Below are positions 1-64,000 of a stretch of 64,000 nucleotides of DNA, piece after piece. The notes beneath the pieces are model-generated. The model made no database searches, had not been told where the DNA came from, and was given only the letters and a program-made list of their open reading frames with translations. Positions within the stretch are counted from its first letter, which is position 1; every line of letters begins with the position of its first letter. The translations under genes were made by a program, and so were the position numbers. Source of the DNA: Deltaproteobacteria bacterium (lineage in GTDB: Bacteria > Desulfobacterota > Desulfobacteria > Desulfobacterales > C00003060); contig QMMN01000007.1 in the NCBI GenBank assembly GCA_003647275.1, forward strand, positions 6,830 to 70,829, given 5' to 3'.

Positions 1-48
1 TAAACCCTTACCAAATAAGGGCTCGCATTTGCTATGTGACACTCAGTG

Positions 49-276
49 TCATAAATTTCGGTAGTTCTTCTCGATAAACTCATGAATATCTTTCATCTTG
101 AACCGGACAAGATTTCGACGTTTCTTTGTTCCCTCCCCAGGACATGGAATCCTCACGCAGGGTAAGCGCCCCTGATCTGCCAGCTTGTAAACCAGTGGGA
201 GGCTTACCTTGAGCATCCGCTTTACATCCTTGGCGTCCACCAAAGAGTCAATGTGGTTTTGTCCGGTCATGTCCAA
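49..276 (-). CDS. Excisionase/AlpA-family helix-turn-helix DNA-binding protein
   Basis: 75 aa. The segment VKRMLKVSLPLVYKLADQGRLPCVRI fits the excisionase-type HTH pattern. It is the last gene of the element module. A palindrome TGACAC-N3-GTGTCA (37-51) overlaps its stop codon. Confidence 0.55.
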   Translation of the reverse strand: MDMTGQNHIDSLVDAKDVKRMLKVSLPLVYKLADQGRLPCVRIPCPGEGTKKRRNLVRFKMKDIHEFIEKNYRNL

Positions 277-372
277 TAAAAATTAATTCAATGTGTGCGT
301 TACCAGAATCCCCATAAATTTACCCACCACCAACCCGCGCTCCGGCTGGGGCAAGAGCGCACACCAAAACTA

Positions 373-1110
373 TCAAAGGTCTGAAAGCTCATCCTTCCAG
401 GTTTTCAATTTACTTGTTTCCGTTGTTTGGTTCCTGATAATCCCGTAAAGATAGTCTTCGCGCTTGCCTTGAGAAGCATAGTCTTTGTCCAGGTAAATTT
501 TAATTCCCGCCTCCACCTGTCCAACAGGGTATCGGTCCCACTTCCGCAGTTGAGCAACCAAAACGCTGTCAGCCACCTTGCCACTCTTGCGGGTTGAACG
601 TATCGCATCAAAGGCTCGGTCTATTAGTTCCTGGTCATCATATCTTTTCCTTAAGGATGAAAAAACTTCGGGGGTTATTTCTTCTTGATTGTTCTTGTTT
701 GTGTTCATTTGATGTTCACCCTGTTGTTCACTTCGCTGTTCACTTCCTTGATATGTCGGCCAGTTACTCACGGTAATTATTGAAAATTTTGTACAAGTTT
801 TGATGTTCAAATTTTCTGTTTTTTCTAAAGTTTTTAACCATCGATATAGCGTTATCGCTGTAGGCTTGAGTTTGCGGCTATATTTGTTCTTGATGTGGCC
901 TTGGTGATACTCGTAATGCAGGGAATCACGACCTGTTATGAATTGACCTGGTTTCAAGTTCACAGGTTCTAATAATCCGGGGACTGACACCTCAATCTCT
1001 TTATGGGTTGCCTTTGTCATGCAAAGTACCCACAACTTTAAAAGTCCTGGATGACTAAAAACATGGGAATCAATAATCTTACGATGTAGCTTTATCCATC
1101 CTCGGTCCAC
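373..1110 (-). CDS. Hypothetical protein of the element replication module (possible replication organiser; function not established)
   Basis: 245-aa ORF immediately downstream of the helicase gene. The N-terminus WIKLHRKIIDSHVF...LLKLWVLCM resembles phage replication-associated wHTH proteins from memory only. Confidence 0.4.
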   Translation of the reverse strand: MDRGWIKLHRKIIDSHVFSHPGLLKLWVLCMTKATHKEIEVSVPGLLEPVNLKPGQFITGRDSLHYEYHQGHIKNKYSRKLKPTAITLYRWLKTLEKTENLNIKTCTKFSIITVSNWPTYQGSEQRSEQQGEHQMNTNKNNQEEITPEVFSSLRKRYDDQELIDRAFDAIRSTRKSGKVADSVLVAQLRKWDRYPVGQVEAGIKIYLDKDYASQGKREDYLYGIIRNQTTETSKLKTWKDELSDL

Positions 1111-1128
1111 GTTCCCCAGCCTTCATGT

Positions 1129-2076
1129 TTAATCTTCTTCAACAATCTTTGTGAAATTGTCTGTAAATCTCAGTTTCTTCTTACCTGTCGGTCCGTGTCT
1201 GTTCTTGCGAATAGCACAAAGAAGAAGCTCCTTATCTTTCTGGTCTCGTTCGAGCCAAAGCCCCAAGTCACAGGCTGCTGCAATTTCACCTGCCCCTTTA
1301 TAGCCGATCACTTTAGAATCGGACCGGGCAGCCTCGTTTGACACCTGGGACATGGCGATAACACAGGTGTTAAGGTCCTTAGCCATTTTCTGAAGTTGGA
1401 TCGGAATAACAGACATCCGGTCATAAATACTGCCTTCGCCCTGCATATTCTGAAGGAAGTCCACAAAGACCACATCAAGGCCTGAAACTAACTTAATCGC
1501 CTTGCACCTGTCATTGATGCCCTGAAAGGTATACACATCGTCATAAATCCAGATGTTTTTTGTGTAGAAGTAATCAAGGGCCTCATCCACCTTGTTTTGA
1601 ATCTCGGGGCTGAACTTACCCCTAAAAATGCTTAACGAAGGAACAACCGTTCTGTTGGACATTAAACGGAGCAAGATGCTCTCAGCGCTCATTTCAGTGC
1701 TGAATATTGCAATTGTGATATTTGGGTTGTGTTCAAGGGCATTCACAATCAATTGAATCATTAATGCAGTCTTTCCATGGGAAGTGTAGCCCCCCACAAT
1801 CCAAAAGTGGGTCTTCAGAAAGCCCTGAATCGTGCTGTCCAAAAAACTAAACCCGGTCCGCTCACCTATCTTTTCTTGTTTTTTGTTTAGGTTGATTCTA
1901 TCGCTCAGACGAAAGGCCACCTGTTTGATTGTGGCGTCCTCAAGCCCTATGCTTGGCCTCTTCTTTTCAAGCACATACTCAGTCAACTTATCTTGCTCTG
2001 CTTCAAGTGCCTGCCCTAGTTGATTGTTACACATACAACTCGCTTCTGAATAGTTGGAGTTTTGCTTGATCGTCAT
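1129..2076 (-). CDS. DnaB-like helicase C-terminal-domain (RecA-fold) ATPase
   Basis: Walker A GGYTSHGKTALM, Walker B-like DVVFVDFLQNM, and C-terminal RKNRHGPTG (arginine-finger region). The true start may be the internal Met at about 2034, because the ORF overlaps the upstream gene. Confidence 0.7.
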   Translation of the reverse strand: MTIKQNSNYSEASCMCNNQLGQALEAEQDKLTEYVLEKKRPSIGLEDATIKQVAFRLSDRINLNKKQEKIGERTGFSFLDSTIQGFLKTHFWIVGGYTSHGKTALMIQLIVNALEHNPNITIAIFSTEMSAESILLRLMSNRTVVPSLSIFRGKFSPEIQNKVDEALDYFYTKNIWIYDDVYTFQGINDRCKAIKLVSGLDVVFVDFLQNMQGEGSIYDRMSVIPIQLQKMAKDLNTCVIAMSQVSNEAARSDSKVIGYKGAGEIAAACDLGLWLERDQKDKELLLCAIRKNRHGPTGKKKLRFTDNFTKIVEED

Positions 2077-2566
2077 TTCCTGCCAGTATGTCTAGGTGGT
2101 GCTCATAAACGGCAAGATCGTGATAGCGTTCGCCATACGTCTCAAGGTCTTCTGGGCTATTGATCTCACCAAGGACTTTCCTGCAAGCTCGGCAAAAGGT
2201 TGCCACTTGGTCCGTTGCCTCGATTTCCCATCTCCTGAAGGCTTCAATCAATTTACGCCGGTGCTGCAATGTTTTGACCTTTTGGCATTGCTCACGGGTC
2301 AAGGGTCCTCGGTCAACGCCCAAAATTTTGAGAGCCTCTTTGAATGTGTAACCATGCAGTCTTTGAATGAAGTCTATGGCGTCCCCATGTTCGCCACATC
2401 CAAAGCAGTGAAAATGCCCATCAGGAAACACAGTGAAAGACGGAGTCTCATCGGCGTGAAAAGGACACAACCCCACGTGCCGGTTACCGGACCGTTTCAA
2501 CTCCACTCCTGCGGCTTCCGCGACGGAAACAAGGTCAACGGAATCTCTAATTACTGATACATCCAT
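2027..2566 (-). CDS. CHC2 zinc-finger (DnaG-type primase N-terminal finger) protein; no TOPRIM domain evident
   Basis: CPFHADETPSFTVFPDGHFHCFGCGEHGDAIDFI is the canonical CHC2 primase zinc-finger signature. At 179 aa the protein is too short for a full primase. Confidence 0.75.
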   Translation of the reverse strand: MDVSVIRDSVDLVSVAEAAGVELKRSGNRHVGLCPFHADETPSFTVFPDGHFHCFGCGEHGDAIDFIQRLHGYTFKEALKILGVDRGPLTREQCQKVKTLQHRRKLIEAFRRWEIEATDQVATFCRACRKVLGEINSPEDLETYGERYHDLAVYEHHLDILAGNDDQAKLQLFRSELYV

Positions 2567-2567
2567 T

Positions 2568-2783
2568 TCAGCCTACCACCCCTACCTCGTTGCCATTTTG
2601 AAAAGCGGGGAAAAAGTCTGCAGGATTCACCCTGAAAACCTCCGCGATTTTCTTGGCCTCCTCTATCTTAGGAGGAATTCCTCGTTCGATTAAACTAACC
2701 CGCCATTGTGGGATGCCGGTCTTTAAAAACAAATCGGTTTGACTCATGCCCCTTTTAATTCGTTCGAGTCGCATTTTAGTCAT
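2568..2783 (-). CDS. XRE-family helix-turn-helix transcriptional regulator
   Basis: 71 aa. MSQTDLFLKTGIPQWRVSLIERG fits the Cro/CI-type HTH. Its stop lies 1 nt from the primase-finger start. Confidence 0.7.
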   Translation of the reverse strand: MTKMRLERIKRGMSQTDLFLKTGIPQWRVSLIERGIPPKIEEAKKIAEVFRVNPADFFPAFQNGNEVGVVG

Positions 2784-3039
2784 TTCTAACCCTCCTCCTT
2801 TAAAATGATTGAACGCAAACCTTCCATCTGCTTTATTTATATTATCGGCATATTTAAGGCTAAGCCAAGCTAGCGCGTTGATAATTATGGAGAAATAATC
2901 TCCCTTAAACTTTCAGTTTTAAGCAGATTTTGTCCCTTTTTAGTGAAAACAAAATTATCGGGATAATAATCTGGATTTAATCACAGGGTGTTTTTTGATA
3001 GGGAAAGGTGGAAGGAATAGTCCTATAATGCAGAAAGGC

Positions 3040-3723
3040 CTACTTTGTGGAAATGTTGCGGGACCGTGCCAAACGCTTCTCGATAGTGGAAGCTTTAATG
3101 TTAAAACCAGTAAGAGAGTTTATAAGTTTTTCAATGTTCTTATAAATAGCTCTTTTTGAAAGGCCGTGGACATATTTTTGGAAGACATTAACCCAGCTAG
3201 GTATCAAATTTTTGTATAAGAGCGTCTCAAATAAAATACTACTCGGTCGGGCTTGTTTTCCCGGAAGTTGATAAATCTCCCTAGATATTAAAGGTCGAGT
3301 TTTTCCTTTTCGGGGCTTCATCAAAAAATCATAAACCTTCTTGTTACAGCGTTTCTCCCAGTCTAAGAAAAGCTTGTGGGTTTTTTGAAGCGCACTTTTA
3401 CGAACAACTTTATATATTATTAGAAAACTTTGCACCTCTTTATACGATCTTTTTAGTTCTTCAAATGCCTTTGCTTGCCTTCCTAGTAGCCCTGCTGGCG
3501 TTGTCACAAAACTATGAATAAAGGAATCTAACTCCATCACCAATTTCGTTATGAACCGATCAATATGTTGGCATGGTTTATAATCTGTCGCTGTTCTATA
3601 GGTTTTTATACCTAACGGATTCTTGTCCACATCGAATTTTATAATGCCGGAACTTATTATTATTTTCTTGCACTCTTCAACGGTAGATTCATCGAACAAT
3701 TTGCGTGATGGTGTGTTCCTCAT
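3040..3723 (-). CDS. Hypothetical protein (AT-rich orphan cargo gene)
   Basis: 227-aa ORF, Lys-rich and in very AT-rich DNA. I recognise no motif. Confidence 0.4.
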   Translation of the reverse strand: MRNTPSRKLFDESTVEECKKIIISSGIIKFDVDKNPLGIKTYRTATDYKPCQHIDRFITKLVMELDSFIHSFVTTPAGLLGRQAKAFEELKRSYKEVQSFLIIYKVVRKSALQKTHKLFLDWEKRCNKKVYDFLMKPRKGKTRPLISREIYQLPGKQARPSSILFETLLYKNLIPSWVNVFQKYVHGLSKRAIYKNIEKLINSLTGFNIKASTIEKRLARSRNISTK

Positions 3724-3928
3724 AGTGCCTCTCCAAAAGACAAAGATTCCACTTTAGGGTTTTTAGGGGGAAGGCCAGCAGTGGAGATACTGGCTTTTTG
3801 CCCGGCCCTGGCTATCCCCCACAACGAAAAATGTGACAAACTGTGACATGAATTACTTTTATTGCATTATTTGTTTCTATTGTATATAATCACAAAAATC
3901 AAGAAAGTTAAGAACTTGAGTAATTCTA

Positions 3929-4849
3929 GTGTCTTGCCAAATGCCTTCTAACCGGCCGTCATTTCAAGTGTATGGTCTGGGACAGTGTGCCCTGGACTAC
4001 ATTGGAAAAATAGACGCCTATCCCCCGCCTGATGTGAAGTGCGAGTTTTCTGACATGGTCATCCAGGGTGGCGGACCTGTGGCCACGGCCCTGGTGGCCC
4101 TTGCCAGATGGGGCCTGTCGTGTGTCTTTGCTGGCGTGCTTGGAGATGATCTGTTCAGTAGTATGATCAAGGCCTCTCTGGACGGGGAAGGAATCGATAC
4201 CAGCGGCGTGCTTGTCAGGAAGGGTTTTGACTCCCAGTTTGCCTTTATTGTGGCCGAACCGGGGGCGGGGAGGCGAACCATCTTTTGGCGAAGGCCCACG
4301 GGGCCGCCTCCAAGCCCTGATGAGATCAATTACAGCATCATCAGCCGAGCCAAGGTTGTTCTCACAGATGGGCTCTTTTTAGAGGCCGCCCTTGCCGCAT
4401 GCACGGCCGCCAGAAAAGCTGGGGGCCATGTGGTTGTGGATGCAGGTTCCCTTCGGGAAGGCATGCTTGATCTTGCCAGATTAAGCGATTATTTTATCGC
4501 ATCTGAAACCTTTGCCACAGCCCTTGTGGGAGACGACAAGCCGATGGAAGCTTGTAAGCGGCTCGCAGAACTTGGACCCCGGGTGGTGGGCGTCACACTG
4601 GGCCCAAGGGGTTATGTGGCCCTGGCTCAGGGAAAAGTCATTAAGAAATCCGCATACCCTGTCGAGGCCGTCGATACGACGGGCTGTGGCGATGTCTTTC
4701 ATGCCGGCTTCATCTATGGTCTGATCCAAGGGTGGGACATTGAGAAAAGCCTCGACTTTGCCGCCTGGGCGGCTGCCATGGTCAGCCGCAAACTGGGCGG
4801 GCGAGCCGGTATCCCCTCTCTTAAGGCGCTTTTGAAACATGGTTATTAA
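3929..4849 (+). CDS. PfkB-family carbohydrate (ribokinase-like) kinase
   Basis: C-terminal DTTGCGDVFHAGFIYG (PfkB signature 2) and N-terminal GLGQCALDYIG. The start may be GTG 3929 or ATG 3941. Confidence 0.8.
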   Translation: MSCQMPSNRPSFQVYGLGQCALDYIGKIDAYPPPDVKCEFSDMVIQGGGPVATALVALARWGLSCVFAGVLGDDLFSSMIKASLDGEGIDTSGVLVRKGFDSQFAFIVAEPGAGRRTIFWRRPTGPPPSPDEINYSIISRAKVVLTDGLFLEAALAACTAARKAGGHVVVDAGSLREGMLDLARLSDYFIASETFATALVGDDKPMEACKRLAELGPRVVGVTLGPRGYVALAQGKVIKKSAYPVEAVDTTGCGDVFHAGFIYGLIQGWDIEKSLDFAAWAAAMVSRKLGGRAGIPSLKALLKHGY

Positions 4850-4894
4850 ACCCGAATTTCGCAAGTATCGCAGGCTACTTATTACCACCAGGAG

Positions 4895-5008
4895 GTGAGG
4901 GAAACCGCTGAACGCAGGCCCACAGCCATTTCCACCCAGTACAACAGCACGCCAGGTAAAGGCATTGGGGGCTGGAGTGAAGTGGTTTCCCTCACCGTAA
5001 TGGTGAAT
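4895..5008. repeat. Copy A of a ~115-nt hairpin element (second copy at 18940-19056)
   Basis: The 16-bp terminal helix GGTGAGGGAAACCGCT / AGTGGTTTCCCTCACC encloses the conserved blocks GCCATTTCCACC, TAAAGGC and TTGGGGGC. The conserved tail is AATGGTGAA. Confidence 0.7.
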
Positions 5009-5086
5009 ACCGAAACCATTGTGTGAGGCCCCAGGGTAGGACCAGCACTGAATCCGTGCAAAATTCAGTTTAATAGGGACATCTTT

Positions 5087-5761
5087 ATGTATCGTAAGCA
5101 GCTTGTAAGAATCTTGGTTTTCTTTGTTTTTGTATCAGGCACGCTGGCCATGGCTGGCCTGGCAGGTAATGAGCCTGCGGCCGTAAGACAGGTTGAGGAT
5201 TTTTCCAGGTTCAAGATCGGCACATTTCCTGAAGGCTGGAAATCCCGCGGCGGGGACGCATCCCAGGTGTACAGGGTCAGGGCAAACCAGGAAAGCTATC
5301 TTGAAGCAAAGGCGATCAATTCAGCCGTTACAATTGCCAAGGAATTTGAGTACGATCTTAGAGCATATCCTTTCCTGACATGGCAGTGGCGTGTGATTCA
5401 ATGCCCGAAAGGCGGCGATGAGAGATACAAGAAAACAGGCGACAGTGCGGCCGCCATCTACGTTATCTTCCCGGCCCTTTTCAGACCGAACAACATCAAG
5501 TATGTATGGAGTGCTTCCCTGCCCATCGGCACAACGACTGAGAGCCCGTATAGCAGCAAGACCAAGATCATAGTGCTCCGGAACCAGTCTTCGCCCCTTG
5601 GGACCTGGGTGTCCGAGAAGGTCAACGTTTACGAAGATTACAAGAGACTGTTCGGCCATGAGCCCGAACAGGTGAAAGCTATTGGACTCATGTCCGATTC
5701 AGACAACACCAAATCCAGAAGTGAGGCTCATTACAAAAAGATAAGTATAAGCAGACAATAG
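5087..5761 (+). CDS. Secreted DUF3047-like protein
   Basis: N-terminal signal-like hydrophobic segment. The motifs PFLTWQWRV and GDSAAAIYVIF match my memory of the DUF3047 family. Not verified. Confidence 0.5.
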   Translation: MYRKQLVRILVFFVFVSGTLAMAGLAGNEPAAVRQVEDFSRFKIGTFPEGWKSRGGDASQVYRVRANQESYLEAKAINSAVTIAKEFEYDLRAYPFLTWQWRVIQCPKGGDERYKKTGDSAAAIYVIFPALFRPNNIKYVWSASLPIGTTTESPYSSKTKIIVLRNQSSPLGTWVSEKVNVYEDYKRLFGHEPEQVKAIGLMSDSDNTKSRSEAHYKKISISRQ

Positions 5762-5944
5762 TCATGCATTCTCGCTGCCCTACAATACAAAGCATGTCTC
5801 AGCGCCCGCTTGTGCAGTTCAATGGGGCTTGCTGCAAAGCATCTAATCGTTTACATCTAAACATCTGCCATCAAACATCTCTGCGTTATTTATTGCAAAC
5901 AATCGTTATGCCCTTCTTAGTAAATAAGCGACCTTTGCAAGAAA

Positions 5945-7864
5945 CTATCTGTCCACAAAGGTCCTGTGCCATAATTCCAAAATAAGAAGCGACCAGAGTC
6001 GATCTCCGTGGTCAACCCCCCCCGCCATGTGTTCACGCACAAGGGTCCTGATGGCATCTTTCTTAAAGTACCCGCGGGATAGGGCCTGCTGGCCCAACAA
6101 AAGGTCCGCGGCATACGACTTCAGCTCATTTCGAAACCAGTAGCCAAGGGGAACACCAAAGCCCATCTTGGGCCGCTTCACGATCTTATGAGGGAGAAAG
6201 GGTTTTGCGACCTTTTTCAGGATATATTTTTTGGTCCAATGCCTCAGTCTTAAATGGACCGGGATCCTGGCCACATACTCCATCAGGTGATGGTCCAAAA
6301 AGGGTGATCTGGCCTCCAAGGAATTGGCCATAGAGGCGATATCAGCCTTAACCAGCAAATCATTAGCCAAATAAGAACGCATGTCAAAATCAAGGATCTT
6401 TTCAACTGGGTCATGAGCCGTGCTTTGTTCAAAAAGCGTCAAGATGACCTGGTAGGCATCCTTGTCCGAGACCGTGGTCCTAAAACCATTTGTGTAAATG
6501 TCGGATTTCAACCTCTTGTCAAAATGGCACACCCACTTGATATAATCCTCACCACAGGGGTATGCCATCCCTTCCAGGAAACGCTTCACGCGCCTGACTC
6601 GGTTGTGGATATCCGGGGATTCAGGCCACATTGTCAGCAGTTTCAATAGAAACGGGTTTAAGAATTTTAAGCTTTTTCGGTAGTATCTTCCATACTTGTA
6701 GGCTACATATCGATCATACCCAAAGAAGTTCTCGTCTCCGCCATCCCCGTTCAATGCCACAGTCACGTAATCTCTGGTCAGTCTTGAGACGCAATAGGTG
6801 GGAATAATCGAGGCGTCAGCAAAGGGTTCGCCCAACTGAAACACCAGATCTGGGAGTATATCCAGTGCATTTGGCCTTACCTTAAATTCGTGATGTTCGG
6901 TGCAGTACTTCCCAGCCACGACACGGGCATATGGTAATTCATTGTACGAACTCTCCTCAAAGCCGATTGAAAAGGTCCTGATCGGTTCTGGATGAATATC
7001 GCTCATGAGCGCCACGATAAGGCTGGAGTCTATGCCTCCGCTCAAAAAGGCCCCGAGAGGAACATCGCTAATCATCCTTAATTCGATCGATTCTCGCAGC
7101 TTCTCAAGTAAAGCCTCTGCGATCTCGGCCTCGCCGAGGTCCTCTAACTTGTTGTTATAGTCAAGCGCCCAGTACCGTTTTACCAACAGATTCCCCTTTT
7201 CCCATACGAGGAAGTGGGCGGGTGGAAGCTTTTTAATCGCTTTGAATGCAGTCAAGGGGGCAGGCACATACTGGTAGGTCAAGTAGAGATCTATGGCTGT
7301 ATGATCAATATCTCTTGGAACCGATGTATCCGCCAGAAGGGCACAAAGACTCGAGGCAAAGCTGAGGCTGCCATCTTTTCCAAGCGAATAAAACAGAGGC
7401 TTTTGCCCCAAACGGTCTCTGGCCAAAAAGAGTCTGTTTTTCTCTTCATCCCAAATCGCAAAGGCAAACATACCCCTGAGTCTGCTTAGGAACTCGGTCG
7501 AAAATTCTTGATATGCATAAAGAACAATTTCAGTATCTGTTCTGCTCTTGAATCTATAGCCCCTTGCTATCAGTTCTCGTCTGAGATCTTCGAAATTATA
7601 TACCTCGCCATTATAAACAATCCAAATCTTCCCGTCGCTGTTGCACATGGGCTGGCGGCCTGCCCGTGATAAATCAATGATACTCAACCTTCGATGACCC
7701 AGACCGACTGACACGCCGCCGCCCCTTTTTGACGTTGAACCCTGTTTGATATAGAGCCCATCATCATCCGGCCCTCTGTGTCTCATGGTCTCCCGCATGG
7801 ATAAGAGGATTTCCGGGTCGATCGGCTTCCCCTCGGGGTTGATATGCCCACAAATGCCGCACAT
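5945..7864 (-). CDS. asnB: Asparagine synthase (glutamine-hydrolysing)
   Basis: N-terminal MCGICG (Ntn Cys), a HRGPDD block, and the PP-loop SGGIDSS. 639 aa. Confidence 0.9.
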   Translation of the reverse strand: MCGICGHINPEGKPIDPEILLSMRETMRHRGPDDDGLYIKQGSTSKRGGGVSVGLGHRRLSIIDLSRAGRQPMCNSDGKIWIVYNGEVYNFEDLRRELIARGYRFKSRTDTEIVLYAYQEFSTEFLSRLRGMFAFAIWDEEKNRLFLARDRLGQKPLFYSLGKDGSLSFASSLCALLADTSVPRDIDHTAIDLYLTYQYVPAPLTAFKAIKKLPPAHFLVWEKGNLLVKRYWALDYNNKLEDLGEAEIAEALLEKLRESIELRMISDVPLGAFLSGGIDSSLIVALMSDIHPEPIRTFSIGFEESSYNELPYARVVAGKYCTEHHEFKVRPNALDILPDLVFQLGEPFADASIIPTYCVSRLTRDYVTVALNGDGGDENFFGYDRYVAYKYGRYYRKSLKFLNPFLLKLLTMWPESPDIHNRVRRVKRFLEGMAYPCGEDYIKWVCHFDKRLKSDIYTNGFRTTVSDKDAYQVILTLFEQSTAHDPVEKILDFDMRSYLANDLLVKADIASMANSLEARSPFLDHHLMEYVARIPVHLRLRHWTKKYILKKVAKPFLPHKIVKRPKMGFGVPLGYWFRNELKSYAADLLLGQQALSRGYFKKDAIRTLVREHMAGGVDHGDRLWSLLILELWHRTFVDR

Positions 7865-8097
7865 AATGCTCTAACTATCCAAGGACTTCGATTCAGGCGT
7901 GACGTATGACATGAATATCAAGGCCGGACTTATCGTACTGTTCAGCCCTCCTCCAGCTCAGAGGGCGTGATGGCAAAGCTTTTTAGAATACCTAGGACAT
8001 CGGTAAACCAGAACGGGATAAAACTGACATTCTTTTGACCACACGCAAAATATCCTCTTCTGTGTTACAAATCATCTCTGCCTTTCCTGTATGGGAT

Positions 8098-9621
8098 TCA
8101 TCGGTATAGGCGATAGTCGACGCCATATTTTTTTGCCTTATAAGCAAATTTGCGCTCGGTTGTGTGAAGCATCTTTGCGGCCTTTGCCATATTGCCCCGC
8201 GTGCTTTTCAGCGCATCAATAATGATCTCCCGCTCCAGATTCGCCACAGCCTCCTCTAATGACCGCCCAGGCAAGGTACCCGACTCCTCTGCCGTCTGCA
8301 CTGTCGGAGGCAAATGGTAGCTGTGGATCACGCCCTCGTCACAAAGCAGCACGACCCGCTCTATGCAGTTCTCAAGTTCTCGCACGTTCCCAGGCCAGTG
8401 GTACTGCATCAGCATGTCAATAGCCGGCGTCGAAAAACGGCGGATGTCCTTTTGGTTCTCCTTGGCGTATCGCTCTAAAAAGTAGTCCGCTAACAGCAAA
8501 ATATCAGTCTTGCGCTCCCTTAACGGGGGCATGTAAATGGGAAAAACATTCAACCGGTAATACAGGTCGCCACGAAAGCTCCCTTCCGCCACGGCCCGCT
8601 CTAAGTTCTTGTTCGTGGCCGCTATAATGCGAACATCCGCCTTAATGGTCTCATACCCCCCTACCCGCTCAAACTCCTTCTCCTGAAGAACCCGCAAAAG
8701 CTTCACTTGAATCTCCATGTCAACGGAACCAATCTCATCCAAAAAAATCGTCCCTTTGTTCGCCAATTCAAATTTTCCACGCTTTTGCCGAATCGCACCA
8801 GTAAAGGCCCCTTTCTCATGACCGAAAAGCTCGCTTTCAATAAGATTGGCAGGTAGTGCTGCACAGTTCACTTTCACAAACGGGGCATTTGCCCTCAGGC
8901 TGTTATAGTGAATGGCATTGGCTGCCAACTCCTTGCCCGTGCCGCTCTCACCCCGTATCAACACCGTGGCATTGCTCTTGGATACCTGGGAAATCATTTG
9001 AAACACATCCCGCATCTTGTTGCTGTTGCCTATGATATTGGTAATGCGGTACTTATTGGAAAGCTCCTGGCGAAGCCGCCTGTTCTCTTCCCTGAGCCGC
9101 TCCCTTTCAAGGTGGATCGTTTCAAGATTAATCACATGCTGGGCAATCATCGTGGCAATAATGGAAAGCAGCCGCTCCCCGTCCTTTAAGGCGTAAGACG
9201 CCTCATAGGGCCGATCAACACTCAGGGCCCCCACAACCTGACTCCCTTTTTTCACAGGAACGCATATAAAGGAAATCTCCTGGTCCGATACAGCCCTCCT
9301 GGTGGCCGTGCGGTTCAAAAACAAAGGCTCTTCGCTGATCCTCGGCACAACAATAGGCTTGCCTGTCTGGATCACCCGCCCGGTGATCCCCTCACCCATC
9401 TTATACTTACCCCTTTGCATGGCAGCCCTTGAAAGACCGTGCGCAACCTCAATGCTGATCTCATCCCTGAGGGGATTAAGAATGGTGATCGTCCCTCGCA
9501 CCATGTCCGTTGAATCGGAAAGAATGTCCAGAACCTTGTAAAGTGACTTCCTCAGATCCAAACTCATATTGAGGGCTTCGCTGATCTCATAAAGCAAACG
9601 GACTTCTTCAATCTTTCTCAT
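8098..9621 (-). CDS. Sigma-54-dependent transcriptional activator, GAF-AAA+-HTH (NifA-like architecture)
   Basis: N-terminal GAF-like domain of about 170 aa, Walker A GESGTGKE, the GAFTGA loop (HEKGAFTGA), ESELFGHE, and a C-terminal Fis-type [23 protein letters not shown]. Confidence 0.85.
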
Positions 9622-9765
9622 CTGTCAACCCGAATCATGCGACGAAACATGAAATCCCTTCCTCACCCAAAAGGTAAAACGCAACACAAACAAAAGCAAC
9701 AACGTAAAAGGGGCGTCAGGCTTGTCTATTGGGGTACAATCTGGGACAAACGGATAGCGCAATTT

Positions 9766-11448
<1,683 letters not shown>

Positions 11449-11534
11449 TCACAATGTGTTGATGTATGATGCCCGATGCCTGATAACAAGTGAAATGTTT
11501 GTCGGACATCCGGCATCTGGGATCCGGCAACCGT

Positions 11535-14500
11535 CTATGAAGTACTCCCATTTTTCACACGATTGACAATGGACTCGGAAATCTTTTCGGCAGATATACC
11601 AAAGAGTTCTTCAATCTCAAGCAGATTTAGATATTCATCCTTCCAGGCAAGGCTTGTCTCTTCAACAAGATTTCGGATATGATGATATTTGCCCCCTAGA
11701 GCGCTGACCTTATCTTCAAGCTCTACCTGGGTTTTAAATCCAACATTGAATAGTAGGAGATAGTCAATATTGGTGCCGGCTGAGATGACCGGAACGGCAA
11801 GAATACTTCTGTTATCCGTTCTTCCTTTGCCAATAAATACATTCCCGTTCTTCACGATGATCCGCTTGGTACCCCGCAACCTATTATCAGTCTCAACCCG
11901 GGAGACAAGCTCTGCAGCGCTTCCTTCTTTTTTGATCACATGGATGGTCGAATCTTCAACAGGCTCCCCCAAATAGTTCAAACCCGCTATCCTGTAAAGT
12001 GTGGTCCCCTTTATTTCGCTAATGACCGCCTGTAATCGCTTCAACACTAAAACGTTGCTGGTGGTAAGCTGGTTTTGGTTAAACCCATGATTACCGAGTG
12101 CTTCAAAGAGGAGGCCTTCTACCTTTTCTGAGATCCTGCTTGTGCCAACCGTGACAGTTTTCGCCTGGTGTTTTATGGCATCCACAGGCCGGGCCATCTC
12201 ATTGATGACTTTGCCAATACACTCAAAAAAGGCTGTCAGTATATTGGGCGCGGTGCCCTTGATCCCAAAATCAAACTCAAAATCTGAGACAGGGAGTCTT
12301 CCTGCCAGGTATTTTAGCAAGAGCGTGAGATCCGATGCGGCCTGTATTGCCATGGCTGTGGTGTATCGGTTGTGGCTTATTCTCTCCTTGAAGGCCTTAT
12401 AAAACCGCGCTGCCTTTTCTTTAAATCCCTCATCCAGTATGATCTCGTACACATCCTGTCCCTTGTCCATAGAGGTGGCGACATGTTCATGGATCTGCTC
12501 CCGGAAATTGAACAGATATCGGGACTCTTCATTGATGGCCAAGGCTGCGTAGTATCCCCAAAGATGACCTGCCAGGGTGTTTAGTATGGGCGCAAAGTGC
12601 TCCTTTACCTCGGGCACGTAAATCACTGCATCGGCATACGGCTCAAACCGATGCTCGCCTTCTGTGGCCACCACAATCGGCACAGCTTGATGGGCTTTGA
12701 ATATAGCTGTGTCCTTCACAATGTCACCGACGACGTCATCACGGTTGCCTGCGGCACAAACAAAGATCAAGGGCTCCGAAGAAAGATCAATGTGCTTTTT
12801 GTCTTCAACCACGTCTGATGAGATCGTTTTATAGCAAAGTTCGCTCAGTTTTATTCTAATTTCATCAGCAGAGATCTTATTGGGGCCGCTTCCCACAACA
12901 GCCCAGTATTGTTTTGTAACCGCAAATTTCTCTGCTGATTGTCCGATCTCCCGCCGCTTTTCCAACACCTTCTCCATGCATGCAGGAAGCCTCCAAAGGT
13001 GTTCTATCTCCGCTATAATCAAATCGTCTGTTATGCTGCCGACCAATTGGGCCAGCCTCAGCCCCAGGATGCTCCCTCCTACAACCTGAGAATAGTACGC
13101 CTTGGTGGAGGCAACAGACATTTCAATATCTCTGCCGGTGCTCGTATAAAGCACGCCATCCACCTTAAATGTGATGTCAGAGTCCCTCCTGTTGACAATG
13201 GCTATGGTGTAGGCCCCTCGTCCTTTTGCCATATCAATGGCACGATTGGTATCTGTGGTCGTTCCAGACTGCGTGATGGCAACCACCAGGGTATCCTCCA
13301 ATGCGTCTGCAAGCATAAACCCGCTGAATTCAGAAGCCTTAAGGGCAGCCACACGGATATCGGTCTCTTTTAAATAGTACTTCAGCAGTTCCGCACACCC
13401 TGAAGCCGCCACCCCTGCTGTGCCCTGTCCCATAAAAAAAATCTTGCGGATCCTGTTTTGTCTCAAGGCCGATTCAAGGCGAGCCGGTATGACGGAAGCA
13501 TCCAGGAGGATCTGTGGACATCTTTTGCCGTTTTTTTCAACGATGGCCACCCGGCCTTCAATGGTCTGTTCCACCGAGCGTGGCGATTCTGAAATTTCCT
13601 TCAAAAAATAGTGGGGATAGTTCTGGCGGTCGATATCTCTTGAGGTAATTTCTGTCTCTTTAACGTCCTCTTCGGAGAGCTCAATAGGCATGCCATCATA
13701 ATACATGGCCTTGATACCTTCAATGCCTCCACTGGAATTCTGATCCAACACAAATATTTGACCCTGAGTTTTGCCGGATATGCCTTCAACCACCTTCTCC
13801 CCGTCCAGCTTAACATAACGGGGCGTTTCCTCAACAAACCCGTAGCTCTCAGAAGCCAACACATAGTGGTCTTCGGCCAACCCCACAAATATCGCTTGCC
13901 CGCTGCCCTTCTGTGCGAGAAAAATCTTTCCGGGTGCAAGGTCACTGTGCATGGCAATGGCATGAGACCCTTCAAAATCGCTGACTGCCAGGCGAAAGGC
14001 TGTTTCAAGCGTCTTGTCTTTCTTAAGGTACTTTTCTATCTGAAGTGGAATGATCTGAGTATCTGTGGTAATCTCCTTGGCAATAGCCCGCCCACTTTCC
14101 CTTTCATAGTCCCGTTTTAGGCTCTGGTAATTATCAATATCTCCATTCAAACAAACATGAATGATGCCGGTAAGATTTGGCTCGCAGACGCCAACGCCAT
14201 CTTTCTCATGAAAACCGTCTTGCGCCACGCCAAAATTATCAACAGGATGGCAGTTGGCTTCACTGATTTCGCCAACCGAAGCCCAGCGGGTATGGGCCAC
14301 TGCGCTGTGATCAATGTGGGGGAACCTAATGAGGTGCTGGAATATGGCATCCTCCCGAACCTGCTTTCTCAGATATTGAACATTGTCCCCAAGACTTCCG
14401 ATCTCAGCGGCTATCTTGTAAGTGAATGCCAATGAAACCGTGGGACTGTGCTTATTGATCCTGATGCCGCGATTTAATAAGACATAGCCAGCCTGTCTGG

Positions 14501-15272
14501 CCTCAAATTCATCAAGCAGGGATTTCTCTTGCAACGTTTTTTGAAACCGGGAAAAGTTGGCCTCATCAAGTACAAAAAGGAGGGAGATACCTGCAGAGTC
14601 TCTTCCCCTGACTTCAAGTCGATCCAGGTTGTTAAAGACAAGGTTAATCTCTTTGAGCCGCCTCACAGCAAGTGGGGTGTTGTCGTATTGGCCAAATGAG
14701 CCCAAGGCATTTATTTTGTCAATATTTTCAAGGATCTCGTACTTCAAGGACCACAGGATATCCCTCAACTGAATTATGCGGCGACTCATGGATTCATATT
14801 CTTCTGCTGCCAAACGCCCTTTTTTCTGGATCCGAACATTGTCTTCAGCCTCGATCAGGCTCTCTAACTTCGCACAAAGGTTGGAAAGTTGCTCCCTGTA
14901 GCCCCTGTTAGAAAAAACTTCATAAAACTCATCGTGAGCCTTAAATCTATTACAGAGGTGTTTGATCTCCTTCAAGAGATCTTTTCCACCAAGGTAACTG
15001 TCTATTCGTCCCGGCCTTTTTTTTTCGAGCCTCTCCCAGGTGTATTCAAAAAGGGTCTCTACCTTATGCTCTATCTTCTGAACGGGCAAATTTACGGTTT
15101 GGGCAGATCGTCTCTTGAAGGCCAGAACACCTGTTATCCCGCAGTTTAAAACGGCAGGATCATAAGGAAACAGAACTAATGAACCTTCTGCAACCGTTTT
15201 CAAACTCCTTCCAAAGTAAAAGCCGGTAATGCCTTTTGTCTTCAAAAATGCCTTTATTTTCTTGAGTATCAT
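11535..15272 (-). CDS. Giant GlmS-like protein: class-II glutamine amidotransferase plus two SIS domains, with large insertions and extensions
   Basis: NCGITG (Cys44), RGRDSAGIS, HTRWASVG, CHP and LNGDIDNY blocks form the GATase-2 part. SIS motifs are GQGTAG...ITQSGTTTDT and VVGSGPN. At 1245 aa it is about twice the size of a typical GlmS. Confidence 0.75.
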   Translation of the reverse strand: MILKKIKAFLKTKGITGFYFGRSLKTVAEGSLVLFPYDPAVLNCGITGVLAFKRRSAQTVNLPVQKIEHKVETLFEYTWERLEKKRPGRIDSYLGGKDLLKEIKHLCNRFKAHDEFYEVFSNRGYREQLSNLCAKLESLIEAEDNVRIQKKGRLAAEEYESMSRRIIQLRDILWSLKYEILENIDKINALGSFGQYDNTPLAVRRLKEINLVFNNLDRLEVRGRDSAGISLLFVLDEANFSRFQKTLQEKSLLDEFEARQAGYVLLNRGIRINKHSPTVSLAFTYKIAAEIGSLGDNVQYLRKQVREDAIFQHLIRFPHIDHSAVAHTRWASVGEISEANCHPVDNFGVAQDGFHEKDGVGVCEPNLTGIIHVCLNGDIDNYQSLKRDYERESGRAIAKEITTDTQIIPLQIEKYLKKDKTLETAFRLAVSDFEGSHAIAMHSDLAPGKIFLAQKGSGQAIFVGLAEDHYVLASESYGFVEETPRYVKLDGEKVVEGISGKTQGQIFVLDQNSSGGIEGIKAMYYDGMPIELSEEDVKETEITSRDIDRQNYPHYFLKEISESPRSVEQTIEGRVAIVEKNGKRCPQILLDASVIPARLESALRQNRIRKIFFMGQGTAGVAASGCAELLKYYLKETDIRVAALKASEFSGFMLADALEDTLVVAITQSGTTTDTNRAIDMAKGRGAYTIAIVNRRDSDITFKVDGVLYTSTGRDIEMSVASTKAYYSQVVGGSILGLRLAQLVGSITDDLIIAEIEHLWRLPACMEKVLEKRREIGQSAEKFAVTKQYWAVVGSGPNKISADEIRIKLSELCYKTISSDVVEDKKHIDLSSEPLIFVCAAGNRDDVVGDIVKDTAIFKAHQAVPIVVATEGEHRFEPYADAVIYVPEVKEHFAPILNTLAGHLWGYYAALAINEESRYLFNFREQIHEHVATSMDKGQDVYEIILDEGFKEKAARFYKAFKERISHNRYTTAMAIQAASDLTLLLKYLAGRLPVSDFEFDFGIKGTAPNILTAFFECIGKVINEMARPVDAIKHQAKTVTVGTSRISEKVEGLLFEALGNHGFNQNQLTTSNVLVLKRLQAVISEIKGTTLYRIAGLNYLGEPVEDSTIHVIKKEGSAAELVSRVETDNRLRGTKRIIVKNGNVFIGKGRTDNRSILAVPVISAGTNIDYLLLFNVGFKTQVELEDKVSALGGKYHHIRNLVEETSLAWKDEYLNLLEIEELFGISAEKISESIVNRVKNGSTS

Positions 15273-15441
15273 ACCCCTATCTTACAAAATTGTACGTTAA
15301 CAGGGAAAGCCTCCATCTTTCCCATTACTCCTGAGAGAAGGGGGGCGGCCCTAAAAAGTAGTAAATGAGCTTGAACAGATGCTTTAATCAAGCCCTACGT
15401 ATATGATTTTGGGACCTCATCCCTACTCATGCAAAAGGATT

Positions 15442-16188
15442 TTAACCCCTAAGGGCCATCTCAAGCTTTCCAATATCTGCTGGTGTGTCAACTTCCTTTG
15501 AATCATAGCGGGTCTCTACCACTTTAATCCGGTAGCCATGATCCATAGCCCGTAGCTGTTCAAGCTTCTCTATGGCTTCCAGCCTGCCCTGCGGAAGCGA
15601 GGCAAAGCAATCCAAAAAATGCTTCCGGTAAGCATAGATCCCCAGGTGTTTGAAGATATCGAATGACACGGCACCATCCCGGCTACAAGGGATGGTTGAT
15701 CGGGAGAAGTAAAGGGCAAAGTGGTCTTTGTCAAACACACATTTTACGTGATTCGGATCATTGATTTCAGCCGGATCACTTATCTTGTAAATCAGGGTGC
15801 TCATGACAAGGTGGGAATCCTCCAGGAGTGGAGATACAACCTCAGGAAGACACCGCGGATCAAAGGCTGGTTGATCGCCCTGGATGTTGATGACAATATC
15901 TTCGTCTTTTAGGCCAAGTGCTTGGGCGGCCTCTGCTGCCCGGTCTGATCCGGATCGATGGGTTGGCGCTGTCATTAATACCCGGCCACCAAACCCCTGA
16001 ACACACCTATAAATGCGCTCGTCATCTGTGGCAATCACCACGTCGGTCAGAATGGCGGCCTGTTTGGCCTTCTCATACACCCACTGGATCATAGGTTTGC
16101 CGAGAATCGCCATCAGGGGTTTGCCTTCAAATCTCTTGGAACCGTATCTGCAGGGAATGATAGCAACTATTTTCATGAGATCAAACAC
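15442..16188 (-). CDS. kdsB: 3-deoxy-manno-octulosonate cytidylyltransferase (CMP-Kdo synthetase family)
   Basis: VAIIPCRYGSKRFEGKPL N-terminus, the NIQGDQP block, and a typical length of 248 aa. Confidence 0.85.
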   Translation of the reverse strand: MFDLMKIVAIIPCRYGSKRFEGKPLMAILGKPMIQWVYEKAKQAAILTDVVIATDDERIYRCVQGFGGRVLMTAPTHRSGSDRAAEAAQALGLKDEDIVINIQGDQPAFDPRCLPEVVSPLLEDSHLVMSTLIYKISDPAEINDPNHVKCVFDKDHFALYFSRSTIPCSRDGAVSFDIFKHLGIYAYRKHFLDCFASLPQGRLEAIEKLEQLRAMDHGYRIKVVETRYDSKEVDTPADIGKLEMALRG

Positions 16189-16415
16189 ACATCATGGACT
16201 CGTAAAAAGTCATCAAATAGACGGCTCCAGATGCAAGACGCGCACCTCTTTTAAAGCCGTCAGGCGCAATCTTGAGAAATGAGGCGTACTTAAACGTACG
16301 TCGGAATGATTTACCCTGTTAAATCGGCTCCGCCGTCTCGCATAACAAGAATTTAACAGAGCGGGGATGAAGCGCAACGCAGTAGATGGACTTTTTACGA
16401 AGCTGTCACACACGA

Positions 16416-17621
16416 CTAAAGTACAACAGAGGCCGCCTTTTGGACAGCCGACACAATGGTTTCAAGGCGATCGTCGCTCATTTTCACTGAAATGGGATAG
16501 ACCAGAAGCCTGTCGAAAACCGCTTCTGACTTAGGGAGGTTATCTGGCATATATCTTAATGCCTCTCCTGCTTCGCTTCTTTTGAAAGGCCACCCGGTCC
16601 GACACAGGGTCAAGCCCTGGTGCAGGTGTTCCCATTTCGGATAAAAATGCCAGGTATTTTCTTTAAAGTAGATAGCACCCGCCTTTTCCTCAGACAATAC
16701 CTTTTTAAATTTCCTTGCCGTGCCCCCGTCCGGGAGAAAAAAGGCCAGAAAGGTGGCCGTGTCTCCTGCTGGATCCGGGATTGTTCGAAAAGTCACACCA
16801 TCCACATCTTCAAGAGCCGACCTGATGGCCGCCTTGTGTTTCCTCTGTGCAGCAATGATGTCATCCAGCTTGGCCAGTTGGGCCAGTCCAATCGCTCCTT
16901 GAAGCTCGGTCATCCTGTAATTGAACCCTATGAATCGGCGACCTTCCAAGCCTCGTTCCAGCTCCGGGTTATGGTCATGGCCGTGGTCGTGAAATTCTGA
17001 ACAATTGCGATAAAGGGCCGCATCATTGGTCACAATCATGCCGCCTTCACCTGTTGTGATGGCCTTTACCGGATCAAATGAGAAAATGCCCATGGTACCA
17101 AAGGTCCCTAGGTGGCGACCATTCAAGGTTCCACCGCAGGCCTGAGCTGTATCCTCTATAACGGGAATACCGTGCCTGTCCGCAATGGCTACGATCTCCT
17201 CTATGCGGGCCGGTGCCCCAAGCATATGGACCGGTATGATCGCCCTGGTGCGAGGCGTTATCTTTTGCTCCAAGTCTTCAGGGTCCATGGTCAGGGTTTC
17301 ATCCACCTCTGTAAAGACAGGCACCGCCCCGCTATCCAGAATGGCCTCCCACGTGGCCACAAAGGTAAACCCCTGCGTGATGACCTCGTCGCCAGGACTA
17401 ATACCGAGGGCTGCCATGGCCACACGAAGTGCAGCGGTTCCTGAGGATACTGCCTGTGCATAAGCGGCTCCGCAGTATTCGGCAAATCGTTTTTCAAATT
17501 CAGCTACTTTGTAAACGCCTTTTCGCTGTTCGGCAAACTCATAGCGAAACAGGACCCCGGTATCGAGCACCTCCAAGACCTCACGCTTTTCTTCTTCCCC
17601 AAAAACTTCAAAGCCAGGCAT
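16416..17621 (-). CDS. DegT/DnrJ/EryC1/StrS-family PLP-dependent sugar aminotransferase
   Basis: 401 aa with family-typical blocks AVSSGTAAL, DEVITQGFTFVAT and SFDPVKAITTGEGG (the Lys in the FxxxK context). Confidence 0.85.
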   Translation of the reverse strand: MPGFEVFGEEEKREVLEVLDTGVLFRYEFAEQRKGVYKVAEFEKRFAEYCGAAYAQAVSSGTAALRVAMAALGISPGDEVITQGFTFVATWEAILDSGAVPVFTEVDETLTMDPEDLEQKITPRTRAIIPVHMLGAPARIEEIVAIADRHGIPVIEDTAQACGGTLNGRHLGTFGTMGIFSFDPVKAITTGEGGMIVTNDAALYRNCSEFHDHGHDHNPELERGLEGRRFIGFNYRMTELQGAIGLAQLAKLDDIIAAQRKHKAAIRSALEDVDGVTFRTIPDPAGDTATFLAFFLPDGGTARKFKKVLSEEKAGAIYFKENTWHFYPKWEHLHQGLTLCRTGWPFKRSEAGEALRYMPDNLPKSEAVFDRLLVYPISVKMSDDRLETIVSAVQKAASVVL

Positions 17622-17635
17622 GGGTTTCCTCCTAT

Positions 17636-18793
17636 TTAAAAAGCTGATTGGTAAATCTTGATGGCTGCCTCTTTTGTCATTTTTCTCGGATTGTTTGCAA
17701 TGGGTCGGGCGACCGTCATGGCCATCTCAGCCATGTCCGCTATGGCCGACTCTGGTATGTTAAGATCTTTGAGCCGTTGCGGGATGCCGATATCCCTTGA
17801 GAGCCCTCTAACGACCTCCACACCTGCCTTTGCGGAGACCCCCCGGGAATGTCCTGTTGCCCCGGCTCCTATCAGCAATGCAACCTGTGCATATTTTTCT
17901 TCTGCATCCTCTAGGTTATATGCCATAATATACGGTAAAAGAACGGCATTGGCCAAGCCGTGCGGAATATCAAAAAAGGCGCCGAGTGGATACGCCAAGG
18001 CATGGCAGGCCCCCACACCGGCACTGGCCAGTGCAAGCCCCCCCATGAGGCTTCCCAGCAACATATCACGCCGAGCCTGCAGATCGTCTCCACGGTCAAC
18101 AGCCCGTCTCAAATTCGCCCCGATAAGGCTGATGGCTTCACGGGCCACCAGATCACTGATCGGGTTGGACTGCAATGAGGTAAAGGCCTCAATAGCGTGT
18201 GTTAGGGCATCCATGCCCGTGGTGGCAGTTGGATACGGGGGCAAACTCACGGTCAACTCTGGATCCAGGAGCGCCAGGTCGGGATACATGAAGCGGCTGT
18301 TAATGCCTCCCTTTACCTTTTTCTCTCTCATGGTAAAGACGGCTGTAAAGGTCACCTCACTCCCTGTGCCTGCAGTCGTAGGTATCATGATGGTAGGCAG
18401 GCCGGGCATTGGTACTGTTTCAAGCCCGATATAGTCAACAGCCTTTCCACCGTTTTTAGCCAACATAGCTGCCGCCTTGGCCACATCCAGACTACTGCCT
18501 CCACCCACGCCCACAATAAGGTCACAGCGTTCTTTTATGGCCAGCGCAGCCCCCTCATCTGCCAGAACGGGTTCTGGCTCCGAGGTAACCTTATCGTACA
18601 GAACATAAGAAACGCTATTGGCTTCCAGGGGATCCACGACCCGTTGAGCCACACCGACCTGCTCAAGGCCTTGATCCAGAACCAGCAGGACCTTTGTCCC
18701 GGAAAGTGCCTTAATCTCGTCTGATAGCTTTCTAATAGAACCCTGTCCGAATAAGATCTTCTTAGCACCTTGAAAGGTAAATTGGGATATCAT
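17636..18793 (-). CDS. Iron-containing (group III) alcohol dehydrogenase-family oxidoreductase
   Basis: GVGGGSSLDVAKA and histidine-rich metal-site blocks (THAIEAF, CHALAYPLG). The start is reset to ATG 18793 (MISQFTFQ), which has a GGAGAG RBS. The 40 upstream codons in the ORF track are translated repeat DNA. Confidence 0.85.
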   Translation of the reverse strand: MISQFTFQGAKKILFGQGSIRKLSDEIKALSGTKVLLVLDQGLEQVGVAQRVVDPLEANSVSYVLYDKVTSEPEPVLADEGAALAIKERCDLIVGVGGGSSLDVAKAAAMLAKNGGKAVDYIGLETVPMPGLPTIMIPTTAGTGSEVTFTAVFTMREKKVKGGINSRFMYPDLALLDPELTVSLPPYPTATTGMDALTHAIEAFTSLQSNPISDLVAREAISLIGANLRRAVDRGDDLQARRDMLLGSLMGGLALASAGVGACHALAYPLGAFFDIPHGLANAVLLPYIMAYNLEDAEEKYAQVALLIGAGATGHSRGVSAKAGVEVVRGLSRDIGIPQRLKDLNIPESAIADMAEMAMTVARPIANNPRKMTKEAAIKIYQSAF

Positions 18794-18842
18794 ATCAACT
18801 CTCCACAGGCTGTTGCCCAAATCACCGAAATGCAAATGTGAA

Positions 18843-18909
18843 GCCTCCCCGCCCTCCCGGGCAGGGATTCTGCCTGACGGCAGCGCTTCGCGTCCGGGGA
18901 GCAGGCCGG
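18843..18909. repeat. GC-rich multi-hairpin (cloverleaf-like) repeat, copy 1 (copy 2 at 47403-47470)
   Basis: The outer helix CTCCCCG/CGGGGAG encloses three hairpins: GCCC-tccc-GGGC, CTGCC-tgac-GGCAG and CGC-ttc-GCG. The 3' two-thirds is near-identical to the second copy. Confidence 0.7.
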
Positions 18910-18939
18910 TCAATATGTAAAATGCTCAAACAGTCTAAA

Positions 18940-19056
18940 GGGTAAGGAAATCCGCTAAGCATAGGTTTCCGGCCATTTCCACCGACAATAATCGCATACC
19001 GGCTAAAGGCGTTGGGGGCCGATGAGAAGCGGTTTTTCTTACCCTGAATGGTGAAC
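18940..19056. repeat. Copy B of the ~115-nt hairpin element (copy A at 4895-5008)
   Basis: The terminal helix GGGTAAGGAAATCCGCT / AGCGGTTTTTCTTACCC differs from copy A in a way that keeps base-pairing. The internal conserved blocks are the same. Confidence 0.7.
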
Positions 19057-19068
19057 TATTGCAAACTT

Positions 19069-20466
19069 TCAGTATTCAAGGCACAGCTTTGAAAAGCCTT
19101 CTTCTGGCGGTATGGGATACTTACCATTAAAACAGGCCAAACAAAAACCATCCTTTTCAAGTCCCGTAGCCTCAAGCATGCCAGGAAGGCTCAGATAGCA
19201 AAGGCTGTCCAGCCCGATAAAGTTTTTCACCTCTTCCACCGTGTGCTGGGAGGCAATCAGTTCCCCCTTGGTCGAAAAGTCAATACCGTAGTAACAAGGA
19301 TAACGGTGAGGCGGGCAACTTACCACCATGTGAATTTCCCTAGCCCCGGCTTCCCGCAAGGTCTTAATGCGCATCTTGCTCGTGGTACCCCGTATGATCG
19401 AGTCTTCGACAATCACGACACGTTTCCGTTTAAGAATTTCACGAACCGGGTTGAGTTTAACCTTCACCCCGAAGTCCCGCATGGATTGGGCAGGCTCAAT
19501 AAAGGTCCTCCCCACGTAATGGTTCCGGATGACCCCCATCTCCAAGGGTATGCCTGATCCATGACAGAAACCAATGGCGGCATAGTTTCCAGAATCTGGG
19601 AAGGGCATGGCAAAGTCGGCCTCAAGGGGATATTCCTCGGCCAATTTTTTCCCAAGCCTCTTTCGCACAGTATAAACATTCTGGCCAAAGATATTGCTGT
19701 CGGGCCTGGCAAAATAGATAAATTCGAAGATGCAAAATGTACTCCTGCGTTCGGCAAAAGGCCTGATTGACCTTAACCCATCTTGACCAATGATCAATAT
19801 CTCGCCTGGATCAATATCTCTGATATACTGAGCATCTATCAGATCGAGGGCGCATGTCTCAGAGGCGACAATATAGCTCCCGTTGAGCGCTCCAAGACAC
19901 ATGGGACGGAACCCATTGGGGTCCCTGAAAGCCATAAGCTTATCTTCAGTCATCAAGACGCAACAATAAGCCCCTTGAATCTCAGAAACTGCCTTGACCA
20001 CGGCCTCTTCCACCCCATCTTGTATGTTGCGGGCCAGCAGGTGGACGATGATCTCGCTGTCCATGGTGGTCTGAAAAATAGAACCTCTCTTTTCAAGATC
20101 TCCCCTCAGCTTTTTGGCATTGGTGAGATTCCCGTTGTGGGCAATGGCCAGGGTCTTTCCCGCATGGGAAACGACAAACGGTTGGGCGTTTTTGGCAATA
20201 GAAGACCCGGTCGTGGAATATCTAACATGCCCAATGCCTATGTGGCCGCGTAGCGTATTCAAGATCGGTTCATTGAAGACCTCATGGACAAGCCCCATCC
20301 CCTTGTGTTCTTGAATTGACTTACCCGTAGAGGTCACGATACCAGCACTTTCCTGTCCCCGGTGCTGAAGAGCATAGAGCCCAAAATAGGTTAACTTTGA
20401 GGCATCATCGTGTCCGAATACACCAAAGACGCCACATGACTCTTTTGGCCCATGACAAAGTTTCAT
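19069..20466 (-). CDS. purF: Amidophosphoribosyltransferase
   Basis: A short propeptide followed by CGVFGVFGH (Ntn Cys), plus a PRTase domain with VVIVEDSIIRGTT. Confidence 0.95.
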   Translation of the reverse strand: MKLCHGPKESCGVFGVFGHDDASKLTYFGLYALQHRGQESAGIVTSTGKSIQEHKGMGLVHEVFNEPILNTLRGHIGIGHVRYSTTGSSIAKNAQPFVVSHAGKTLAIAHNGNLTNAKKLRGDLEKRGSIFQTTMDSEIIVHLLARNIQDGVEEAVVKAVSEIQGAYCCVLMTEDKLMAFRDPNGFRPMCLGALNGSYIVASETCALDLIDAQYIRDIDPGEILIIGQDGLRSIRPFAERRSTFCIFEFIYFARPDSNIFGQNVYTVRKRLGKKLAEEYPLEADFAMPFPDSGNYAAIGFCHGSGIPLEMGVIRNHYVGRTFIEPAQSMRDFGVKVKLNPVREILKRKRVVIVEDSIIRGTTSKMRIKTLREAGAREIHMVVSCPPHRYPCYYGIDFSTKGELIASQHTVEEVKNFIGLDSLCYLSLPGMLEATGLEKDGFCLACFNGKYPIPPEEGFSKLCLEY

Positions 20467-20482
20467 CCTTTACCCCACCTTT

Positions 20483-23400
20483 TTAGGCGACCTCTTTTCC
20501 TCTCAGTGGCTCCTCTGAGGACTTGTTGCTCCAGTGGTCACAGTCTTTGTGGAAGTTTTGAAGCGATCGAACGGTCATCTTCCTCTTTTTCATCGCTTCA
20601 ATCCCCGAAGCCATGGCACAGGCACCAGCAAGCGTGGTGGCGTATGGCAGACCATATCTTAGGACTGTGCGACGAATGATGCGGGAACCTTTTGCACTTT
20701 CTTTGCCTGAAGGCGTGTTAATCACCAACTGGATATCCCCGTTCTTAATGTAATCAATCACGTTGGGCCGCCCTTCACCGATCTTCTTCACAGGTTGGTT
20801 TATCACGCCGGCTTTTTTTAAGCACTGTGAGGTCCCTCGGGTCGTTAGGATATCAAAGCCCATTTCATACAAGTGCCTTGCCACCGGATAGACCGCCTCC
20901 TTGTCTGCATCCTTGACACTGATAAAGACGGTTCCTTGCGTCGGCAGATATTGTCCTGCACCCAGTTGAGACCGCGCAAATGCCCTGCCAAAGTCAACAT
21001 CGATGCCCATCACCTCACCGGTGGATTTCATCTCAGGGCCCAGAAGAACGTCCACGCCTGGGAAACGATCAAAGGGGAAAACAGCTTCCTTCACTGAAAT
21101 ATGATTGGGTTTTGCTTCTCGAGTCAATCCCAAGTCTTTTAAGGTCCGGCCCAGCATCACCTTGGTAGCCAGCTTGGCCAAGGGAATCCCCGTCGCCTTG
21201 CTGACAAAAGGAATGGTTCGTGAGGCCCTGGGATTGACTTCCAGCACAAAGACTTCTTCGTCCTTGACGGCAAATTGAATGTTGATCAAACCAACCACCT
21301 GGAGTTCACTCGCGAGAGCCCGAGTATTCTCTCTGATCTGTTCCACGAGATCGGGCGGCAGGTCCTGCGGGGGGAGGACACAGGCGCTATCACCTGAATG
21401 GACACCCGCTGCTTCAATGTGCTGCATGATCCCACCGATAATCGTGGTCTGTCCGTCGGAAATCGCATCCACATCAATCTCGATAGCATCTTCAAGGAAT
21501 TTGTCAATCAGGATCGGGTGCTCTGACGCAGCCAGGAGGGCCTCACGCGTAAAGGCCTCCAAAGATAGGCGGTCATAGACAATCTGCATGGCGCGCCCTC
21601 CAAGAACGTAGGAAGGCCGTACAATGACAGGATAGCCGATGGCATCTGCCACAGTTGATGCTTCCTGTACACTGGTCGCGGTCCCGTTATTCGGCTGCTT
21701 CATACCCAGTTTCTTGAGAACATCTTTGAAAAGCTCCCGGTCCTCAGCAAGGGCAATGCTTCTCGGTGACGTCCCAAGGATGGGGACCCCTGCTTCGGCA
21801 AGGGCCGCTGAAAGATTGAGCGGCGTTTGTCCCCCAAATTGCACAATAACCCCTAAGGGTCTTTCGGTCTCCACGATGTTCAAAACATCCTCTTTTGTAA
21901 GAGGCTCAAAATAGAGCTTGTCAGATGTATCATAGTCCGTGCTCACCGTCTCGGGGTTGCTATTGACCATAATGCTCTCGAGGCCTTCTTCCTTCAGGGC
22001 AAAGGAAGCCTGTACACAGCAATAATCAAATTCTATCCCTTGCCCAATCCGATTCGGCCCGCCACCCAGGATCATGACCGTGGGTCTGGTAGAAACCCGT
22101 GCCTCGTTCTCGTTTTCATACGTGGAATAGTAATAGGGGGTTCGAGCTTCAAACTCTGCCGCACAGGTATCTACCAGTTTGTAAACCGGTTGTACGCCAA
22201 GCCGCTTCCGCAAGGCGCGGATCTCATTCTCATCCATTTTCAGGAGGTGAGCCAACTGAACATCAGAAAATCCAAAGCGCTTGCTCTTCCTCATGAGATC
22301 CGCGGGCAAGGGATGACCGGCTGTCAAGATCTCCTGCTCAACACGGACGATCTGGGCAATCTGGTATAGAAACCATGCGTCTATTCCCGTAAGCCTGTGG
22401 ATGGTGTCCACATCCATCCCAGCCTTAATACCGTGCCTAATGTAGAAAAGGCGTTGAGAATTGGGATTAACGAGCTTCTCCCGAATCTCCTCCAGCGAAG
22501 GGACGATCCCTCCCTGCTCTAGTTGATCCCTGCCGTCTGCCCCAAGGCCAAATCGCCCGATCTCCAAAGAACGCAGGCCCTTTTGGAGGGCCTCCTTGAA
22601 TGTCCGGCCGATGGCCATGGTCTCGCCCACTGACTTCATAGCCGTCGTCAGATAATCTTCACTGTCCGGAAATTTCTCAAAGGTCCACCGAGGGATCTTA
22701 ACTACACAGTAGTCAATGGTCGGTTCAAAGGAAGCAACGGTTTCCCCGGTGATGTCGTTTGGAAGCTCGTCCAAGGTATAACCCACAGCCAGCTTGGCGG
22801 CAATCTTGGCAATGGGGAAACCAGTAGCCTTGGAGGCAAGCGCGGAACTCCTTGAGACCCTGGGATTCATCTCGATGACAACCATTTCTCCATCCTCTGG
22901 ATTGACGGCAAACTGGATGTTGGAGCCCCCTGTCTCCACACCAATTTCACGGATCACAGCGATCGCGGCATCACGCATCATCTGATATTCCCTATCGCTC
23001 AAAGTCTGAGCCGGGGCCACGGTAATGCTGTCTCCGGTATGGATGCCCATGGGATCCAAATTTTCGATGGAGCAAATGATCACCACATTGTCTTTTACGT
23101 CCCGCATGACTTCAAGTTCAAATTCTTTCCAGCCGATCACCGATTCCTCGAGCATGATTTCATGAATCAAGCTGGCATCCAACCCCCAGGCAGCCAACCT
23201 CTCAAGGTCTTCCCGGTTGTAGGCCACACCACCACCTGTCCCGCCCAGCGTAAAGCTAGGTCGGACAATAATCGGATAGCCGATGCGGTCTGCAATCTCT
23301 CGAGCCCTCTCCATATCCCGGGCAATGCCGCTTTTGGGCACCCGCAGTCCTATGCGTTCCATGGCCGCCCGAAACAGGTTCCGGTCCTCGGCCTTCTTAA

Positions 23401-23767
23401 TGACATCGACTGAGGCCCCGATCATTTCCACCTTAAATTTTTCCAGCACCCCCATGTTAGCGACTTGCACAGCCGTGTTCAGACCTGTTTGCCCGCCAAG
23501 GGTCGGTAGAATGGCCTGCGGTCTTTCTTGTTCGATAATCATGGCAACCATCTCAGGTGTGACCGGCTCGATATAAGTATGGTCGGCCATCTCAGGATCG
23601 GTCATGATGGTTGCGGGGTTGCTGTTCACAAGCACAATCTCATAGCCTTCCTCTTTTAAGGCCTTGCACGCTTGAGTCCCCGAGTAGTCAAATTCGCAGG
23701 CCTGGCTGATAATAATCGGCCCGGATCCGATGATCATGATCTTTGATATGTCTGTCCTCTTGGGCAT
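20483..23767 (-). CDS. carB: Carbamoyl-phosphate synthase large subunit
   Basis: 1094 aa. Duplicated ATP-grasp halves and an N-terminus [25 protein letters not shown]. Confidence 0.95.
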
Positions 23768-23875
23768 GTGTGTGTTACTCGTTATTCGAAAATCGTTATT
23801 CGCGGCTCGTTACGTTTCACGTATGACGGTAACCGAAACGAGCTGCGTAACCGATAAACGACAAACGATTCTCGA

Positions 23876-25405
23876 TCATTCCCACTCAATGGTACTCGGT
23901 GGTTTGGAGCTAATGTCATATACCACGCGGTTGACGCCTCTGACCTCATTGATAATCCGGTTGGAGATCCTTCCAAGTAGGGAATGGGGAAGCTTGGCCC
24001 AATCAGCGGTCATGGCATCAGTGCTGGTCACCGCCCGAATGGCCACAATGTATTCATACGTTCTCTGGTCCCCCATGATCCCAACGCTTTTCAGGGGAAG
24101 GAGCACCGCAAAAGACTGCCATAACTTTTTATAAAGGTTGCTTGCCCTTATTTCCTCAAGGAGAACGGCATCTACCTTCCGTAAGATGGAAAGCCTTCTA
24201 CGTGTGACGTCACCGATGATTCGAATGGCTAAACCCGGGCCCGGGAAGGGTTGCCTCCAGATAAGATCCTCGGGGAGTCCAAGTGCTTTTCCAAGCAAAC
24301 GGACTTCATCCTTGAAAAGGTGCTTGAGGGGTTCAATGAGTTTCAGCCTCATCTTCTTGGGAAGCCCTCCAACATTATGGTGCGATTTGATCACAGCGCT
24401 GGGGCCCCCAAAAGCCGACCTGGACTCGATGACATCAGGATAGAGGGTCCCTTGGGCCAGAAACTCGACCCCCTTTATCTTGCGGGCCTCGTTTTCAAAG
24501 GCTCGTATAAATGTGCGACCAATAATCTTTCGCTTCTTTTCAGGGTCCACAACCCCCTTTAACCCCTCCAGAAACGGCCTCCTGGCATTGACAAATCTCA
24601 AATTCACCTTAAAGTGTCCCTTAAAAAGTGCCCTGACCTGTTCTGCCTCTGACTGCCTTAAAAGGCCATTATCCAAAAAGATGCACGTCAATTGATTCCC
24701 AATGGCCCGATGCAGGAGCAAGGCGGCAACCGATGAATCCACACCACCGCTTAGTCCCAGGATCACCTTTTTGTCTCCAACCTGAGACCTGATGTCCTGG
24801 ACGGACTCTCTGATGAAAGATTTCATCGTCCAGGTCTTCTTGCACCCACAGATTCGGAAAAGAAAGTTTTTCAGCATCTTCTTTCCCTTAGGTGTATGGA
24901 TGACTTCAGGGTGAAATTGCAGCCCATAAAAGTTTTTTGTGGAATTTTCAGTAGCTGCCACCCTGGTGTTGGGCGTCCATGCCGTGATCCTGAAACCGCT
25001 GGGCAACTTTTCAATGGTGTCTCCATGGCTCATCCAGCATCTTGTCTTTTTTTCGATGCCATAGAAAATGCCTCTTCCATCTTTTATGTGCAGCTCGGCA
25101 AACCCGTATTCTCTTTTTTCAGCCTTTCTTACCTCACCTCCCAAGGCATCCATCATGTACTGCATCCCGTAGCAGATACCAAGAATAGGAATACCTAAAT
25201 CAAAGATGCCCGGATCCACCCTTGGACTGCTCTTTTCATAGATGCTTGCCGGGCCTCCAGACAGGATGATCCCTTCTGGAGAAAGGGCCTTGATCTGTGC
25301 GGTATCTATCCCGTGAGGTTCGATCTGACAATAGACGTGATGTTCCCGGACGCGCCGGGCGATAAGCTGGTTGTATTGGGAGCCAAAATCAATGATCAAG
25401 ATCAC
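23876..25405 (-). CDS. guaA: GMP synthase (glutamine-hydrolysing)
   Basis: N-terminal type-1 GATase, the PP-loop SGGVDSS, and a canonical C-terminus PPSTIEWE. Confidence 0.95.
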
Positions 25406-26499
25406 GCCTGTGCCCTCCCCTTCCTGCCCATAAAGCCAATAAACTGATCAAACAGGTAGCTCGCGTCATGAGGACCGGGGGAAGCCTCAGGATGATACTG
25501 CACCGAAAGGATGGGAAGACTTCGATGCCTCATGCCTTCAAGGGTCTGGTCGTTCAGGTTGATATGGGTTATCTCAATCTCCGGATCTTTGATCGAATCA
25601 ATGTCAACACAAAAACCGTGGTTCTGGGCTGTGATTTCCACCTTGCCTGTCAGGAGATTCTTGACCGGATGGTTTGCACCCCGGTGACCAAATTTCAATT
25701 TAAAGGTCTTACCACCAAAGGCAAGACCCAAAAGTTGATGGCCCAAGCAGATACCAAACATGGGATAATCCCCGATCAGGCGCTTGATGGTATCAACGAC
25801 ATAGTGGATGGGCTCAGGGTCTCCCGGGCCATTGGAAATGACGATGCCATCAGGGTTCATGGCCTTGATCTCCTCAGCAGCAGTAGAAGCCGGCACAATC
25901 GTCACATTGCACCCTCTCCGGGCTAAGCATCGAGCGATGTTGAACTTCATGCCGCAATCGAGCACAACGATGTTAAGGTGAGCCTCTTTGTCTTGTGATG
26001 TCCAATAGGGCTTAAGACAGGTAACCTCTTTGACCAAATCACGACCAACAAGTCCTTGAGAAGCCTTAGCCTTTTTAATCAAAGAAGCAGGATCGAGGTC
26101 CGTGGTTGAGATGACACCCTTCATCGCGCCTTCCAGTCTGATATGTCGCGTCAGCGCGCGGGTATCCACGCCCTCAATGCCAATAATTCCTTGCCGGCTC
26201 AGATAATCGGCTAGGGTCTCTTGAGATCGCCAATTGCTCGGTATGGGTTCATACTCTTTTACGACAAACCCCTCAACCTGAATCCTGCTTGATTCAACGT
26301 CTTGGGAGTTGATGCCGTAATTACCAATGAGGGGATAGGTCATGGTGACAATTTGCCCCTTGTAAGAGGGGTCTGTCAGAATTTCCTGGTAACCTGTCAT
26401 GCTTGTGTTAAAAACGACCTCGCCCGAGACCTCTCCCTCCCCGGCAAAGGTGTTCCCATAAAACACGGTTCCGTCTTCTAAGGCCAATAATGCTTTCAT
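25402..26499 (-). CDS. carA: Carbamoyl-phosphate synthase small (glutaminase) subunit
   Basis: [16 protein letters not shown]-terminus and GICLGHQ. The start is reset to ATG 26499, one nt after the hisF stop. The longer ORF-track start overlaps hisF. Confidence 0.9.
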
Positions 26500-26500
26500 C

Positions 26501-27280
26501 CTACCAGCGCATCCGCACCTTGACGTCGCGAGCGTGCAGCGTTTCCTTAATCTGCCTGATCGTGTAAGTCCCATAGTGGACGATAGAGGCCACAAGGGCG
26601 GCATCGGCCTTGCCCTTGGTTAGGACGTCATGGATATGATTGATGTTCCCGGCACCACCCGAAGCGATGACCGGAATATTTACATTCTCAGATATGAGAG
26701 GCGTTAACGTCATTTCATAACCCTGCTGGGTGCCGTCCGCATCAATAGAATTCAGGCATATCTCGCCTGCCCCCAAGCCTTCCGCCTCCTTGGCCCAAGC
26801 AAGGGCGTCTATTCCCGTATAAGTCCTGCCGCCGTGAATAACGATCTCATAACCTGACGGGATCTTATGAGAGGCTTCCACCTTTTTGACGTCCATCCCG
26901 AGGACAATGCACTGGCTCCCAAAGGCCCTGGCCCCATCTGAGATGATCTTAGGACTCTGGACTGCCGCCGTGTTCACACTGACCTTTTCCGCCCCGGCCA
27001 AAAGCACTCGGCGCATATCGTCGAGGGTCCTAATCCCTCCACCCACGGAGAAGGGGATAAAGATCTCCCCGGCCACGCGGCGGACCACATCGATCATAAT
27101 ATCACGGTGGTCGCTCGAAGCCGTGATGTCGTAAAAGACGATCTCGTCGGCCCCCTGCTCATAATAGAACCTGGCCATCTCCACAGGGTCGCCGATGTCC
27201 ACATTCCCTTTGAACTTTATCCCCTTGGTTGTCTTCCCGTCTCTCACATCAAGACAGGGTATAATCCTTTTACTCAGCAT
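26501..27280 (-). CDS. hisF: Imidazole glycerol phosphate synthase, cyclase subunit
   Basis: [21 protein letters not shown]-terminus. 259 aa. Confidence 0.95.
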
Positions 27281-27911
27281 GGCGACCGTTCCAGGTGCAA
27301 AAATTCTTCAGGATCCTTAACCCGGCCGGGCCGCTCTTTTCCGGGTGAAACTGCACGGCGATCAGGTTCTTATAACCAATGATGGACGGAAACTCTATAC
27401 CGTAGCAGGTGGTCCCAAACACATATTCATCCGAGGCAGGCCGGGGATAATAAGCATGAACGAAATAGAACTCATCGTCTGGCGTGATCCCTTCCAGAAC
27501 CGGGTGTCTCTTGAGAAAATGCACGCCGTTCCACCCCATATGGGGTATCTTAAGTCGTTCGCTTTCCTCAGAAAAAAGAGGGTTAGGAAAGAGCTTAACA
27601 TCTCCTTTGATCAACCCTAAACACTGGGCATCATTCTCTTCGCTCTTTTCCAGGATAATCTGGGCCCCCAAACAAATCCCCAGGATCGGTTTATGGGCCT
27701 CAAACGCTTGCTTCAATACCTTATCTAACCCAAGTTGCCTGAGATCAGCCATGGCCTTTCCGGCCGCCCCTACCCCCGGGAAAATGATCCTTTCACAGTT
27801 TAAGATCTCTTCCTTGCTTTGAGTGATTCGACAAGAAAAGTCCAATTTCTTCAGGGCACGCTCCACACTGCTCAGGTTGCCAGCCTTATAATCAATGATC
27901 GCAATCATCAA
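27270..27911 (-). CDS. hisH: Imidazole glycerol phosphate synthase, glutaminase subunit
   Basis: [25 protein letters not shown], and an 11-nt overlap with hisF. Confidence 0.9.
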
Positions 27912-28287
27912 TTTGTCCTTGTATCACTATAAAAGAAAATCCTGCAACCAAAATCTTGATGCATCCGACTGCCTAACAGAGACCGATGCTGCGAACGATT
28001 TCGGCATTGATGGCGATGGCAGTGCTTCAAAACTTTTTTAAATGATTACAAAAAACGAACAGGCCAAGGCATGAAGCGGACAGGCATCAAGGACCACTTA
28101 TGAGGCCCTCTCCGCCTTTGTTGAAAGTGGCTGGCCGGAGGAAAGGCAGGTTTTGTCTCAAGCCTCAAGGGCCTTAAAACCTTGATCAACCAAAGCGTCG
28201 TCCATTTGCTTTGGTATTTTCGTCTGCTTGTGTTTTTCTGATCGGTTTTTCTCGTATTTGATTTGGAAAGTAGAGCTGCAACCGACA

Positions 28288-30618
28288 CTACACAAGTGGT
28301 TCATTTTCCACAAGGCTCCAGATCCCGCAAGGGCAAGCCCCTGCGCAGAACCCGCATCCGATGCATCTATCGGGATCCACGACCATCTCAAAGTCTCCAT
28401 TACCCGCTTCCTGTTTGGAAATCGCCCCCTGAGGACAAATGGTCACGCAGATGCCACAGTCCCGACAAACCCCACAAGAGGAACACTGTTCGGCACATGC
28501 TTGGATGTCATCAAACTGCATCAGCCGGGGATCGAAGTATTCCAGCTTGATGCGGGAATAATCGATCATCCGGCGTGTGTCGCTCTGCGGGCGCTTGCCC
28601 GCCAGGATATCCGTGATCGCCTGGGCTGCCTTTCGACCGGCCCCTATGGCATCGGTCAGAAGACCCAATTTCACGACATCTCCAATGGCAAAAATCTGCG
28701 GATCCGTGGTCTGATAAATATCATTCACCACGATGAACCCCCGCTCCGTGGCGACCGTCTCCGGGAGAAAGTCCAGATCAGGCTGATCTCCGATCGATAT
28801 GATCACTGTATCTGCCGGAATCACTTCACCCGTAGTCAGCTCCAAACCTTCCTTGGTGACGGCTTTGGTAAAGCAAGGCCAACGGAACTTGGCCCCGATA
28901 CGCTCAGCTTCTTCTCTCTCTTTGCCAAATGACGCAGGTTGCTGAACATCAATCAGCGTAATCTCCTCGGCGCCAAGGCGGTGTGCTTCGGTCGCCACGT
29001 CACAGCCCACATTCCCCGCGCCAATGATCACCACACGCTTTCCCACTTGGGCTTGGTCTTGCTTGCTTTGCCTGAGAAAATCAAGGGCGGGGATCATTCT
29101 TTCCTTCCCTGGAACAGGCAGGATTCGAGGTTTTTGTGCCCCCACAGCAATAACCACAAAATCGTAGTCCACCTTCAACTGTTCGAGATCCTCGCGAGTG
29201 GGGTGCTGCTGGAGATGGATATGGGGCAGGGCCTTGCGAACTCGCTCCAGTTCCGCGCTCACGACCTCTTTTGGAATGCGGGTCTCGGGGATGACAGATG
29301 TAATCTTGCCTCCCAAAGTCTTGTCCATGTCAAAAATAACCGCCTCATGGCCTTCCTGGCGAAGCTGCCAAGCTACGGAGATGCCGGCAGGACCGCCCCC
29401 GATCACAGCGATGCGTTTGCCTGTCAAAGCTGGCAGCTCCGGCAATTTTGCATTAAGACTCGCCTTACCCAGCTCCTTCACATCTACCGGCACCATATTG
29501 GCAGTTTGCCGGGTACAGCCCTGCATACACAGGTTGGGACACAGATAACCACACACAGTGGCAGGGAAAGGCGTGTACGCCAAAGCTAAATCCACAGCTT
29601 CATCCATGCGGCCTTCACGGATCAGCTGCCAACGCTCATGCACCGGCATGCCGGTGGGACAATTGGCCTCACAGGGGGGGACATATTTTCGGTTCTCCCA
29701 AACCGGTACAAAGCGGCGCAGGTCACCGGTCGTAATGACCGGAATGGGACTTCGGTCAAGGTCGCTCAAATCTCCAATCAATCCGCCTGTGCCCAATTCC
29801 TTTTCCCAAACTTCCTGGCGGAAGGTGCCCACGGACCGTCTCGGCTTTGTGGCTTTCTCGTGAGGACTACGTGCCACCAAAAGTTGCCATTGCCCTCGGT
29901 TGGAAAGCTGCTCGAAGATATGGGAACGATGAATTTTTTCGAGAAAGACTTGCAGGTTTTTGACCAGCCACGCCCAATCTTCATCACTCATGGGTACCAG
30001 CTTGGCATCCACCTGGCTGAATCCCTTGTGAGGGCCCCGAAAAAAAATCCTCCCTCCCACCATCCCCACACACGGACGGTAACCCAAGACGTTGTCTGGA
30101 TCTTGCGCTTCGTGACCGCAGACAACGGCAATCCCCCCTGCCATGAACTCAGCAAAATAGTCCCCCACAGATCCCAAGACCCAGAGTTCGGGGGGATCAA
30201 AACGAGGGTTGTACTTCGTCATGGTCATGGCGCGGGCGCCGACGTTTCCCGCAACATAGATCTTTCCCTGGGCCATGGCATTGGCCACCCCATTGGTGGT
30301 ATGCCCATGGACGATGATCTCGGCACCTGCATTGAGCCAACCCACATCGTCGGAAGCCGGTCCCATAATTTCAATCTGTGTGTTGGGAAAGCCCATGGAT
30401 CCCACACGCTGTCCGGGGGAGCCGTTGATCTTCATATAAACCGGCACATCCCCTGCCCGCCACAATCGGCCCCCAATCCCGTGTTGGCCGTAGGCTTCCA
30501 CTTCCAGGCATCGATGGCCCTCAGCCACTGCTTTCTGGATTCGCTCTTCCAAAACTCGTGATTCCAGGCGACGGCCGTTTTCCATTCCGGAGATCGAATA
30601 TGATTGTACGTGTTCCAT
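28288..30618 (-). CDS. Glutamate synthase component: a fusion of a GXGXG (GltB C-terminal) domain, a GltD-like FAD/NAD(P)H oxidoreductase and 2x[4Fe-4S] ferredoxin
   Basis: N-terminal repeated G-x-G blocks (INGSPGQRVGSMG, VHGHTTNGVANAMAQGKIYVAGNVGARA). GltD-like CPTG...CPNLCMQGCTR, the dinucleotide folds VIGGGPAG and IIGAGNVG, and C-terminal CSSCGVCRDCGICVTICP and CIGCGFCAGACPCG. Confidence 0.8.
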   Translation of the reverse strand: MEHVQSYSISGMENGRRLESRVLEERIQKAVAEGHRCLEVEAYGQHGIGGRLWRAGDVPVYMKINGSPGQRVGSMGFPNTQIEIMGPASDDVGWLNAGAEIIVHGHTTNGVANAMAQGKIYVAGNVGARAMTMTKYNPRFDPPELWVLGSVGDYFAEFMAGGIAVVCGHEAQDPDNVLGYRPCVGMVGGRIFFRGPHKGFSQVDAKLVPMSDEDWAWLVKNLQVFLEKIHRSHIFEQLSNRGQWQLLVARSPHEKATKPRRSVGTFRQEVWEKELGTGGLIGDLSDLDRSPIPVITTGDLRRFVPVWENRKYVPPCEANCPTGMPVHERWQLIREGRMDEAVDLALAYTPFPATVCGYLCPNLCMQGCTRQTANMVPVDVKELGKASLNAKLPELPALTGKRIAVIGGGPAGISVAWQLRQEGHEAVIFDMDKTLGGKITSVIPETRIPKEVVSAELERVRKALPHIHLQQHPTREDLEQLKVDYDFVVIAVGAQKPRILPVPGKERMIPALDFLRQSKQDQAQVGKRVVIIGAGNVGCDVATEAHRLGAEEITLIDVQQPASFGKEREEAERIGAKFRWPCFTKAVTKEGLELTTGEVIPADTVIISIGDQPDLDFLPETVATERGFIVVNDIYQTTDPQIFAIGDVVKLGLLTDAIGAGRKAAQAITDILAGKRPQSDTRRMIDYSRIKLEYFDPRLMQFDDIQACAEQCSSCGVCRDCGICVTICPQGAISKQEAGNGDFEMVVDPDRCIGCGFCAGACPCGIWSLVENEPLV

Positions 30619-30741
30619 ATCTATCTAGCTTAACTCAAAGCTCAAGGGTGAAAGGTAAAAGAAAGACAAACCAAAACTCACAAAGCTCAAAGGCTGGAAG
30701 GTCATTCTCGCTTTGTGCCTCCAGCTTTGAGCTTTGATCGA

Positions 30742-32376
30742 TCATACCACATATCTGATTTGAAGCCGTTCGGCCGCAGCCTGATCGTTGATCCCGATTG
30801 CATCAGACATGCCGATGGGAAGCGAGGTGGAACGGCCAAGGGGCGCCATGATTTTTTTGAGCTCAGTGTCAAAGGAAAGAAAAACATCCACGACGCGCTC
30901 TGCCACCTGCTCCGGGTCCAGGCGCCGGTCAAGGCGGGGATCCTGGGACGTGATCCCCTTGGGGCAAAGCCCGATATTACAGATGTTGCACCGATCCGAC
31001 TCCGAGCCGACACATCCGGCCGCTGCTTGCATGATGTACTTGCCTATTTGCACACCGCTTGCTCCTAACATGATCAGAGCGGCTGCGTTTGCTGCCAGGT
31101 TGCCACTCTTACCCACACCGCCACCGGCAAAGAGGGGAATTTCGTTCTGCATGCCCAGCTTAACCAGATTGAGATAGCAGTCGCGGATATTGCTGGCTAT
31201 GGGGTGCCCCATGTGATTCATGGACACGTTGTACGCAGCGCCTGTGCCGCCGTCTTCTCCGTCAATAGCCAAGGCGGCCGCGTACGGGTTTCGGGTCAGG
31301 TTATTGAGGACCGCCAGGGCCGTGGTGGTCCCAGAAATCTTGGGATAAACGGGCACCCGAAAACCCCAGGCCATATACATGGACTGGATCATTTTTGCCA
31401 CAGATTCTTCAATAGAATACTTGGTCTGGTGCGTGGGCGGACTGGGAAGGCTCACCCCCGGGGGAACTCCCCGAATCGCCGCAATGAGTTTATTCACTTT
31501 GTACCACATGAGCAACCCGCCGTCCCCGGGCTTGGCCCCTTGCCCGTACTTGATTTCAATGGCGCAGGGATCTTCCTTCATTTCGGGTATGGCGCGGATG
31601 ATTTCGTCCCAGCCAAAGTAGCCGCTAGCGATCTGTAAAATAACGTACTTCAAAAACCGTGATCGCAAAAGCCGCGGCGGACAGCCTCCTTCTCCGGTGC
31701 AGATACAAACCGGCATACCGAGCTCTTCGTTAAGGTAGGCCACACCCATTTGGAGCCCTTCCCACATGTTTGGGGAAAGCGCCCCAAAGGACATCGCTCC
31801 AATCATTAAGGGGTAAATTTCCCGCACAGGGGGGATCCAACCCTCCTCATGGAGGAGCTTCATGTTTTCCTCAGGAGGCAGAACTCGGCCCAGTAAGGTG
31901 CGAAGCTCAAATTCGTGCCGTCCGGCATCCAAGGCAGGGTCGGTCAACATGGATATACGGATGAATTTGATTTGATCCAGAACGCCACCAGGGACATTTC
32001 TGCGTCCTCCACGCCGGCGGGGCTGGCCGCCTCGATTGATGTGATATCTCAGCTTATCCGCCTCATCACTCCGATAAGGGATAATGCAATCGTTGGGACA
32101 GACCAGAGTACACATGGCACATCCCACACAGGCGTATGAGGGGTCGGTTCTTTGCCGGATGCCGTAATACACCCGATACACATTGGACGGGGCCTCGGTC
32201 AGCCCGACCGGGGTTTCAACCAATCGCTGACGGTGCACACCCAATTCAATGGCATGAACCGGACAAACAGCCGTGCAGCGTCCACACAGGGAGCATCGAT
32301 CTTTATCCCAATGAATCTGCCAGGGCAGATCCTTGACGCTTAGTGTGGAAGGGGCAATTCTTCCGTTTGACGACAT
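30742..32376 (-). CDS. Glutamate synthase FMN/central-domain subunit with an N-terminal 2x[4Fe-4S] ferredoxin domain
   Basis: CSLCGRCTAVCP and CVGCAMCTLVCP, followed by FMN-domain blocks (EIKYGQGAKPGDGG, IPLFAGGGV). Confidence 0.85.
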   Translation of the reverse strand: MSSNGRIAPSTLSVKDLPWQIHWDKDRCSLCGRCTAVCPVHAIELGVHRQRLVETPVGLTEAPSNVYRVYYGIRQRTDPSYACVGCAMCTLVCPNDCIIPYRSDEADKLRYHINRGGQPRRRGGRRNVPGGVLDQIKFIRISMLTDPALDAGRHEFELRTLLGRVLPPEENMKLLHEEGWIPPVREIYPLMIGAMSFGALSPNMWEGLQMGVAYLNEELGMPVCICTGEGGCPPRLLRSRFLKYVILQIASGYFGWDEIIRAIPEMKEDPCAIEIKYGQGAKPGDGGLLMWYKVNKLIAAIRGVPPGVSLPSPPTHQTKYSIEESVAKMIQSMYMAWGFRVPVYPKISGTTTALAVLNNLTRNPYAAALAIDGEDGGTGAAYNVSMNHMGHPIASNIRDCYLNLVKLGMQNEIPLFAGGGVGKSGNLAANAAALIMLGASGVQIGKYIMQAAAGCVGSESDRCNICNIGLCPKGITSQDPRLDRRLDPEQVAERVVDVFLSFDTELKKIMAPLGRSTSLPIGMSDAIGINDQAAAERLQIRYVV

Positions 32377-33470
32377 ATCTTTACCTCCTGACGGTCGGGG
32401 CGTATGAATGCAGTGTCCAGGTACATAGGTTGAAAATCCTTGCTCTTATCCCGATCAGGAATGGCTGCATCTAACCCACACATTTCCGATGAAATCGCAT
32501 AAAGGCCGGGTTTGCCTCCCACCACACCGGGTCGAAGCTTTTTTCGATCTTGCACCAGGAAAAGGGTCTTGTCGGGCAGACAGCCGATCACACAATTCGG
32601 CCCATCAATGATGAGTCTCCGACAGGTATGCTTCAGATGTTTTAGGAAGCGACCGTTGGGGTGGTGATCCAAATCCTCGTCTTGCAAGGGTGTGATCACA
32701 TGCTTGTAAGTCTGGATTCCCAGTCCGAGCCGAGTCAGCGTGAAATGAAGGATATGGGTAAAGACCTCTGAATCGGACTGGTAGCCGACATATCCCGGAA
32801 AGCCGCGAGACATAAGAAATTCCCAAATGGGAACGAAGGCCGTATTTTCTCCATTGGTCATCGTAGCCACCCCCTGTATAAAAAACGGATGGCAGGCGTA
32901 GAGATTGATCGCGTAGTTGGTATTTTGCCGGCCCTGGGCCATAATCACCCTAGCCTGGAGTTCGGGACGATCGAGCTGGAGATATTCTGCGACGGTCAGG
33001 GGATCGCCAATCTCCTTGATCATGATCACATCCGGCCAGAAGCTGAAGACAATCATATCCTCCTTTTCCTCTCCCATGTGTCGAAGCTGAAGCCGGATGA
33101 GCATCAGGCGATGCTGAATCTCGCTTTCGCTCAACTCCTCCCAGGTCTCTGGATATTCATAAGCTCGAATCAGGTAGATATCTCGCTTGAATACCCCTGG
33201 CGGCGGGATTTTGGGAACTTTGATGGCCATTTTATATTTTGTCATAAACCCCACGTCTTTCATGAATTGATCAAGACGTTTCAGCCCCGCATTGGTAAAA
33301 ATCCCCGACAAGATGGGGACACCTTTCAACTCTTGAAAGGGACCTGTTAGATCACTCAAGAAAAGCCCCACACCGGAACCGTCGTGTCCTTCCTGCATCA
33401 CATCTAGGGCACGCATGGCGATCATGGGCGACTGGGGGGTATCACTGCTTACTGCAATCAGACGGCACAT
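32340..33470 (-). CDS. Class-II glutamine amidotransferase subunit of a split (archaeal-type) glutamate synthase
   Basis: Starts MCRLIAV (Ntn Cys at position 2). It is the first gene of the three-gene set and overlaps the next gene by 37 nt. Confidence 0.75.
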   Translation of the reverse strand: MCRLIAVSSDTPQSPMIAMRALDVMQEGHDGSGVGLFLSDLTGPFQELKGVPILSGIFTNAGLKRLDQFMKDVGFMTKYKMAIKVPKIPPPGVFKRDIYLIRAYEYPETWEELSESEIQHRLMLIRLQLRHMGEEKEDMIVFSFWPDVIMIKEIGDPLTVAEYLQLDRPELQARVIMAQGRQNTNYAINLYACHPFFIQGVATMTNGENTAFVPIWEFLMSRGFPGYVGYQSDSEVFTHILHFTLTRLGLGIQTYKHVITPLQDEDLDHHPNGRFLKHLKHTCRRLIIDGPNCVIGCLPDKTLFLVQDRKKLRPGVVGGKPGLYAISSEMCGLDAAIPDRDKSKDFQPMYLDTAFIRPDRQEVKICRQTEELPLPH

Positions 33471-33531
33471 CTTGTTCCTCTCTCCTTCTTTTGCCAGGAC
33501 ATCTCGCCCTCATTATCTTAGGGCATTTGCG

Positions 33532-33546
33532 GCAAGACTTATGCCA
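33532..33546 (-). promoter_or_regulatory. Sigma-54 (-24/-12) promoter of the glutamate synthase operon
   Basis: The minus strand reads TGGCATAAGTCTTGC (GG-N10-GC spacing, TGGCAT...TTGC). It lies about 62 nt upstream of the ATG at 33470, and a GGAGAGAGG RBS follows. Confidence 0.6.
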
Positions 33547-33757
33547 ATTGAATATATACTACAATGTCAGTATGTTGCTCAACAGAAACCGTTTGCGCAC
33601 CTTGAAAAATAAACGCTTTTGTAGGATTTTTTATGGATAAACAACATTTTTGTATACTAACAGTCCGTCAAAGCTGAATGATGATTATAGAAAGCCATCG
33701 TGGGCTGCAACAGAACCCAATCTATAAGAAAGTGGCCGATGAATGAAAACACGGGGG

Positions 33758-35404
33758 TCACTCGAATGAGGGTAGGTACCTTTGGGCGATGGGATACCTT
33801 CTTCCATAGCCGAAAGATTTTGTGGTGACCTTCAATCCCGGGGGGGCCTGATGTCGCTTGTATTCGTTGCGATCAACCCGGCAGATGGTTTCCCTCACAG
33901 TTTGAGGGTCAAACCCCATGGCAACGATCTCCTCTGCCCCCTTATTGTCTTCAATGTATGCCTTCAATATCCCATCCAGGATCTCGTAAGGCGGCAAATC
34001 GTCCTGGTCTACCTGATCGGGTTTGAGCTCGGCCGATGGGGGTTTTTCAAAAATCCTCGCAGGAATCACCTCTTCTTTCTTGTTGACAAAACGGGCAAGC
34101 TCATAAACCATTGTCTTTGGAACGTCCGAAATCATGGCTAAACCGCCGCTCATATCACCGTAAAGCGTGCAATAGCCCACAGCCAGTTCTGATTTGTTCC
34201 CTGTAGAAAGCAGGAGGCAACCCAACTTGTTGGAAAGCGCCATGAGCAGGGTGCCCCGAATGCGTGCCTGGATATTTTGTCCTGTAATTTCCGTGGCAAT
34301 GTCTTTGAAGACCAAAGACAATTCCTCAAGAAACTTCTCGAATATGCCTGCAATGGGCAGTTGAATAAGCTGAATACCCAAATTGGATGCAAGGGCTTTG
34401 GTATCTTCAAAGTTTTCCGTAGACGTATATTGAGAAGGCATGAAAACACCCTTGACATTTTCCCTTCCAAGGGCCTGTACGGCGATGGCGGCCGTAAGGG
34501 CTGAGTCAATGCCGCCGCTCAATCCTACCACGACCTTGTCAAACCCACACTTTCGGACATAATCCCTGGTCCCCATAATCAGCGCATTGCACATAGATTC
34601 CGTGTCGGTTTCAGCAATGGGGTGCAGGTCTCCCTTTTGGGTTTGGGTATCAAAGACGATCATATCCTCTTCAAAGTCACGCGCCCGGGCCGTCATCTGA
34701 CCTGTTGAATCAAAGGCCACGCTAAGCCCATCGAATAGAACACTGTCATTTCCACCCACCTGATTGACGTACACGAGAGGAACCTGATATTTTTTGGCAA
34801 TATTGCCGAGCATGTCCCACTTAAATGCTCTTTTTCCGACATAATAAGGAGAAGCCGAAATGTTGATGATGAGATTGGCGCCATTCTTGATGATACGGGC
34901 TACGGGGTCAACAGAGTAAAGCCGCCTGGGGAAAAAATCCTTGTCATTCCAGATATCCTCACAAATGGTCAGCCCTATTTCCCAACCCTTATAAAAAAAA
35001 GAGCTGTATTCGGTGCCGGGTTCAAAATACCGCCTCTCGTCAAAAACGTCATAAACAGGGAGCAATCTCTTGTGTACTTGATGGAGAATCCTGCCTTCAT
35101 CAAAAAGTGCTGCCGAGCTGTAAAGCGGGTTGCCCTCCTGCTTCTGATTTTTATCTACAAATCCACAGATAACGCCGATCCCTTTGACGGAATCAACCAG
35201 CCTGTAAAAATGATCCAGGTTGGCGGTCACAAAGGCTTGCTTTTCCAGGAGGTCCCGGGGTGGATAGCCACAGATGACCAGTTCGGAAAACACGATAAGG
35301 TCACACGCAAGGTCTTTGGCCTTTTCTATGTAGGCCATGATCTTATCCATGTTGTGTTTGAAATCGCCGATCGTGGGATTGATTTGCGCAAGAGCGATCT
35401 TCAT
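33758..35404 (-). CDS. nadE: Glutamine-dependent NAD+ synthetase (nitrilase-like glutaminase plus synthetase domains)
   Basis: MKIALAQINPTIGDF CN-hydrolase N-terminus and the PP-loop GLSGGIDSAL. 548 aa. Confidence 0.9.
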   Translation of the reverse strand: MKIALAQINPTIGDFKHNMDKIMAYIEKAKDLACDLIVFSELVICGYPPRDLLEKQAFVTANLDHFYRLVDSVKGIGVICGFVDKNQKQEGNPLYSSAALFDEGRILHQVHKRLLPVYDVFDERRYFEPGTEYSSFFYKGWEIGLTICEDIWNDKDFFPRRLYSVDPVARIIKNGANLIINISASPYYVGKRAFKWDMLGNIAKKYQVPLVYVNQVGGNDSVLFDGLSVAFDSTGQMTARARDFEEDMIVFDTQTQKGDLHPIAETDTESMCNALIMGTRDYVRKCGFDKVVVGLSGGIDSALTAAIAVQALGRENVKGVFMPSQYTSTENFEDTKALASNLGIQLIQLPIAGIFEKFLEELSLVFKDIATEITGQNIQARIRGTLLMALSNKLGCLLLSTGNKSELAVGYCTLYGDMSGGLAMISDVPKTMVYELARFVNKKEEVIPARIFEKPPSAELKPDQVDQDDLPPYEILDGILKAYIEDNKGAEEIVAMGFDPQTVRETICRVDRNEYKRHQAPPGLKVTTKSFGYGRRYPIAQRYLPSFE

Positions 35405-35905
35405 AACCGTCTCGTAAATCTTGCAACTTGCTGAAGTAATTTTGCCCTATTGCTTATTGTATCACAAAATGATGCTGGATGCTCGATGTCCCGGATCCAC
35501 CGAGATTATTCCGGTAAAAGTCGGAATAGATTAAAATACAAACTGAATATATGTAGCCAGTATCAAGCATCCAGGCCGCCGCATCCATCTCGTGGATATC
35601 TTCCGCCACCGACTCAGGAAGCGGGTTATTCTCTTCGACGCTTCTTCGTGTCGTCGATTTCTTCTTGTCCGTAAAGCAAGAATCGATCTGTAAGAACATA
35701 TGAAGGGAGAGCCGAACCGCGCCTCTTCCTTTATCTGGGGAATGCCCTGTTTGGGGGCCACGTTATCATGAAGCCCTATAACTATAGGAGGCTCTTGCCT
35801 GTACGGGAATTTCTAATTTCATGCATTTTCCCTCAACCCCGCAGATAAGCAGGGCTAATCAGTGGCAAGTCGGTCAGGGAAAATCAGCGATTAAGCATAC
35901 TCACC

Positions 35906-35932
35906 ATTATACTATGGTAGAATGTTTGTCAA
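35906..35932 (-). promoter_or_regulatory. Candidate sigma-70 promoter (TTGACA-N15-TATAAT) firing towards nadE
   Basis: Both hexamers are perfect consensus on the minus strand, but the spacer is only 15 nt. It sits about 500 nt upstream of nadE. Confidence 0.3.
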
Positions 35933-36362
35933 TTTTCACACCTTCTGAGCGACAACACCCTTTCGCCATCCAGATCCTGAAGCCGACCCGTAAATCCCGC
36001 TCAACCAAGACAATGGTCGTGCCAATCCAAGATGACGACAGGTTGTTGCCCAAACAGCCATGCACCCGGCATGAGGAGGGCCATCAAGGGTGATTTCTTT
36101 TTGAAGTCAGGTCACTGGGAATAAGTCTCCTTATTACCTTTGGCTATTCGCTAAATGAAAAAACTTTTTTCGACATACCGGTTTATCCCATTTACAATGG
36201 GCGCCTGAGGTTGTAAACTGCATTTATATGTGCCCTTCAGGGCCAGCGGCTGGTTCGAGTGACGCGATGCATTCTGCCCCTGACAAGCAGAATAAGATTT
36301 GATCTTCCTCAAAAAGAGATGCCCCTTGGCAGTTTGCAAACGCCAAAAGAGGGGGCTGGGAC

Positions 36363-36415
36363 TTGAACATGCACAGCAAACGCATTCCCCACAGCTTGCT
36401 GCAGACCGCTTCAAT
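36363..36415 (+). repeat. 53-nt interspersed repeat, copy 1 of 3
   Basis: TTGAACATGCACAGCAAACGCATTCCCCACAGCTTGCTGCAGACCGCTTCAAT aligns along its full length with 44431-44483 and with the reverse complement of 38506-38558. Confidence 0.7.
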
Positions 36416-36725
36416 TATCGTGATTTAGGCAACCGCCTGACAACGGGCTGTTGCCCAGATAAAAATTCCTTTGAGCGGTCATTAAAATGTTTTTTGTCAA
36501 CAAATCTTGGCGAAGCGGAAGATCAGCGACTTCAACTGTTTGAGTCCGAAGGGCGAGTTTTGAAGTCGCCTGGAGCAAGCCTTAGATTTGTCAAAAAACG
36601 TTTTAGACCAAGCGAGAAGGGATTTGGGCAACAGTCTGACAATACCTGACCTATGGCCACAGCTGGCAAGAATTGTTGGGAAGAACTACCATTTTGTATG
36701 ATTGGCCGATAGAATCCTGCAAAAT

Positions 36726-36741
36726 TGTGTGTTTGGAGACA
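36726..36741 (+). promoter_or_regulatory. TGT-N10-ACA motif (NifA-type UAS consensus) upstream of the glnA promoter
   Basis: TGTGTGTTTGGAGACA lies about 80-95 nt upstream of the -24 element and is followed by a tandem GGAGACAATA x2. The motif has low information content, so a chance match is plausible. Confidence 0.3.
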
Positions 36742-36820
36742 ATAGGAGACAATAATTGATATCCGGAGGTAATCTGTAACTTGTTGATCTATAAGGCATT
36801 CTTTAACCGATCTTTCGACA

Positions 36821-36835
36821 TGGCATGACATTTGC
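36821..36835 (+). promoter_or_regulatory. Sigma-54 (-24/-12) promoter of glnA
   Basis: TGGCATGACATTTGC with correct GG-N10-GC spacing, 60 nt upstream of the glnA ATG (36895). Confidence 0.65.
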
Positions 36836-36894
36836 CCTTTAGGAAGGGCCAAAATTTAATCCAAAAACAACCAGATCAAGGAGGAAATGGACAG

Positions 36895-38319
36895 ATGAGC
36901 AAACCAAAAACCCCTGTGGAAGTATTAGATCTCATTGCAAAAGAAAAGATTGAAGTTATAGATTTGCGATTCATGGACTTTCCGGGACTCTGGCAGCATT
37001 TTTCTGTTCCGGCCAGAGAACTTGATGAAGCTGCCTTTGAGAGCGGCGTTGGTTTTGATGGGTCCAGTATCCGGGGATGGCAGGCGATCAACGAATCCGA
37101 CATGCTTGTGAAGCCCGTGGCAGAGTCTGCTTTTATTGACCCGTTTTTTACTGCAAATACCCTTGTCCTGATCTGCAACATCTGTGATCCGGTCACCGGC
37201 GAAGACTATACGCGGGATCCCCGGAACATCGCGCGCAAGGCAGCAAACTATCTGAAGAGTTCGGGCATCGCTGATGTAGGGTATTTCGGTCCTGAGGCCG
37301 AGTTCTTCATCTTTGATGACATTCGGTTTGATCAAAACGAACATGAAGGGTATTACCATATCGATTCCGCGGAGGGTCGATGGAATACGGGCCGCGTTGA
37401 AAACCCCAACTTAGGCTACAAACCCCGTTATAAAGAGGGGTACTTCCCGGTTCCGCCCACAGACAGCCTGCAAGACATCCGCAGCGAGATGATGTTGACA
37501 TTGGAGAAAATCGGGGTTCTTATCGAAGCACAGCATCACGAAGTGGCCACAGGCGGACAGGCCGAAATCGACATGCGCTTTGCACCATTGGTGGAGATGG
37601 CGGATAACGTATTGAAGTACAAGTATGTTATTAAGAATACCGCCCGTAAATATAATAAGACCGTAACATTTATGCCAAAGCCGCTATTCAATGACAATGG
37701 TACGGGCATGCATACCCACATATCATTGTGGAAGGGAGATCAGAATCTATTCGCTGGCGATGGCTATGCAGGTTTGTCCGAAATGGCACTATATGCTATC
37801 GGGGGCATTTTGAAGCATACGCCGTCCCTGCTGGCCTTCACGAGCCCCACCACGAACAGCTATAAGCGTCTGGTGCCGGGTTTCGAAGCTCCGGTGAACC
37901 TGGCCTATTCCAGCCGAAACCGCAGTGCAGCGGTTCGTATTCCCATGTACTCTCCTTCTGCTAAGGCTAAGCGCATTGAGTTCCGCTGTCCAGACCCGAG
38001 TTGCAATCCTTATCTGGCCTTCTCGGCCCTATTAATGGCAGTGATCGATGGCATTCAGAACAAGATCGATCCCGGGGAGCCGCTGGACAAGGATATTTAC
38101 GATCTGCCTCCAGAAGAACTGGCAAAGGTTCCCCATACGCCGGGCTCTCTTCGCGAGGCTCTTGAGGCCCTCGATGCAGATCACGATTACCTGCTAAAAG
38201 GAGATGTCTTCACATCGGACGTGATCGAAACGTGGATCTCGTACAAGATGGAGTGCGAGGTGCAGGCCATTGACCTTCGTCCCCATCCATGGGAATTCGC
38301 CCTGTACTACGATATCTAG
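36895..38319 (+). CDS. glnA: Glutamine synthetase type I, with the adenylylation-site motif
   Basis: 474 aa from ATG 36895 (GGAGG RBS 10 nt upstream). Family blocks are [16 protein letters not shown] and [13 protein letters not shown]. The adenylylation loop [10 protein letters not shown] is present. Confidence 0.95.
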
Positions 38320-38360
38320 GCTTTTTAAGACCTTTTGTTTACTCTCAACAGATGCCCTGG

Positions 38361-38384
38361 AAAAAGGGCGTCCCTTTTTGTTTT
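38361..38384 (+). terminator. Weak intrinsic terminator candidate after glnA
   Basis: AAAAAGGG-cgt-CCCTTTTT hairpin followed by GTTTT. The stem is A/T-rich with only three GC pairs. Confidence 0.35.
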
Positions 38385-38505
38385 CTTCATCCCTAAAGAT
38401 CATCAAAAATATATGGTAGCCCCACCTCATAAATACAATAAATACAAATAAGGTTTGCGGCTTTTTCCCCGGCATTGTAAAATGGCGGGAAAGTACGATC
38501 TCTTT

Positions 38506-38558
38506 ATTGAAGCTCCCTGGAGTAAGCTTCGGGGAATGCGCTCACGGTGCATTTTCAA
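38506..38558 (-). repeat. 53-nt interspersed repeat, copy 2 of 3 (inverted)
   Basis: The reverse complement TTGAAAATGCACCGTGAGCGCATTCCCCGAAGCTTACTCCAGGGAGCTTCAAT aligns with the other two copies. Confidence 0.7.
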
Positions 38559-38669
38559 CTCATATGATGCCCCGGTGCACCGCTAACCAATGTACCTCCG
38601 TGGAGCAGGCCCTGATCATTGGGGGCACATAAACGGCCAGGCCAGTACAGCCAAGGGATAAACCGCCTT

Positions 38670-41600
38670 ATGAAGCCCACGCTTGATATGCTTAAGGCCG
38701 CATGTCCAGAAGTCGATCAAAGGCTTTTGAATGCCCACCTTTCCCGGCTAAGCAACCGATATTTTGACAGGTTCGCTACGCACCAGGTTTGCGAACATAT
38801 GAAAGGACTTTCACGGATCTCAACCGAACATCCCGTGGAAGTGCTGCTGGATGCAAAAGGCGATGGGAATGTGAATTGTACGGTGCTGGCCTTTGATTAC
38901 CCTTACCTGTTTTCTCTGATCACCGGCGTGTTGGCAGGCATGGGCTTCAATATTGTGTCTGGCGATGTGTTTACATACGAACGGGCCCTCGACAAACCGC
39001 TGATAGATGTCTGCCGAAGAAAACTTACTTCCCGCAGGACAGTACAAGATCCTCTGAAAAGACGGCGTATCATAGACTTTTTTTCCGGTCAGCTGGAAAC
39101 ATCTCGCGCACCTGAAACCTGGTCGGATGATCTCAAAAAAAATATGGAAGATGTCATTTCCCTTTTGGAGCGCGGTGATAGCGAATCAGTGACTGATGCA
39201 AAACATCGAGTGAACGAAATGGTCGTCAAACGGCTGGCCGATCTGCATATGGATTCGCATCCGGTCCTGTTTCCGGTGCAAATAGAATTCGATAATGAGA
39301 GCGGTCCGTACACACGGTTGAAGATCGTGTCCGAAGATACGCCGGCCTTTCTTTACACCCTGACCAATGCCCTCTCCCTCCAAGGAATTTCGATTGAGCA
39401 CGTCAGCATACGCACCATTCACGGACGAGTTGAAGATGAAATAGAGGTTGTTGATGTTCGTGGCAAAAAGATTGAGGATCCCAATGTCTTAAGTCGCGTC
39501 AAGCTTTCGGTTCTTCTTACGAAACAGTTCACTTATTTCCTCGGGAAGGCGCCCGATCCTTATGTCGCCCTGCACCGTTTTGAACAGCTTGTCGGAGACG
39601 TCTTGCGACTGCCCGAGCGAGGCCAATGGATGGACTTGCTCTCCAACCCGCACGCCCTGCAGGATCTGGCACGGTTGCTCGGGACAAGTGATTTTTTGTG
39701 GGAAGATTTTATCCGTCTCCAGTACGAGACACTCCTGCCAATGCTTAAGCCCTTTTTGGAGGGGCACCGGTTCAGCGAGCCCGTAGACCAGCTCTCCCAA
39801 AGGCTCCGAAACGCCATAAAAGGGATCAACAAGCTGGAAGAGCAACGACGAAGGCTCAATGAATTCAAGGACCGGGAGATCTTTCTTATTGACCTGGATC
39901 ATATCCTGAATCCTGAAACGGATTTCAGGGTGCTCGCTAGAAGACTGACGGTCCTGGCGGAAAATGTTGTGAACATGGCGGCAGAACTCGCTTACGCACA
40001 CCTGGTCAAACGATTTGGAAGGCCTAGAACAGCGGCCGACCTTGAGGCCACTTTTGCCATTTTGGGGTTGGGTAAAATGGGGGGAGCCGCATTAGGCTAT
40101 GCTTCTGATATTGAACTCCTTTTTGTTTACAGCGATAACGGTTCGACGGACGGTGAAGAATCTATTGAAAATGCCGAGTTTTTTGACCGCCTGGTAAGAA
40201 ATACAACGCAATTCATACAAGCCAAGAGAGAAGGCATATTTAATGTTGATCTCAGGCTTCGCCCTTATGGAAACAATGGTCCATTGGCCTGCAGCCTGGA
40301 GAATTTTTGCCGATATTACGGACCAGAAGGATCAGCTCATTCCTATGAGCGTCTTGCTCTCGTGCGTCTGCGTGCCATAGGGGGCGATAAGAATTTGGCC
40401 GCTCGGGTGGAAAGAATTCGGGATCAAATGATTTATGCCTCTAGAAACATCAACCTCAAGGAACTGCGTGAACTGAGAAACAAGCAATTTAAGGAGAAAA
40501 CAGAAGCTGGCAAGCTTAATGCCAAGTTTAGCCCTGGCGGACTCGTGGACCTCGAATATGCCGTACAGGTTCTTCAGGTCATGTATGGCAAGGATGTGCC
40601 TCAGCTTAGGACACCTCGCATACACGAGGCCCTGACTGCCTTGACCGTTGCAGGCGTTTTATCACCAGTTGAAACAGAACAACTCACGGCTGCTTACGGT
40701 TTTCTTCGCCGCCTGATTAACGGTATGCGCATGCTCCGGGGTTCAGCAAAGGATCTTTTTCTTCCCCCCATTGATTCGGATGAATTTGCTCACCTTGCCA
40801 GGCGCATGGAATACAAAGGAGGAGGCGCACTGGATCCCACGGGGCAACTCCACATGGATGTCGAAACCCACATGGCTACCGTGCGGGCCTTTGTTGAGCG
40901 GCATTTTGGGCGCGATTCATTACCGGGGTCTGCAACCGGCACCGTAGCCGACCTGGTCCTATCCGATCGTGTGCCCCATGACCTCCGGCATCAGATTCTG
41001 TCTGGTGCTGGCTTCAAAAATCCTGCACGAGCCTATGTGAACCTCCGGGCTTTGGCAGGAGACGAATCACGCCGGCAGACATTTGCCAGGCTCGCCCTGC
41101 TGGCCTTTGACATTCTTTTGAGAACTCCAGACCCCGATATGGCCCTTAACAACTGGGAGCGGTACATCCGCGCCCTGCCGAGCCCTGAATTCCACTATAA
41201 CATACTTCTTTCTCAGCCCATGCGGCTCGAAATCCTGTTGAGCGTTTTATCTGGAAGCCAGTTTCTGGCCGATACCTTGGTGAGAAACCCGGGATTTTTG
41301 GACTGGGTCACCATCCCGAAGAACTTACACCAAATCCAAGGCAGAAAGAATCTTGAGGATGAATTAAGAATGGCTTCTGAGGGCTGCAACAGCCATAAGG
41401 TATGGCTTAATAAGCTCCGTCGATTCAGAAGACGAGAGATGCTTCGGATCGGTACACGCGATATATACCTCGGGGTGTCAACCGAGGATGTCATGCTGGA
41501 ACTCTCTACTCTTGCTGAAGCCCTTACCCAGGTAGTCCTTGAGAGGGTCTGGGCAACGCTCAAGGAGGAGCAGGAGACCGCGCAGGAGGTGGAAGCGATA

Positions 41601-42476
41601 GCAAATCACTTTTGTATCCTGGCGTTCGGTAAGCTTGGAGGCTCTGAACTCAATTACAGTTCAGATATTGACCTCCTGGGAATTTATGATGCCCCTGCCA
41701 CGTCTCTGGGGTCCAATGCTCACACCTTTTTGCAAAAGCGCTTCGCCCGGGTCATGGAAAGCGTACGAGCAGACCTTTCGATGCATACAGACGAGGGGTA
41801 TGCATATCGCGTGGACCTGCGACTCAGGCCATATGGTGGAGCGGGCGAACTCGTCCCCTCTGTTTCAGCACTCATAGATTATTATCGAAACGTGGCATCC
41901 CTCTGGGAAATTCAGGCAGCCCTTAAGATTCGGCCGGTGGCAGGCCACCTACAAATAGGTGACCATTTCCTTGAGAAGATCCGCCCTGTTCTTTTGCAAC
42001 GTCGCAAACGCGAGGCCATTGTCCATGCCATTGAAAAAATGCGCAAAGCGGCCATCAAAACCTGTTCTCGTCGCAATAGGCCCATCAGGGATGTGAAAAG
42101 CGGCATGGGTGGTTTGCGCGACGTGGAATTCCTGGTTCAAGGGCTGCAGCTCATCCATGGACCAGACCATCCCGGGTTGCTGGAGAGAAATACCCTGAAC
42201 GCCCTGGAGGGACTCCAAAAGACAGACATTCTACCTGAACCAGTGGCAGCGCAACTCAGGGAAGACTACGTGTTCTTGCGACGAGTCGAACACTATCTTC
42301 AAATTCTAGAAGATCGTCAAATACATGCCCTGCCAAAAGACCCTGATGAGCTGACCGCACTGGCCAAAAGGGTCCTTGGCGCTGAAGGGAATGCAAGCCA
42401 TTTCATGGAACAACTGGAGGGATGTCTGAAGCGCATACGGGCCGCCTATATCTCGTACCTGGTGGAAAGCAAGTGA
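38670..42476 (+). CDS. glnE: Glutamine synthetase adenylyltransferase/adenylyl-removing enzyme with an N-terminal tandem ACT-like extension
   Basis: Two nucleotidyltransferase halves (GKMGGAALGYASDIELLFVY and GKLGGSELNYSSDIDLLGIY). The first ~330 aa hold two ACT-like segments (NCTVLAFDYPYLFSLITGVLAGMGFNIVSGDVFTY and YTRLKIVSEDTPAFLYTLTNALSLQGISIEHVSIRTIHGRVEDEIEV). The start is uncertain: TTG 38619 or ATG 38670. Confidence 0.85.
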   Translation: MKPTLDMLKAACPEVDQRLLNAHLSRLSNRYFDRFATHQVCEHMKGLSRISTEHPVEVLLDAKGDGNVNCTVLAFDYPYLFSLITGVLAGMGFNIVSGDVFTYERALDKPLIDVCRRKLTSRRTVQDPLKRRRIIDFFSGQLETSRAPETWSDDLKKNMEDVISLLERGDSESVTDAKHRVNEMVVKRLADLHMDSHPVLFPVQIEFDNESGPYTRLKIVSEDTPAFLYTLTNALSLQGISIEHVSIRTIHGRVEDEIEVVDVRGKKIEDPNVLSRVKLSVLLTKQFTYFLGKAPDPYVALHRFEQLVGDVLRLPERGQWMDLLSNPHALQDLARLLGTSDFLWEDFIRLQYETLLPMLKPFLEGHRFSEPVDQLSQRLRNAIKGINKLEEQRRRLNEFKDREIFLIDLDHILNPETDFRVLARRLTVLAENVVNMAAELAYAHLVKRFGRPRTAADLEATFAILGLGKMGGAALGYASDIELLFVYSDNGSTDGEESIENAEFFDRLVRNTTQFIQAKREGIFNVDLRLRPYGNNGPLACSLENFCRYYGPEGSAHSYERLALVRLRAIGGDKNLAARVERIRDQMIYASRNINLKELRELRNKQFKEKTEAGKLNAKFSPGGLVDLEYAVQVLQVMYGKDVPQLRTPRIHEALTALTVAGVLSPVETEQLTAAYGFLRRLINGMRMLRGSAKDLFLPPIDSDEFAHLARRMEYKGGGALDPTGQLHMDVETHMATVRAFVERHFGRDSLPGSATGTVADLVLSDRVPHDLRHQILSGAGFKNPARAYVNLRALAGDESRRQTFARLALLAFDILLRTPDPDMALNNWERYIRALPSPEFHYNILLSQPMRLEILLSVLSGSQFLADTLVRNPGFLDWVTIPKNLHQIQGRKNLEDELRMASEGCNSHKVWLNKLRRFRRREMLRIGTRDIYLGVSTEDVMLELSTLAEALTQVVLERVWATLKEEQETAQEVEAIANHFCILAFGKLGGSELNYSSDIDLLGIYDAPATSLGSNAHTFLQKRFARVMESVRADLSMHTDEGYAYRVDLRLRPYGGAGELVPSVSALIDYYRNVASLWEIQAALKIRPVAGHLQIGDHFLEKIRPVLLQRRKREAIVHAIEKMRKAAIKTCSRRNRPIRDVKSGMGGLRDVEFLVQGLQLIHGPDHPGLLERNTLNALEGLQKTDILPEPVAAQLREDYVFLRRVEHYLQILEDRQIHALPKDPDELTALAKRVLGAEGNASHFMEQLEGCLKRIRAAYISYLVESK

Positions 42477-42513
42477 TCTCCCTTCAGGGCAGGAGAGGAT
42501 TCACACTTCTTCT

Positions 42514-44265
42514 TTACTGTAAAGGGAGACGCAGGATAAAAGTTGTGCCTTTTCTTAATTCGCTCTGGCATTCAATAGTCCCGCGATGAGCCTCTACAAT
42601 GGTCTTGACGATCGACAACCCGAGGCCAGTACCCTTTTTGCCTTTGGTTGTAAAGAACGGGTCGAATATCTGTTCTAAGATATCCGGCCCGATCCCAGGT
42701 CCTGTATCTTCTATCCTGACCACAAGGTGCTCTCCCTCAATCCTTCCTTCAATACTGATGTTTCCTGAATCAGTCATCGCCTCCAGGCTGTTTTTGACCA
42801 AGTTATTCAAGACCTGGTACATAAGGCGGGGGTCTACATTGACGGGGGGCAAGTCAGCGGGCCAGTTGAGTTCAAGGTGGATTCCTCTTTTTTCAGTATC
42901 AGGCTGATGGATCAATAAGACCTCTCGAATCATTGCATCGATTGATCTCCTTTCTAAGCGCAGTTCCGGTTTTTTGGCAAATTGCAAGAAATTGTGGATA
43001 AACTCCCTGACCCGCGCTGATTCCTTTTCCAGTATCTTCAGTGCATTTTTCCCCGTCGGGCTGAGAGCTTCGCCCTTCAGAGTAGCCTGGATCATTCCTA
43101 CATTGTTGAGAAGGTTGCCCACCTCATGGGTTACCTTGCTGGAGGTCGTGCCAAGGACGGCTAAGTTCTTGGCGTGGGCAAGTTCCCTGGCTGTCTCTAC
43201 TTCCCGCCTTATAAATTTCTTAAGCGAAGCTGTCATCTCATTAAAGGCCAGACCTAGATCGCCAATCTCGTCCTGCGAGTCAACAGACACCTTCTGATCT
43301 AAGTCGCCCTGGCCTATTCGTTGAACCTGGCGATGCAGGTTGTGAATCGGAGTTAAGAAGCGTTTTACCCAATTCCACCCGAGGAGGATAGCTGCAAGGC
43401 AGATTAAACAGGTTATAAAGGCTGCCCGATAAATATTCTGGTATAGATATGCATAGATCTCCGGATAGGTCTGACTCAAGACAATAACCCAATCAAAGCC
43501 CGGGATATAGTAGCCCAAACAGTAGAACTTGGTTTCGTCCCTTTCTTCGATCCATTCGATCGGCGTATCTGATTCTCGGAGTTCTTTGAGTATGTCCGGT
43601 TTTTTTGCCGGAGGGGTTGTTACGACCCGGTCAATCTTCCGGTGTGCGATAAATCGTCCCGATAGATCCATGATATACACCTGACCCGTGTGACCTATAG
43701 CAATTCCCTCCAGTACATCCCAGACAGACTTGAGGTTTAATTCGCCCCAGAGGACCTCTTTTACCTCGCCTAAGCGTAATACAGGGACGGCTATATGAAT
43801 GTAAGGGATATTCTCTTTGGTCAGCATGACACCAGAAATGGCGTTTTGGCCCATAAGGACTTTCTTAAAGATCTCGCTTTGACTAAAGGTAATGTCATCC
43901 CCTTCCCGACCGGTAGATACGATCTCGTTTCCTTCTATGGAAATCAAAGAAACAGACATAAATTCAACAGCCATATGATTGAAAGCTGTCAGGGCCATCT
44001 CTTTTTGCCACCGATCCAGTTTGGTGGCAGCCATCACCAAGGCAAGGCCTTCCAAACCCTTTTGGGCATGTTCCATGTAAAGGCGAATCTCGCCGGCCGA
44101 GCTTTTGATGATATTTCTGTAATCCTGGTTTATCGTTTTCAGGAAATAATTATAGCTTGTCCAGGAAAGGATCACGCTGGTAATGATTATAGATAGGATC
44201 AGGAGGGGGAGGATAAAAAGGAGGAACTTATAGATTAATTTTGTCTTTTTGATTCTATTCATCAA
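42514..44265 (-). CDS. Sensor histidine kinase (TM, large extracytoplasmic sensor domain, TM, HAMP, HisKA, HATPase)
   Basis: Two hydrophobic segments flank about 240 aa (a Cache-like position, not verified). HAMP-like LHRQVQRIGQGDLDQKV, H-box VTHEVGNLLNN, N-box NLVKNSLEAM, G-boxes EDTGPGI and GTGLGLSIV. Confidence 0.85.
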   Translation of the reverse strand: MMNRIKKTKLIYKFLLFILPLLILSIIITSVILSWTSYNYFLKTINQDYRNIIKSSAGEIRLYMEHAQKGLEGLALVMAATKLDRWQKEMALTAFNHMAVEFMSVSLISIEGNEIVSTGREGDDITFSQSEIFKKVLMGQNAISGVMLTKENIPYIHIAVPVLRLGEVKEVLWGELNLKSVWDVLEGIAIGHTGQVYIMDLSGRFIAHRKIDRVVTTPPAKKPDILKELRESDTPIEWIEERDETKFYCLGYYIPGFDWVIVLSQTYPEIYAYLYQNIYRAAFITCLICLAAILLGWNWVKRFLTPIHNLHRQVQRIGQGDLDQKVSVDSQDEIGDLGLAFNEMTASLKKFIRREVETARELAHAKNLAVLGTTSSKVTHEVGNLLNNVGMIQATLKGEALSPTGKNALKILEKESARVREFIHNFLQFAKKPELRLERRSIDAMIREVLLIHQPDTEKRGIHLELNWPADLPPVNVDPRLMYQVLNNLVKNSLEAMTDSGNISIEGRIEGEHLVVRIEDTGPGIGPDILEQIFDPFFTTKGKKGTGLGLSIVKTIVEAHRGTIECQSELRKGTTFILRLPLQ

Positions 44266-44430
44266 CGACCGAACCTGGACAAGCTGGAATTAAACAAGCG
44301 AAGGGACTCATCACGCCCCCCCTCAAGGCGGACGCCATAAAACACGAAAGAAACAGGAATGGCGAGGCTACTGGCAGGTACGTATAAAAGATCCTTTACT
44401 CATTGTAAAGAATATTTAAAGGGGTAAGAT

Positions 44431-44483
44431 ATGAACTGCAACAGCGAGCGCATTCCCCGCAGCTTGCTCCAGGGGGCTTCAAT
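44431..44483 (+). repeat. 53-nt interspersed repeat, copy 3 of 3
   Basis: ATGAACTGCAACAGCGAGCGCATTCCCCGCAGCTTGCTCCAGGGGGCTTCAAT lies in the MFS-to-kinase spacer. Confidence 0.7.
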
Positions 44484-44489
44484 GAATAA

Positions 44490-45668
44490 TTATCTCTTTG
44501 CCAGAAGGGATGCCGAAACCATAATAAAAGAGCCGGTCAATAGAAGGGATTGGGGGCCCCATATCTTTAATACGAGGGCGCTGCTTAATATGGTCCCTAA
44601 ATAACATGCGCCTCTGTAAGTTGATAACAATGATATGGTTTTCCCTATATGGGTCCTCGGGCTGTTTTGCTGGATGAGGCTTTCCAAAAAGATATGTATT
44701 AAGGTAAAGCCGCAACCAAACAGGATCATCAGCAAGGCAACCTGGATGTAGGTCGTGAGTTGACCAAGGATGGCCATGGCGCCCCCGAGGATCAAAAAGG
44801 TGAAGGAGAGGATGGTTTGCTGCCTGAAGGTTGATGAACATCTGGGCAACAGGAAGGTAGCCAGGCAGGAACCAGCCTGAAATCCAGACATGATCAATCC
44901 CCAATCAGCAATATTCCTCCCAAAATGTATCTTAAAAAAAATGGGAAGACCAAGATTTAACACCCCGCCTCCCAGGAGGACAAACCCGAAGATCATAAAA
45001 TAGGCCTTGAGGTCATGATTGTCTGTAAATGGCTCTCTGTACTTAAAAAGCAAAGGCCTTAGACCTTTACCTCGCCTCAGACAATGGGTCGATTGTTCAG
45101 CGATCTGACCAAATTTCGGAAGTCCGTAAATGGCGCACACCGAGAGTGTGAAAAGAAGCCCGGCCAGCCCTAAAGCGACCCCCTGACCTGTTTTCAGGAC
45201 AATCCATCCGATGAGCCATGGACCGAATATCCGCCCTACAAGAGATACCCTTTCATTAAGTGAGTTAAAAGAGATAAGCTCATCTTTGGGTATCAACATG
45301 GGGGTCAGGGAAAGTCGCCCGATATGGAAAAAGAGAGAACCAATCATAAAGCAAAGATAGGCAGGAAAGATGACCCAGAGGGATGCTTTAAAGACAAGGA
45401 TCCCGACCAAAAGGCATTTGCTTAGATTGACGATGATGAGCCACCTTCTTCCCCCGACCCGATCAATCCAGAAGCCCGCAAAAGGGCTCAGGAAGATAGA
45501 AGGTGCCTGCTCAATGACGCACATCACCAGGAGATTGGATAAGGCACGCTCACCCTTAAAAATCAGCAAGTCGAGCAGGGTTAATTGGACGAACTGGTTT
45601 CCCAGATCTGACAGAAGATCAGCCGATATGATCAGGTACTTGGGGTGAATCCGGTCAATCCCTTTCAC
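44490..45668 (-). CDS. MFS transporter (putative exporter of the adjacent peptide locus)
   Basis: 392 aa, hydrophobic throughout with about 11-12 predicted helices. Its GTG start overlaps the corrected rSAM stop as GTGA. Confidence 0.75.
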   Translation of the reverse strand: MKGIDRIHPKYLIISADLLSDLGNQFVQLTLLDLLIFKGERALSNLLVMCVIEQAPSIFLSPFAGFWIDRVGGRRWLIIVNLSKCLLVGILVFKASLWVIFPAYLCFMIGSLFFHIGRLSLTPMLIPKDELISFNSLNERVSLVGRIFGPWLIGWIVLKTGQGVALGLAGLLFTLSVCAIYGLPKFGQIAEQSTHCLRRGKGLRPLLFKYREPFTDNHDLKAYFMIFGFVLLGGGVLNLGLPIFFKIHFGRNIADWGLIMSGFQAGSCLATFLLPRCSSTFRQQTILSFTFLILGGAMAILGQLTTYIQVALLMILFGCGFTLIHIFLESLIQQNSPRTHIGKTISLLSTYRGACYLGTILSSALVLKIWGPQSLLLTGSFIMVSASLLAKR

Positions 45669-46980
45669 GCTGCTTTTTTCAGGCGGATATTCTCTCCCTG
45701 AGACAAAACCGCAGAGGCCCTCTGTCTGATGTAATCTTCAAGAAAAAAACGATAGGTATTGTAATGACAATCGACCCCGTTAAAATCCTTCTCATGAACC
45801 AGGGCCTGCATGCGGCACCCCCCATGCAGATGGGCAGAATGGGGCATTTGTTGAGACATCTGTCCGGTAATCTTCGCTTCAGTAGTTGGGATTCTGAGAC
45901 AAAGTCGATCCCTTTGGTGACGTGTCCATAGGCCATTTCCCCACCTTGAAGGGATGGGCATGGGATAATCGAGCCATCTGTGTCAAAGACAAACCGGGCT
46001 CGAAAATCAGCCATACAGGTGTTGGAGGGGGCCTCACGATCCTGCAGATAGCCCCGTTTTTCAGCCTCCTGCATCAGGTATTGAAGTATTTTAGGATCGC
46101 CCATCCCGGAATCATAGGGGCTTTCTCCTCTTCTGGCCAGGATGGGGGTGAAGGTGATGTTTTCAATAGCAATATGGCGCTCGCCCATATCATCCAGCAT
46201 CTCTGGAATGCTCAGAAAATCAAGTGCCCCGCTGTCGTATTGACATTCAATGTTGATGGGAATCAGACCGGAAACAGCCTGTAGATTCTCCATGATCAGG
46301 TCATAGGTCTTCCCATTATTCTTGGAGGGCCGCAAAAAATCGTGAACAGGGGCCGGCCCGGCCAGGCTGACCCGAATGCCTGTGAGTCCTACCTCTTTCA
46401 TGCCCGAGATCATGGATGGCCTGAGGAGCGTGCCGTTGGTGGTAATGGTAAAGCCATATTCGATCCCCCTGCCCAGGCAGTAATAAAACCGCCTGGCAGC
46501 ACTTTCTAAGATGATCTCAGAATTAAGGAGCGGCTCACCCCCAAGGTAGTCGTCTTCAACCCTCTGAGGGTTCTTTTCCTGGATGATCTCAATGTAGAAC
46601 CGGTCCATGGCCCGGGCTGTGTCAGGGGACATCTCCCTGGCTTCAGGGTCCAGGATGCAGTAGCGACATCGATTATTACATTTCCGGGTGACCAGGACCT
46701 TGGATCTTAATGTGCTGAAGTCATGGACGTATTGTTGCTTCCAGTTCTCAAACACAATGGTTTCGTCCACGCCCTCCTTGACCAGGAATCCCTGGTCACA
46801 GAGCATATCGATGGCAGCCGGATCGGCTGGTGCGACGGGATCGCTCAGGATATAAGACCAGGTCTTTTCAGGGATCAGGATAAAGGCCCCTGTCATGGTC
46901 TGATAGAGGGCGATGAGCGCTTCTCGGCTGTTTTCAACAGCAATATCCACCGTGAATCTGGATTTCTTAAAAAAAGCCAT
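45665..46980 (-). CDS. Radical SAM/SPASM peptide-maturase-like enzyme, interrupted by an apparent 1-nt frameshift in a G6 run (ORF-track pieces 45679-46980 and 45665-45961)
   Basis: CNNRCRYC (CxxxCxxC) at aa 101-108, after a ~100-aa N-terminal extension (RRE-like position). CX13GX4C (CMADFRARFVFDTDGSIIPC). After a frame shift at the C-run 45818-45823, the C-terminus reads CLNKCPILPICMGGCRMQALVHEKDFNGVDCHYNTYRFFLEDY, which completes the SPASM cysteine pattern. Confidence 0.8.
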
Positions 46981-46995
46981 GATGTGATCTCCTTT

Positions 46996-47035
46996 AAAAA
47001 CGGCCCCCCGGGCAAACCAGGTCTGCCCGGGGGCC
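46996..47035 (-). terminator. Intrinsic terminator/attenuator hairpin between the precursor peptide and the rSAM gene
   Basis: The minus strand reads GGCCCCCGGGCA-gacctggtt-TGCCCGGGGGGCC (12 bp, one bulged G), followed by GTTTTT and then the rSAM RBS AAAGGAG. Confidence 0.55.
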
Positions 47036-47051
47036 TAAAATAGTCGTCGGG

Positions 47052-47141
47052 TTAGTTGCGGGAGCTTGGAGCATTTCCACAGCACATGAGTCCTGACTTT
47101 TTGACCCTGTATGTGCCCTTGTTGATCACAATCAGTTTCAT
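47052..47141 (-). CDS. Putative RiPP precursor peptide, 29 aa: MKLIVINKGTYRVKKSGLMCCGNAPSSRN
   Basis: Absent from the ORF track because it is below the size cutoff. ATG at 47141 is preceded by AAGGAGG with a 9-nt spacer, and TAA is at 47052-47054. It lies 71 nt upstream of, and co-oriented with, the rSAM/SPASM gene. The C-terminal half contains a Cys-Cys pair. Confidence 0.6.
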   Translation of the reverse strand: MKLIVINKGTYRVKKSGLMCCGNAPSSRN

Positions 47142-47402
47142 GATCGCACCCCTCCTTTCTTGAGTGATTTCAGTCATAACATTAGCCAATGCGCGCCTGG
47201 CTGGTGTTTTTTCATTATCAGGATGTGTGCCATGATTTGAGATCTGTGAGGGGATTGTCTATCTCATTGTTATTGTAAGGAAAGAGGATATGGATCAAGG
47301 GATGAAGAGGGCTTTTGAAAGAGTAAGGGTTTGAACTTTTTGAGGGTGAGTTTGAACAGCGTGGATATAAGTGTTAACTTGGCGCGTCCTTGAAACTGTG
47401 AG

Positions 47403-47470
47403 GCCTCCCCGTGCTTCCGCACGGAGGGTTCTGCCTGACGGCAGCGCTTCGCGTCCGGGGAGCAAGCCGG
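47403..47470. repeat. GC-rich multi-hairpin (cloverleaf-like) repeat, copy 2
   Basis: It has the same outer helix CTCCCCG/CGGGGAG and the identical segment TTCTGCCTGACGGCAGCGCTTCGCGTCCGGGGAGCA. The first hairpin is GTGC-ttcc-GCAC instead of GCCC-tccc-GGGC. Confidence 0.7.
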
Positions 47471-47526
47471 GTCAAACCAATCCTCAAGCAAACCGGTCCT
47501 CAAGCCCGCCAAAGGCGGACGCGCCT

Positions 47527-49101
47527 CTAACCCGATTTAAGCGAGGCATATCTGAGGCGGTAGATCCCTTCGTGGGTGAGAGAAAACGGGAAAGGCAATT
47601 TAAACCGTTTGGACATCACATCAATGGCTGTTTTATGAAACAAAAACGTGCCAGGCTGAAGCGCTTGGATCCGGGCATCGATCTTATAAAAAAGCGCTTT
47701 TTGCTTGAATGGGTCTTTTTCATCAAGGGCCTGACAGATCAGGCGGGTCACCTCAGGATCTTCAAATGAACCAGCCTCAGACCTTTTGGGGCGATCAAAA
47801 GACCATGACTGTTTCAAGAATTCAGGATCCCGGTAAACGCCTCTCAACTCTGTTAGCACGGCCTGAAACTGATTGTTTCTATAGTATCTTCTTTTAAGCT
47901 CCTCAAAAGGAACGGATTGCAGGCGCACCTTGATCCCGAGATCATTCAGGCAAATCTGCAGGTATTGGGCGACCTTTTTTTCAATCTGGCTCTCTTTAAA
48001 GACAAGGATAGTAAATTCAAACCCCTTTCCACCCTTTTCAAGATAGCGGCCCTCATGATCATAAGACCAGCCTGCTTGTTTCAGGAGCGCCAGTCCCTTT
48101 TTGGGGTTGTATGGTATGGGTTGGACCTCGGGGTTGTGATAAGGGGAGTCCACCCCCATGGGGCCGACTGCAATCCTCCCAAAGCCCCTTAAGATCTTCT
48201 TTACGATGTATGCCCTGTCAATGGCATAAGAAAAGGCGAGTCGAACCCTTGGATCAGAAAAAAGGGGATCGGTTGTATTGTAGAGGAGGATCGTGTACCA
48301 ACGCAGAGGGTAGAGATCAAAATAGTATCTTTTTCCATACTGCTTCATCATCTCATAGTTTTTGGGGGAAATCTCCTGTGCAATATCTGTCTCCCCTGAA
48401 AGGACCCTTGTCCATGACTTTTCTTTGTCCGGCTGAAAATAGAAGACAACTCGATCTATGGAAGGGCGGCCATGAAAATAATCTTTATTCGCCTCAAGGC
48501 AGACTTCCTTTTCTCCTTTTCTGTATTTGAATCTAAACGGGCCAGAGCCAATGGGGTGATTGTAATAATCGATCTTATCTTCATGGGGTTGAGGAAGAAT
48601 CTCCATGTCCCAGATCTTTTGAAGAAATTCAGGATCGTTTCTCTTAAGACCAATACAAATAACCGTATCTGACAAAGGAAAGATCCGGTCTATTAGAGAA
48701 AACAAAGCAGGGCGATTGTTCTTTAGCACCCCCTCCAATGCATACTGGACATCCCTTGAAGTCACAGGGTGTTTGTTGTGGAACAGGGCGTCTTTTCTGA
48801 GATGGATCGTCCAGGTAAAACTCTCGGAATCATAGGTCCATTTGAGGGCCAGATCCGGTTCGAGTTCTCCGTTGGCATTTGGGACAAAAAGATAACTGTA
48901 CAACAAAGGGAAGATATGGTTTGAACCGGAGGCATAAACATATGTGGGATTCAAAGAGGTAAAAGGGGCGCTCACATCATAGCGAAGGACATTTTCATTT
49001 TTGTTTTTTTCCCTGGCAGGAGGGGTGCCAGGTTGTTCACAGGAAAGAATAAAACCGGTAAAGAAAATAAATACTAGGATTGAACTCAGATATCGAAGCA
49101 T
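47527..49101 (-). CDS. ABC-type family-5 (peptide/nickel/opine, OppA/DppA-like) substrate-binding lipoprotein, with no adjacent permease or ATPase
   Basis: 524 aa. Signal peptide with a possible lipobox (FILSC) and family-5-like blocks (LRYDVSAPFTSLNP, GSGPFRFK). No cognate membrane components lie nearby. Confidence 0.8.
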   Translation of the reverse strand: MLRYLSSILVFIFFTGFILSCEQPGTPPAREKNKNENVLRYDVSAPFTSLNPTYVYASGSNHIFPLLYSYLFVPNANGELEPDLALKWTYDSESFTWTIHLRKDALFHNKHPVTSRDVQYALEGVLKNNRPALFSLIDRIFPLSDTVICIGLKRNDPEFLQKIWDMEILPQPHEDKIDYYNHPIGSGPFRFKYRKGEKEVCLEANKDYFHGRPSIDRVVFYFQPDKEKSWTRVLSGETDIAQEISPKNYEMMKQYGKRYYFDLYPLRWYTILLYNTTDPLFSDPRVRLAFSYAIDRAYIVKKILRGFGRIAVGPMGVDSPYHNPEVQPIPYNPKKGLALLKQAGWSYDHEGRYLEKGGKGFEFTILVFKESQIEKKVAQYLQICLNDLGIKVRLQSVPFEELKRRYYRNNQFQAVLTELRGVYRDPEFLKQSWSFDRPKRSEAGSFEDPEVTRLICQALDEKDPFKQKALFYKIDARIQALQPGTFLFHKTAIDVMSKRFKLPFPFSLTHEGIYRLRYASLKSG

Positions 49102-49104
49102 TTA

Positions 49105-50241
49105 TTATGATAGAAAAACCTCAGAGAGTCTGTATCTGGACTGATTTGCCTTTTTTTTATTATGCACACAGATATGGTTCTTTTTCAATATAGAAAGATA
49201 TTTGCCTGCTGTTCCGTATTTATTCCTGTCGGATTTGGCCTTGTCACTCAGGAACCTTGCAAACTCGAGCCGGGAAAATGGTCTTTGGCTGGTCTTTAAA
49301 AGAAATTCATGGATGGTCTCTATGGTGGTACACTTCAAGGTGCGATGCCATTGTTTTGCTGCCCCGCCATTATCAGATATGGTCGCTCCCTTTAGCACCG
49401 CTAAGAGCTCGTCACTCTTAACGCTGGCGTAAGCCTCATATTCTCTCCCTGACCCGTTTGATATTTCTTCGGGAAGGTCTTGAATGGTTATCTCCCTTTG
49501 TTTGGTTAGGATAACCGCCCGTTCGATGATGTTTTCCAATTCCCTGATATTTCCGGGAAATGAATAGTTCATCAGGACCTCAAGGGCCTTGTTTGATATC
49601 CCCAGAATATCTTTTTTGTTTTCACAGGCATATTTTGCCACAAAATGATCAACCAGGGGCGGGATATCCTCTTTATGGTCTCTCAAAGGGGGAAGCTGAA
49701 TCTGGATAACATTCAGACGATAAAACAGATCCTCCCTGAACCAACCTTCCTGAACGCCTTCCTTCAGGTCTTTATTGGCGGCCGCGATGAAGCGTACATC
49801 CACCTTGATGGTCCTGGTGCCTCCGACCCGTTCAAATGCCATCTCCTGGAGTACCCTCAGTAATTTGACCTGAAGGGATAGAGACATCACAGAAACCTCA
49901 TCCAGGAAGAGGGTGCCCTTATCCGCCAGCTCGAATCGGCCTTTTTTCATGGCAATAGCCCCGGTAAAAGCCCCTTTTTCGTGTCCAAACATCTCGCTTT
50001 CACACAGGTTATCAGCCATGGCCGAGCAGTTGACCGCAATAAAGGGTTTGTCTCTCCGTGGGCTATGATCATGAATGGCCCTGGCAATCAACTCTTTTCC
50101 TGTTCCACTTTCCCCGACAATCAGTACCGTGGCCCTGGTGGGGGCAACCATTTCGATGAGTTCATAGATCTTTAACATGGGTCCGCTTTTCCCCACCATA
50201 TTATGAAAGTGGGGTTGTTGGATAGCTTCTTGCGGTAACAT
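49105..50241 (-). CDS. Sigma-54-dependent activator consisting of an AAA+ domain with an atypical C-terminus (no receiver or sensor domain)
   Basis: Starts about 15 aa before the AAA+ core. [14 protein letters not shown] (HEKGAFTGA), and FPGNIRELEN. The last ~120 aa lack the usual AA-LG-SR-TLYRK Fis-type HTH signature. Confidence 0.8.
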   Translation of the reverse strand: MLPQEAIQQPHFHNMVGKSGPMLKIYELIEMVAPTRATVLIVGESGTGKELIARAIHDHSPRRDKPFIAVNCSAMADNLCESEMFGHEKGAFTGAIAMKKGRFELADKGTLFLDEVSVMSLSLQVKLLRVLQEMAFERVGGTRTIKVDVRFIAAANKDLKEGVQEGWFREDLFYRLNVIQIQLPPLRDHKEDIPPLVDHFVAKYACENKKDILGISNKALEVLMNYSFPGNIRELENIIERAVILTKQREITIQDLPEEISNGSGREYEAYASVKSDELLAVLKGATISDNGGAAKQWHRTLKCTTIETIHEFLLKTSQRPFSRLEFARFLSDKAKSDRNKYGTAGKYLSILKKNHICVHNKKKANQSRYRLSEVFLS

Positions 50242-50336
50242 ATGCGCCTCCTTCCTTGCTCGGTCGTATCCGATCGGTCACACAAAGGGTTTATAAAAAA
50301 CACTATAGGTGAACTAGGGCTAAGGGAGGAGTCATC

Positions 50337-52211
50337 TTAAAACTCAAAGTTTACCCCGCCCTCAATCCAGCGATCAGGTTGAGGAAAGACGTGGCGGTAG
50401 ATGTAGGTAGAGTTGGTAAGATTGTGTACAGCACCAAAGAGAGTTAGGTCGCCGTATCGGTCCGGAAAAGGGGGTTTGACCTGAAGGAGATAGTCAAAGA
50501 TAAAGACGCGATCTCGGGTCTCGGGGTAGCTGGAATAGTTATAGACATATTTTCCGACAATGGAATGGGTCATCCATTGATGTGTGTAGGAGGCCGAGAC
50601 ATTATAAAGGGTCCTGGGGATATCCTGGATCACCTTGTCGGTCTCTTCATCTCTCACATCCATAAAGCTCCCGCCGAATGAGAGGGTCAACCCAAAGCCA
50701 AAGGTGGCCCGGATGTTGCCTTCTACGCCCTGCCGGGTGACCTTATCGATATTTTCATACTTTTTGGTGTCCGGGTTATAGCGGATGAGGTCCTTGATGT
50801 CCGCCCGAAAAAGGTTCAGTTCGAGCCTCAGGAACCTGAAGGGTCGCACCTCGCCGCCAAGCTGATAGTTTATCCCGGCCTCTGGTTTCAGGTCCTTGTT
50901 GCCATACTGGGGATCGTTTACCCAGGCACCGGGTGGGGCTGAAAAGCCTTTAGCGACCTGGGCTCGGATAAGGGCATCCACGCCTGAAATACGATAGACC
51001 ATTCCGCCCGAAGGGCTGACCTCAGAGCCAAAATCATGGTTATCATCATAGCGAGCCCCGGCATTAAAAGAGAACGCTTCCAGGTTGAAGGTATCATTGG
51101 CATAAATGGCCCAGTTTCTGGAGTTATACTCTTTGGCATAAGAGCTGAAATCGTATCGGCCCCAATCCCCGTCAAACCCCAGATTAAACCTGTTTAAATC
51201 ATTGGTGTAGTAACTCAGCCGGGCACTGCCCCCCCAGGTCTCCTCTAAGTAATGGAAATAGTTTTCCCTGTGATCAGGATAAACATCGTCAATCCAGTTA
51301 AAGAATCGATGATGCCGTCCCTCAAGAGTCAGATCAAGATTTTCAACAGGCGAGGTCTCAAAGAGAAGGCGTTGGTAGGTGCGTCTGCGATAGAGGTCAT
51401 CCCAGAAATCCGGATAATTAAGAACGGGATCTGCATTGCGGCCCACATCATAGCTGTAGGCAAAGTTAAGGCGACTTGTCTCACCCAGTTCATGGTTGAT
51501 TTTGGCATATACGGCCTCCTGTTCGTACCCGGTATGCTCGATGAACCCGTTGCTCTCCTCATGGGTAAGGGAGAGTAGGAACCCAAAACGATCCTTCGTA
51601 CCGCTGAAGGTTCCGCGGTTCTTTAAGGTTTTAAACTCTCCATAAGAGGTGCGGAGATCGGCCACAAACGGCTTTTTGGGGTCGGGTTCTTTGGTGATGA
51701 TGTTGATCAAACCACCCAGGGAAGAACCCCAGGCCGAGGAGGCCGCCCCCTTGTAGATCTCGATCCGCTCGATCGTATCAATGGGAATATAAGAAAGGTC
51801 AGCCATGGGATTGGCCAGTTGGTTGAGGGGGATCCCATCCTGATAGATGGCCACATGCCGGACGTCAGAACCCTGGATGGTAGCCGTGGACTGGCTCCCC
51901 AATCCACCGTTAAACTCCACGTAGATACCTGGTACATACTGGAGCACCTCGGCCGCATTGGAGGCCGGCATCTTTTCTATATCATCCCTGGTAATAACCG
52001 TGATGTTTGCAGCGACCTCCTGTCTGGGGGTCTCCAGGCGGGTGGCAGTCACCACGATTTCTTCCAATTTATATTCATGGACTTCGGGTCCGGAAGGCAT
52101 ATCTGCTGCCCAAGCTTTCAAAAAGAACATAACCCAAAGAACAGAGCTAACAATAAGAACTACCTCAGTTTTCGGTTGTTTCATCCAACTCGTAATTCTT
52201 AATTTTTTCAA
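50337..52211 (-). CDS. TonB-dependent outer-membrane receptor (small, BtuB/CirA-sized)
   Basis: Signal peptide ending AWA, TonB-box/plug EEIVVTATR, and a plug domain. The C-terminal beta-barrel ends in GGVNFEF (terminal aromatic). The likely start is the internal Met at 52184. Confidence 0.85.
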   Translation of the reverse strand: MKKLRITSWMKQPKTEVVLIVSSVLWVMFFLKAWAADMPSGPEVHEYKLEEIVVTATRLETPRQEVAANITVITRDDIEKMPASNAAEVLQYVPGIYVEFNGGLGSQSTATIQGSDVRHVAIYQDGIPLNQLANPMADLSYIPIDTIERIEIYKGAASSAWGSSLGGLINIITKEPDPKKPFVADLRTSYGEFKTLKNRGTFSGTKDRFGFLLSLTHEESNGFIEHTGYEQEAVYAKINHELGETSRLNFAYSYDVGRNADPVLNYPDFWDDLYRRRTYQRLLFETSPVENLDLTLEGRHHRFFNWIDDVYPDHRENYFHYLEETWGGSARLSYYTNDLNRFNLGFDGDWGRYDFSSYAKEYNSRNWAIYANDTFNLEAFSFNAGARYDDNHDFGSEVSPSGGMVYRISGVDALIRAQVAKGFSAPPGAWVNDPQYGNKDLKPEAGINYQLGGEVRPFRFLRLELNLFRADIKDLIRYNPDTKKYENIDKVTRQGVEGNIRATFGFGLTLSFGGSFMDVRDEETDKVIQDIPRTLYNVSASYTHQWMTHSIVGKYVYNYSSYPETRDRVFIFDYLLQVKPPFPDRYGDLTLFGAVHNLTNSTYIYRHVFPQPDRWIEGGVNFEF

Positions 52212-53520
52212 TAAGGGTTTTGCGGCTTATACCCAATAAATCAGCCGCTTTGGTCTTATTGTTTTTTGTACGTCTCAAGGCCAGACCGATAAAAAACCTC
52301 TCCACATCCCTCAAGTCCAGATCAGATATTTTCTCATACTCTCCTTTCCCAAATGGAAGGTGTTTGGTGGTGATCATATTATCCTGGCAGGTTATCACGG
52401 CCCTCTCTATGACGTTTATCAGTTCCCGGACATTGCCCGGCCAATCATACTCCCTGAGGGATAACATGGCATTCGTAGAAATACCGGTTATTGGTCGACG
52501 ATACGCCTCACTGAACCTTTTAAGATAGAACTCGGCTATAAGAGGGATGTCCTCCTTTCTATCCCTCAAGGGTAGGATTTCAATCGTATAGATGTTTAAA
52601 CGGTAAAAAAGATCCTGACGAAAGCGACCACAGGCAACCTCTGCTTCCAGGTTGCGGTTGGTGGCCACGAGGAGGCGAAAGTCCGAATATATGGGGTAGA
52701 TTCCTCCCACGCGCATGAAGGTCTTGGTCTCCACGATCCTGAGGAGTTTAGACTGAAAAAAGGGCGGAGCCTCGCTGATCTCATCCAGAAAAAGAATCCC
52801 CTTGTGAGCCACCTCGAAAAGACCTATCTTTCGATCTATCGCACCAGTAAAGGCCCCTTTTTCATGGCCGAACAACTCACTTTCCAAAACCCCGAGGGCA
52901 AATTCATTGCAACTTACTGCAAAAAACGGCTTATCGCGCCTGTCGCTTAGATTATGGATGGCCCGGGCAACCAGCTCCTTCCCTGTACCGGTCTCCCCGC
53001 AGATAAGGACAGTCACAGGAAGATCAGCGACCTCCTCTATGGATCTAGCGACCTTCTTGATTCCCTCTGATTGTCCTATGATGGTCACCGGCGTTTTTAT
53101 CTGGAGGGACCTTTCTCTACGAAGCGAGGCGAGCTCTTTCAATATCTCCCTCTTGGCCAAGGCCTCCCGAACGGTTATCCAAAATAGATCTAATTTGTCG
53201 TTGATCGGCTTTTCAAAATAATGGAAGGCCCCGCGCTTGACCGCCTGGATAGCCCCTTCTGTAGAGCCGAAGGCCGTAATCAGGATAACGGGGATATCAG
53301 GATACAGGTCCTGAACCCTGCTAAAAAGCTCGGTCCCGCTCATCTCAGGCATCTGCACATCTGAGATAATCAGGTCTACAGGCTCCTTGTTCAGGACCTC
53401 GAGCGCCTTTTTGGCCGATGTGAGAGGAACGATATCAAAGCCCTGTGCCCCTTCTAAAGAGAGGAAAAGTTCCAGGAAGGCTTCATTATCGTCTATCAAC
53501 AGAATCTTGGGCTTGCTCAT
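52165..53520 (-). CDS. NtrC-family sigma-54-dependent response regulator (REC-AAA+-Fis HTH)
   Basis: REC (ILLIDDN...DLIISDVQMPEMSG), GETGTGKE, GAFTGA, and C-terminal KAADLLGISRKTLIEKIK. Confidence 0.9.
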   Translation of the reverse strand: MSKPKILLIDDNEAFLELFLSLEGAQGFDIVPLTSAKKALEVLNKEPVDLIISDVQMPEMSGTELFSRVQDLYPDIPVILITAFGSTEGAIQAVKRGAFHYFEKPINDKLDLFWITVREALAKREILKELASLRRERSLQIKTPVTIIGQSEGIKKVARSIEEVADLPVTVLICGETGTGKELVARAIHNLSDRRDKPFFAVSCNEFALGVLESELFGHEKGAFTGAIDRKIGLFEVAHKGILFLDEISEAPPFFQSKLLRIVETKTFMRVGGIYPIYSDFRLLVATNRNLEAEVACGRFRQDLFYRLNIYTIEILPLRDRKEDIPLIAEFYLKRFSEAYRRPITGISTNAMLSLREYDWPGNVRELINVIERAVITCQDNMITTKHLPFGKGEYEKISDLDLRDVERFFIGLALRRTKNNKTKAADLLGISRKTLIEKIKNYELDETTEN

Positions 53521-53747
53521 AATAAGGTGTTTGCTGACAAGTACCTATGAAATTCATTCGAAAATGTCCATATTTTTTATCAAAGAAAGTCTCTTCCCGC
53601 CCTTCTGTGTAGAATCGTAACACTGAATTAACGCAACAAATCGCAATATTGTAACCTTTTGTAACAGTAAAACGCCTGGCTCATTTCTGCCCCGAGAATT
53701 AAACTCGGATTACAGATGGTTAAGGTCCATTTGGAGAATTGTTTTTT

Positions 53748-53762
53748 TGGCATCATGATTGC
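53748..53762 (+). promoter_or_regulatory. Sigma-54 (-24/-12) promoter of the stand-alone receiver gene
   Basis: TGGCATCATGATTGC with correct spacing, 47 nt upstream of the first ATG (53809). Confidence 0.65.
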
Positions 53763-53808
53763 TAAAATTTTTATTAAAATGCTAACCTAATATTTTGCAA
53801 TAGCAGAG

Positions 53809-54300
53809 ATGCCCCGATGTATGAGGCATCCTGATGATAGGAGATGGATAACCCTGAACGCCCAAATGCTTGGTAAACCTGTTCAGATTTTGTTGGTGGA
53901 AGACAATCCTGGGGATGTGCGCCTGACGCAGGAAGCCCTCAAGGACAGCAGGATGCTTGACAACCTGCATATAGCCAAGGATGGCCTGGAGGCCATGGCC
54001 TTCCTGCACCGAGAAGGCCGGTATACTGACGCGCCTCGTCCAGACTTGGTCCTGCTCGACCTGAACCTGCCAAAGAAAGCCGGTCGTGAGGTGCTCGCAG
54101 AGATAAGGGCCGACGAAAGCCTGAGACGAATCCCTGTGGTGGTCTTGACCACGTCCCAGGATGAAGAAGACATCATCAAGGCCTACAATCTCAACGCGAA
54201 CTGCTATATTACCAAACCGGTTGAGTTGGAACAGTTCTTCAAAGTGGTGAAGTCGATCGTAGAGTTTTGGTTTACCGTTGTGAAACTGCCAGGTGAGTGA
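53809..54300 (+). CDS. Single-domain response regulator (receiver only)
   Basis: ILLVEDNPGDVRL, DLVLLDLNLPKKAG, PVVVLTTS and YITKP. The start could instead be Met20 (53866). Confidence 0.85.
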   Translation: MPRCMRHPDDRRWITLNAQMLGKPVQILLVEDNPGDVRLTQEALKDSRMLDNLHIAKDGLEAMAFLHREGRYTDAPRPDLVLLDLNLPKKAGREVLAEIRADESLRRIPVVVLTTSQDEEDIIKAYNLNANCYITKPVELEQFFKVVKSIVEFWFTVVKLPGE

Positions 54301-54317
54301 AAAAATAGACGGATATC

Positions 54318-54473
54318 TTGCCTGAACCGGTGGCAGCGCAACTCAGGAAATCCGACGTGTTTTTTTGCGGCGGATCGAACACGATCTTCAAATTCTTGAA
54401 GTTCGTCAAATAAAATACATGCCCCGCCAAAAGACCCCCATGAACCAACCGCACTGGCCAAAAGGCTCTTGGT
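54318..54473 (+). pseudogene. Decayed fragment duplicating the 3' region of glnE (cf. 42231-42379)
   Basis: CCTGAACCGGTGGCAGCGCAACTCAGG...TCGAACACGATCTTCAAATTCTTGAAG...CGCACTGGCCAAAAGG aligns with the glnE codons for LPEPVAAQLREDYVFLRRVEHYLQILEDRQ...TALAKRVLG. By eye about four-fifths of positions are identical. Indels break the frame, so it translates as LPEPVAAQLRKSDVFFCGGSNTIFKFLKFVK then stop. Confidence 0.75.
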
Positions 54474-54802
54474 CTAGATAAACCCTTCACAGGCTATTTC
54501 CAAACCACGACAATCCAGGTTTCAGCCATCTTTTGGTGTTTGTCAGCCTCATGCCAGGTGTACGGCTGTTTGGCTCAACATCCTGTAAGGAGGGCTGGCC
54601 AGCAGCAACGTGGCCACTCATTATTGTGAATGAATCATAGAAATCTTCAATAACTAATAGGCAAAAAAATCAATATTACCTATTTGACAGGTGTATGAAA
54701 GCAAGAGACAATTCTATTTTTTGGAGAAAGGGCGTCAGTCGGCCTGATGCCGACAAGGACCGCTGACAGCAGCTCAATTCATCCGATAAAGGGGGAGGTC
54801 AT

Positions 54803-55399
54803 ATGGAAACATTGAATTGCCGGGGGCTTGCCTGTCCACAGCCTGTACTCAGGACCAAGCACTTTGTGGAATCCAATCCCCAGGTCCCGGAATTCACCAT
54901 CATCGTCGATAATGCTGCCTCAGCCCAAAATGTGGTCCGGTTTGTGGAGAGCCAGGGTTTTAGTGCCTCTCTGCAACAAAAGGGCACTGACTTTGAAATC
55001 AAGGCTATAAAGTCTGAGGAAATCGGTGCCGAAGCCGCTGGGAGGGGAGAGGTTAAGTCGAGCGAGAAGATCCTGGTGATGATCACCAAAAATACCATGG
55101 GTTCTGGAGATGATGTGCTGGGGGAAGGGCTCATGTTAAATTTTTTAAACACCCTTAACGAGATGGGCGAAGCCCTTTGGAGATTGGTTTTCCTCAACAG
55201 CGGGGTAAAGCTGACGATTGCGGGGGCCAAGACCTTGCCTGCCATACAACAACTGGAGGCACAGGGTATTAGCGTCCTGGTATGCGGTACCTGCCTGAAT
55301 CATTTCAATCTGCTGGACCAAAAGCGGGTGGGTGAGACCACGAACATGCTTGACATTGTGACAAGCCTACAGCTTGCCGACAAAGTGATCGGTGTGTGA
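54803..55399 (+). CDS. yedF: YedF-like protein (TusA/SirA-like N-domain with a CPxP motif plus a DsrE-like C-domain); sulfur/selenium carrier family
   Basis: LNCRGLACPQPVLRTK (TusA-type Cys-Pro-x-Pro). The C-terminal half ILVMITKNTMGSGDDVLGEGLM...VLVCGTCLNHF matches my memory of YedF. 198 aa. Confidence 0.65.
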   Translation: METLNCRGLACPQPVLRTKHFVESNPQVPEFTIIVDNAASAQNVVRFVESQGFSASLQQKGTDFEIKAIKSEEIGAEAAGRGEVKSSEKILVMITKNTMGSGDDVLGEGLMLNFLNTLNEMGEALWRLVFLNSGVKLTIAGAKTLPAIQQLEAQGISVLVCGTCLNHFNLLDQKRVGETTNMLDIVTSLQLADKVIGV

Positions 55400-56688
55400 T
55401 GACGGAGAAGGGCATGAATGAAAAGTATGAAAAAATGTGGGAGGACTTGGGCCTTGATATCAGTGCCCATGACGGACTCCTCAAAGTTCTGGGGCAATTT
55501 TACGGCGATATCTATCTCAGCCAGGACAAACGTCTAAAGGGGATGGAATATCTGGATTTCGTGCTGTCAGAGGTTCATGGCCTGCGGATCAAAGAACTCC
55601 AGGATGCCAGGGCGGCCGGGAAGAAAATTATTGGAACATTCTGCATGTTTGTGCCGGAAGAGCTGATCTGTGCTGCCAACAGCACGGCGGTTGGCCTCTG
55701 CGCAGGAGCAGAGATCGGCAAGGAGGCAGCTGAAAAGATCTTACCCCGCAACACCTGTGCTTTGATCAAATCCTTTGTGGGCTTTAAGCTGGCCAAGCTG
55801 TGTCCATACGTCGAATCCTGCGATTTGGTTATAGGTGAAACCACCTGCGATGGCAAAAAGAAGGCCTACGAGATCTTCCAGGAATACGTGCCCATGCATA
55901 TCATGGAGCTTCCCCAGATGAAAGGGGCTTGCGATCGGGATCTCTATATGACTGAGGTGTTGAAGTTCAAGGCAAAGATAGAAGAGGTCAGCGGCCACGA
56001 TATTACGGCAGATAATTTAAAGGAGGCCATCAAGCTCATCAATAACCGGCGGAAGGCTTTGCAGCGACTCAATCAGCTTCGCAAGGCGATCCCCACGCCG
56101 ATTTCCGGAAGGGACGTTTTGCTCATCAATCAGATATCATTCTACGATGACCCTTGGCGGTTTACCGCCAAGATTAATGAACTCTGTGATGAGCTTGAAA
56201 AGCGTGTCCAGGCAGGCGAGGGTATCGTGGAAAACGACATCCCGCGCCTCATGATGTCGGGCTGTCCCATGGCCGTGCCCAACTGGAAGCTTCCCTATGT
56301 GGTGGAGTCCTCAGGGGCAGTCATTGTGGGAGAAGAATCGTGCATCGGGACACGAAACACACGGGACTTGGTAGACGAAACCGGTGAGACAATGGAAAAG
56401 ATGATCAATGCCCTCGTGGATCGTTATATGCGTATTGACTGTGCCTGCTTTACCCCGAACCCTGAGCGCCTGGAACACATTGTAGAGATGGCCAAAGACC
56501 TCAAGGTCAATGGCGTGATCCATTACGCCCTCCAATTCTGTCATCCTTATACTATTGAAGCTTATAAAGTGGAAAAAGCCCTGGAGCAGGAGAATATTCC
56601 CCTGCTCAGGATAGAGACCGATTACAGTATGGAGGATATTGAACAGCTCAAGACCCGGGTGGAAGCGTTTGTGGAAATGGTCAAATAA
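55396..56688 (+). CDS. 2-hydroxyacyl-CoA dehydratase / benzoyl-CoA reductase BcrB-BcrC family (HGD-D) subunit, paralog 1
   Basis: IIGTFCMFVPEELI, CALIKS, IGETTCDGKKKAYE, and a C-terminal YALQFCHPY...ETDYS. The start overlaps the yedF stop. Confidence 0.8.
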   Translation: MMTEKGMNEKYEKMWEDLGLDISAHDGLLKVLGQFYGDIYLSQDKRLKGMEYLDFVLSEVHGLRIKELQDARAAGKKIIGTFCMFVPEELICAANSTAVGLCAGAEIGKEAAEKILPRNTCALIKSFVGFKLAKLCPYVESCDLVIGETTCDGKKKAYEIFQEYVPMHIMELPQMKGACDRDLYMTEVLKFKAKIEEVSGHDITADNLKEAIKLINNRRKALQRLNQLRKAIPTPISGRDVLLINQISFYDDPWRFTAKINELCDELEKRVQAGEGIVENDIPRLMMSGCPMAVPNWKLPYVVESSGAVIVGEESCIGTRNTRDLVDETGETMEKMINALVDRYMRIDCACFTPNPERLEHIVEMAKDLKVNGVIHYALQFCHPYTIEAYKVEKALEQENIPLLRIETDYSMEDIEQLKTRVEAFVEMVK

Positions 56689-56700
56689 GGAAGCAGCGCA

Positions 56701-57846
56701 TTGAGACCAGAAAGCATGTCCTTGTTTGATCGTTTGAGTGAGAAGAGTCAGCTTGAAATAGAAACGGCAAAGGAGGTCGGCACAAAGGTAGTAGGCTTGT
56801 ACTGTACCTTTGCCCCAAAAGAGCTGGTACGCGCGGTCGGTGCCATTCCTGTTGGCCTCTGCGGAAAAGATCAAACACCCATTCGTGATGCAGAAACTAT
56901 CTTACCTGCAAACCTTTGCCCCCTGATCAAGTCAAGCTACGGCTATGCCATCACAAACACGTGTCCCTATTTCTATCTTTCAGATTTTCTCATTGGGGAG
57001 ACGACCTGTGACGGCAAGAAGAAGATGTTTGAGCTCCTGGGACAACTGAAACCCTTATTTCTCATGCATCTGCCGCCCTGTTGTGATGAAAATCGGTCTT
57101 TGAATTATTGGGTCGGAGAGGTGATAAGGCTCAAAGACTTCTTAGAGAGACAGACTGGTACGAAAATAGGTGAAGAGGAATTAAGTCGCCAGATTAAGAT
57201 TCATAATAAAAAAAGGGTGTTATTAAAGGAGATTGTTGGCTACTGCGCAAATTATCCTGTACCCATTTCCGGCACGGATATGATGGTGGTGATGGAGTCC
57301 AGGAACTTTTTGGTTGATATCGAAGGCTACATAAACAATCTGCAGCGACTTGCCCGCGAGCTTCAGGCCATAAAAAGGGAGGGGAGATCGGTCTGCAGCC
57401 CCGATGCCCCGAGGATACTTCTGACAGGATGCCCGGTGGGTAAGGGTTCGGAAAAGGTTCTGCGAATAATCGAGGAATGCGGGGGTGTTGTCGTCTGTCA
57501 GGAGCATTGTACCGGCATCAAGAGTTTTAACCTGCTGGTGGACGAAGATGATGCCCCTTACAAAGCCATCGCACACCGCTATTTAAAAACCCCCTGTTCC
57601 TGCATGACACCCAACCAAGGCCGAATCGAACTCCTGTGCCAGCTCATCGAGGATTTCAAAATTCAGGGCGTGGTCGATCTAACCTGGCAGTGTTGTCATA
57701 CTTACAATGTTGAGTCCTACCTCATCAAGACGTTCTTGGAAAAAAGATACCAGATACCGCTTCTCCACCTTGAAACAGATTATTCTGAATCGGATACAGG
57801 GCAATTGAAGACCAGGATTGAGGCTCTTCTGGAGATGTTCCATTGA
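56701..57846 (+). CDS. HGD-D family subunit, paralog 2
   Basis: VVGLYCTFAPKELV, CPLIKSS, IGETTCDGKKKMFE, and TWQCCHTY...ETDYS. The start is TTG 56701 or ATG 56716. Confidence 0.8.
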   Translation: MRPESMSLFDRLSEKSQLEIETAKEVGTKVVGLYCTFAPKELVRAVGAIPVGLCGKDQTPIRDAETILPANLCPLIKSSYGYAITNTCPYFYLSDFLIGETTCDGKKKMFELLGQLKPLFLMHLPPCCDENRSLNYWVGEVIRLKDFLERQTGTKIGEEELSRQIKIHNKKRVLLKEIVGYCANYPVPISGTDMMVVMESRNFLVDIEGYINNLQRLARELQAIKREGRSVCSPDAPRILLTGCPVGKGSEKVLRIIEECGGVVVCQEHCTGIKSFNLLVDEDDAPYKAIAHRYLKTPCSCMTPNQGRIELLCQLIEDFKIQGVVDLTWQCCHTYNVESYLIKTFLEKRYQIPLLHLETDYSESDTGQLKTRIEALLEMFH

Positions 57847-57884
57847 TTGAAAATGAAATTACCAAAACCAAGGAGGATACGGAA

Positions 57885-59072
57885 ATGACCAAGACAAAAA
57901 GAGATTTAACCAGGCGGGATTTTTTGAAAAAGGCCGGTAAGGTGGCTGCCGGAACTGCACTCGTCGGACTGGCTCCAGGCATTATCACGGCGAGAAAAGT
58001 GTACGCCAAAGTACCCAATATAAATTTTGCCTACATATTATCCGACCACCACGCGCCATTAATGGTTCTGGCCAAGGAGTGGGAGCTTTTCCAGGAAAGA
58101 TACAAGATTTACATTAAACCAGTAACCGAGCACAAACTTTATGATTTCTTTTACGACGGCTCAAAGATAGCCAAGGTAAAACTAATCCCTACGAAAAAGG
58201 GACCGGACCTTGAAAAACTGGTGGCTCAGGGGAGTGTCGATATGGGGATCAGCGGCACCCAGGCTATTATCATGTCGATCGATAAGGGAGTAAAGACGAA
58301 AATCATTTCCCCACTTCAAACCGCGGGCAATGTTTTCGTACTGAAAAAAGGGCTCCCCATGAACAACTGGAACGAATTCGTCAAGGAGATAAAGGGGAGC
58401 AAGAGTCAATTCAAGATAGGAATGCCCGGTCCTCATTGTGTGGCAACCATTGTATTCAGGTCAGCCCTCGATCATGAAGGCGTTTCCTATACAGAAGATG
58501 TTACGAATCGAAAGGCCGATATCCTTTTTATTAATATGAAAGGCCACGGAAATCTTATTTCTGCATTAGCAAACAGGATAACAGAAGGCATTATCGGGGC
58601 TCAGCCATTCCCGTCGGTTACCATAAATAGGGGCCTGGGCAAGTTGATTCTTAATCTCCAGGACGTTCCTCCCAATAAAAGATGGTATGGACATGCCTGC
58701 TGCTCGGTTGAGGCAACCGAAAAGTTTATGGAAAGGGACAGAGACCTTTTGCTCAAGATGATGGAGTTGATTGTGCTCGGGGTAAATGCGGCCAATGGGA
58801 ATAAAGCGATGACTGCAAGGGCATGCTCATCCTGGCTGGGTGTTGAAGAGGCGGTTGAGAAAGTCGCAATGCCGACCCTCAATTATACGACCATCCCTTC
58901 ATCCCAGTGGACAGATAGTGTTTACACCTATGTAAAAATAATGGATGAGATGAACATGGTCACCCAAAAATTACGAGGGAAACGGGGTAAGGAGCTGGAG
59001 CCCCTTGTCTTCGATTTTCAGTATACCGAAACAGCAAAAGACAACTTGAGACTGAAAAAATTCATCGTGTAG
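57885..59072 (+). CDS. ABC substrate-binding protein, NitT/TauT (NMT1/SsuA-like) family, with a twin-arginine signal
   Basis: TRRDFLKKAGKVAAGTALVG Tat-type signal. The start is reset to ATG 57885, behind an AAGGAGG RBS. The family call rests on the partner permease/ATPase type and overall look. Confidence 0.7.
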   Translation: MTKTKRDLTRRDFLKKAGKVAAGTALVGLAPGIITARKVYAKVPNINFAYILSDHHAPLMVLAKEWELFQERYKIYIKPVTEHKLYDFFYDGSKIAKVKLIPTKKGPDLEKLVAQGSVDMGISGTQAIIMSIDKGVKTKIISPLQTAGNVFVLKKGLPMNNWNEFVKEIKGSKSQFKIGMPGPHCVATIVFRSALDHEGVSYTEDVTNRKADILFINMKGHGNLISALANRITEGIIGAQPFPSVTINRGLGKLILNLQDVPPNKRWYGHACCSVEATEKFMERDRDLLLKMMELIVLGVNAANGNKAMTARACSSWLGVEEAVEKVAMPTLNYTTIPSSQWTDSVYTYVKIMDEMNMVTQKLRGKRGKELEPLVFDFQYTETAKDNLRLKKFIV

Positions 59073-59080
59073 ATCCTCCA

Positions 59081-59917
59081 TTGGAGACAAGAAGCGTTTC
59101 AGAGAGAATATTTTTCCGCCTCTTACTCCCTGTTCTATTGGCTGTGGTCTGGCAGGTGCTGGCCATCTATTTTGATAAGCCAATGGTCCTTCCCAGGTTG
59201 GAGGCGGTGGGAAAAGTTCTGGCACATCCAAACACAAAGATTCTGATTACCGGGAGCCTTATCGAAAATATGGGCATAAGCCTCGGGAGGGTGATGTGTG
59301 GCTTTTTTCTGGCTGCTGCCATGGCCATTCCTCTGGGAATATTGATGGGCTATTATAGATTGGCCGAAAGGGTTCTTGAGTCAACAGTTGAATCCTTAAG
59401 ACCGATCCCCCCACTGGCCTGGGTCCCTCTGATTCTCTCCTGGTTCGGAATAAAAAGCCTTGCTGACTGGTTTCCGGAACTAAGTAGCAGTGTGATCTTT
59501 GGGGGCGTTCAATTTTCCATGATCATCATTATCTTGATCGGTGCCTTTTTCCCGATTTTGCTCAATACCATCCACGGGGTCAAAGGTATCCCGGTAATCT
59601 TTATTGAATCTGCCAGAACCCTCGGTTCCAGGGGCTTTTCGCTCCTTTTCAAGGTAATTGTCCCGGCCAGTCTTCCTACAATAATGACAGGTCTGCGGAT
59701 CGGGTTGGGGATAGGATGGATGTGTCTTGTAGCAGCGGAAATGATGCCGGGAAGTAATGCCGGCATGGGCTATCTTATCTGGTATGCCTATGAATTGCTT
59801 CGGACGGAGATAATCGTTGCCGGTATGATTGTCATTGGTCTTATTGGATTTGTTATGGATCGGGGTTTCAGGTATGTTGAAAAGAAACAGTTTGCCTGGG
59901 TCAGCAGAATGAAATAG
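59081..59917 (+). CDS. ABC permease, NitT/TauT (SsuC/TauC-like) family
   Basis: Six or more hydrophobic segments and the EAA-type loop ESARTLGSRGFSLLFKVIVPASLP. Apparent TTG start. Confidence 0.85.
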   Translation: METRSVSERIFFRLLLPVLLAVVWQVLAIYFDKPMVLPRLEAVGKVLAHPNTKILITGSLIENMGISLGRVMCGFFLAAAMAIPLGILMGYYRLAERVLESTVESLRPIPPLAWVPLILSWFGIKSLADWFPELSSSVIFGGVQFSMIIIILIGAFFPILLNTIHGVKGIPVIFIESARTLGSRGFSLLFKVIVPASLPTIMTGLRIGLGIGWMCLVAAEMMPGSNAGMGYLIWYAYELLRTEIIVAGMIVIGLIGFVMDRGFRYVEKKQFAWVSRMK

Positions 59918-59920
59918 GCC

Positions 59921-60682
59921 ATGTTAAAGATAATCGACGTCACGAAAACATTTAAAAAAACAGACGGCAAAAGAGTCTTAGCCATAAGCAATATGAACTT
60001 ACAGATAGAGGAAAAGGAATTTGTTTGTATTGTAGGGGCATCTGGATGCGGTAAGACCACGACCTTAAGGCTATTGTCCGGTTTAGACATCCCTACAAAA
60101 GGGAAGATTCTCGTGGATGGAAGTCCAATCAATGGCCCCAGCCCTGAACGTGGCATCGTTTTTCAGGAATATACCCTTTTCCCCTGGAGAACCGTACTGG
60201 AAAATGTGACCTTTGGCCTTGAGATGAAAAGAATCGGAAAAAAGGAGAGAAGGCGAACGGCAAGGCACTATCTCGAATTGGTAGGGCTTGAGGATTACGC
60301 TGAGGCATATCCCTATGAACTCTCCGGCGGCATGCAGCAGAGGGTGGCCATCATAAGGGCGTTGGCTGCAAATCCAAAAGTTCTGTTGATGGACGAGCCT
60401 TTTGGCGCCCTGGATGCCCGAACCAGAGATTTTTTGCAAAATGAATTGATCAGGATATGGACAAGCGAGCAAAAGACGATTTTATTTGTTACTCATAGTA
60501 TTAACGAAGCGATTTTTTTGGCTGATCGGGTAGTCGTTATGAAAAGCAGGCCTGGTAGAATTCACGACATTATTGAAATTGATCTGCCGAGACCGAGATA
60601 TAAGACAGGTGAGGTATTTAAAGATTACTACACACGAATCCATGATATGTTAGAGAACGATTTAGATAAAGAGCAGCCTTAA
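59921..60682 (+). CDS. ABC ATP-binding protein, NitT/TauT (SsuB/TauB-like) family
   Basis: Walker A GASGCGKTT, signature LSGGMQQRVAI, and Walker B VLLMDEPFGALD. Confidence 0.9.
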   Translation: MLKIIDVTKTFKKTDGKRVLAISNMNLQIEEKEFVCIVGASGCGKTTTLRLLSGLDIPTKGKILVDGSPINGPSPERGIVFQEYTLFPWRTVLENVTFGLEMKRIGKKERRRTARHYLELVGLEDYAEAYPYELSGGMQQRVAIIRALAANPKVLLMDEPFGALDARTRDFLQNELIRIWTSEQKTILFVTHSINEAIFLADRVVVMKSRPGRIHDIIEIDLPRPRYKTGEVFKDYYTRIHDMLENDLDKEQP

Positions 60683-60686
60683 TCAA

Positions 60687-62288
60687 ATGGAAATTATGCA
60701 TCATCTTGTTTTCCCCATAAATGCCCTTCCTTCTTCTCAAATGGTCGAAGAGGGGATTGATGAAATCCTCTGGAAAGCGGACGTAAAGTTCGAAGCCTTA
60801 AGGAGGTATTATGAACAGATAGAAGCCGACGTTCTGTTTTATTTCAGTGACGTTGTTATCCAGGCAGAGGCCATGGGGGCAAAGGCAAAATATTCCAGAA
60901 AAATGATGCCTGCAGTTGAGGCCACAGCCCGGGTCATGTCGCTCCCCGACCCTGCCCAGGTTCCCAGAATGGCCGTAAACGCCAACGTGTTAAGGAGGAT
61001 GGCGGGAGAGTTTCCTTATAAACTGAGAGCAGCTTTGGTCTACGGACCTTTTACTGTGGCGGGTCTGCTTGCGGGGGAGGAGGCAATATTAAGAAAACTC
61101 ATAGATGATCCCAAAGAAGTCCTGAGCCTTCTTGAAAAAACCTTTGAGTGCGCAAGAAGATACGCCCTGTATCTTGTAGAATCCGGGGCAAATTTGTTGT
61201 GGATTTCTGATCCGCTTGCCGGCCTGATTCCTCCTGATCAGTTTTGGGACTTTGCCGGTAATTTTTTGAGAAGGATTTTTGAACTGTTTGCTTCTATCCC
61301 GACCATACTTCATATTTGCGGTGATACCTATCAGATTATTCAAGCGATGGTCGGGACAGGCGTACGCGGGATCAGTTTTGATAATTGTATGGATCTCTTA
61401 GCTGTGGAGGATGAAATACCCAAAGATGTCTATATTATCGGAAATATTGATCCGGTTGAGGTCATTGAACTGGGCTCGCCGGAGGAGATTATTTCCCGGA
61501 CAACAGATCTGGTATCCATGATGGCTTTAAAGAATAATTTTGTTTTGAGCACCGGCTGTGCTGTTCCTCCCTCTGCACCCATTGAAAATGTCAGGCTCTT
61601 CCTGGAAACCGGCAGAAAATCTTTTGCTGATCTTCGACCTCATATCCCCCTGCTTTCGGAAATCAGCCGGAATGTCTATACCGGTAACGGTGAGGAAACC
61701 AAGCAGGGGGTGGCAGCGGCCCTTGAGGATGGCGTCGAGCCGCTAACCATTATTAGCAGTGGCCTGACGCGGGCCATCCGGAAGGGGAGCACTATGTATG
61801 AAGCTAAGTCGTGCTTCCTCCCAGCTATTCTTCTCATGGTCGATGCCTTTTATAAGGGATTTCAGGCTCTGGAGAACACGCTTGAACTTGGGGGGTCGAA
61901 AAAGTCATCCATCGTCCTCGGCACGGTCAAGGGCGATATCCACGAAATAGGGAAAAACCTGGTGAAAATATTTTTGGAAACTTACGGTCACAGAGTGGTT
62001 GATCTGGGAGTAGATGTGGATGAAGATGCGTTTATAAGAGCTTATCAGAAATATCACCCTACAATTATAGGCCTATCTGCCTTTACCACGGAATCCAGGA
62101 AGGAGATGGGAAAAATCATTAGTGCCTTTCATAGAGAAGGGATAAGAGAAGTGCTTTTTGTTGTTGGAGGTGCTGCCGTAAATCATGAAGTCTCTCGTTC
62201 TCTTGGTGCTGATGGATATGCCCGTGATGCGGTAAGAGCGGTGGGTATGATTGAAAAGCTGCTTCAACAATCAGAAGTCGGTGTCTAA
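60687..62288 (+). CDS. Fused URO-D-family (MtaA/CmuA-like) methyltransferase and cobalamin-binding domain protein
   Basis: The N-terminal ~340 aa look URO-D/MtaA-like. The C-terminus has a B12 cap plus the DxHxxG motif (KGDIHEIGKN), followed by GLSAFTT and VGGAAV. Confidence 0.75.
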   Translation: MEIMHHLVFPINALPSSQMVEEGIDEILWKADVKFEALRRYYEQIEADVLFYFSDVVIQAEAMGAKAKYSRKMMPAVEATARVMSLPDPAQVPRMAVNANVLRRMAGEFPYKLRAALVYGPFTVAGLLAGEEAILRKLIDDPKEVLSLLEKTFECARRYALYLVESGANLLWISDPLAGLIPPDQFWDFAGNFLRRIFELFASIPTILHICGDTYQIIQAMVGTGVRGISFDNCMDLLAVEDEIPKDVYIIGNIDPVEVIELGSPEEIISRTTDLVSMMALKNNFVLSTGCAVPPSAPIENVRLFLETGRKSFADLRPHIPLLSEISRNVYTGNGEETKQGVAAALEDGVEPLTIISSGLTRAIRKGSTMYEAKSCFLPAILLMVDAFYKGFQALENTLELGGSKKSSIVLGTVKGDIHEIGKNLVKIFLETYGHRVVDLGVDVDEDAFIRAYQKYHPTIIGLSAFTTESRKEMGKIISAFHREGIREVLFVVGGAAVNHEVSRSLGADGYARDAVRAVGMIEKLLQQSEVGV

Positions 62289-62292
62289 GCGT

Positions 62293-62871
62293 ATGACAAA
62301 AGGTGTCATTAGAGTTACTTCCAGGATGCTCAAGTACCTCAGGGTACCCCAGGACGACCAGACTATGGAGATCATATCTTCGGTACTGGAAGAAACAGTC
62401 GGTCTTATTGATATTAAAAAGTGGAGCAAGTGTGTGCTTGTTGATGATTTTTATGAGCTCTTTCACCCTTATGCCCGATCAAGCAAATCGATTTCCAAGT
62501 TGCTGGGCAGGGCAGAACACGTCTATCTGATAGTAGTAACCCTGGGTGAAGACTTAGGGAACAGAGCCAAAGAATATTTTGGAAAAAAAGAGGTCTTTAA
62601 GGGGTACATACTGGATCGATTGGGGAGCTTTTTGGTGGAAGAAGAAGTAAAAAAGATAGACCTGGAGATCACCCGACAATGCAAGGAAGATGGTCACGCC
62701 ACCACCCACCGATATAGCCCGGGGTATGGCGATTTTTCGATCAAGGCACAGCGTACATTCTTCGATTTGGCAAAGGATACTATTCCCGGATTGACAATCA
62801 GTCATGGTTGCCTTCTGTCTTCTGAGAAGACGGTGTCTGCCATAAAGGGTGTGATCAAATCAGGATATTAG
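62293..62871 (+). CDS. Stand-alone methionine-synthase-activation-domain-like protein (corrinoid reactivation?)
   Basis: About 192 aa from ATG 62293. HRYSPGYGDFSIKAQ and LLSSEKTVSAIKG resemble the Met_synt_B12-type stand-alone proteins found next to corrinoid methyltransferases. Called from memory, not verified. Confidence 0.5.
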   Translation: MTKGVIRVTSRMLKYLRVPQDDQTMEIISSVLEETVGLIDIKKWSKCVLVDDFYELFHPYARSSKSISKLLGRAEHVYLIVVTLGEDLGNRAKEYFGKKEVFKGYILDRLGSFLVEEEVKKIDLEITRQCKEDGHATTHRYSPGYGDFSIKAQRTFFDLAKDTIPGLTISHGCLLSSEKTVSAIKGVIKSGY

Positions 62872-62926
62872 AGGAAGGTGATACAAATGATCAAGACAGC
62901 CTTTGAGCATAAAGGAGAATTTTTGA

Positions 62927-63673
62927 ATGAGACTTGCCGGCATTGACATCGGTTCCCGAACAATCGAGCTGGTGGTATTGAACGAACGAGGAATAATTGA
63001 CAGCAGGCAGGTGGATTCTGGCTTTGATCCTATGGCACGCGCTAAAGCACTCCTTGAAGGGGTTGAGTATGACCGGATCATGGCCACGGGCTATGGCCGC
63101 CACCTCTTTGAGCTTTCCTTTGATGCCCCTACAGTCACGGAAATCAAGGCCTATGCGGTTGGCGCAAGGGCTTTGTTCCCTGGAGTTCGTACAATCCTTG
63201 ATATCGGAGGGCAGGACTCCAAGGCCATTGCAGTTAATGAGGCAGGCAAAGTGACCAAGTTCGAGATGAATGACCTCTGTGCCGCAGGGACGGGAAAATT
63301 TCTCGAAATCATGGCGCATGCTTTAGGCTATGATCTGGACGAGTTTGGCCTTGAGGCCCTCAAGGCCAAAAAGGATATCCAGATAAGCAACATGTGCACC
63401 GTTTTTGCGGAATCAGAGGTGACTTCTCTTCTTGCCAAAGGGGAAGACCGTCAAGACATTGCTTTGGGTTTGCACTGGTCTGTTGCGCGCCGATCGGCCA
63501 GCATGCTGAAAAGGGTCTCAGTGGAAGGCCCGATTGTATTTGCCGGAGGTGTTGCGCGCAATGTGTGCATGCAGCGGTTGTTGGAGGAAGCACTCGAAAA
63601 AGAGATTATGGTCCCAGAAGATCCCCAAATGGTGGGAGCCTATGGGGCGGCGCTCTTGGCAGGAAACACTTAA
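62927..63673 (+). CDS. HgdC/BcrAD-BadFG-family ATPase (activase of 2-hydroxyacyl-CoA-dehydratase-type enzymes)
   Basis: MRLAGIDIGSRTIELV, ATGYGR, DIGGQDSKAI, the cluster-ligand contexts NDLCAAGTGKFLE and NMCTVFAESEV, and FAGGVARN. Confidence 0.85.
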   Translation: MRLAGIDIGSRTIELVVLNERGIIDSRQVDSGFDPMARAKALLEGVEYDRIMATGYGRHLFELSFDAPTVTEIKAYAVGARALFPGVRTILDIGGQDSKAIAVNEAGKVTKFEMNDLCAAGTGKFLEIMAHALGYDLDEFGLEALKAKKDIQISNMCTVFAESEVTSLLAKGEDRQDIALGLHWSVARRSASMLKRVSVEGPIVFAGGVARNVCMQRLLEEALEKEIMVPEDPQMVGAYGAALLAGNT

Positions 63674-63874
63674 ATGAAGCTTGTTTTTGTTTGTCCTGAG
63701 AAGCATCAGGCATTTGAAACTGATGCTTATCAGATCATTGAAGACAAGGGGATCAAGATTGGCAAAACCGGAAATAAGGTCTGGGATGCAAAGGTTGAGC
63801 TCACCTTAGCCTGCCCTTTTTGTGGCAAAAGACACATTTTTCGTGCCAGTGAACTGCCGTGCCCTTTTTCTTGA
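63674..63874 (+). CDS. Small zinc-ribbon-like protein
   Basis: 66 aa with CPEKH...CPFCGKRH...CP. Its ATG directly abuts the activase stop (TAAATG). Confidence 0.4.
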   Translation: MKLVFVCPEKHQAFETDAYQIIEDKGIKIGKTGNKVWDAKVELTLACPFCGKRHIFRASELPCPFS

Positions 63875-64000
63875 TTGATGGCGTGATCTCAAATATAGAA
63901 AAAGCCATCCTGGCAAAACTATATTCTCTTTTGAGAAAGACAAGGGGTTTTGGGCCGGTAGGATTTAATCCGTAATACCTTTATTAAGGCTAAAGACTGT

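Follow-up and report, generated by a model that had tools for sequence, protein, structure and literature searches.

Two related elements in a Desulfobacterales-like chromosome

The window, which is the whole 64-kb stretch of DNA analysed here, is a chromosomal segment of a Desulfobacterales-like MAG. It contains two related stretches on the plus strand, copy A (4894-5008) and copy B (18940-19056), for which nhmmer gave bounds of 4894-5008 and 18940-19055. The two are ~72% identical (71-75% by blastn). The preliminary description of this DNA reported two copies of about 115 nt in the same orientation, and we confirmed both on the plus strand; copy A begins at 4894, one base before the start of 4895 given there. 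Searches with nhmmer and with the family covariance model described below found no third copy in the 64-kb window.

The gene contexts were also as first described. Copy A is flanked by a pfkB-family kinase gene (3929-4849, plus strand) and a DUF3047 gene (5087-5761, plus strand), and it is present in all five strain-level contigs that encode an identical DUF3047 protein. Copy B lies between the stop codon of purF (19069-20466, minus strand) and the probable start, at ~18793 on the minus strand, of an iron alcohol dehydrogenase (Fe-ADH) gene. This places copy B antisense to an operon-like run of carB, purF, adh, degT, a cytidylyltransferase gene and a glmS-like gene. Genes for glutamine amidotransferases and nitrogen metabolism are abundant in the window.

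We collected relatives of the two copies from other genomes. A pattern based on the conserved blocks, applied to one genome per species, returned one locus (L001), in a Desulfobacterales MAG. A slightly looser pattern applied to metagenome contigs returned 82 loci from sediment metagenomes, about 40 of which are true copies. Because the search pattern fixed two blocks, GCCATTTCCACC (also given as CCATTTCCACC) and AAAGGCNTTGG, the lack of variation in them among family members partly reflects ascertainment. We built a covariance model (R1) from 31 copies (alignment A3) and used it to search the collected loci and the window. It found 43 forward-strand copies, including copies that lie outside the search pattern, and it showed two copies on each of two contigs (L015 and L044). 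The family is diverse, with the 31 seed copies falling into 23 clusters at 90% identity. The unit is 136-146 bp long and has no coding capacity. Every copy that we examined is intergenic; Pfam searches traced the apparent overlaps with ORFs at L077, L041 and L054 to read-through or wrongly called starts, and the ORF that overlaps the element at L020 contains no Pfam domain. The model gave the following extents for the full elements in the window:

4875-5015, plus strand: full element of copy A (R1, 125.3 bits, E 1.8e-32, model positions 1-141)
18922-19067, plus strand: full element of copy B (R1, 116.8 bits, E 5.1e-30)

Terminal repeats, target-site duplications and empty sites

Members of the family have defined ends. 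On the left they carry G(T/C)AA..GTTCA, usually as GTAATAGTTCACC and in one instance as GTAAGCGCTCAGG. The right end, which is paired with GTAATAGTTCACC in many copies, is GGTGAACTRTTAC (also given as GTGAACTGTTAC). In a second subfamily the left end is GTAACAGTTCAGG or a related form, and the right end is AATGGTGAACTATTAC. Target-site duplications (TSDs) of 8 bp abut these terminal repeats exactly in at least 14 copies, of which five have exact duplications and nine match at 7 of 8 positions. The chance of an exact 8-mer match at a fixed position is ~1.5e-5. We left out an apparent 7/8 duplication at L001, which is A-rich and offset from the expected boundary. The duplications are as follows:

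Exact 8-bp TSDs: L002, CCAAACTT; L011, TTCACTTT; L015, GAATTTTG; L040, AGTGAATT; L048, GAAAAAAG
TSDs matching at 7 of 8 positions: L052, L056, L064, L071, L020, L018, L014, L060, L053

Copies that are nearly identical to one another have different duplications and different flanks, and they are therefore independent insertions. The target sites lie in AT-rich intergenic DNA. Orientation is random with respect to adjacent genes: of the upstream neighbours, 12 share the strand of the element and 19 lie on the opposite one; downstream, the numbers are 16 and 17.

Both insertion sites in the window are empty in relatives. The pfkB to DUF3047 arrangement is kept in these genomes at 74-75% protein identity, and their spacers, of 177 bp (L089, L093) or 75 bp (L094, L095), gave no match to the model. 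The order carB, purF, adh, degT is kept as well (78% identity for the dehydrogenase). Here the purF to Fe-ADH spacers are 50 bp long (L097, L098) or, in L096, 223 bp long and unrelated in sequence; the model matched none of them. Because the syntenic spacers of relatives are without the element, neither copy can be regarded as a conserved regulator of the adjacent genes.

The ends of the two window copies are less well preserved. We located the following repeats around them:

4880-4893, plus strand: degenerate left terminal repeat of copy A, TATTACCACCAGGA, aligned with GTAATAGTTCACC of intact copies; no TSD found
4997-5010, plus strand: degenerate right terminal repeat of copy A, GTAATGGTGAATAC, which includes the AATGGTGAA block
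18927-18939, plus strand: decayed left terminal repeat of copy B, CAAACAGTCTAAA (compare GTAACAGTTCAGG in L020)
19050-19062, plus strand: right terminal repeat of copy B, GGTGAACTATTGC, 6 nt before the purF stop codon of the other strand; GCAATAGTTCACC on the minus strand at 19062
4846-4865, plus strand: left arm, TTAAACCCGAATTTCGCAAG, of an outer inverted repeat enclosing copy A; overlaps the pfkB stop codon
5056-5073, plus strand: right arm, GTGCAAAATTCAGTTTAA, of the same outer inverted repeat

Copy B keeps only its right terminal repeat, and both repeats of copy A are degenerate. No TSD is recognisable at either window copy, and the 8-mers that flank copy B agree at only four of eight positions. 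With their own duplications and ends decayed, the two window copies are assigned to the mobile family by homology and by the empty syntenic sites. We read the lost duplications and degenerate ends as decay, which suggests that the window holds two relic copies, old insertions that are now immobile.

Other repeats extend the picture of how these ends are used. The outer repeat of copy A also flanks the related copies L017 and L042. We considered whether copy A is orthologous with L017, L042 and L003 and rejected this relationship; the flank they have in common is the outer inverted repeat of the unit, and the neighbouring genes differ. L053 and its relatives have a different extra shell, GGCAACGTTCAAAAGTTG, with the 8-bp duplication outside the shell. 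A different element of 195 bp (L020:430-624) has the same ends, TTTATAGTTCACCCC...GGGGTGAACTATTAC, around an unrelated interior and is flanked by an 8-bp duplication, CGTTGATT. One transposase therefore seems to move several cargos.

The preliminary description proposed either a structured small RNA or a miniature inverted-repeat element (MITE) whose ends co-evolve, and suggested collecting further copies and inspecting them for TSDs. That search yielded dozens of copies with terminal inverted repeats and exact or near-exact 8-bp TSDs. Across the family we find a small non-coding unit, terminal repeats, a duplication of fixed length, dispersed copies and empty sites. These are properties of MITEs, non-coding elements that are mobilised in trans (PMC3189936). 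The MITE half of the proposal is thus supported by the terminal repeats, the duplications, the random orientation and the empty sites, and the stand-alone small-RNA gene is not. The ends themselves also have to be redrawn, since the covarying helix taken for the ends of the element sits inside the true terminal repeats. The family, from uncultured sediment Desulfobacterales, is apparently undescribed, as judged by comparison with Rfam and not with ISfinder.

The folded interior

Both window copies fold far better than dinucleotide-shuffled sequences (z -4.0 and -3.7), with none of 200 shuffles as stable. The interior forms a rod composed of an outer helix (P1), a 7x7 internal loop, an inner helix (P2) and an apical region. 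Its parts in the window are as follows:

4894-4909, plus strand: copy A, P1 5' arm, GGTGAGGGAAACCGCT; 16 pairs with 4981-4996, one of them G.U
4910-4916, plus strand: copy A, 5' side of the 7x7 internal loop, GAACGCA; columns identical in 24 to 31 of 31 family members
4917-4925, plus strand: copy A, P2 5' arm, GGCCCACAG; pairs with 4965-4973; family pairs 47-101 and 48-100 covary
4926-4964, plus strand: copy A, apical region, a GCC/GGC clamp around a loop of ~33 nt (ATTTCCACC ... ACAACAGCA ... AAA)
4965-4973, plus strand: copy A, P2 3' arm, TTGGGGGCT
4974-4980, plus strand: copy A, 3' side of the 7x7 internal loop, GGAGTGA
4981-4996, plus strand: copy A, P1 3' arm, AGTGGTTTCCCTCACC
18940-18956, plus strand: copy B, P1 5' arm, GGGTAAGGAAATCCGCT
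18964-18972, plus strand: copy B, P2 5' arm, GGTTTCCGG; pairs with 19012-19020; five of nine pairs are G.U
19012-19020, plus strand: copy B, P2 3' arm, TTGGGGGCC
19028-19044, plus strand: copy B, P1 3' arm, AGCGGTTTTTCTTACCC

The P1 arms differ between the two copies and remain complementary within each, exactly as first quoted, with one G.U pair per copy and an additional T.T mismatch in copy B. In the family alignment, the rod consists of a 19-bp P1, the 7x7 loop, a 9-bp P2, an invariant GCC/GGC clamp and an apical loop of ~37 nt. The consensus of the 7x7 loop is GAACGTA opposite GAAGNGA with a constant C-G pair in mid-loop. P2 has the consensus GGCCTCCAG with TTGGAGGCC, and two of its pairs covary. 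Both sides have changed in 17 of the 19 P1 pairs, and 88.8% of P1 cells are paired across the 31 members. The covariation score of the whole structure is 0.279, compared with 0.137 for shuffles (0/500 reach 0.279) and at most 0.098 for slid partners, in a control that is not phylogeny-aware. The covariation that was noticed between two copies in the long helix therefore extends to the family.

Other parts of the fold as first drawn required revision. The inner helix had been given as CAGCC/GGCTG in one copy and CGGCC/GGCCG in the other, a pairing whose second pair is A.C in 28 of 31 copies; the helix that the family supports is GGCCCACAG/TTGGGGGCT. The conserved blocks that looked single-stranded are real, with the exception of AATGGTGAA, which is not a loop and instead forms part of the right terminal-repeat region in one subfamily only. 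We rejected an apical hairpin (P4), which is 51.6% paired and shifts register between copies. A pseudoknot between a 3' AAUGG and a loop CCAUU was rejected as well; it is possible only in the AATGG subfamily and is absent from the GTGAACTGTTAC subfamily. Hairpin insertions occur in L015b, L052, L013 and L053. We did not count them as RNA expansion segments because GC-rich palindromic repeats of the host genomes could have inserted there.

Conservation is concentrated in the loops of the interior. Among cluster representatives, mean pairwise identity is 0.83 for the 7x7 loops, 0.67 for the P1 arms and ~0.3-0.4 for the terminal repeats, the last value being partly due to register shifts between subfamilies. 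The apical loop is also more conserved than the stems. The preliminary description had envisaged a structure under selection, and stems that covary around internal loops that stay conserved are in keeping with this. Two other explanations for the pattern fail to account for P1 together with the 7x7 loop. Co-evolving transposase-binding ends cannot explain P1 because P1 lies inside the ends and the L020 element with the same ends has no P1. Correction of a palindrome at the DNA level would erase the 7x7 loop, and the finding that no copy in the 23 clusters has the complementary form of this loop argues against it. We infer from these failures that selection favours single-strand folding of the interior.

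We asked whether the folded strand is RNA or DNA, and the evidence slightly favours RNA. The consensus (alifold) energy is -36.8 kcal/mol for the plus strand and -25.6 for the minus strand. Counted over 90% clusters, G.U pairs outnumber A.C (35 against 18), a ratio of ~2 to 1 (p ~0.02) among events that are not fully independent. The five G.U pairs in P2 of copy B exist on the plus strand only. Fold energies of single sequences show no strand preference (11 versus 11), and the random orientation towards host genes and the lack of any promoter in our scans likewise weigh against a role as RNA. If read-through from neighbouring genes transcribes the element, the plus-strand rod would be present as RNA, where it could act as a stable hairpin recognised by a protein or an RNase. 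By analogy, the symmetric purine-rich loop, which could form tandem G.A/A.G pairs around a Watson-Crick pair, may resemble loop-E-type RNA motifs.

We conclude with good confidence that both stretches are copies of a MITE family of ~136-146 bp in Desulfobacterales-like bacteria, whose interior is probably selected to fold single-stranded, with RNA produced by read-through as the most likely form. The main competing view is that these are ordinary MITEs whose interior is a long imperfect palindrome. The arms would be kept complementary by template switching or gene conversion, and the loops would be kept alike by recent ancestry and ascertainment. This view accommodates the equal folding of the two strands of single sequences, the lack of a promoter or terminator, and the random orientation. 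It also draws on the observations that two of the conserved blocks were fixed by the search pattern and that P1 mismatches do accumulate in recently inserted copies. The 7x7 loop, however, was not fixed by the pattern; its columns are 24-31/31 identical, and in none of 23 clusters separated by more than 10% is it complementary. Correction of a palindrome would be expected to remove loops of this kind. The stems fall to 0.67 pairwise identity yet stay 88.8% paired, and the excess of G.U over A.C (35 to 18) likewise runs against the ordinary-MITE view, which we regard as unlikely while giving it appreciable weight.

A further, more tentative reading goes beyond a selected fold. The rod is found within three shells, two of them of the GTAATAG and GGCAACGTTC types and the third formed by the outer repeat TTAAACCCGAATTTCGCAAG. 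It may be a functional structured RNA module that is carried as cargo in MITE shells with different ends, where it would alter the fate of host transcripts or serve the transposon. Such a module could bind a protein or be recognised by an RNase, and could contain a loop-E-like motif. We offer this as speculation and consider it rather unlikely.

Candidate transposases and comparison with known elements

The element has no gene of its own and would be moved in trans, presumably by a DDE transposase making 8-bp staggered cuts. Such an enzyme is suggested by the fixed 8-bp duplication and the terminal inverted repeats. Members of the IS66 family have repeats of 20-30 bp that start with GTAAGCG and generate 8-bp direct repeats (PMC11946415). 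On the basis of sequence, we favour IS66-type transposases as the best fit to the GTAA(GCG) ends and the 8-bp duplication. The GTAAGCG start is exact in one copy (L015:3252, GTAAGCGCTCAGG), and L018 and L057 begin with GCAAGCG; most copies begin with GTAATAG or GTAACAG. The element differs from IS66 members in being without tnpA, tnpB and tnpC and in having repeats of ~13-15 bp, and its most frequent end, GTAATAGTTCACC, agrees with GTAAGCG only through position 4.

The evidence for this assignment consists of the end sequence and the size of the duplication, because our searches of the loci, the window, plasmids, phages and viral contigs turned up no autonomous IS with such ends that could be its parent. 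A search for pairs of terminal repeats in all loci yielded no parent IS, the ORFs of the window include no transposase, and BLAST searches of plasmids and phages gave no match. A scan of viral contigs for GTAATAGTTCACCCC returned 35 matches, among which the sole inverted pair (L102) lies inside a coding sequence and is not an IS.

Another family that makes 8-bp duplications, such as IS6/IS26, ISL3, IS256 or IS1595, could instead mobilise the element. IS6/IS26 ends start with GG and have G at position 7, with an 8-bp duplication (PMC6807381), and the L053-type outer repeat GGCAACGTTCAAAAG resembles this signature. We found no IS66 gene close to any copy, which also leaves room for another enzyme. 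The resemblance to IS6/IS26 is limited to the outer shell of L053, however, and most intact ends start with GTAA or GCAA and not with GG. The GTAAGCG start in one copy and GCAAGCG in L018 and L057 are instead a hallmark of IS66 (PMC11946415). We give mobilisation by a family other than IS66 a fairly low probability.

Mobilisation might itself account for the fold. The interior could act in cis as a DNA structure, either a single-stranded hairpin or a cruciform, that joins the terminal repeats and is required for them to be mobilised efficiently, in which case selection would act on transposition and not on RNA. Recently mobile copies, which belong to several subfamilies and retain intact duplications, preserve the fold; the hairpin continues into the terminal repeats; and the two strands fold about equally. 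All of this would suit a DNA device. The element at L020:430-624 transposed with the same ends and an unrelated interior, however, which implies that the transposase concerned does not need the core. The core is also better conserved (0.83 and 0.67) than the terminal repeats (~0.3-0.4), and its presence inside different outer shells fits cargo better than a device for recognition by a transposase. We consider the DNA structure improbable.

We found no indication that either copy is a riboswitch or a stand-alone small-RNA gene. The element could not be matched to a riboswitch class in the preliminary description, and Rfam 15 agrees, with no match anywhere in the window at gathering thresholds. 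A more permissive search with the two copies and L015, allowing E values up to 10, gave nothing above chance level (mir-9195, RAGATH-35, snoRNAs and Fluoride at E 0.8). Consensus scans for sigma-70-type promoters and intrinsic terminators found none at either copy, and inspection by eye together with a scan found no sigma-54 or sigma-70 promoter inside the element. The interval from the left end to P1 is too short to hold a promoter. No gene context is conserved; the neighbours are unrelated and include DUF3047, purF and Fe-ADH (on the strand opposite to copy B), a GT4 glycosyltransferase gene and uvrA-like genes. We considered two specific regulatory roles, an antitermination leader of a polysaccharide operon (a NusG-like gene lies beside L001) and a regulator responding to glutamine or nitrogen (the window has an amidotransferase cluster). 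Both were rejected on the grounds of random orientation, unrelated neighbours and empty syntenic sites. More generally, a non-mobile chromosomal small-RNA gene or riboswitch-like leader in many copies, with incidental flanking repeats, would agree with the strong P1 covariation around conserved loops and with the location of copy A and of the L001 copy, each of which precedes a gene that runs in the same direction. We consider it very improbable: at least 14 copies have 8-bp duplications that coincide with the ends of the repeats, orientation beside unrelated genes is random, both window sites are empty in syntenic relatives, and no Rfam match, promoter or terminator was found.

We compared the element to other repeats and structured sequences. 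It resembles bacterial MITEs such as MITEPsy1 in its small size, lack of coding capacity, terminal inverted repeats, duplication of fixed length, dispersed intergenic copies and expected mobilisation in trans. The Correia elements of Neisseria and the RUP elements of Streptococcus are also bacterial MITEs. In a typical MITE it is the terminal repeats that are conserved, whereas here the interior is better conserved, shows compensatory changes across subfamilies and contains a purine-rich 7x7 loop. A conserved interior that can fold recalls ERIC or Correia elements. ERIC (IRU) elements are imperfect palindromes of ~127 bp in intergenic transcribed regions, and the folding of their transcripts has been discussed. 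They share no sequence similarity with the present element and occur in another host group. ERIC elements are not known to have clear terminal repeats with a defined duplication, both of which the present element has.

Other palindromic repeats are more distant. The REP, BIME and REPIN elements, associated with RAYT (Y1) transposases, are dispersed intergenic palindromes that fold as single strands; REPs are 20-40 nt long and are not known to make a target-site duplication, whereas the element described here is ~140 bp long and has 8-bp duplications. The attC sites of integrons have arms that vary yet remain complementary, and it is their folded single strand that is recognised. Our element differs from attC in having target duplications and in being without the R''/R' core (RYYYAAC/GTTRRRY), a cassette array or a nearby integrase. 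It shares a rod-like fold, covarying stems and conserved loops with families in Rfam 15, including riboswitches, but differs in matching none at gathering score (best E ~0.8) and in having no conserved gene context.

These results bear on annotation and on how such repeats are viewed. In annotation, both stretches in the window should be called relics of a mobile repeat and not regulatory RNAs of the DUF3047, purF or alcohol dehydrogenase genes. Selection seemingly acts on the interior fold more than on the ends, with the same cargo present in different shells. If the rod has a role at the RNA level, the family would be an accessible case of DNA transposition spreading a structured RNA module, and a portable module of this kind would be a mobile RNA device and not junk DNA. 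The host genomes also carry another GC-rich repeat family.

Elements related to the MITE family

The ends of the MITE family are not confined to copies with its interior. Contig L020, one of the sequences from other genomes or metagenomes, carries the following element.

L020:430-624, 195-bp element whose terminal repeats are those of the family, with an 8-bp duplication, CGTTGATT

The interior of this element is wholly different from that of the family. Because the two share terminal repeats and differ in their interiors, we suggest that several non-autonomous elements have been moved by one transposase.

Some family copies have extra GC-rich hairpins at defined positions of the rod, the interior of the element with helices P1 and P2. 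These copies are found at L015:3243-3448 and L052:4524-4691 and on contigs L013, L053, L025 and L048. The L015 copy has 65 nt inserted, with AAAGGCA on one side and TTGG on the other. The extra hairpin lies within the 5' arm of P2 in the L052 copy and takes the place of that arm in the L025 and L048 copies. Such hairpins could be expansion segments or inserted small palindromic repeats. A deletion derivative of this element occupies L044:714-846: the 3' strand of each helix, P2 and P1, is missing, and the right terminal repeat, TGAACTTTTAC, is kept immediately 3' of TTGGGGGC. A full copy is also present on this contig, at 26-171.

Repeats adjoining the two window copies

Other repeats lie next to both copies in the window.

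4846-4865 and 5056-5073, arms of an outer inverted repeat enclosing copy A, TTAAACCCGAATTTCGCAAG / GTGCAAAATTCAGTTTAA
18838-18914, plus strand, ~75-nt repeat immediately left of copy B, TGAAGCCTCCCCGCCCTCCCGGGCAGGGATTCTGCCTGACGGCAGCGCTTCGCGTCCGGGGAGCAGGCCGGTCAA

In L017 and L042 the related copies are bracketed by the outer inverted repeat as well, and L054 has it on one side. This repeat may represent a further small mobile palindrome that was the target of the element's insertion; we looked for a target duplication and found no clear one.

The ~75-nt repeat belongs to a second family, unrelated to the MITE family, and has no match in Rfam. GC-rich hairpins (CCCCGCCC..GGGCGGGG and TTCTGCC..GGCAG) occur within it, and further copies with 81-94% identity were found in L014, L060, L018, L056, L015, L065 and L074.

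Gene content around the copies

Upstream of pfkB, window positions 373-3723 encode a DnaB-like helicase fragment, a DnaG zinc-ribbon fragment, an HTH_3 gene and a 227-aa ORF to which no family was assigned. Comparison with contigs L085-L087 placed this gene set on two other contigs as well. Three JGI contigs whose DUF3047 protein is identical to that of the window have a sensor-kinase/response-regulator gene at that place and a shorter pfkB (293 aa). The region looks like a mobile-element remnant that was inserted, or replaced other sequence, at the strain level.

Genes for glutamine-dependent amidotransferases and nitrogen assimilation are packed unusually densely between 5945 and 42476. They include an XrtA/PEP-CTERM-type asparagine synthase, a NifA-like sigma-54 activator, pyrG, a 1245-aa glmS-like protein, purF, carB, guaA, carA, hisF/hisH, glutamate-synthase-like genes, nadE and glnA. 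A 1285-aa protein encoded in the same cluster matches GlnE and, more weakly, GlnD-like proteins. The gene order carB-purF-adh-degT-cytidylyltransferase-glmS-like is common to the window and its relatives.

Follow-up and report, generated by a model that had tools for sequence, protein, structure and literature searches.

What principle has brought genes for glutamine-dependent enzymes of nine pathways together in one locus? The window analysed here, a stretch of 64,000 nucleotides, comes from an uncultured sulfate-reducer-type Desulfobacterota bacterium related to Syntrophales. Between positions 5945 and 35404, 17 co-directional genes occupy its minus strand, and 13 of them encode nine glutamine-amide-using enzyme systems, namely AsnB, PyrG, a giant GlmS-like protein, PurF, CarAB, GuaA, HisHF, a three-gene archaeal-type glutamate synthase (GOGAT) and NadE (Table 1). 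The genes glnA and glnE diverge from this run.

Composition of the cluster

Gene identities were assigned using curated NCBIfam models with their cut-offs and Pfam domains, and each gene named in the initial annotation was found at the position given there. That annotation had regarded the kdsB/aminotransferase/ADH trio as the only interruption; the trio is indeed present, but the activator gene and two pseudogene fragments interrupt the cluster too.

Table 1. Features of the glutamine amidotransferase cluster, in order of position within the window (scores in bits are followed by the model cut-off where there is one).
Feature	Position	Strand	Evidence or remark
asnB, glutamine-hydrolysing asparagine synthase family, class II Ntn glutaminase	5945-7864	-	asn_synth_AEB TIGR01536, 472 bits, cut-off 267; Pfam GATase_7 + Asn_synthase
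GS-like pseudogene (glnA2), 5' frameshifted remnant of a 443-aa gene	7939-8075	-	residues 17-44 86% identical to L166 15126-16457
One-component sigma-54 activator, GAF + AAA+ with GAFTGA + HTH_8	8098-9621	-	domain and motif match
pyrG, CTP synthase, class I glutaminase	9766-11418	-	862 bits, cut-off 308
Giant GlmS-like amidotransferase (glmSL), 1245 aa	11535-15272	-	GlmS model 269, below cut-off 381
kdsB, CMP-Kdo synthetase	15442-16188	-	309 bits, cut-off 193
Intergenic element, ~200 bp, bounded by inverted repeats TCGTAAAAAGTC / GACTTTTTACGA	16200-16400
kdnA orthologue, 8-amino-3,8-dideoxy-manno-octulosonate transaminase, DegT-type aminotransferase	16416-17621	-	PDB 5k8b, 351 bits, full length; next best 186 bits
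Iron-type alcohol dehydrogenase (Fe-ADH), probable start 18793	17636-18913	-	best matches methanol or propanediol dehydrogenases, 280 bits
purF, amidophosphoribosyltransferase, class II	19069-20466	-	541 bits, cut-off 350
carB, carbamoyl-phosphate synthase large subunit	20483-23767	-	1711 bits, cut-off 599
guaA, GMP synthase, class I	23876-25405	-	827 bits, cut-off 400
carA, carbamoyl-phosphate synthase small subunit, class I	25402-26499	-	531 bits, cut-off 307; true ATG 26499
hisF, imidazole glycerol phosphate synthase cyclase subunit	26501-27280	-	353 bits, cut-off 295
hisH, glutaminase subunit, class I	27270-27911	-	218 bits, cut-off 105
gltGXD, GOGAT subunit: GXGXG + GltD-like FAD/NAD(P)H domain + ferredoxin (Fer4)	28288-30618	-	PF01493, PF14691, PF07992, PF12838
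gltFMN, GOGAT subunit: 2x[4Fe-4S] ferredoxin + Glu_synthase FMN domain	30742-32376	-	PF01645, 203 bits
gltGAT, GOGAT amidotransferase subunit, 376 aa, N-terminal Met-Cys	32340-33470	-	fold search and database names
glt sigma-54 promoter TTGGCATAAGTCTTGCC, ~60 nt upstream of ATG	33527-33549	-	20.0 bits, best site in window
UAS-like palindrome ACAAAAATGT, 107 nt upstream of glt -24 element	33644-33653
nadE, glutamine-dependent NAD+ synthetase, nitrilase-type glutaminase	33758-35404	-	687 bits, cut-off 479; Pfam CN_hydrolase + NAD_synthase
GS-like pseudogene (glnA2), weak 3' fragment, residues 355-378	35574-35645	-	tblastn E 1e-3
UAS-like site GCAAAATTGT, 102 nt upstream of glnA -24 element	36719-36728
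glnA sigma-54 promoter ATGGCATGACATTTGCC, ~60 nt upstream of gene	36818-36840	+	19.1 bits
glnA, type I glutamine synthetase, 474 aa from ATG 36895	36895-38319	+	667 bits, cut-off 429
Intrinsic terminator-like hairpin with T run, 3' of glnA	38351-38379	+
glnE, GS adenylyltransferase, long form	38619-42476	+	515 bits, cut-off 487

Chance is excluded as the origin of the clustering. If 16-25 independent amidotransferase systems are assumed for a genome that has 2500-4500 genes, the probability that random gene order places 9 or more of them in one run of 17 consecutive genes is 6e-16 to 1e-11 with all windows corrected for; the comparison with randomised gene order proposed in the initial annotation thus yields about 1e-11 or less.

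That annotation had further proposed that the genes are arranged by substrate, and the content of the cluster supports this. Each pathway is represented by its glutamine-dependent step alone, guaB, purD, pyrB, hisA or similar genes being absent from the cluster. Furthermore, three unrelated folds are represented among the glutaminase domains (PF00117; the GATase_6/7 Ntn fold; CN_hydrolase), and paralogy therefore does not explain the cluster. Taken together, these two features leave the shared substrate as the sole common denominator, which suggests that gene order follows substrate and not pathway.

The same features bear on the idea of a nucleotide-biosynthesis cluster (CTP, purine, pyrimidine, GMP, NAD, and histidine via PRPP/AICAR) in which the glutamine link is incidental. 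PyrG, PurF, CarAB, GuaA and NadE do all act in nucleotide synthesis, and an Omnitrophota locus (L056) adds PurL and PurQ to a similar cluster. However, guaB, purD/M/N, pyrB/C/D/E/F and nadD are missing from both the window and the related locus L169, neither of which holds a non-amidotransferase nucleotide gene; GOGAT, AsnB, the GlmS-like protein and GlnA/GlnE are non-nucleotide enzymes; and the conserved core links GOGAT to carAB-purF. We already disfavour this idea and consider it highly improbable.

Unusual members of the cluster

As in the archaeal-type split glutamate synthase, separate proteins here carry the amidotransferase, FMN and GXGXG domains of GltB, and a GltD-like reductase accompanies them. 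The enzyme departs from that type in that GXGXG is fused to the GltD-like and ferredoxin parts, and in that the amidotransferase subunit has diverged beyond what Pfam recognises. Indeed, Pfam and PDB sequence searches with the gltGAT product gave no match, whereas a low-confidence model (pLDDT 53) matched solely the N-terminal domains of GltB alpha-subunits in Foldseek (E 5e-7 to 4e-5), and data sources name the product glutamate synthase or class II amidotransferase.

The giant GlmS-like protein, of a family kept in Desulfobacterota, shares with GlmS the Ntn glutaminase motifs (RGRDSAG, HTRWAS..NCHP, NGDIDN), two SIS regions and the AKTVTV C-tail motif, and at locus L084 its gene adjoins PGM/PMM (glmM-like) and Glucosamine_iso genes. 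Unlike GlmS, it is twice as large, places its Cys behind a 43-residue N-terminal pre-sequence, carries a helical insertion of ~160 aa and a C-terminal extra domain of ~240 aa, and scores below the curated GlmS cut-offs. Among the other family assignments, a PEP-CTERM amidotransferase model for AsnB and a WbuZ model for HisF both scored under their cut-offs.

The interrupting trio is a predicted Kdo8N-like cassette of KdsB, a KdnA orthologue and an Fe-ADH. The Kdo8N pathway of Shewanella, as given in the passage of PMC5125639 that cites Gattis et al. 2013, consists of KdnA, KdnB and KdsB. Compared with that account, kdsB here likewise has as neighbours an unambiguous KdnA orthologue and an ADH of the iron type, but the ADH is no KdnB orthologue (105 bits to KdnB, 5k8c, versus 280 bits to other Fe-ADHs); the enzyme is possibly a Kdo 8-oxidase analogue. 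Copies related to the ~200-bp element between kdsB and kdnA are located in intergenic spaces of loci L032, L034, L112, L122, L124, L165 and L168.

GlnE carries an N-terminal GlnD-like ACT region of ~300 aa, and this long form is common to all homologues among the matches listed (at least 120; 1183-1316 aa, mostly about 1260-1290 aa). By blastn, the first glnA2 fragment aligns with 5' ends of the gene at 10 loci, and the fragment in the 1.4-kb non-coding stretch with its 3' end in L085 and L091 (E 3e-6). The split pseudogene is the trace of a recent rearrangement.

Gene junctions, sigma-54 promoters and the candidate activator

Several junctions join genes of different pathways. hisH and hisF overlap by 11 nt, the carA ATG lies 1 nt after the hisF stop, guaA, which sits between carA and carB, overlaps the carA stop by 4 nt, and purF starts 16 nt after carB. 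Such overlapping or 1-16 nt junctions point to hisH-hisF-carA-guaA and carB-purF as putative cross-pathway operons. The remaining blocks are set apart by spacers of 108-376 bp, several with hairpins and the longest between the glt genes and hisH, and these make independent, possibly constitutive promoters likely.

For most blocks, large spacers and the lack of a recognisable common promoter favour an explanation devoid of regulatory meaning: persistent, essential and highly expressed genes would drift together and stay together through counter-selection of deletions and rearrangements, each with its own constitutive promoter. Clustering of persistent genes has been described already (PMC2234087), and cluster composition is fluid among relatives. 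This explanation leaves four things unaccounted for: the choice of 9 of roughly 20 amidotransferase systems from several hundred persistent genes, the presence of glutamine-dependent steps only, the anchoring on glnA/glt in many lineages, and the overlap between genes of different pathways. We regard it as unlikely, albeit the most serious competitor.

The initial annotation had also placed part of the cluster under sigma-54 promoters. Such promoters (19-20 bits) precede the glt operon and glnA. Each has a palindromic upstream site (UAS) beyond it, at a distance of some 105 nt, and relatives conserve both motifs; ACAAAAATGT is followed 31 nt downstream by a second, degenerate site. The sigma-54 motif precedes gltGAT in 36 related loci, and glnA is preceded by similar promoters in L011, L012 and L017. 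Tandem ACA-W4-TGT sites accompany 30 of the 41 promoters examined, versus 0.026 expected per 220 nt, and at L082 kdsB-glmSL-pyrG follows a sigma-54 promoter with the same UAS type. Scanning the window revealed no sigma-54 promoter upstream of any amidotransferase gene outside the glt operon and no further one elsewhere in the cluster, and these conserved promoter and UAS motifs support putative sigma-54 control for the glt operon and glnA only.

The GAF protein encoded within the cluster is the likely activator of these two promoters and would bind their UAS. Its orthologues (79-82% identity) adjoin glt (L104) or amt-glnK-glnD-glnA-glnE (L166). A third, unrelated sigma-54 promoter at 53745 is preceded by the same UAS type, and the UAS is therefore not a specific pointer to the GAF activator.

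Conservation of the arrangement

The arrangement is not strain-specific: it recurs, in variable form, in many Desulfobacterota contigs, and a synteny check among relatives, which the initial annotation had called for, revealed versions well beyond this strain. The full Syntrophales form, EBP-gltGAT-gltFMN-gltGXD-(GS III or GS-like)-carA-guaA-carB-purF, occurs in roughly 8-10 loci and its carA-guaA-carB-purF core in about 25, while other Desulfobacterota have glnA-glnB-glnD-glnE <> glt-carA-carB-purF. Directly 3' of gltGXD, carA, purF or hisH is found in 22 of 35 glt loci. Further arrangements include carA-guaA-carB-purF-kdsB-glmSL-pyrG (GCA_034189385.1), nadE-glt together with a succession of nine amidotransferase genes, asnB-hisH-hisF-carA-guaA-carB-purF-glmSL-pyrG, on one contig of a related genome (GCA_975852855.1), asnB-nadE-amt-glnA2-glt (L171), and the similar cluster of the Omnitrophota MAG; at L167, gatCAB adjoins glnA-glnE. 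In close relatives the cluster is split, with kdsB-glmSL-pyrG only at L082, glt alone in Desulforhabdus sp. TSK, and guaA solitary in Desulfobacteraceae and Desulfatiglandales loci.

These relatives also bear on whether the window derives from a chimeric metagenome contig joining non-adjacent segments. The source is a short-read metagenome contig, and a GS-like gene in two fragments 27 kb apart could hint at mis-joins. However, a protein match places an identical GlmS-like sequence on another contig (188 kb) from an NCBI MAG, and sub-arrangements in independent relatives (L002, L004, L009, L083, L087, L090, L091, L165, L169) cover every junction type; an artefact is scarcely credible.

Comparison with known systems and interpretation

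A literature search, within the library covered, found no paper on this supercluster; the regulatory core of the cluster already has precedent. The nitrogen regulon of Desulfovibrio vulgaris DVU1949 includes glnA, glnN and a three-gene GOGAT (PMC4641369). As in that regulon and in classical NtrC-sigma-54 control of glnA, a one-component GAFTGA activator is linked to glnA, GS-type genes, amt-glnB and a three-gene glutamate synthase, with -24/-12 promoter elements and upstream enhancer sites. The D. vulgaris targets, however, lie in scattered operons, and amidotransferase consumers are not listed among them (PMC4641369), whereas the present locus physically joins its targets to nine consumer systems.

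The glnB-nadE islands (PMC7196632) similarly keep a gene for a glutamine-dependent enzyme beside nitrogen-signalling genes, which was read as a functional link, and it was through these conserved pairs that PII was shown to bind and tune glutamine-dependent NadE. By analogy, the cluster could reflect coupling at the protein level, either through a shared partner, be it PII or a different sensor of glutamine/2-oxoglutarate, or through a loose assembly around glutamine synthetase that co-localised synthesis would favour; PII, glnD and amt genes belong to the neighbourhood in relatives. Yet that case concerns a pair of genes whose products were shown to interact, whereas here the run holds 13 such genes, the window has no PII gene, and for structurally unrelated enzymes one common partner is not obvious. 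We rate such coupling as rather improbable.

At the level of gene order, a close parallel is provided by uber-operons or supra-operons, which Lathe, Snel and Bork reportedly described in 2000 as conserved neighbourhoods of functionally linked operons reshuffled between genomes. Likewise, the modules glt, carA-(guaA)-carB-purF, kdsB-glmSL-pyrG, hisHF, nadE, asnB and glnA/E stay near one another while order and content vary by lineage. The usual link in uber-operons is one pathway or complex; here it is a shared co-substrate across nine pathways.

On balance we lean towards a real, evolutionarily maintained 'glutamine hub' in this Desulfobacterota bacterium related to Syntrophales, in which glutamine consumers were added around a sigma-54-run glnA/glt core. 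The core would be the ammonium-assimilation pair, glnA (with glnE) divergent from the three-gene GOGAT operon, run from sigma-54 promoters with palindromic enhancer sites and probably served by the in-cluster GAF protein. Genes for consumers of the glutamine amide nitrogen, all oriented alike, would have accumulated behind this core and around it, some being fused into the cross-pathway operons described above, and in this lineage the array may have merged with a second module, kdsB-glmS-like-pyrG (found in relatives too), as well as with nadE and asnB.

The overall interpretation of the initial annotation is thereby retained in part: substrate ordering and partial sigma-54 control are supported, and recurrence beyond this strain agrees with it, but sigma-54 control of the other amidotransferase genes is not supported. 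Evidence against control of the whole run comes from the restriction of sigma-54 promoters in the cluster to the glt and glnA genes named above and from relatives that break the cluster up. The sequences themselves show the gene identities, their conservation, the promoter and UAS motifs and the junctions, whereas the identity of the bound activator, transcription continuing past glt from its promoter, and a nitrogen response of genes beyond glt and glnA are what we infer. The hub may nevertheless provide coordinated control of glutamine-nitrogen distribution: glutamine producers and consumers would be co-expressed and co-inherited, such that enzyme supply would track nitrogen status.

Gene content of the cluster

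The genes listed in the initial annotation, and their coordinates, were borne out by an ORF listing and by curated family models. Between 35404 and 5945 the minus strand carries seventeen genes, read in the order nadE, gltGAT, gltFMN, gltGXD, hisH, hisF, carA, guaA, carB and purF, followed by an iron-type alcohol dehydrogenase (Fe-ADH), a DegT-type aminotransferase, kdsB, a 1245-aa GlmS-like gene (glmSL), pyrG, a GAF/sigma-54 activator and asnB; glnA and glnE come next on the plus strand. Thirteen of the 17 make up nine enzyme systems that use the glutamine amide. AsnB, PyrG, PurF, CarA, CarB, GuaA, HisH, HisF and NadE all exceed their NCBIfam cut-offs, while the glutaminase domain is PF00117 in PyrG, GuaA, CarA and HisH, GATase_6/7 in AsnB, PurF and the GlmS-like protein, and CN_hydrolase in NadE.

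The flanks are unrelated. The left one carries PfkB, DUF3047 and a DnaB/primase/HTH remnant of low GC content; the right one carries a histidine kinase, MFS, radical-SAM and binding proteins, a TonB receptor and two further activators. The low-GC stretch (0.42-0.44), in which a DnaB-like helicase gene is truncated, also encodes a DnaG-type zinc ribbon, an HTH_3 protein and a 227-aa protein; it is probably what is left of a mobile element bordering the cluster on its left side. On the right, the MFS transporter, a radical-SAM/SPASM peptide maturase (geopeptide-like), the binding protein, a sensor-less sigma-54 activator, the TonB receptor and an NtrC-type activator may form a RiPP or uptake locus. 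The window's metagenome contig is ENA ERZ27227320 k141_508232 (84.7 kb), and an NCBI MAG has another contig, of 188 kb, that encodes a GlmS-like protein of identical sequence; that the arrangement is an assembly artefact is hardly credible.

GlnE (NF008292, 514.7 bits against a cut-off of 487; PF03710 in two stretches) has an additional N-terminal region of ~300 aa with homology to the ACT portion at the C-terminus of GlnD. Such long GlnE proteins form a conserved family, with 120 homologues of 1183-1316 aa among the matches listed, and in relatives that encode one, glnD and PII are still present as genes of their own, as in loci L165 and L166. An origin in which glnB and the greater part of glnD were lost locally, fusing the GlnD ACT domains to GlnE, was therefore rejected.

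Coordinates of the features discussed in the text
Feature	Position	Strand	Remark
Low-GC stretch	373-3723		
glnA2 5' fragment	7939-8075	-	frameshifted
GAF/sigma-54 activator gene	8098-9621	-	
glmSL	11535-15272	-	1245 aa
Orphan site	15284-15293		ACAAAATTGT
kdsB	15442-16188	-	
Inverted-repeat element	16200-16400		TCGTAAAAAGTC...GACTTTTTACGA
DegT-type aminotransferase gene	16416-17621	-	kdnA orthologue
Fe-ADH gene	17636-18913	-	
gltGXD	28288-30618	-	
gltFMN	30742-32376	-	
gltGAT	32340-33470	-	376 aa
glt promoter	33527-33549	-	TTGGCATAAGTCTTGCC; 20.0 bits
nadE-glnA gap	35405-36817		1.4 kb
glnA2 3' fragment	35574-35645	-	
glnA promoter	36818-36840	+	ATGGCATGACATTTGCC; 19.1 bits
glnA	36895 (true start)	+	
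glnE	38619-42476	+	long form
Candidate RiPP or uptake locus	44490-53520		
NtrC-type activator gene	52165-53520		
Palindrome	53643-53652		
Third sigma-54 promoter	53745-53767	+	19.1 bits
Response-regulator gene	53809-54300		

Clustering and the proposed ordering by shared substrate

The clustering was assessed against random gene order with multi-subunit enzymes counted as single units, assuming 16-25 amidotransferase systems and 2500-4500 genes per genome. The probability of finding at least nine such systems in 17 consecutive genes was 6e-16 to 1e-11 after correction for all windows. Three unrelated glutaminase folds (class I triad, class II Ntn and nitrilase type) occur in the cluster, and tandem duplication is thus ruled out as its cause. 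Neighbouring pathway genes (guaB, purD, pyrB, hisA etc.) are absent from the cluster: the glutamine-dependent step alone is recruited from each pathway. These observations uphold the proposal that the genes are ordered by shared substrate rather than by pathway, and the alternative, that this is a nucleotide-biosynthesis cluster, to which CarA, CarB, PurF, GuaA, PyrG and NadE would belong, is very improbable.

Unusual proteins of the cluster

The GlmS-like protein falls below both GlmS cut-offs (NF001484, 268.7 against 381 bits; TIGR01135, 243.4 against 418 bits). An alignment of the window protein with 11 homologues and E. coli GlmS indicates that it retains the glutaminase motifs, both SIS regions and an AKSVTVE-type C-terminal tail. 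The invariant Cys is residue 44, behind a conserved 43-residue pre-sequence which would need to be processed for activity. Further extras are an insertion of ~160 residues and a C-terminal domain of ~240 residues. The family (about 1225-1290 aa) is widespread in Desulfobacterota under database names that are merely 'SIS domain-containing' or GlmS, and in one genome the gene adjoins PGM/PMM and glucosamine-isomerase-like genes.

The glutamate synthase (GOGAT) is of the split, archaeal type, with the FMN, GXGXG and GltD-like modules encoded together (PF01645, PF01493, PF07992, PF14691). The 376-aa product of its first gene has no match in Pfam, NCBIfam or PDB sequences; it starts with Met-Cys and is described in data sources as glutamate synthase or class II amidotransferase. 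Its significant Foldseek matches are solely to GltB alpha subunits and, since the model is of low confidence (pLDDT 53), this fold match is used at family level only, where it suggests that the protein is the GOGAT amidotransferase subunit.

The Kdo8N pathway (KdsB, KdnA, KdnB) is cited in PMC5125639. The DegT-type aminotransferase, located beside kdsB, is a clear orthologue of Shewanella KdnA (5k8b, 351 bits, full length). The neighbouring Fe-ADH is not a KdnB orthologue, as 5k8c ranks 35th with 105 bits against 240-280 bits for other Fe-ADHs. Judged by homology, the trio that interrupts the run of amidotransferases is a Kdo8N-like cassette. The kdnA-kdsB spacer contains a ~200-bp element with inverted-repeat ends, related copies of which are intergenic in L032, L034, L112, L122, L124, L165 and L168; the element may be MITE-like or encode a structured RNA.

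Predicted operons and non-coding stretches

Several junctions are tight: hisH and hisF overlap by 11 nt, carA and guaA by 4 nt, and gltGAT and gltFMN by 37 nt, while hisF and carA lie 1 nt apart, carB and purF 16 nt and the Fe-ADH and kdnA 14 nt. From these same-strand overlaps and short junctions, at least two operons are predicted that join enzymes of different pathways. The remaining spacers measure 108-376 bp, several with long hairpins, and a terminator-like hairpin follows glnA. Consensus scans for sigma-70 promoters and terminators gave no enrichment over shuffled sequences, and operon boundaries are not definable from them.

In eleven related loci (L121, L125, L126, L142, L147, L150, L153, L155, L159, L161 and L162), a conserved leader of ~200 nt, absent from the window, lies between a sigma-54 promoter and gltGAT (L150, 9741-10003). 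It contains a terminator hairpin, whose 3' arm could pair with ATCCTGCC, a segment lying further upstream; one compensatory change is present in L125, and most copies contain a 16-codon ORF. RNAalifold yielded no convincing consensus for this leader, and an nhmmer profile found it in its 11 training loci only. Rfam searches of the window, 13 related loci and the L150 leader returned nothing relevant, the sole match being a fluoride riboswitch elsewhere in L149. The leader is a putative attenuator or riboswitch that would act on the glt-carAB-purF operon. The nadE-glnA gap of the window holds no convincing ORF and no Rfam match; L165 has a similar gap of 2.2 kb.

Sigma-54 promoters and the activator

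Two strong sigma-54 promoters stand out in the cluster, each ~60 nt upstream of its gene: one before gltGAT and one before the glnA ATG. They were scored with a weight matrix derived from 31 different sites in related loci. Both possess the -24 GG and -12 GC elements at correct spacing, are intergenic and are correctly oriented; the next-best site inside the cluster scores at most 14.7 bits and is intragenic. The motif recurs upstream of gltGAT in 36 related loci, against about 0.015 expected per locus, and upstream of glnA in three, and was never found upstream of purF, carB, gltFMN or gltGXD in relatives. Furthermore, ACA-W4-TGT palindromes, often paired and 31 bp apart, occur 75-125 nt upstream of the -24 element in 30 of 41 promoters (0.026 expected per region), and the window has such UAS-like palindromes at -107 (glt) and -102 (glnA). 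The earlier suggestion that the cluster is partly driven by sigma-54 is supported for glt and glnA; the other blocks have no sigma-54 promoter in the window. It is unlikely that persistent genes have simply clustered here without regulatory meaning.

In the relative L082 (8870-8975), a sigma-54 promoter, TTGGCACGGGTTTTGCT, with a ACAAAAATGT site ~80 nt upstream, precedes kdsB-glmSL-pyrG, so that control of this type can apparently extend to a second module outside the window's lineage. No such sigma-54 promoter precedes this module in the window, where an orphan ACAAAATTGT lies 11 nt before the glmSL start. The window holds one more strong sigma-54 promoter, unrelated to the cluster, which precedes a response-regulator gene and is divergent from an NtrC-type activator gene. 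As a palindrome of the same type lies 105 nt upstream of it, this UAS type does not point to the GAF activator specifically.

The activator comprises GAF, AAA+ (GAFTGA) and HTH_8 domains, and its orthologues (79-82% identity) adjoin glt (L104) or amt-glnK-glnD-glnK-amt-glnA-glnE (L166); rpoN is absent from the window. It exceeds the cut-off of the NifA model (TIGR01817, 546.3 against 528.85 bits). No nif genes are present in the window or near the activator orthologues, and the TGT-N10-ACA motif is absent upstream of glt and found once, possibly by chance, upstream of glnA. Despite the passing score, a NifA identity was rejected, since gene context and UAS type argue otherwise. DVU1949 of D. 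vulgaris has a predicted regulon that includes glnA, glnN, amt-glnB and a three-gene GOGAT (PMC4641369). By analogy with it, we treat the window protein as a putative nitrogen-assimilation activator.

Conservation in relatives

The arrangement extends beyond this strain, in variable forms, to many related loci. In a GuaA-centred scan (one genome per species, loci mapped by tblastn), the nearest relatives were Syntrophales, Smithella, Syntrophus and 'Desulfobacteria' MAGs. A carA-guaA-carB-purF core is common to about 25 Syntrophales loci, roughly 8-10 of which have an activator (EBP) gene and gltGAT-gltFMN-gltGXD upstream, with a type III GS or the 443-aa GS-like gene (glnA2) between; some loci instead read glnA-carA-guaA-carB-purF. 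The closest relatives (GuaA 83-85% identity) show gltGXD-hisH-hisF-carA-guaA-carB-purF-(ADH-kdnA)-kdsB-glmSL-pyrG. Matches of 2.1 kb to GuaA in Smithella were rejected as an intein or insertion, tblastn having joined the carA glutaminase domain to guaA.

A gltGAT-centred metagenome scan revealed a second widespread form, in which (Fur)-glnA-glnB-glnD-glnE is divergent from gltGAT-gltFMN-gltGXD-carA-carB-purF. An amidotransferase gene directly follows gltGXD in 22 of 35 informative loci, mostly less than 150 bp away. Other variants are carA-guaA-carB-purF-kdsB-glmSL-pyrG (GCA_034189385.1); nadE-glt and, ~10 kb off on the same contig, asnB-hisH-hisF-carA-guaA-carB-purF-glmSL-pyrG (GCA_975852855.1); glt divergent from glnA-glnE with amt-PII-glnD (L165); asnB-nadE-amt-glnA2-glt-...-GATase (L171); and gatB-gatA-aspS/gatC beside glnA-glnE (L167). 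Counter-examples are L082, with kdsB-glmSL-pyrG alone, and the isolate Desulforhabdus sp. TSK, with only glt. Most control loci (Opitutaceae, Planctomycetota and other groups) have no cluster-gene homologue near guaA. A hisH-like gene (weak match, 38-42% identity) lies ~6 kb downstream of guaA in the Opitutae-type loci L058, L064, L069, L074 and L079.

An Omnitrophota MAG (L056, JAJRVD010000023.1, 630-15493) carries carA-carB-purF-pyrG-(isocitrate/isopropylmalate dehydrogenase family)-guaA-purL-purQ. Its CarA, CarB and PurF are as close to the window's proteins (57-63%) as their Smithella counterparts, so that a carA-carB-purF block may have been transferred; the Omnitrophota cluster may thus stem from transfer or from convergence.

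History of the gene order

The 233-bp spacer between the activator gene and asnB contains the frameshifted 5' end of glnA2 (86% identity over residues 17-44). A weaker 3' fragment lies just upstream of nadE, 27 kb away in the same orientation, and intact glnA2 is found beside nadE or glt in relatives. From this split, the present order appears to have arisen recently by circular permutation, from an older one with glnA2 just upstream of nadE-glt, as in L091. Such an order would result from a tandem duplication followed by random loss, and equally from excision with re-insertion. The position of the activator gene relative to glnA2 in the older order was seen in no relative.

Significance of the arrangement

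Coupling at the protein level, for example via PII, has been shown for NadE (PMC7196632); as an explanation of the whole arrangement it is quite improbable. The best reading, which we hold with slightly more confidence than doubt, is that of a maintained 'glutamine hub'. GS and GOGAT would be under sigma-54/activator control, and glutamine consumers would have accreted around them, some fused into operons, leading to co-expression and co-inheritance. More tentatively, bacterial chromosomes could be organised around a shared co-substrate, selection keeping all major consumers beside GS and GOGAT as a 'glutamine supra-operon'. Glutamine production and consumption would then rise or fall jointly with nitrogen status, through sigma-54 and a GAF activator here and additionally a leader-RNA attenuator in some relatives, with a similar solution in a second phylum, Omnitrophota.

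Precedents exist for the regulatory core and for links between gene pairs, glnB-nadE among them; no description of the supercluster itself was found in the literature searched. The neighbourhood aids the annotation of three proteins that are poorly named in current libraries: the giant GlmS-like enzyme, the Pfam-less GOGAT amidotransferase subunit and the ACT-GlnE long form. The activator that passes the NifA model is a caution that this model is not nif-specific. The locus, with its one activator and two promoters, would provide a handle on how glutamine nitrogen is shared among competing biosyntheses. Gene clusters are normally taken as pathways or complexes; a conserved cluster united by donor substrate alone would, if true, represent a different organising principle.

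Follow-up and report, generated by a model that had tools for sequence, protein, structure and literature searches.

A long-form GlmS-like protein with a putative propeptide and three additional modules, encoded between kdsB and pyrG in a deltaproteobacterium

The gene studied here is located on the reverse strand of a 64,000-nucleotide stretch of DNA (hereafter the window), where a preliminary description made from the sequence had placed it between kdsB and pyrG. Both neighbours scored above their NCBIfam cut-offs, confirming this arrangement, which proved to be one of several contexts across relatives. The reading frame is unbroken and of even composition, and the Shine-Dalgarno spacing at its ATG is weak (Table 1). 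Promoter and terminator scans gave results at chance level, and no glmS ribozyme or other Rfam family was detected in the window.

Table 1. Features of the long glmS-like gene and its neighbours (positions are those of the window).
Feature	Residues	Position	Strand	Basis or remark
pyrG (CTP synthase), downstream neighbour		9766..11418	-	Above NCBIfam cut-off
Complete ORF, long-form GlmS-like amidotransferase/isomerase	1-1245 plus stop (11535-11537)	11535..15272	-	ATG start
C-terminal alpha/beta domain, no recognised family	1047-1245	11538..12134	-	AlphaFold2, pLDDT 75-92
Invariant motif RPxDAIKHQAKTVTVGTSR	1028-1046	12135..12191	-	Proposed counterpart of the GlmS C-terminal lid
Helical module, no recognised family	913-1027	12192..12536	-	AlphaFold2, long helices
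Linker and double SIS isomerase domain	546-912	12537..13637	-	Pfam SIS; alignment with GlmS 244-590
Class-II glutaminase core	200-545	13638..14675	-	Pfam GATase_6/7, residue mapping, Foldseek
Helical-bundle insert between strand beta1 and helix alpha1	~57-199	14676..15104	-	AlphaFold2
Codon TGC, predicted Ntn nucleophile (Cys1 of E. coli GlmS)	44	15141..15143	-	C44-G45 invariant
N-terminal extension, putative propeptide	1-43	15144..15272	-	Conserved among 39 homologues
kdsB (CMP-Kdo synthetase), upstream neighbour		15442..16188	-	Above NCBIfam cut-off

The likeness of the 1245-residue protein to GlmS, proposed in the preliminary description, was borne out by HMM matches, alignment with E. coli GlmS and Foldseek. 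The best PDB match was E. coli GlmS (1e-23, over residues 317-912), and the best NCBIfam matches were GlmS models at 243-269 bits. These scores do not reach the curated GlmS cut-offs (243.4 versus 418.05 bits for TIGR01135 and 268.7 versus 381 for NF001484), the HMM match being broken up by inserts, and NCBI names the homologues 'SIS domain-containing protein'.

The isomerase part indeed contains the two SIS domains that had been predicted. Pfam recognised one of them, at residues 609-731; the second follows from the alignment of E. coli GlmS 61-590 over residues 317-912 and from Foldseek, which matched GlmS isomerase domains at a TM-score of ~0.82. The domain carries Thr618, Thr667-Gln668-Ser669, Thr672, Lys808, Glu811 and His827, and the alignment pairs Q348, S349, T352, K485, E488 and H504 of the E. 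coli enzyme with Q668, S669, T672, K808, E811 and H827. At the sugar-phosphate site Thr302 corresponds to T618 and Ser347 to T667, and the only exception is the phosphate-binding S303, replaced by A619. The mapped glutaminase and isomerase residues are all invariant, both in 22-39 close homologues and in 12 distant homologues of 36-43% identity.

In the glutaminase half, Pfam placed GATase_6/7 at residues 321-476, and Foldseek matched this half to the glutaminase domains of GlmS, GFAT and PurF. The core, which includes a variable loop at ~345-368, carries Arg222, His327, Arg329, Trp330, Ser332, His342, Asn376, Gly377 and Asp404. Mapping from E. coli GlmS (R26 to R222, R73 to R329, W74 to W330, T76 to S332, H86 to H342, N98 to N376, G99 to G377 and D123 to D404) demonstrated that the Ntn-site residues and the channel Trp74 are all conserved, Thr76 being represented by Ser332. 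Residues 43-48 read N-C-G-I-T-G in the ORF translation, so the internal position given earlier for the nucleophile Cys stands, and Cys44 aligns with the position-2 Cys of family members that begin Met-Cys-Gly (MCG). The next GlmS-like block, LDRLEVRGRDSAGIS, which contains RGRDSAG, follows only at residues 216-230, so that Arg222 lies 178 residues past Cys44 as against 25 for its counterpart in E. coli GlmS. The intervening sequence (~150 aa) has no counterpart in the E. coli enzyme by alignment, and in the AlphaFold2 model residues 64-191 form a bundle of helices predicted with confidence (pLDDT of ~90). It is common to all family members, in which RLEVRG occurs 140-245 residues from the N-terminus. 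The large interruption reported earlier is thus real, but the amidotransferase domain is better described as carrying an insertion between beta1 and alpha1 than as split.

Residues 913-1245 (333 aa) gave no Pfam, NCBIfam or PDB match, in line with the earlier statement that this region resembles nothing recognised; a profile of the C-terminal alignment searched against PDB sequences returned one chance match, with an E-value of 0.9. The most conserved stretch of this C-terminal third, in both sub-families, is the 19-residue motif listed in Table 1, at which the AlphaFold2 model has low pLDDT, as expected for a ligand-dependent lid. We propose that its HQAKTVTVG portion corresponds to the C-tail of GlmS, which reads LAKSVTVE in E. 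coli, with Lys1038 in the place of Lys603. When the helical module was taken out of the query, the resulting chimera still aligned just to about GlmS residue 594 and not through HQAKTVTVG. In GlmS the lid with Lys603 is the end of the chain, whereas here Lys1038 is internal and 200 residues come after it. The domain that these form has conserved SR, GTKRIIV and GNVFIGxGxxDxRS motifs. Foldseek with both half-models found GlmS, GFAT and PurF cores only and no fold match for the extra modules; hhalign of sub-alignments, used to look for a degenerate SIS domain in the C-terminal domain and for kinship between the two helical modules, found nothing, but it also missed the known relation between SIS1 and SIS2 and thus had no power. 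Since a stretch resembling the GlmS C-tail appears within it, the C-terminal third probably combines an insertion with an extension, and the term 'extension' used for the whole of it in the preliminary description is probably too wide.

The 43 residues ahead of Cys44 were compared among 39 homologues, in which Gly30 and Pro36 are invariant and a VPxGSxVxFP motif lies 8-9 residues ahead of the Cys. A dN/dS of 0.12-0.17 against close relatives (loci L002 and L003) shows purifying selection on these 43 codons. Codons 42-43 read TTA AAC, so the gene offers no start codon that would give Cys at position 2. Among ~52 full-length representatives, 38-40 have an MCG start. Members with 17-71 residues ahead of the Cys make up what is essentially a single clade, to which the present gene belongs and in which every glutaminase residue is retained. 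AlphaFold2 confidence is low at residues 41-61, and for this reason the model does not show the strand bearing the nucleophile packed into the fold. Ntn amidotransferase chemistry requires a free alpha-amino group on the Cys, and hence the extension is most likely a cleaved propeptide. The preliminary description had left the choice between a propeptide and a non-canonical glutaminase; the prevalence of MCG starts, the single N-extended clade and its intact glutaminase residues, together with selection on the leading codons and the lack of an alternative start, favour a propeptide removed as in PurF. We know of no precedent for a 43-residue propeptide on a GlmS-type enzyme. The purF gene in the window itself starts MKLCHGPKES-CGVFG, a leader of 10 residues, and class-II amidotransferases with a few residues ahead of the Cys undergo autocatalytic cleavage (PMC9140057).

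The long form is not a one-off but a member of a large, multi-phylum family. More than 120 full-length homologues share 57-79% identity, the C-terminal module is encoded in at least 582 GTDB species-level genomes, and clustering of the family at 50% identity yields at least 399 clusters, from several bacterial phyla. In every full-length match examined the module forms the end of a GlmS-like protein of 1100-1290 aa. Matches of ~340 aa, which could have represented a standalone module, have as their first residue the internal Met of NTMVGHL[WF]GY, indicating that they are fragments; the alpha/beta domain was seen solely as the final part of long GlmS-like proteins, complete or fragmentary. A literature search found no paper describing a GlmS of extended length or one with a propeptide, and none on glmS in Desulfobacterales.

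The genomic context varies among relatives. In 80 related loci, pyrG adjoins the long glmS-like gene in 26 and kdsB occupies the same position as here in 14; in many Desulfobacterales loci the gene is found beside kdsB, or beside a DegT aminotransferase gene and an Fe-ADH-type gene. The contexts most telling on function lie outside the window and contain glmM. A glmM gene above the TIGR01455 cut-off is found upstream on the same strand in five loci (L081, L006, L008, L057 and L082), directly so apart from a nagB-like gene intervening in L081, and glmM is also directly upstream in L084-L087 and L090. Acidimicrobiales-type genomes have the order rplM-rpsI-glmM-X-acpS, X being the long glmS-like gene, and in L084-L087 this is followed by nnr-alr-tsaE-tsaB-rimI-tsaD. 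Actinobacterial glmS lies near this position. The M. tuberculosis genes are Rv3436c for glmS and Rv3441c for glmM (PMC9366312). Linkage to the UDP-GlcNAc pathway through glmM is thus present in relatives and absent from the 64-kb window, where the gene adjoins neither glmM nor glmU; no glmU linkage was seen at the relatives' loci. No second GlmS-like gene was detected in the window or the 80 related loci, a sample of ~1.2 Mb that is much too small to support a conclusion.

Together, these data suggest that the gene probably encodes a long-form glucosamine-6-phosphate synthase (glutamine:fructose-6-phosphate amidotransferase) with a cleavable propeptide, an activity predicted from sequence. Other explanations differ widely in how well they fit. 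That the architecture is an artefact, whether a mis-assembled or mis-called gene fusion or a wrong start that hides a normal Met-Cys, has virtually no chance of being right. Nothing speaks for it except that the gene is unusually long and its Shine-Dalgarno spacing weak, whereas the identical full-length architecture recurs in hundreds of independent assemblies, multi-megabase contigs among them, and the frame is continuous and even. The preliminary description had named two outcomes that would overturn it, and neither was found: mis-assembly or fusion is ruled out by the full-length homologues and by the genomes encoding the C-terminal module, and a shorter product with Cys at position 2 by codons 42-43 and the constraint on the codons upstream. 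It is also quite improbable that the extension is retained. The glutaminase would then be inactive, either permanently or under some conditions, and the protein would act as a GlcN-6-P synthase or deaminase dependent on ammonia, or would sense sugar phosphates. The extension is long and has a conserved motif of its own, its processing is a prediction, SIS-only relatives such as NagB-II (NF046059 match) function without a glutaminase, and the nagB-like gene of L081 lies between glmM and the long glmS-like gene. Yet every glutaminase residue is invariant within the N-extended clade, from the Cys and the Asn-Gly oxyanion pair to the Arg and Asp that bind glutamine, which makes a dead glutaminase unlikely, and the sister lineages start with the canonical Met-Cys.

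Somewhat less remote, though still unlikely, is a paralogous amidotransferase acting on another ketose phosphate, for example in making an amino-sugar precursor related to the LPS core or Kdo, with a canonical glmS elsewhere in the genome producing GlcN-6-P. Scores below the GlmS equivalog cut-offs and the change of S303 to Ala619 are compatible with such a role, the additional domains could give the sugar site another shape, and the gene lies beside kdsB here and, in many Desulfobacterales loci, beside kdsB or a DegT aminotransferase and Fe-ADH-type pair; that pair resembles KdnA/KdnB, which act in Kdo8N synthesis (PMC5125639). Against it, the remaining Fru-6-P-binding and catalytic residues are all invariant, glmM is a recurrent immediate neighbour in several lineages, the gene directly follows rplM-rpsI-glmM in Acidimicrobiales-type genomes, and no second GlmS-like gene was seen, although the search covered only ~1.2 Mb. 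A canonical 610-aa glmS in the same genomes would make the long form a paralogue, possibly with another substrate.

If the long form is a glucosamine-6-phosphate synthase, glutamine would be hydrolysed at Cys44, and the ammonia would pass through a Trp330-gated channel to the site of Lys808, Glu811 and His827, where fructose-6-phosphate would receive it beneath a closing lid that bears Lys1038. Cleavage of the leader at the Asn43-Cys44 bond would switch the glutaminase on, and its removal would probably be autocatalytic, as in PurF-type (MEROPS C44) precursors. Three modules found throughout the family surround this core: a ~150-aa helical bundle inserted just behind the strand with the nucleophile, and, on either side of the lid-like motif, a ~115-aa helical module that precedes it and a ~200-aa alpha/beta domain that follows it. 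Our guess is that they may serve regulation or assembly. More speculatively, the long form could be the sole GlmS of Desulfobacterales, Acidimicrobiales, some Planctomycetota, Eremiobacterota and others, with the three modules regulating hexosamine flux and the Desulfobacterales-type clade adding a propeptide zymogen step; we regard this wider scenario as doubtful.

GlmS starts cell-wall amino-sugar synthesis and is essential for peptidoglycan and LPS. To our knowledge it is tightly regulated in every lineage studied, by a different mechanism each time. Under the wider scenario, control of GlmS would differ from that by the glmS ribozyme, by the GlmY/GlmZ sRNAs and by feedback of UDP-GlcNAc on GFAT. 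If the long form is the housekeeping enzyme, its propeptide and extra modules would be candidates for a new form of control, and a GlmS-type propeptide would bring PurF-like precursor processing into this branch of the class-II amidotransferases. About 480 of the ~1200 residues of the long form lie outside any described domain. Should it be the housekeeping enzyme, the HMM annotation 'SIS domain-containing protein' masks the first amino-sugar step in these organisms.

Several known systems share parts of this architecture. SIS-only relatives (NagB-II glucosamine-6-P deaminase, FrlB and AgaS) have the double SIS fold and gave weak HMM matches as well as PDB matches (8EOL and 3HBA), but they have no glutaminase domain and none of the three extra modules. 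The eukaryotic GFAT1/GFAT2 enzymes (human GFAT-1, 6R4E) match both structural halves of the long form by Foldseek and are likewise enlarged by lineage-specific sequence, which in their case is used for regulation; their short insert, however, occupies another place in the glutaminase domain, they have neither the C-terminal module nor a propeptide, and identity is ~17-23%. Bacterial GlmS (EC 2.6.1.16; E. coli 2J6H, 1JXA and 4AMV) has its domains in the same order, with two SIS domains after a class-II glutaminase, and is matched in the Cys nucleophile, the glutaminase and isomerase residue equivalents, an AK[ST]VTV lid-like motif and, in relatives, linkage to glmM. At 609 aa versus 1245 aa, it is without the ~150-aa bundle, the ~115-aa module, the ~200-aa domain and the 43-aa leader, and in the long form the lid-like motif is not at the C-terminus because the ~200-aa domain comes after it. 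The large subunit of glutamate synthase is also made as a precursor, from which residues ahead of the catalytic Cys are removed. PurF-type precursors (glutamine PRPP amidotransferase, MEROPS C44) carry residues ahead of the Cys that are removed to expose it (PMC9140057), a feature that the long form resembles in having 43 translated residues before its nucleophile. PurF differs in its synthase domain, and the leaders are dissimilar in sequence: those of PurF have ~10 residues, whereas the leader here has 43 and a hydrophobic-FP motif that is conserved.

Sequence analysis of the long GlmS-like protein placed the NCGITG motif at residues 43-48, with the predicted nucleophile at Cys44 (codon 15141-15143), confirming the internal position noted in the preliminary description; each of the other features observed there was borne out as well. 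The next GlmS-like block, LDRLEVRGRDSAGIS, spans residues 216-230. Pfam detected a class-II amidotransferase domain from residue 321 onward only and a single SIS domain (609-731). The best NCBIfam matches were GlmS models, at 243 and 269 bits, well below their curated cut-offs of 418 and 381 bits. E. coli GlmS was the top solved structure by sequence; residues 317-912 aligned to GlmS 61-590, and a weak second segment joined residues 210-244 to GlmS 14-46. About 480 extra residues were covered by no Pfam or NCBIfam model. The C-terminal region, which had also gone unrecognised in the preliminary description, yielded no match for residues 913-1245 in Pfam, NCBIfam or the PDB, the last also when queried with the family profile. 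The window holds another very long ORF, at 38619-42476 (+), of 1285 aa with a TTG start.

Features of the long GlmS-like locus
Feature	Position	Strand	Remarks
asnB/XrtA-type amidotransferase	5945-7864	minus	amidotransferase run; product starts MCG
pyrG	9766-11418	minus	amidotransferase run; neighbour of the long GlmS-like gene
long GlmS-like ORF	11535-15272	minus	ATG start, 1245 codons, even composition
kdsB			neighbour of the long GlmS-like gene
DegT/PseC-type aminotransferase and Fe-dependent alcohol dehydrogenase-family gene	16416-18913	minus	adjoin kdsB and the long GlmS-like gene
purF	19069-20466	minus	amidotransferase run
carB	20483-23767	minus	amidotransferase run
guaA	23876-25405	minus	amidotransferase run
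carA	25402-26604	minus	amidotransferase run

More than 120 full-length homologues, all of 1220-1290 aa and 57-79% identical, were found in Desulfobacterales-type MAGs. Scanning GTDB, one genome per species, with two peptide patterns drawn from the last third of the protein identified at least 582 genomes; the best 80 of these are all Desulfobacterales-type and include Desulfosarcina, Desulfonema, Desulfatibacillum and Desulfococcaceae. HMMER, run exhaustively with residues 913-1245 as the query, returned 399 clusters at 50% identity, and in every full-length match this region forms the C-terminus of a protein of 1100-1280 aa. Short matches, considered as standalone proteins, were rejected as fragments starting at an internal Met. 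A profile of distant members recovered further relatives in Planctomycetota, Eremiobacterota/Xenobia, Riflebacteria, Schekmanbacteria, and Acidimicrobiales and other Actinobacteria, extending the survey to several phyla. NCBI annotates the relatives as 'SIS domain-containing protein' and JGI as GlmS. The recurrence of the full-length form excludes the mis-assembly or gene fusion that the preliminary description had allowed for.

Alignment to E. coli GlmS was used to map catalytic residues. In the glutaminase, Arg26, Asp29, His71, Arg73, Thr76, His86 and Asp123 correspond to Arg222, Asp225, His327, Arg329, Ser332, His342 and Asp404, with Asn98 and Gly99 of the oxyanion hole at Asn376 and Gly377 and Trp74 of the ammonia channel at Trp330. 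In the isomerase, Thr302, Ser347, Gln348, Ser349, Thr352, Lys485, Glu488 and His504 correspond to Thr618, Thr667, Gln668, Ser669, Thr672, Lys808, Glu811 and His827; the sole departure is Ser303, replaced by Ala619. Across 22-39 close homologues none of the mapped positions varies, nor do the equivalent positions in 12 distant members (36-43% identity), indicating that both active sites are under selection family-wide.

AlphaFold2 half-models (residues 1-560 and 541-1245), each built from a 39-sequence alignment, reached pLDDT 74 and 80, respectively. The first has low confidence over residues 1-61, Cys44 included, followed by a confident helical bundle at 64-191 and a helix (200-217) running into the RGRDSAG strand and the usual glutaminase sandwich. 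The second shows a double SIS fold, long helices at ~913-1035, a low-confidence stretch (1033-1049) and an alpha/beta domain reaching the C-terminus. Foldseek matched the glutaminase part to GlmS, GFAT and PurF glutaminase domains and the remainder to the isomerase domains of GlmS and GFAT (target TM about 0.82), and found no match to the extra modules in either half-model. Within the C-terminal third, conservation peaks in RPxDAIKHQAKTVTVG[TI]SR, a motif that coincides with the low-confidence stretch and is invariant in close and distant members. It resembles the lid at the C-terminus of E. coli GlmS, …LAKSVTVE with Lys603; because of this resemblance, the C-terminal third may comprise a helical insertion, a displaced lid and an added domain. 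When the helical module was left out of a chimeric query, the alignment to GlmS still stopped short of the motif.

Ntn amidotransferases canonically start with Met-Cys. Of about 52 distinct full-length representatives, 38-40 begin with MCG[IVLF], and in about a dozen 17-71 residues precede the Cys. In a neighbour-joining tree built on the sequence that follows the Cys, these extended forms, the window protein among them, fell in one clade with a lone Met-Cys sequence (P0134) nested within; the extension is therefore a derived, clade-specific addition. Gly30 and Pro36 of the extension are invariant, and even the most distant extended members share a hydrophobic-FP motif placed 8-9 residues ahead of the Cys. 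Over the 43 codons, dN/dS against the two closest loci with unsaturated dS was 0.12-0.17; the extension is translated and constrained. A start placing Cys at position 2, raised in the preliminary description, does not fit: codons 42-43 are TTA AAC, and the other in-frame start-type codons before Cys44 are TTG at 10 and 24 only, leaving at least 20 residues. We noticed that GGAAGGAG, inside the ORF, adjoins the TTG of Leu24, and that an AGGGG, G-rich and Shine-Dalgarno-like, lies unusually close to the ATG (1 base), in a 169-bp gap (15273-15441) behind kdsB.

Ntn chemistry needs the Cys to have a free amino group, and the glutaminase residues are all invariant within the extended clade; for these reasons we favour a propeptide, which would be removed at the Asn43-Cys44 bond. 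This is the parsimonious explanation; cleavage is putative, as are the mechanism behind it and any part it may play in regulation. A protein that retains the extension and is glutaminase-silent is unlikely given that conservation. Such processing has precedent in the class: members of MEROPS family C44 carry a few residues ahead of the N-terminal Cys, and these are removed autocatalytically (PMC9140057, review). The window purF product starts MKLCHGPKES-CGVFG, its nucleophile Cys being residue 11; this is a short propeptide of the PurF type, which the genome encodes alongside the 43-residue extension.

As previously described, kdsB and pyrG flank the gene, which is set among glutamine-amidotransferase genes on one strand (5945-26604, minus); a NifA-like sigma-54 activator (8098-9621) sits amid this run. 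An Rfam search of the window turned up neither a glmS ribozyme nor any other element. In 80 related loci, kdsB is the immediate upstream neighbour in 14, a DegT aminotransferase plus Fe-ADH-type gene in about 22 (the pair occurs in L018, L025, L043, L082 and about 20 others), and pyrG is close by in 26. By gene type, the window pair resembles KdnA/KdnB, which make 8-amino-Kdo in Shewanella (PMC5125639). This pair and the Kdo/LPS neighbours would suit a paralogue acting on a ketose phosphate other than fructose-6-phosphate, a reading we consider unlikely. The best reading is a putative long-form GlcN-6-P synthase, based on the intact active sites and on gene context, which is most informative outside the window: glmM immediately precedes the long gene, in the same orientation, in L081, L006, L008, L057 and L082, and Acidimicrobiales-type genomes (one record labelled Thermoanaerobacterales) have the order rplM-rpsI-glmM-X-acpS, X being the long gene. 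glmM exceeds the TIGR01455 equivalog cut-off in L081, L082, L084 and L086; elsewhere it was identified by tblastn or Pfam domain content. L084-L087 continue after acpS with nnr-alr, a Peptidase_S58 gene and tsaE-tsaB-rimI-tsaD. This order is that of the conserved actinobacterial neighbourhood holding canonical glmS, and rplM, rpsI, alr and the tsa genes occupy matching positions in M. tuberculosis. There, glmS is Rv3436c and glmM Rv3441c (PMC9366312).

Between glmM and the long gene, L081 (8963-9925) and also L006, L007 and L008 encode a 320-aa NagB-like protein, which the glucosamine-6-P deaminase model matched below cut-off in two pieces (4-122 and 168-300), indicating that it carries an insert of roughly 45 aa. 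Directly downstream of the long gene, two loci (L081 13805-15535, L008 5432-7153) encode a conserved 576-aa protein that matched nothing in Pfam or NCBIfam.

The searchable literature yielded no description of long GlmS forms or of a GlmS propeptide. Together, the data point to a long-form GlmS family that is widespread and uncharacterised, one sub-clade of which is probably made as a zymogen. Although this is a classical enzyme class and the activity is likely ordinary, experiments are warranted by the size of the unexplained additions, their spread over several phyla and the recognised importance of how GlmS is regulated. The protein is homologous to GlmS throughout the core and predicted to work like it; unlike canonical GlmS, the long form falls below the curated HMM cut-off, and both its nucleophile Cys and its lid-like motif are internal.

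Follow-up and report, generated by a model that had tools for sequence, protein, structure and literature searches.

Gene organization at the locus

The window analysed here (the whole stretch of DNA, 64 kb) carries on its forward strand a glnA gene for a type I glutamine synthetase (36895–38319, 475 aa from its ATG; Gln-synt_C at 451 bits and Gln-synt_N in Pfam) and, directly downstream, a glnE gene (38670–42476, forward strand) whose 1268-aa product, followed by a stop codon, matches PRK11072 and starts with two ACT-type units. GlnA, the presumed substrate, retains the adenylylation loop reported by the first-pass annotation: its 10-residue Tyr loop at aa 399–408 (nt 38089–38118) corresponds to the E. 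coli adenylylation loop (NLYDLPPEE type). A glnA gene lies directly 5' of the fusion gene in most related loci, and the GlnA of the window is 88–91% identical to that of two of them, L001 and L004, which points to a Desulfobacterales-like bacterium.

Just past glnA, a terminator-like hairpin with a T-run (38351–38382, forward strand; a match in a consensus scan only, which is no evidence of function) hints that transcription of glnE may start at a separate promoter or rely on read-through. By eye, only a weak GG-N10-GC can be seen 5' of glnE as a candidate sigma-54 promoter. An Rfam scan of positions 35000–39000, covering the long non-coding stretch 5' of glnA and the glnA–glnE spacer, gave no match at E≤0.1.

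The first-pass annotation had described an N-terminal extension of about 330 aa, with GlnE homology beginning near residue 340. The extension is indeed there, but it is shorter, about 290 aa, as NCBIfam models and alignment place the beginning of GlnE homology at aa ~285–292. A true start codon further downstream had been considered as well; in the homologue alignment, however, the ATG at 38670, which has AAGGGA 11 nt on its 5' side, is residue 1 of most homologues, and the extension is not a start-codon error. A wrong start, an upstream gene fused by a frameshift, or faulty assembly could still mimic such an extension, and two observations could be read that way: the continuous open reading frame spanning the whole ACT-ACT-glnE gene (38619–42476, forward strand), as listed, opens at a TTG 17 codons ahead of the ATG, and two relatives, L004 and L073, have ORFs shortened to 607 and 640 aa. 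Against this, 73 of the 75 complete homologous loci, drawn from several phyla and from independent assemblies, have a continuous ORF of 1228–1345 aa; no stop interrupts the frame, and the MKP start is conserved. An artefactual origin of the extension is effectively refuted, and the ACT-GlnE fusion is a genuine gene.

A GlnD-type ACT-ACT module

The first ~290 aa form a single module, encoded on the forward strand throughout: three or four helices lead into ACT1, and a helical hairpin connects this unit with ACT2. The N-terminal helices (aa 1–50, nt 38670–38819; H5–49 in the AlphaFold2 model) have their homologue in the helical part of GlnD that lies ahead of ACT1, according to BLASTP and the NCBIfam GlnD models, with aa 15–102 aligning to residues 655–742 of E. 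coli GlnD at E=8e-07. ACT1 (aa 56–142, nt 38835–39095), delimited from the AlphaFold2 strands and helix and from GlnD homology, has the loop DYPYLF where E. coli GlnD has DRPYLF; it also contains a basic, disordered insert (aa 103–132, nt 38976–39065; pLDDT <50 at aa 109–124) that is poorly conserved, with a mean identity of 26% versus 65% for the core. The helical hairpin (aa 148–191, nt 39111–39242; helices H148–168 and H171–191, pLDDT about 90) is followed by ACT2 (aa 204–261, nt 39279–39452), which is defined by Pfam PF01842, invariant columns and the AlphaFold2 model, and bears the invariant loop D223-T-P225-x-F227-L228.

Two segments with an ACT pattern had been pointed out in the first-pass annotation, and both are found, at aa 69–103 (nt 38874–38978) and aa 214–262 (nt 39309–39455). 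Their profile matches differ: ACT2 matches the Pfam ACT family PF01842 over aa 216–276 with 30.0 bits (cut-off 27) when aa 1–340 are scanned alone and with 26.3 bits in the full-length protein, whereas ACT1 has no match to PF01842 at E≤1. In the AlphaFold2 model of the module (pLDDT 83.8, pTM 0.84), both units nevertheless adopt the beta-beta-alpha-beta-beta-alpha arrangement of the ACT fold rather than another fold, and their Foldseek matches include tandem-ACT regulators, with ACT regions from L-GDH180, SerB2, IlvA, aspartate kinase and PGDH.

The proposed resemblance to GlnD proves to be specific, and not that of a generic ACT pair: the top NCBIfam matches of the N-terminal region are GlnD models, every one, including PRK05092 (E=2.9e-18, aa 7–112 versus positions 679–788 of 940) and TIGR01693 (aa 17–278 versus positions 617–842 of 850), and the module aligns in order with residues 652–870 of E. 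coli GlnD and with co-resident GlnDs. Sequence comparison shows that it was not copied recently from the co-resident glnD; judging from these alignments, it is an ancient paralogue of the GlnD C-terminal regulatory region. Full GlnD proteins have ~850–930 aa, of which only the segment equal to residues ~650–870 is present here, and the HD domain is absent in Pfam and NCBIfam searches; going by its domain content, the protein is no GlnD and has only GlnD's regulatory module in common with it.

Catalytic halves and their order

Both GlnE nucleotidyltransferase halves are present, as had been annotated, with PF03710 and PF08335 each found twice. The protein passes the cut-off of the NCBIfam equivalog NF008292 (PRK11072; 514.9 bits, cut-off 487), and its PRK14109 and PRK14108 scores lie under the cut-offs of those models. 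The Pol-beta-type metal-binding motif G-x(9-13)-D-x-[DE] is intact in both halves (GKMGGAALGYASDIE at aa 468 and GKLGGSELNYSSDID at aa 987), and takes the form D-x-E in the first half and D-x-D in the second half of all 74 family members (74/74 for each).

Between ACT2 and the first half, a junction (aa 271–307, nt 39480–39590) consists of the helix LSVLLTKQFTYFL and then APDPYvALhRFE; no other stretch of the protein is as well conserved, its mean identity versus 73 homologues being 73%, and K285 and F287 are invariant. Alignment with canonical N-termini shows that APDPY is the counterpart of the (A)DPDxAL motif that opens canonical GlnE halves. The first half (aa 308–744, nt 39591–40901; PF03710 at aa 331–582, PF08335 at aa 601–744) has the active-site motif GKMGGAALGYASDIEL at aa 468–483. 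A linker delimited by MAFFT alignment (aa 745–827, nt 40902–41150) separates it from the second half, and the second part of this linker (LSGAGFKNPARAYVNLRALAG...TPDPDMAL) can be aligned with the authentic N-termini of actinobacterial canonical GlnE and of the type-B proteins described below. The second half (aa 828–1268, nt 41151–42473; PF03710 at aa 855–1102, PF08335 at aa 1134–1259) has the motif GKLGGSELNYSSDIDL at aa 987–1002, of the same type as ELN[FYL]SSD[IV]DL in the canonical deadenylylating (AR) half, and its best PDB match with phmmer is 1V4A. Mean identity over the 73 homologues is 65% in the ACT cores and in the first half, and 56% in the second half; since the ACT module matches the catalytic halves in conservation, it is probably under functional constraint.

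In canonical GlnE, the AR half precedes the adenylylating (AT) half, and the first-pass annotation had assumed this order here. It appears not to hold: profile scores, HMMs, trees, motifs and Foldseek group the first half with AT and the second with AR. Homologues of E. coli GlnE were enteric only (≥88% identity) and not diverse enough as an AR/AT reference, so that canonical GlnE was represented by ten diverse sequences from chromosomes or chromids mis-filed in a plasmid collection. Swapped pairing of the halves scores 446.8 bits with the family HMMs, versus 417.0 bits for the same order, and with the second-half HMM, the N-terminal (AR) half outscores the other half in all 10 of these proteins. 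The best stretches of the first half land in the AT half of both PRK11072 and PRK14108, and Foldseek ranks 3K7D (AT) above 1V4A (AR) for this half. A strict AR|AT split is recovered in only 4 of 200 neighbour-joining bootstraps, because both halves of actinobacterial GlnE cluster together; a four-cluster test used in its place supports the AT-first grouping in 299 of 300 bootstraps.

The halves could instead be canonical, with the ACT pair regulating the deadenylylating half, a role played by PII-UMP in E. coli. Taken singly, the best BLASTP alignment with E. coli GlnE is indeed co-linear (aa 394–1214 versus 88–918, 276 bits), as is that of PRK14109 over aa 284–1011; PRK11072 puts the second half on its own AT region, and the first-half HMM favours the AR half in 3 of the 10 canonical proteins (Legionella and two actinobacteria). 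Given the better overall score of the swapped pairing, the unanimous preference of the second-half HMM, the four-cluster bootstrap, the concordant motif signatures, the Foldseek ranking and the alignment of the second-half start with genuine protein N-termini, we regard a canonical order as unlikely. Homology thus indicates the architecture ACT-ACT-AT-AR, the reverse of the canonical AR-AT, with the ACT pair sitting on the AT-like half. The annotation rule that the N-terminal half is the deadenylylase would then fail for the ACT-GlnE family.

Distribution and related architectures

The module is encoded in at least 401 species genomes of several phyla, found by a profile search of genome contigs with an alignment as query; a search of this type started from the N-terminal protein alone did not confirm any locus. 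Carriers include Desulfobacterales, Desulfatiglandales, Spirochaetes, Verrucomicrobiota, Planctomycetia and several candidate phyla. A representative protein library contains 905, 327 and 87 matching proteins at E≤1e-3, 1e-10 and 1e-30, respectively. Proteins of ~860–930 aa with the N-terminal module could be taken for stand-alone ACT-ACT-AT enzymes; as the one with a source name is marked "partial", they were taken for truncated gene calls.

Anaerolineae encode a second arrangement, called here type B, in which the same three building blocks occur in the order AR-ACT-ACT-AT (for example MBE7469082.1 and MCQ3977974.1). The half that follows their ACT pair shares 43% identity with the first half of the window protein, and their N-terminal half shares 36% with its second half. 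The ACT pair is thus again found immediately ahead of the AT-like half, and ACT-ACT+AT therefore appears to behave as a conserved cassette. We found no paper describing a GlnE with one or more ACT domains in the literature, and the ACT-ACT-GlnE protein is a new, uncharacterized variant of a known enzyme.

Relation to the GlnD/PII relay

As had been noted from the sequence, glnB, glnK and glnD are all absent from the 64-kb window, the tblastn queries having been GlnB and GlnD of E. coli. This absence, together with the GlnD-derived nature of the module, could mean that the ACT pair is GlnE's own glutamine sensor and replaces a GlnD/PII relay that these organisms lack. There is a parallel in Streptomyces coelicolor GlnE, which works independently of PII and GlnD according to the summary in a preprint (10.64898/2026.09.02.748916). 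However, failure to find these genes in 64 kb is weak evidence about a genome several megabases in size, and in 8 of 80 related loci, including four of the seven closest relatives, a full-length glnD (850–931 aa) that has an ACT pair of its own is located within 10 kb of the ACT-glnE fusion, while one to three PII genes are found nearby in 16 of the 80. A short-circuit of GlnD and PII, as first proposed, therefore finds no support as a family-wide property, and outright replacement of the relay appears improbable, slightly more so than a canonical order of the halves. Because relatives keep glnD and PII genes near the fusion, the latter more likely coexists with the relay, to which its ACT input would be added.

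The first-pass annotation also had classical GlnE steered by PII and PII-UMP, which is an incomplete picture: canonical GlnE in addition senses glutamine directly, which stimulates its C-terminal AT domain (preprint 10.64898/2026.09.02.748916).

Possible function and effector of the ACT module

Adenylylation of glutamine synthetase is a textbook regulatory cascade, whose wiring is known from a few Proteobacteria and Actinobacteria only. To our knowledge, nobody has yet located the site at which GlnE binds glutamine, and we know of no glutamine-binding residues identified in GlnD. Direct amino-acid sensing by ACT-GlnE is nonetheless a reasonable inference from the GlnD-like nature of the module, its conservation, the role of the GlnD ACT domains and the precedent of an amylase. 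According to the account given in PMC11190351 of Zhang et al. (2010), GlnD's ACT domains are necessary for its response to glutamine, and an N-terminal GlnD-like ACT domain makes the amylase, an unrelated enzyme, glutamine-activated (PMC11190351).

In the mechanism that we propose, the ACT pair would bind an amino acid, most probably glutamine, and the signal would pass via the junction helix to the adjacent AT half, which would be switched on, the AR half possibly being restrained. High glutamine would in this way directly cause the GlnA encoded just upstream to be adenylylated and down-regulated, and the ACT input would most likely add to, or partly overlap, PII/GlnD signalling. The AlphaFold2 model of aa 1–583 (pTM 0.58) supports no fixed ACT–AT interface, the junction being of low confidence at aa 300–370.

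The ACT pair might, on the other hand, be no glutamine sensor at all. It could bind another amino acid or metabolite, or serve mainly in oligomerization or in docking on glutamine synthetase or PII, like ligand-free ACT-like domains. The glycine usually found in the beta1-alpha1 loop of ACT domains is replaced in ACT2 (DTPAF) and, in the window protein, in ACT1 (DYPYL); the Foldseek matches also include ACT-like dimerization domains that bind no ligand (9c7n, 9c7o), as well as ACT pairs that bind serine or isoleucine; and canonical GlnE already has its glutamine site in the AT domain (10.64898/2026.09.02.748916). Yet the nearest sequence relatives are specifically GlnD regulatory regions, the gene context is that of glutamine metabolism, and the loop Asp common to the ACT domains of GlnD and ACR11 (PMC11190351) is kept as D76 and D223. 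A function other than glutamine sensing is thus a serious but minority possibility. On balance we lean, by a little, towards a conserved GlnE variant of the order ACT-ACT-AT-AR, in which a GlnD-type ACT-ACT module on the AT-like half allows gating of AT by an amino acid, probably glutamine. A bolder proposal, which we consider rather doubtful, is that ACT-ACT+AT forms a self-contained, portable, PII-independent, glutamine-gated cassette for the adenylylation of glutamine synthetase that evolution has joined to the AR half in either order, in which case glutamine synthetase might be controlled here without GlnD and PII.

Natural GlnE proteins with a recognizable sensor module on one catalytic half are widespread, and would provide a tractable system to follow the transfer of an amino-acid signal to the AT and AR activities, and to ask whether PII is dispensable for this signal.

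Comparison with known systems

The regulatory region of GlnD is the closest counterpart of the module, the pre-ACT helices, ACT1 and ACT2 being homologous and in the same order, including the D-x-P-Y-L-F loop of ACT1. Identity is only about 22–26%, however, and the ~30-aa basic insert in ACT1 and the helical hairpin that parts the ACT units, both seen in the AlphaFold2 model, set the module apart from GlnD. It is also N-terminal, with a GlnE half after it, whereas in GlnD the nucleotidyltransferase and HD domains come ahead of the ACT pair.

A functional precedent is the alpha-amylase AMA2 of Chlamydomonas, which, with the plant ACR proteins, illustrates how an N-terminal GlnD-like ACT domain placed on an enzyme can confer activation by glutamine (PMC11190351). 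AMA2 is eukaryotic and has an unrelated catalytic domain and a single ACT domain.

The type-B proteins of Anaerolineae, known as database entries only, under the automatic names "ACT domain-containing protein" and "glutamine synthetase adenylyltransferase", differ from the window protein by the circular permutation of their parts, with the AR half first, and by the lack of the LLTKQFT junction motif.

Finally, canonical E. coli GlnE (1V4A for AR, 3K7D for AT) has the same two homologous nucleotidyltransferase halves, each with PF03710 and PF08335 and the G-x(n)-D-x-[DE] motif, and the window gene adjoins a type I glutamine synthetase gene with the adenylylation Tyr loop. The window protein differs by its additional ~290-aa GlnD-like ACT-ACT module (1268 versus 946 aa), by the D-x-E of its AT-like half and, on homology, by having AT before AR where E. 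coli GlnE has AR before AT, which would make the fusion a bifunctional switch enzyme whose domain order is clearly permuted.

Gene, start codon and neighbourhood

The ACT-glnE gene forms one uninterrupted ORF on the + strand (38619-42476, ORF list), whose first ATG, at 38670, has an AAGGGA 11 nt upstream and corresponds in the alignment to residue 1 (MKP...) of most homologues, so that the window protein is 1268 aa long. Directly upstream lies glnA (36895-38319, +; Pfam Gln-synt_N and Gln-synt_C), whose product keeps, at aa 399-408, the adenylylation loop already recognized in the first-pass annotation; glnA also immediately precedes the fusion in most related loci having enough flank. A terminator-like hairpin (38351-38382; consensus match only) follows glnA. 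In the ~1.5 kb upstream of glnA (35405-36894) all ORFs are short (≤116 aa) and overlap one another, and an Rfam scan gave no match there at E≤0.1; regulatory sites for glnA may lie within this stretch.

Other features of the window were recorded alongside. Enzymes that use glutamine or assimilate nitrogen are encoded in a long gene run (11535-35404, -) that ends beside glnA and ACT-glnE and includes a purF-like amidotransferase, carB, guaA, carA, a glutamine-dependent NAD synthase and a glutamate synthase split over three ORFs, with 32340-33470 lacking a Pfam match; glutamine consumers are unusually dense near this gene of GS control. One product of this run (11535-15272, -), a protein of 1245 aa, combines GATase_6 and SIS domains, is about twice as long as ordinary amidotransferases of the GlmS type and lacks Pfam matches over much of its length. 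Three genes downstream of glnE, at 42514-44265 (-), 49105-50241 (-) and 52165-53520 (-), encode a histidine kinase of the dCache-HAMP type and a pair of sigma-54 activators, of which one resembles NtrC and carries a receiver domain plus HTH_8; these may be nitrogen-related regulators. A decayed ~170-bp copy (54303-54472) of the glnE 3' part (~42217-42379, aa ~1185-1236), with ~80% identity, indels and a broken frame, separates a response-regulator gene (53809-54300) from a TusA-like gene (54803-55399); it may be what is left of a second glnE or of a rearrangement.

A GlnD-type ACT pair at the N-terminus

Judged by its sequence, the N-terminal region of the window protein is a GlnD-type ACT pair. 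The two ACT segments pointed out in the first-pass annotation are indeed present (aa 69-103 and 214-262). In the Pfam comparison, aa 216-276 match ACT PF01842 with 30.0 bits when aa 1-340 are scanned alone (gathering score, 27), the full-length protein scoring 26.3 bits, below that threshold, while the ACT1 unit has no Pfam match. Among NCBIfam models, GlnD equivalogs make up essentially all of the top ten families matched by aa 1-340; PRK05092 (E=2.9e-18) aligns positions 679-788 of its 940 with aa 7-112, and TIGR01693 positions 617-842 of its 850 with aa 17-278. By BLASTP, E. coli GlnD residues 655-742 correspond to aa 15-102 (DRPYLF versus DYPYLF) and residues 817-856 to aa 217-256. Furthermore, an HMM of the module, built on 74 family members, is collinear with the C-terminal ~240 residues of GlnD, both in the E. 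coli protein and in eight others encoded in related loci.

The predicted structure agrees with the two-ACT reading of the first-pass annotation. From an alignment of 37 sequences, AlphaFold2 gave a confident model of the module (mean pLDDT 83.8, pTM 0.84), with N-terminal helices (aa 5-49), a first beta-beta-alpha-beta-beta unit (ACT1, aa 56-142) into which a disordered, basic stretch is inserted (aa 103-132), two helices forming a hairpin (aa 148-191), the ACT2 unit (aa 204-261) and a long helix starting at aa 271. Its Foldseek matches, in a PDB library that contains no GlnD structure, come from the 180-kDa glutamate dehydrogenase (multi-ACT N-terminal region), SerB2 (ACT pair), IlvA and aspartate kinase (regulatory domains) and PGDH (ACT domain). 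The extension is somewhat shorter than first described: GlnE homology, previously placed from residue ~340, starts at aa ~285-292, since the PRK14109 alignment begins at aa 284 and APDPYvALhRFE (aa 293-304) is the aligned counterpart of the (A)DPDxAL motif that opens canonical GlnE halves, leaving an extension of ~290 aa.

Spread and conservation of the family

The ACT-GlnE fusion is a conserved family and not an artefact. In a pattern scan covering a single genome for each species, 401 genomes proved to encode a relative of the module, and 75 of the best 80 loci have complete ORFs, of which 73 are 1228-1345 aa long. The main carriers are Desulfobacterales, Desulfatiglandales (including the cultured strain NaphS2) and Smithella, the others being Spirochaetales, Verrucomicrobiota, Kiritimatiellae, Planctomycetia, FCPU426, Firestonebacteria and Goldiibacteriota; Chloroflexota are present among the protein matches. 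A search of 1.84 billion cluster representatives returned 905, 327 and 87 proteins at E≤1e-3, 1e-10 and 1e-30, respectively.

Comparison of the window protein with 73 full-length homologues gives mean identities of 65% for the ACT1 and ACT2 cores, 73% for the ACT2-to-GlnE junction, 65% and 56% for the first and second catalytic halves, and 26% for the basic insert (aa 103-132); the ACT pair is therefore as strongly constrained as the catalytic parts.

In two loci on multi-megabase contigs, L004 (10001-11821) and L073 (10001 onward), the fused ORF ends at 607 and 640 aa, respectively, and in L004 a different gene comes after it. These short ORFs may be long-read assembly frameshifts or genuine truncations to ACT-ACT plus a partial adenylyltransferase half.

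Order of the catalytic halves

In E. coli GlnE, the N-terminal, adenylyl-removing (AR) half removes AMP, and the C-terminal, adenylyltransferase (AT) half adds it. The C-terminal domain is likewise taken as the AMPylating, glutamine-responsive part in a recent preprint (10.64898/2026.09.02.748916). In the window protein this order is quite probably reversed, with an AT-like half first (aa 308-744) and an AR-like half second (aa 828-1268), an assignment by homology that leaves the activities putative.

In NCBIfam scans, in which E. coli control halves fall as expected except with PRK14109, which does not discriminate, aa 286-840 alone align best with the C-terminal (AT) regions of PRK11072 (520-861/946) and PRK14108 (542-883/986), and the second half alone aligns with the N-terminal regions of PRK14108 and PRK14109; PRK11072, to the contrary, places the second half on its AT region. 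Against E. coli GlnE, the first-half family HMM scores AT above AR (183.8 versus 169.8 bits) and the second-half HMM AR above AT (263.0 versus 247.2 bits). In ten diverse canonical GlnE proteins, from chromosomes and chromids mis-filed in a plasmid collection, the second-half HMM favors the AR half in all ten and the first-half HMM the AT half in seven. The grouping of the ACT-adjacent half with AT and of the other half with AR wins 299 of 300 replicates of a four-cluster bootstrap (58 halves, 411 columns), and second halves fall among proteobacterial AR halves in an NJ tree. A strict two-way AR/AT split was recovered in just 4 of 200 NJ bootstraps, because actinobacterial AR and AT halves cluster together.

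In the canonical GlnE proteins concerned (L091, Tsukamurella; L092, Nonomuraea), AR and AT halves group together, away from their proteobacterial counterparts, which could reflect long-branch attraction, concerted evolution or independent duplication.

Active-site signatures are ELN[FYL]SSD[IV]DL in canonical AR halves and EL[GT]YxSDLDL in canonical AT halves; the window protein has GKMGGAALGYASDIEL in its first half and GKLGGSELNYSSDIDL in its second. The start of this second half, LSGAGFKNPARAYVNLRALAG...TPDPDMAL, lines up with the stretches at which other GlnE proteins actually begin. An AlphaFold2 model of aa 1-583 has the AT structure 3K7D as best fold match (E=3e-12, 351 columns), the AR structure 1V4A coming later (E=7e-10, 258 columns).

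A second architecture in Anaerolineae

The representative search also yielded 1213-1258-aa proteins from Anaerolineae that carry the module mid-protein (~aa 450-800) in the Pfam layout GlnE/PF08335, ACT, GlnE/PF08335, and that NCBI names 'glutamine synthetase adenylyltransferase' or 'ACT domain-containing protein'. The half after their ACT pair shares 37-44% identity with the first half of the window protein (253-362 bits), and their N-terminal half 32-36% with its second half. Two arrangements therefore exist, ACT-ACT-AT-AR, as in the window, and AR-ACT-ACT-AT; in both, the AT-like half comes straight after the ACT pair. Across the two layouts, ACT-ACT plus AT thus behaves as one unit.

Relation to GlnD and PII

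The first-pass annotation had found no glnB, glnK or glnD in the window and proposed that the fusion may short-circuit the GlnD/PII relay. The former holds, as tblastn with E. coli GlnB and GlnD found no PII or GlnD homologue in the 64-kb window at E<1e-5. Relatives with the same fusion nevertheless carry glnD nearby in 8 of the 80 loci (L002, L003, L004, L007, L015, L026, L044, L066) and one to three PII genes within 10 kb, 45-70% identical to GlnB, in 16; the family therefore coexists with the relay, and the bolder claim of a bypass is not supported. The eight glnD ORFs (850-931 aa) have their own ACT pair and align over residues ~57-887 of E. coli GlnD. At 22-26% identity to these GlnDs, the fused module is an old paralogue.

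These eight loci hold conserved glnB/glnD/glnA/ACT-glnE clusters within 10 kb, some with two or three PII paralogues; gene order in L004 is glnB-glnD-glnB-(one more ORF)-glnA-ACT-glnE. The window's upstream neighbourhood differs.

Novelty and proposed mechanism

Databases already label parts of the protein automatically (Pfam ACT and GlnE; NCBI protein names). In the one literature library searched, no paper mentions GlnE together with ACT domains, and the introduction of 10.64898/2026.09.02.748916 makes no mention of an ACT-bearing form. This widespread, uncharacterised GlnE combines a grafted GlnD-type sensor with a permutation of the halves; both the sensor graft and the permutation are noteworthy to specialists and directly testable.

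Physiologically, the AT reaction is activated by glutamine. In the simplest model, glutamine or a related amino acid would bind the ACT pair, which, once ligand-bound, would turn on the adjacent AT half via the conserved junction helix, and control by PII and PII-UMP would probably persist wherever these are present. The loop Asp common to GlnD-like ACT domains is kept, as D76 and D223. Against this model, the loop glycines are missing from the window ACT units and ACT1 is divergent; the AlphaFold2 model of aa 1-583 (pTM 0.58) contains no confident ACT-AT interface. In canonical GlnE, a direct glutamine response lies in the AT domain (10.64898/2026.09.02.748916). The glutamine response of GlnD needs its ACT pair, according to Zhang et al. 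(2010) as cited in PMC11190351, and in the Chlamydomonas amylase AMA2 an N-terminal GlnD-like ACT domain confers activation by glutamine (PMC11190351).
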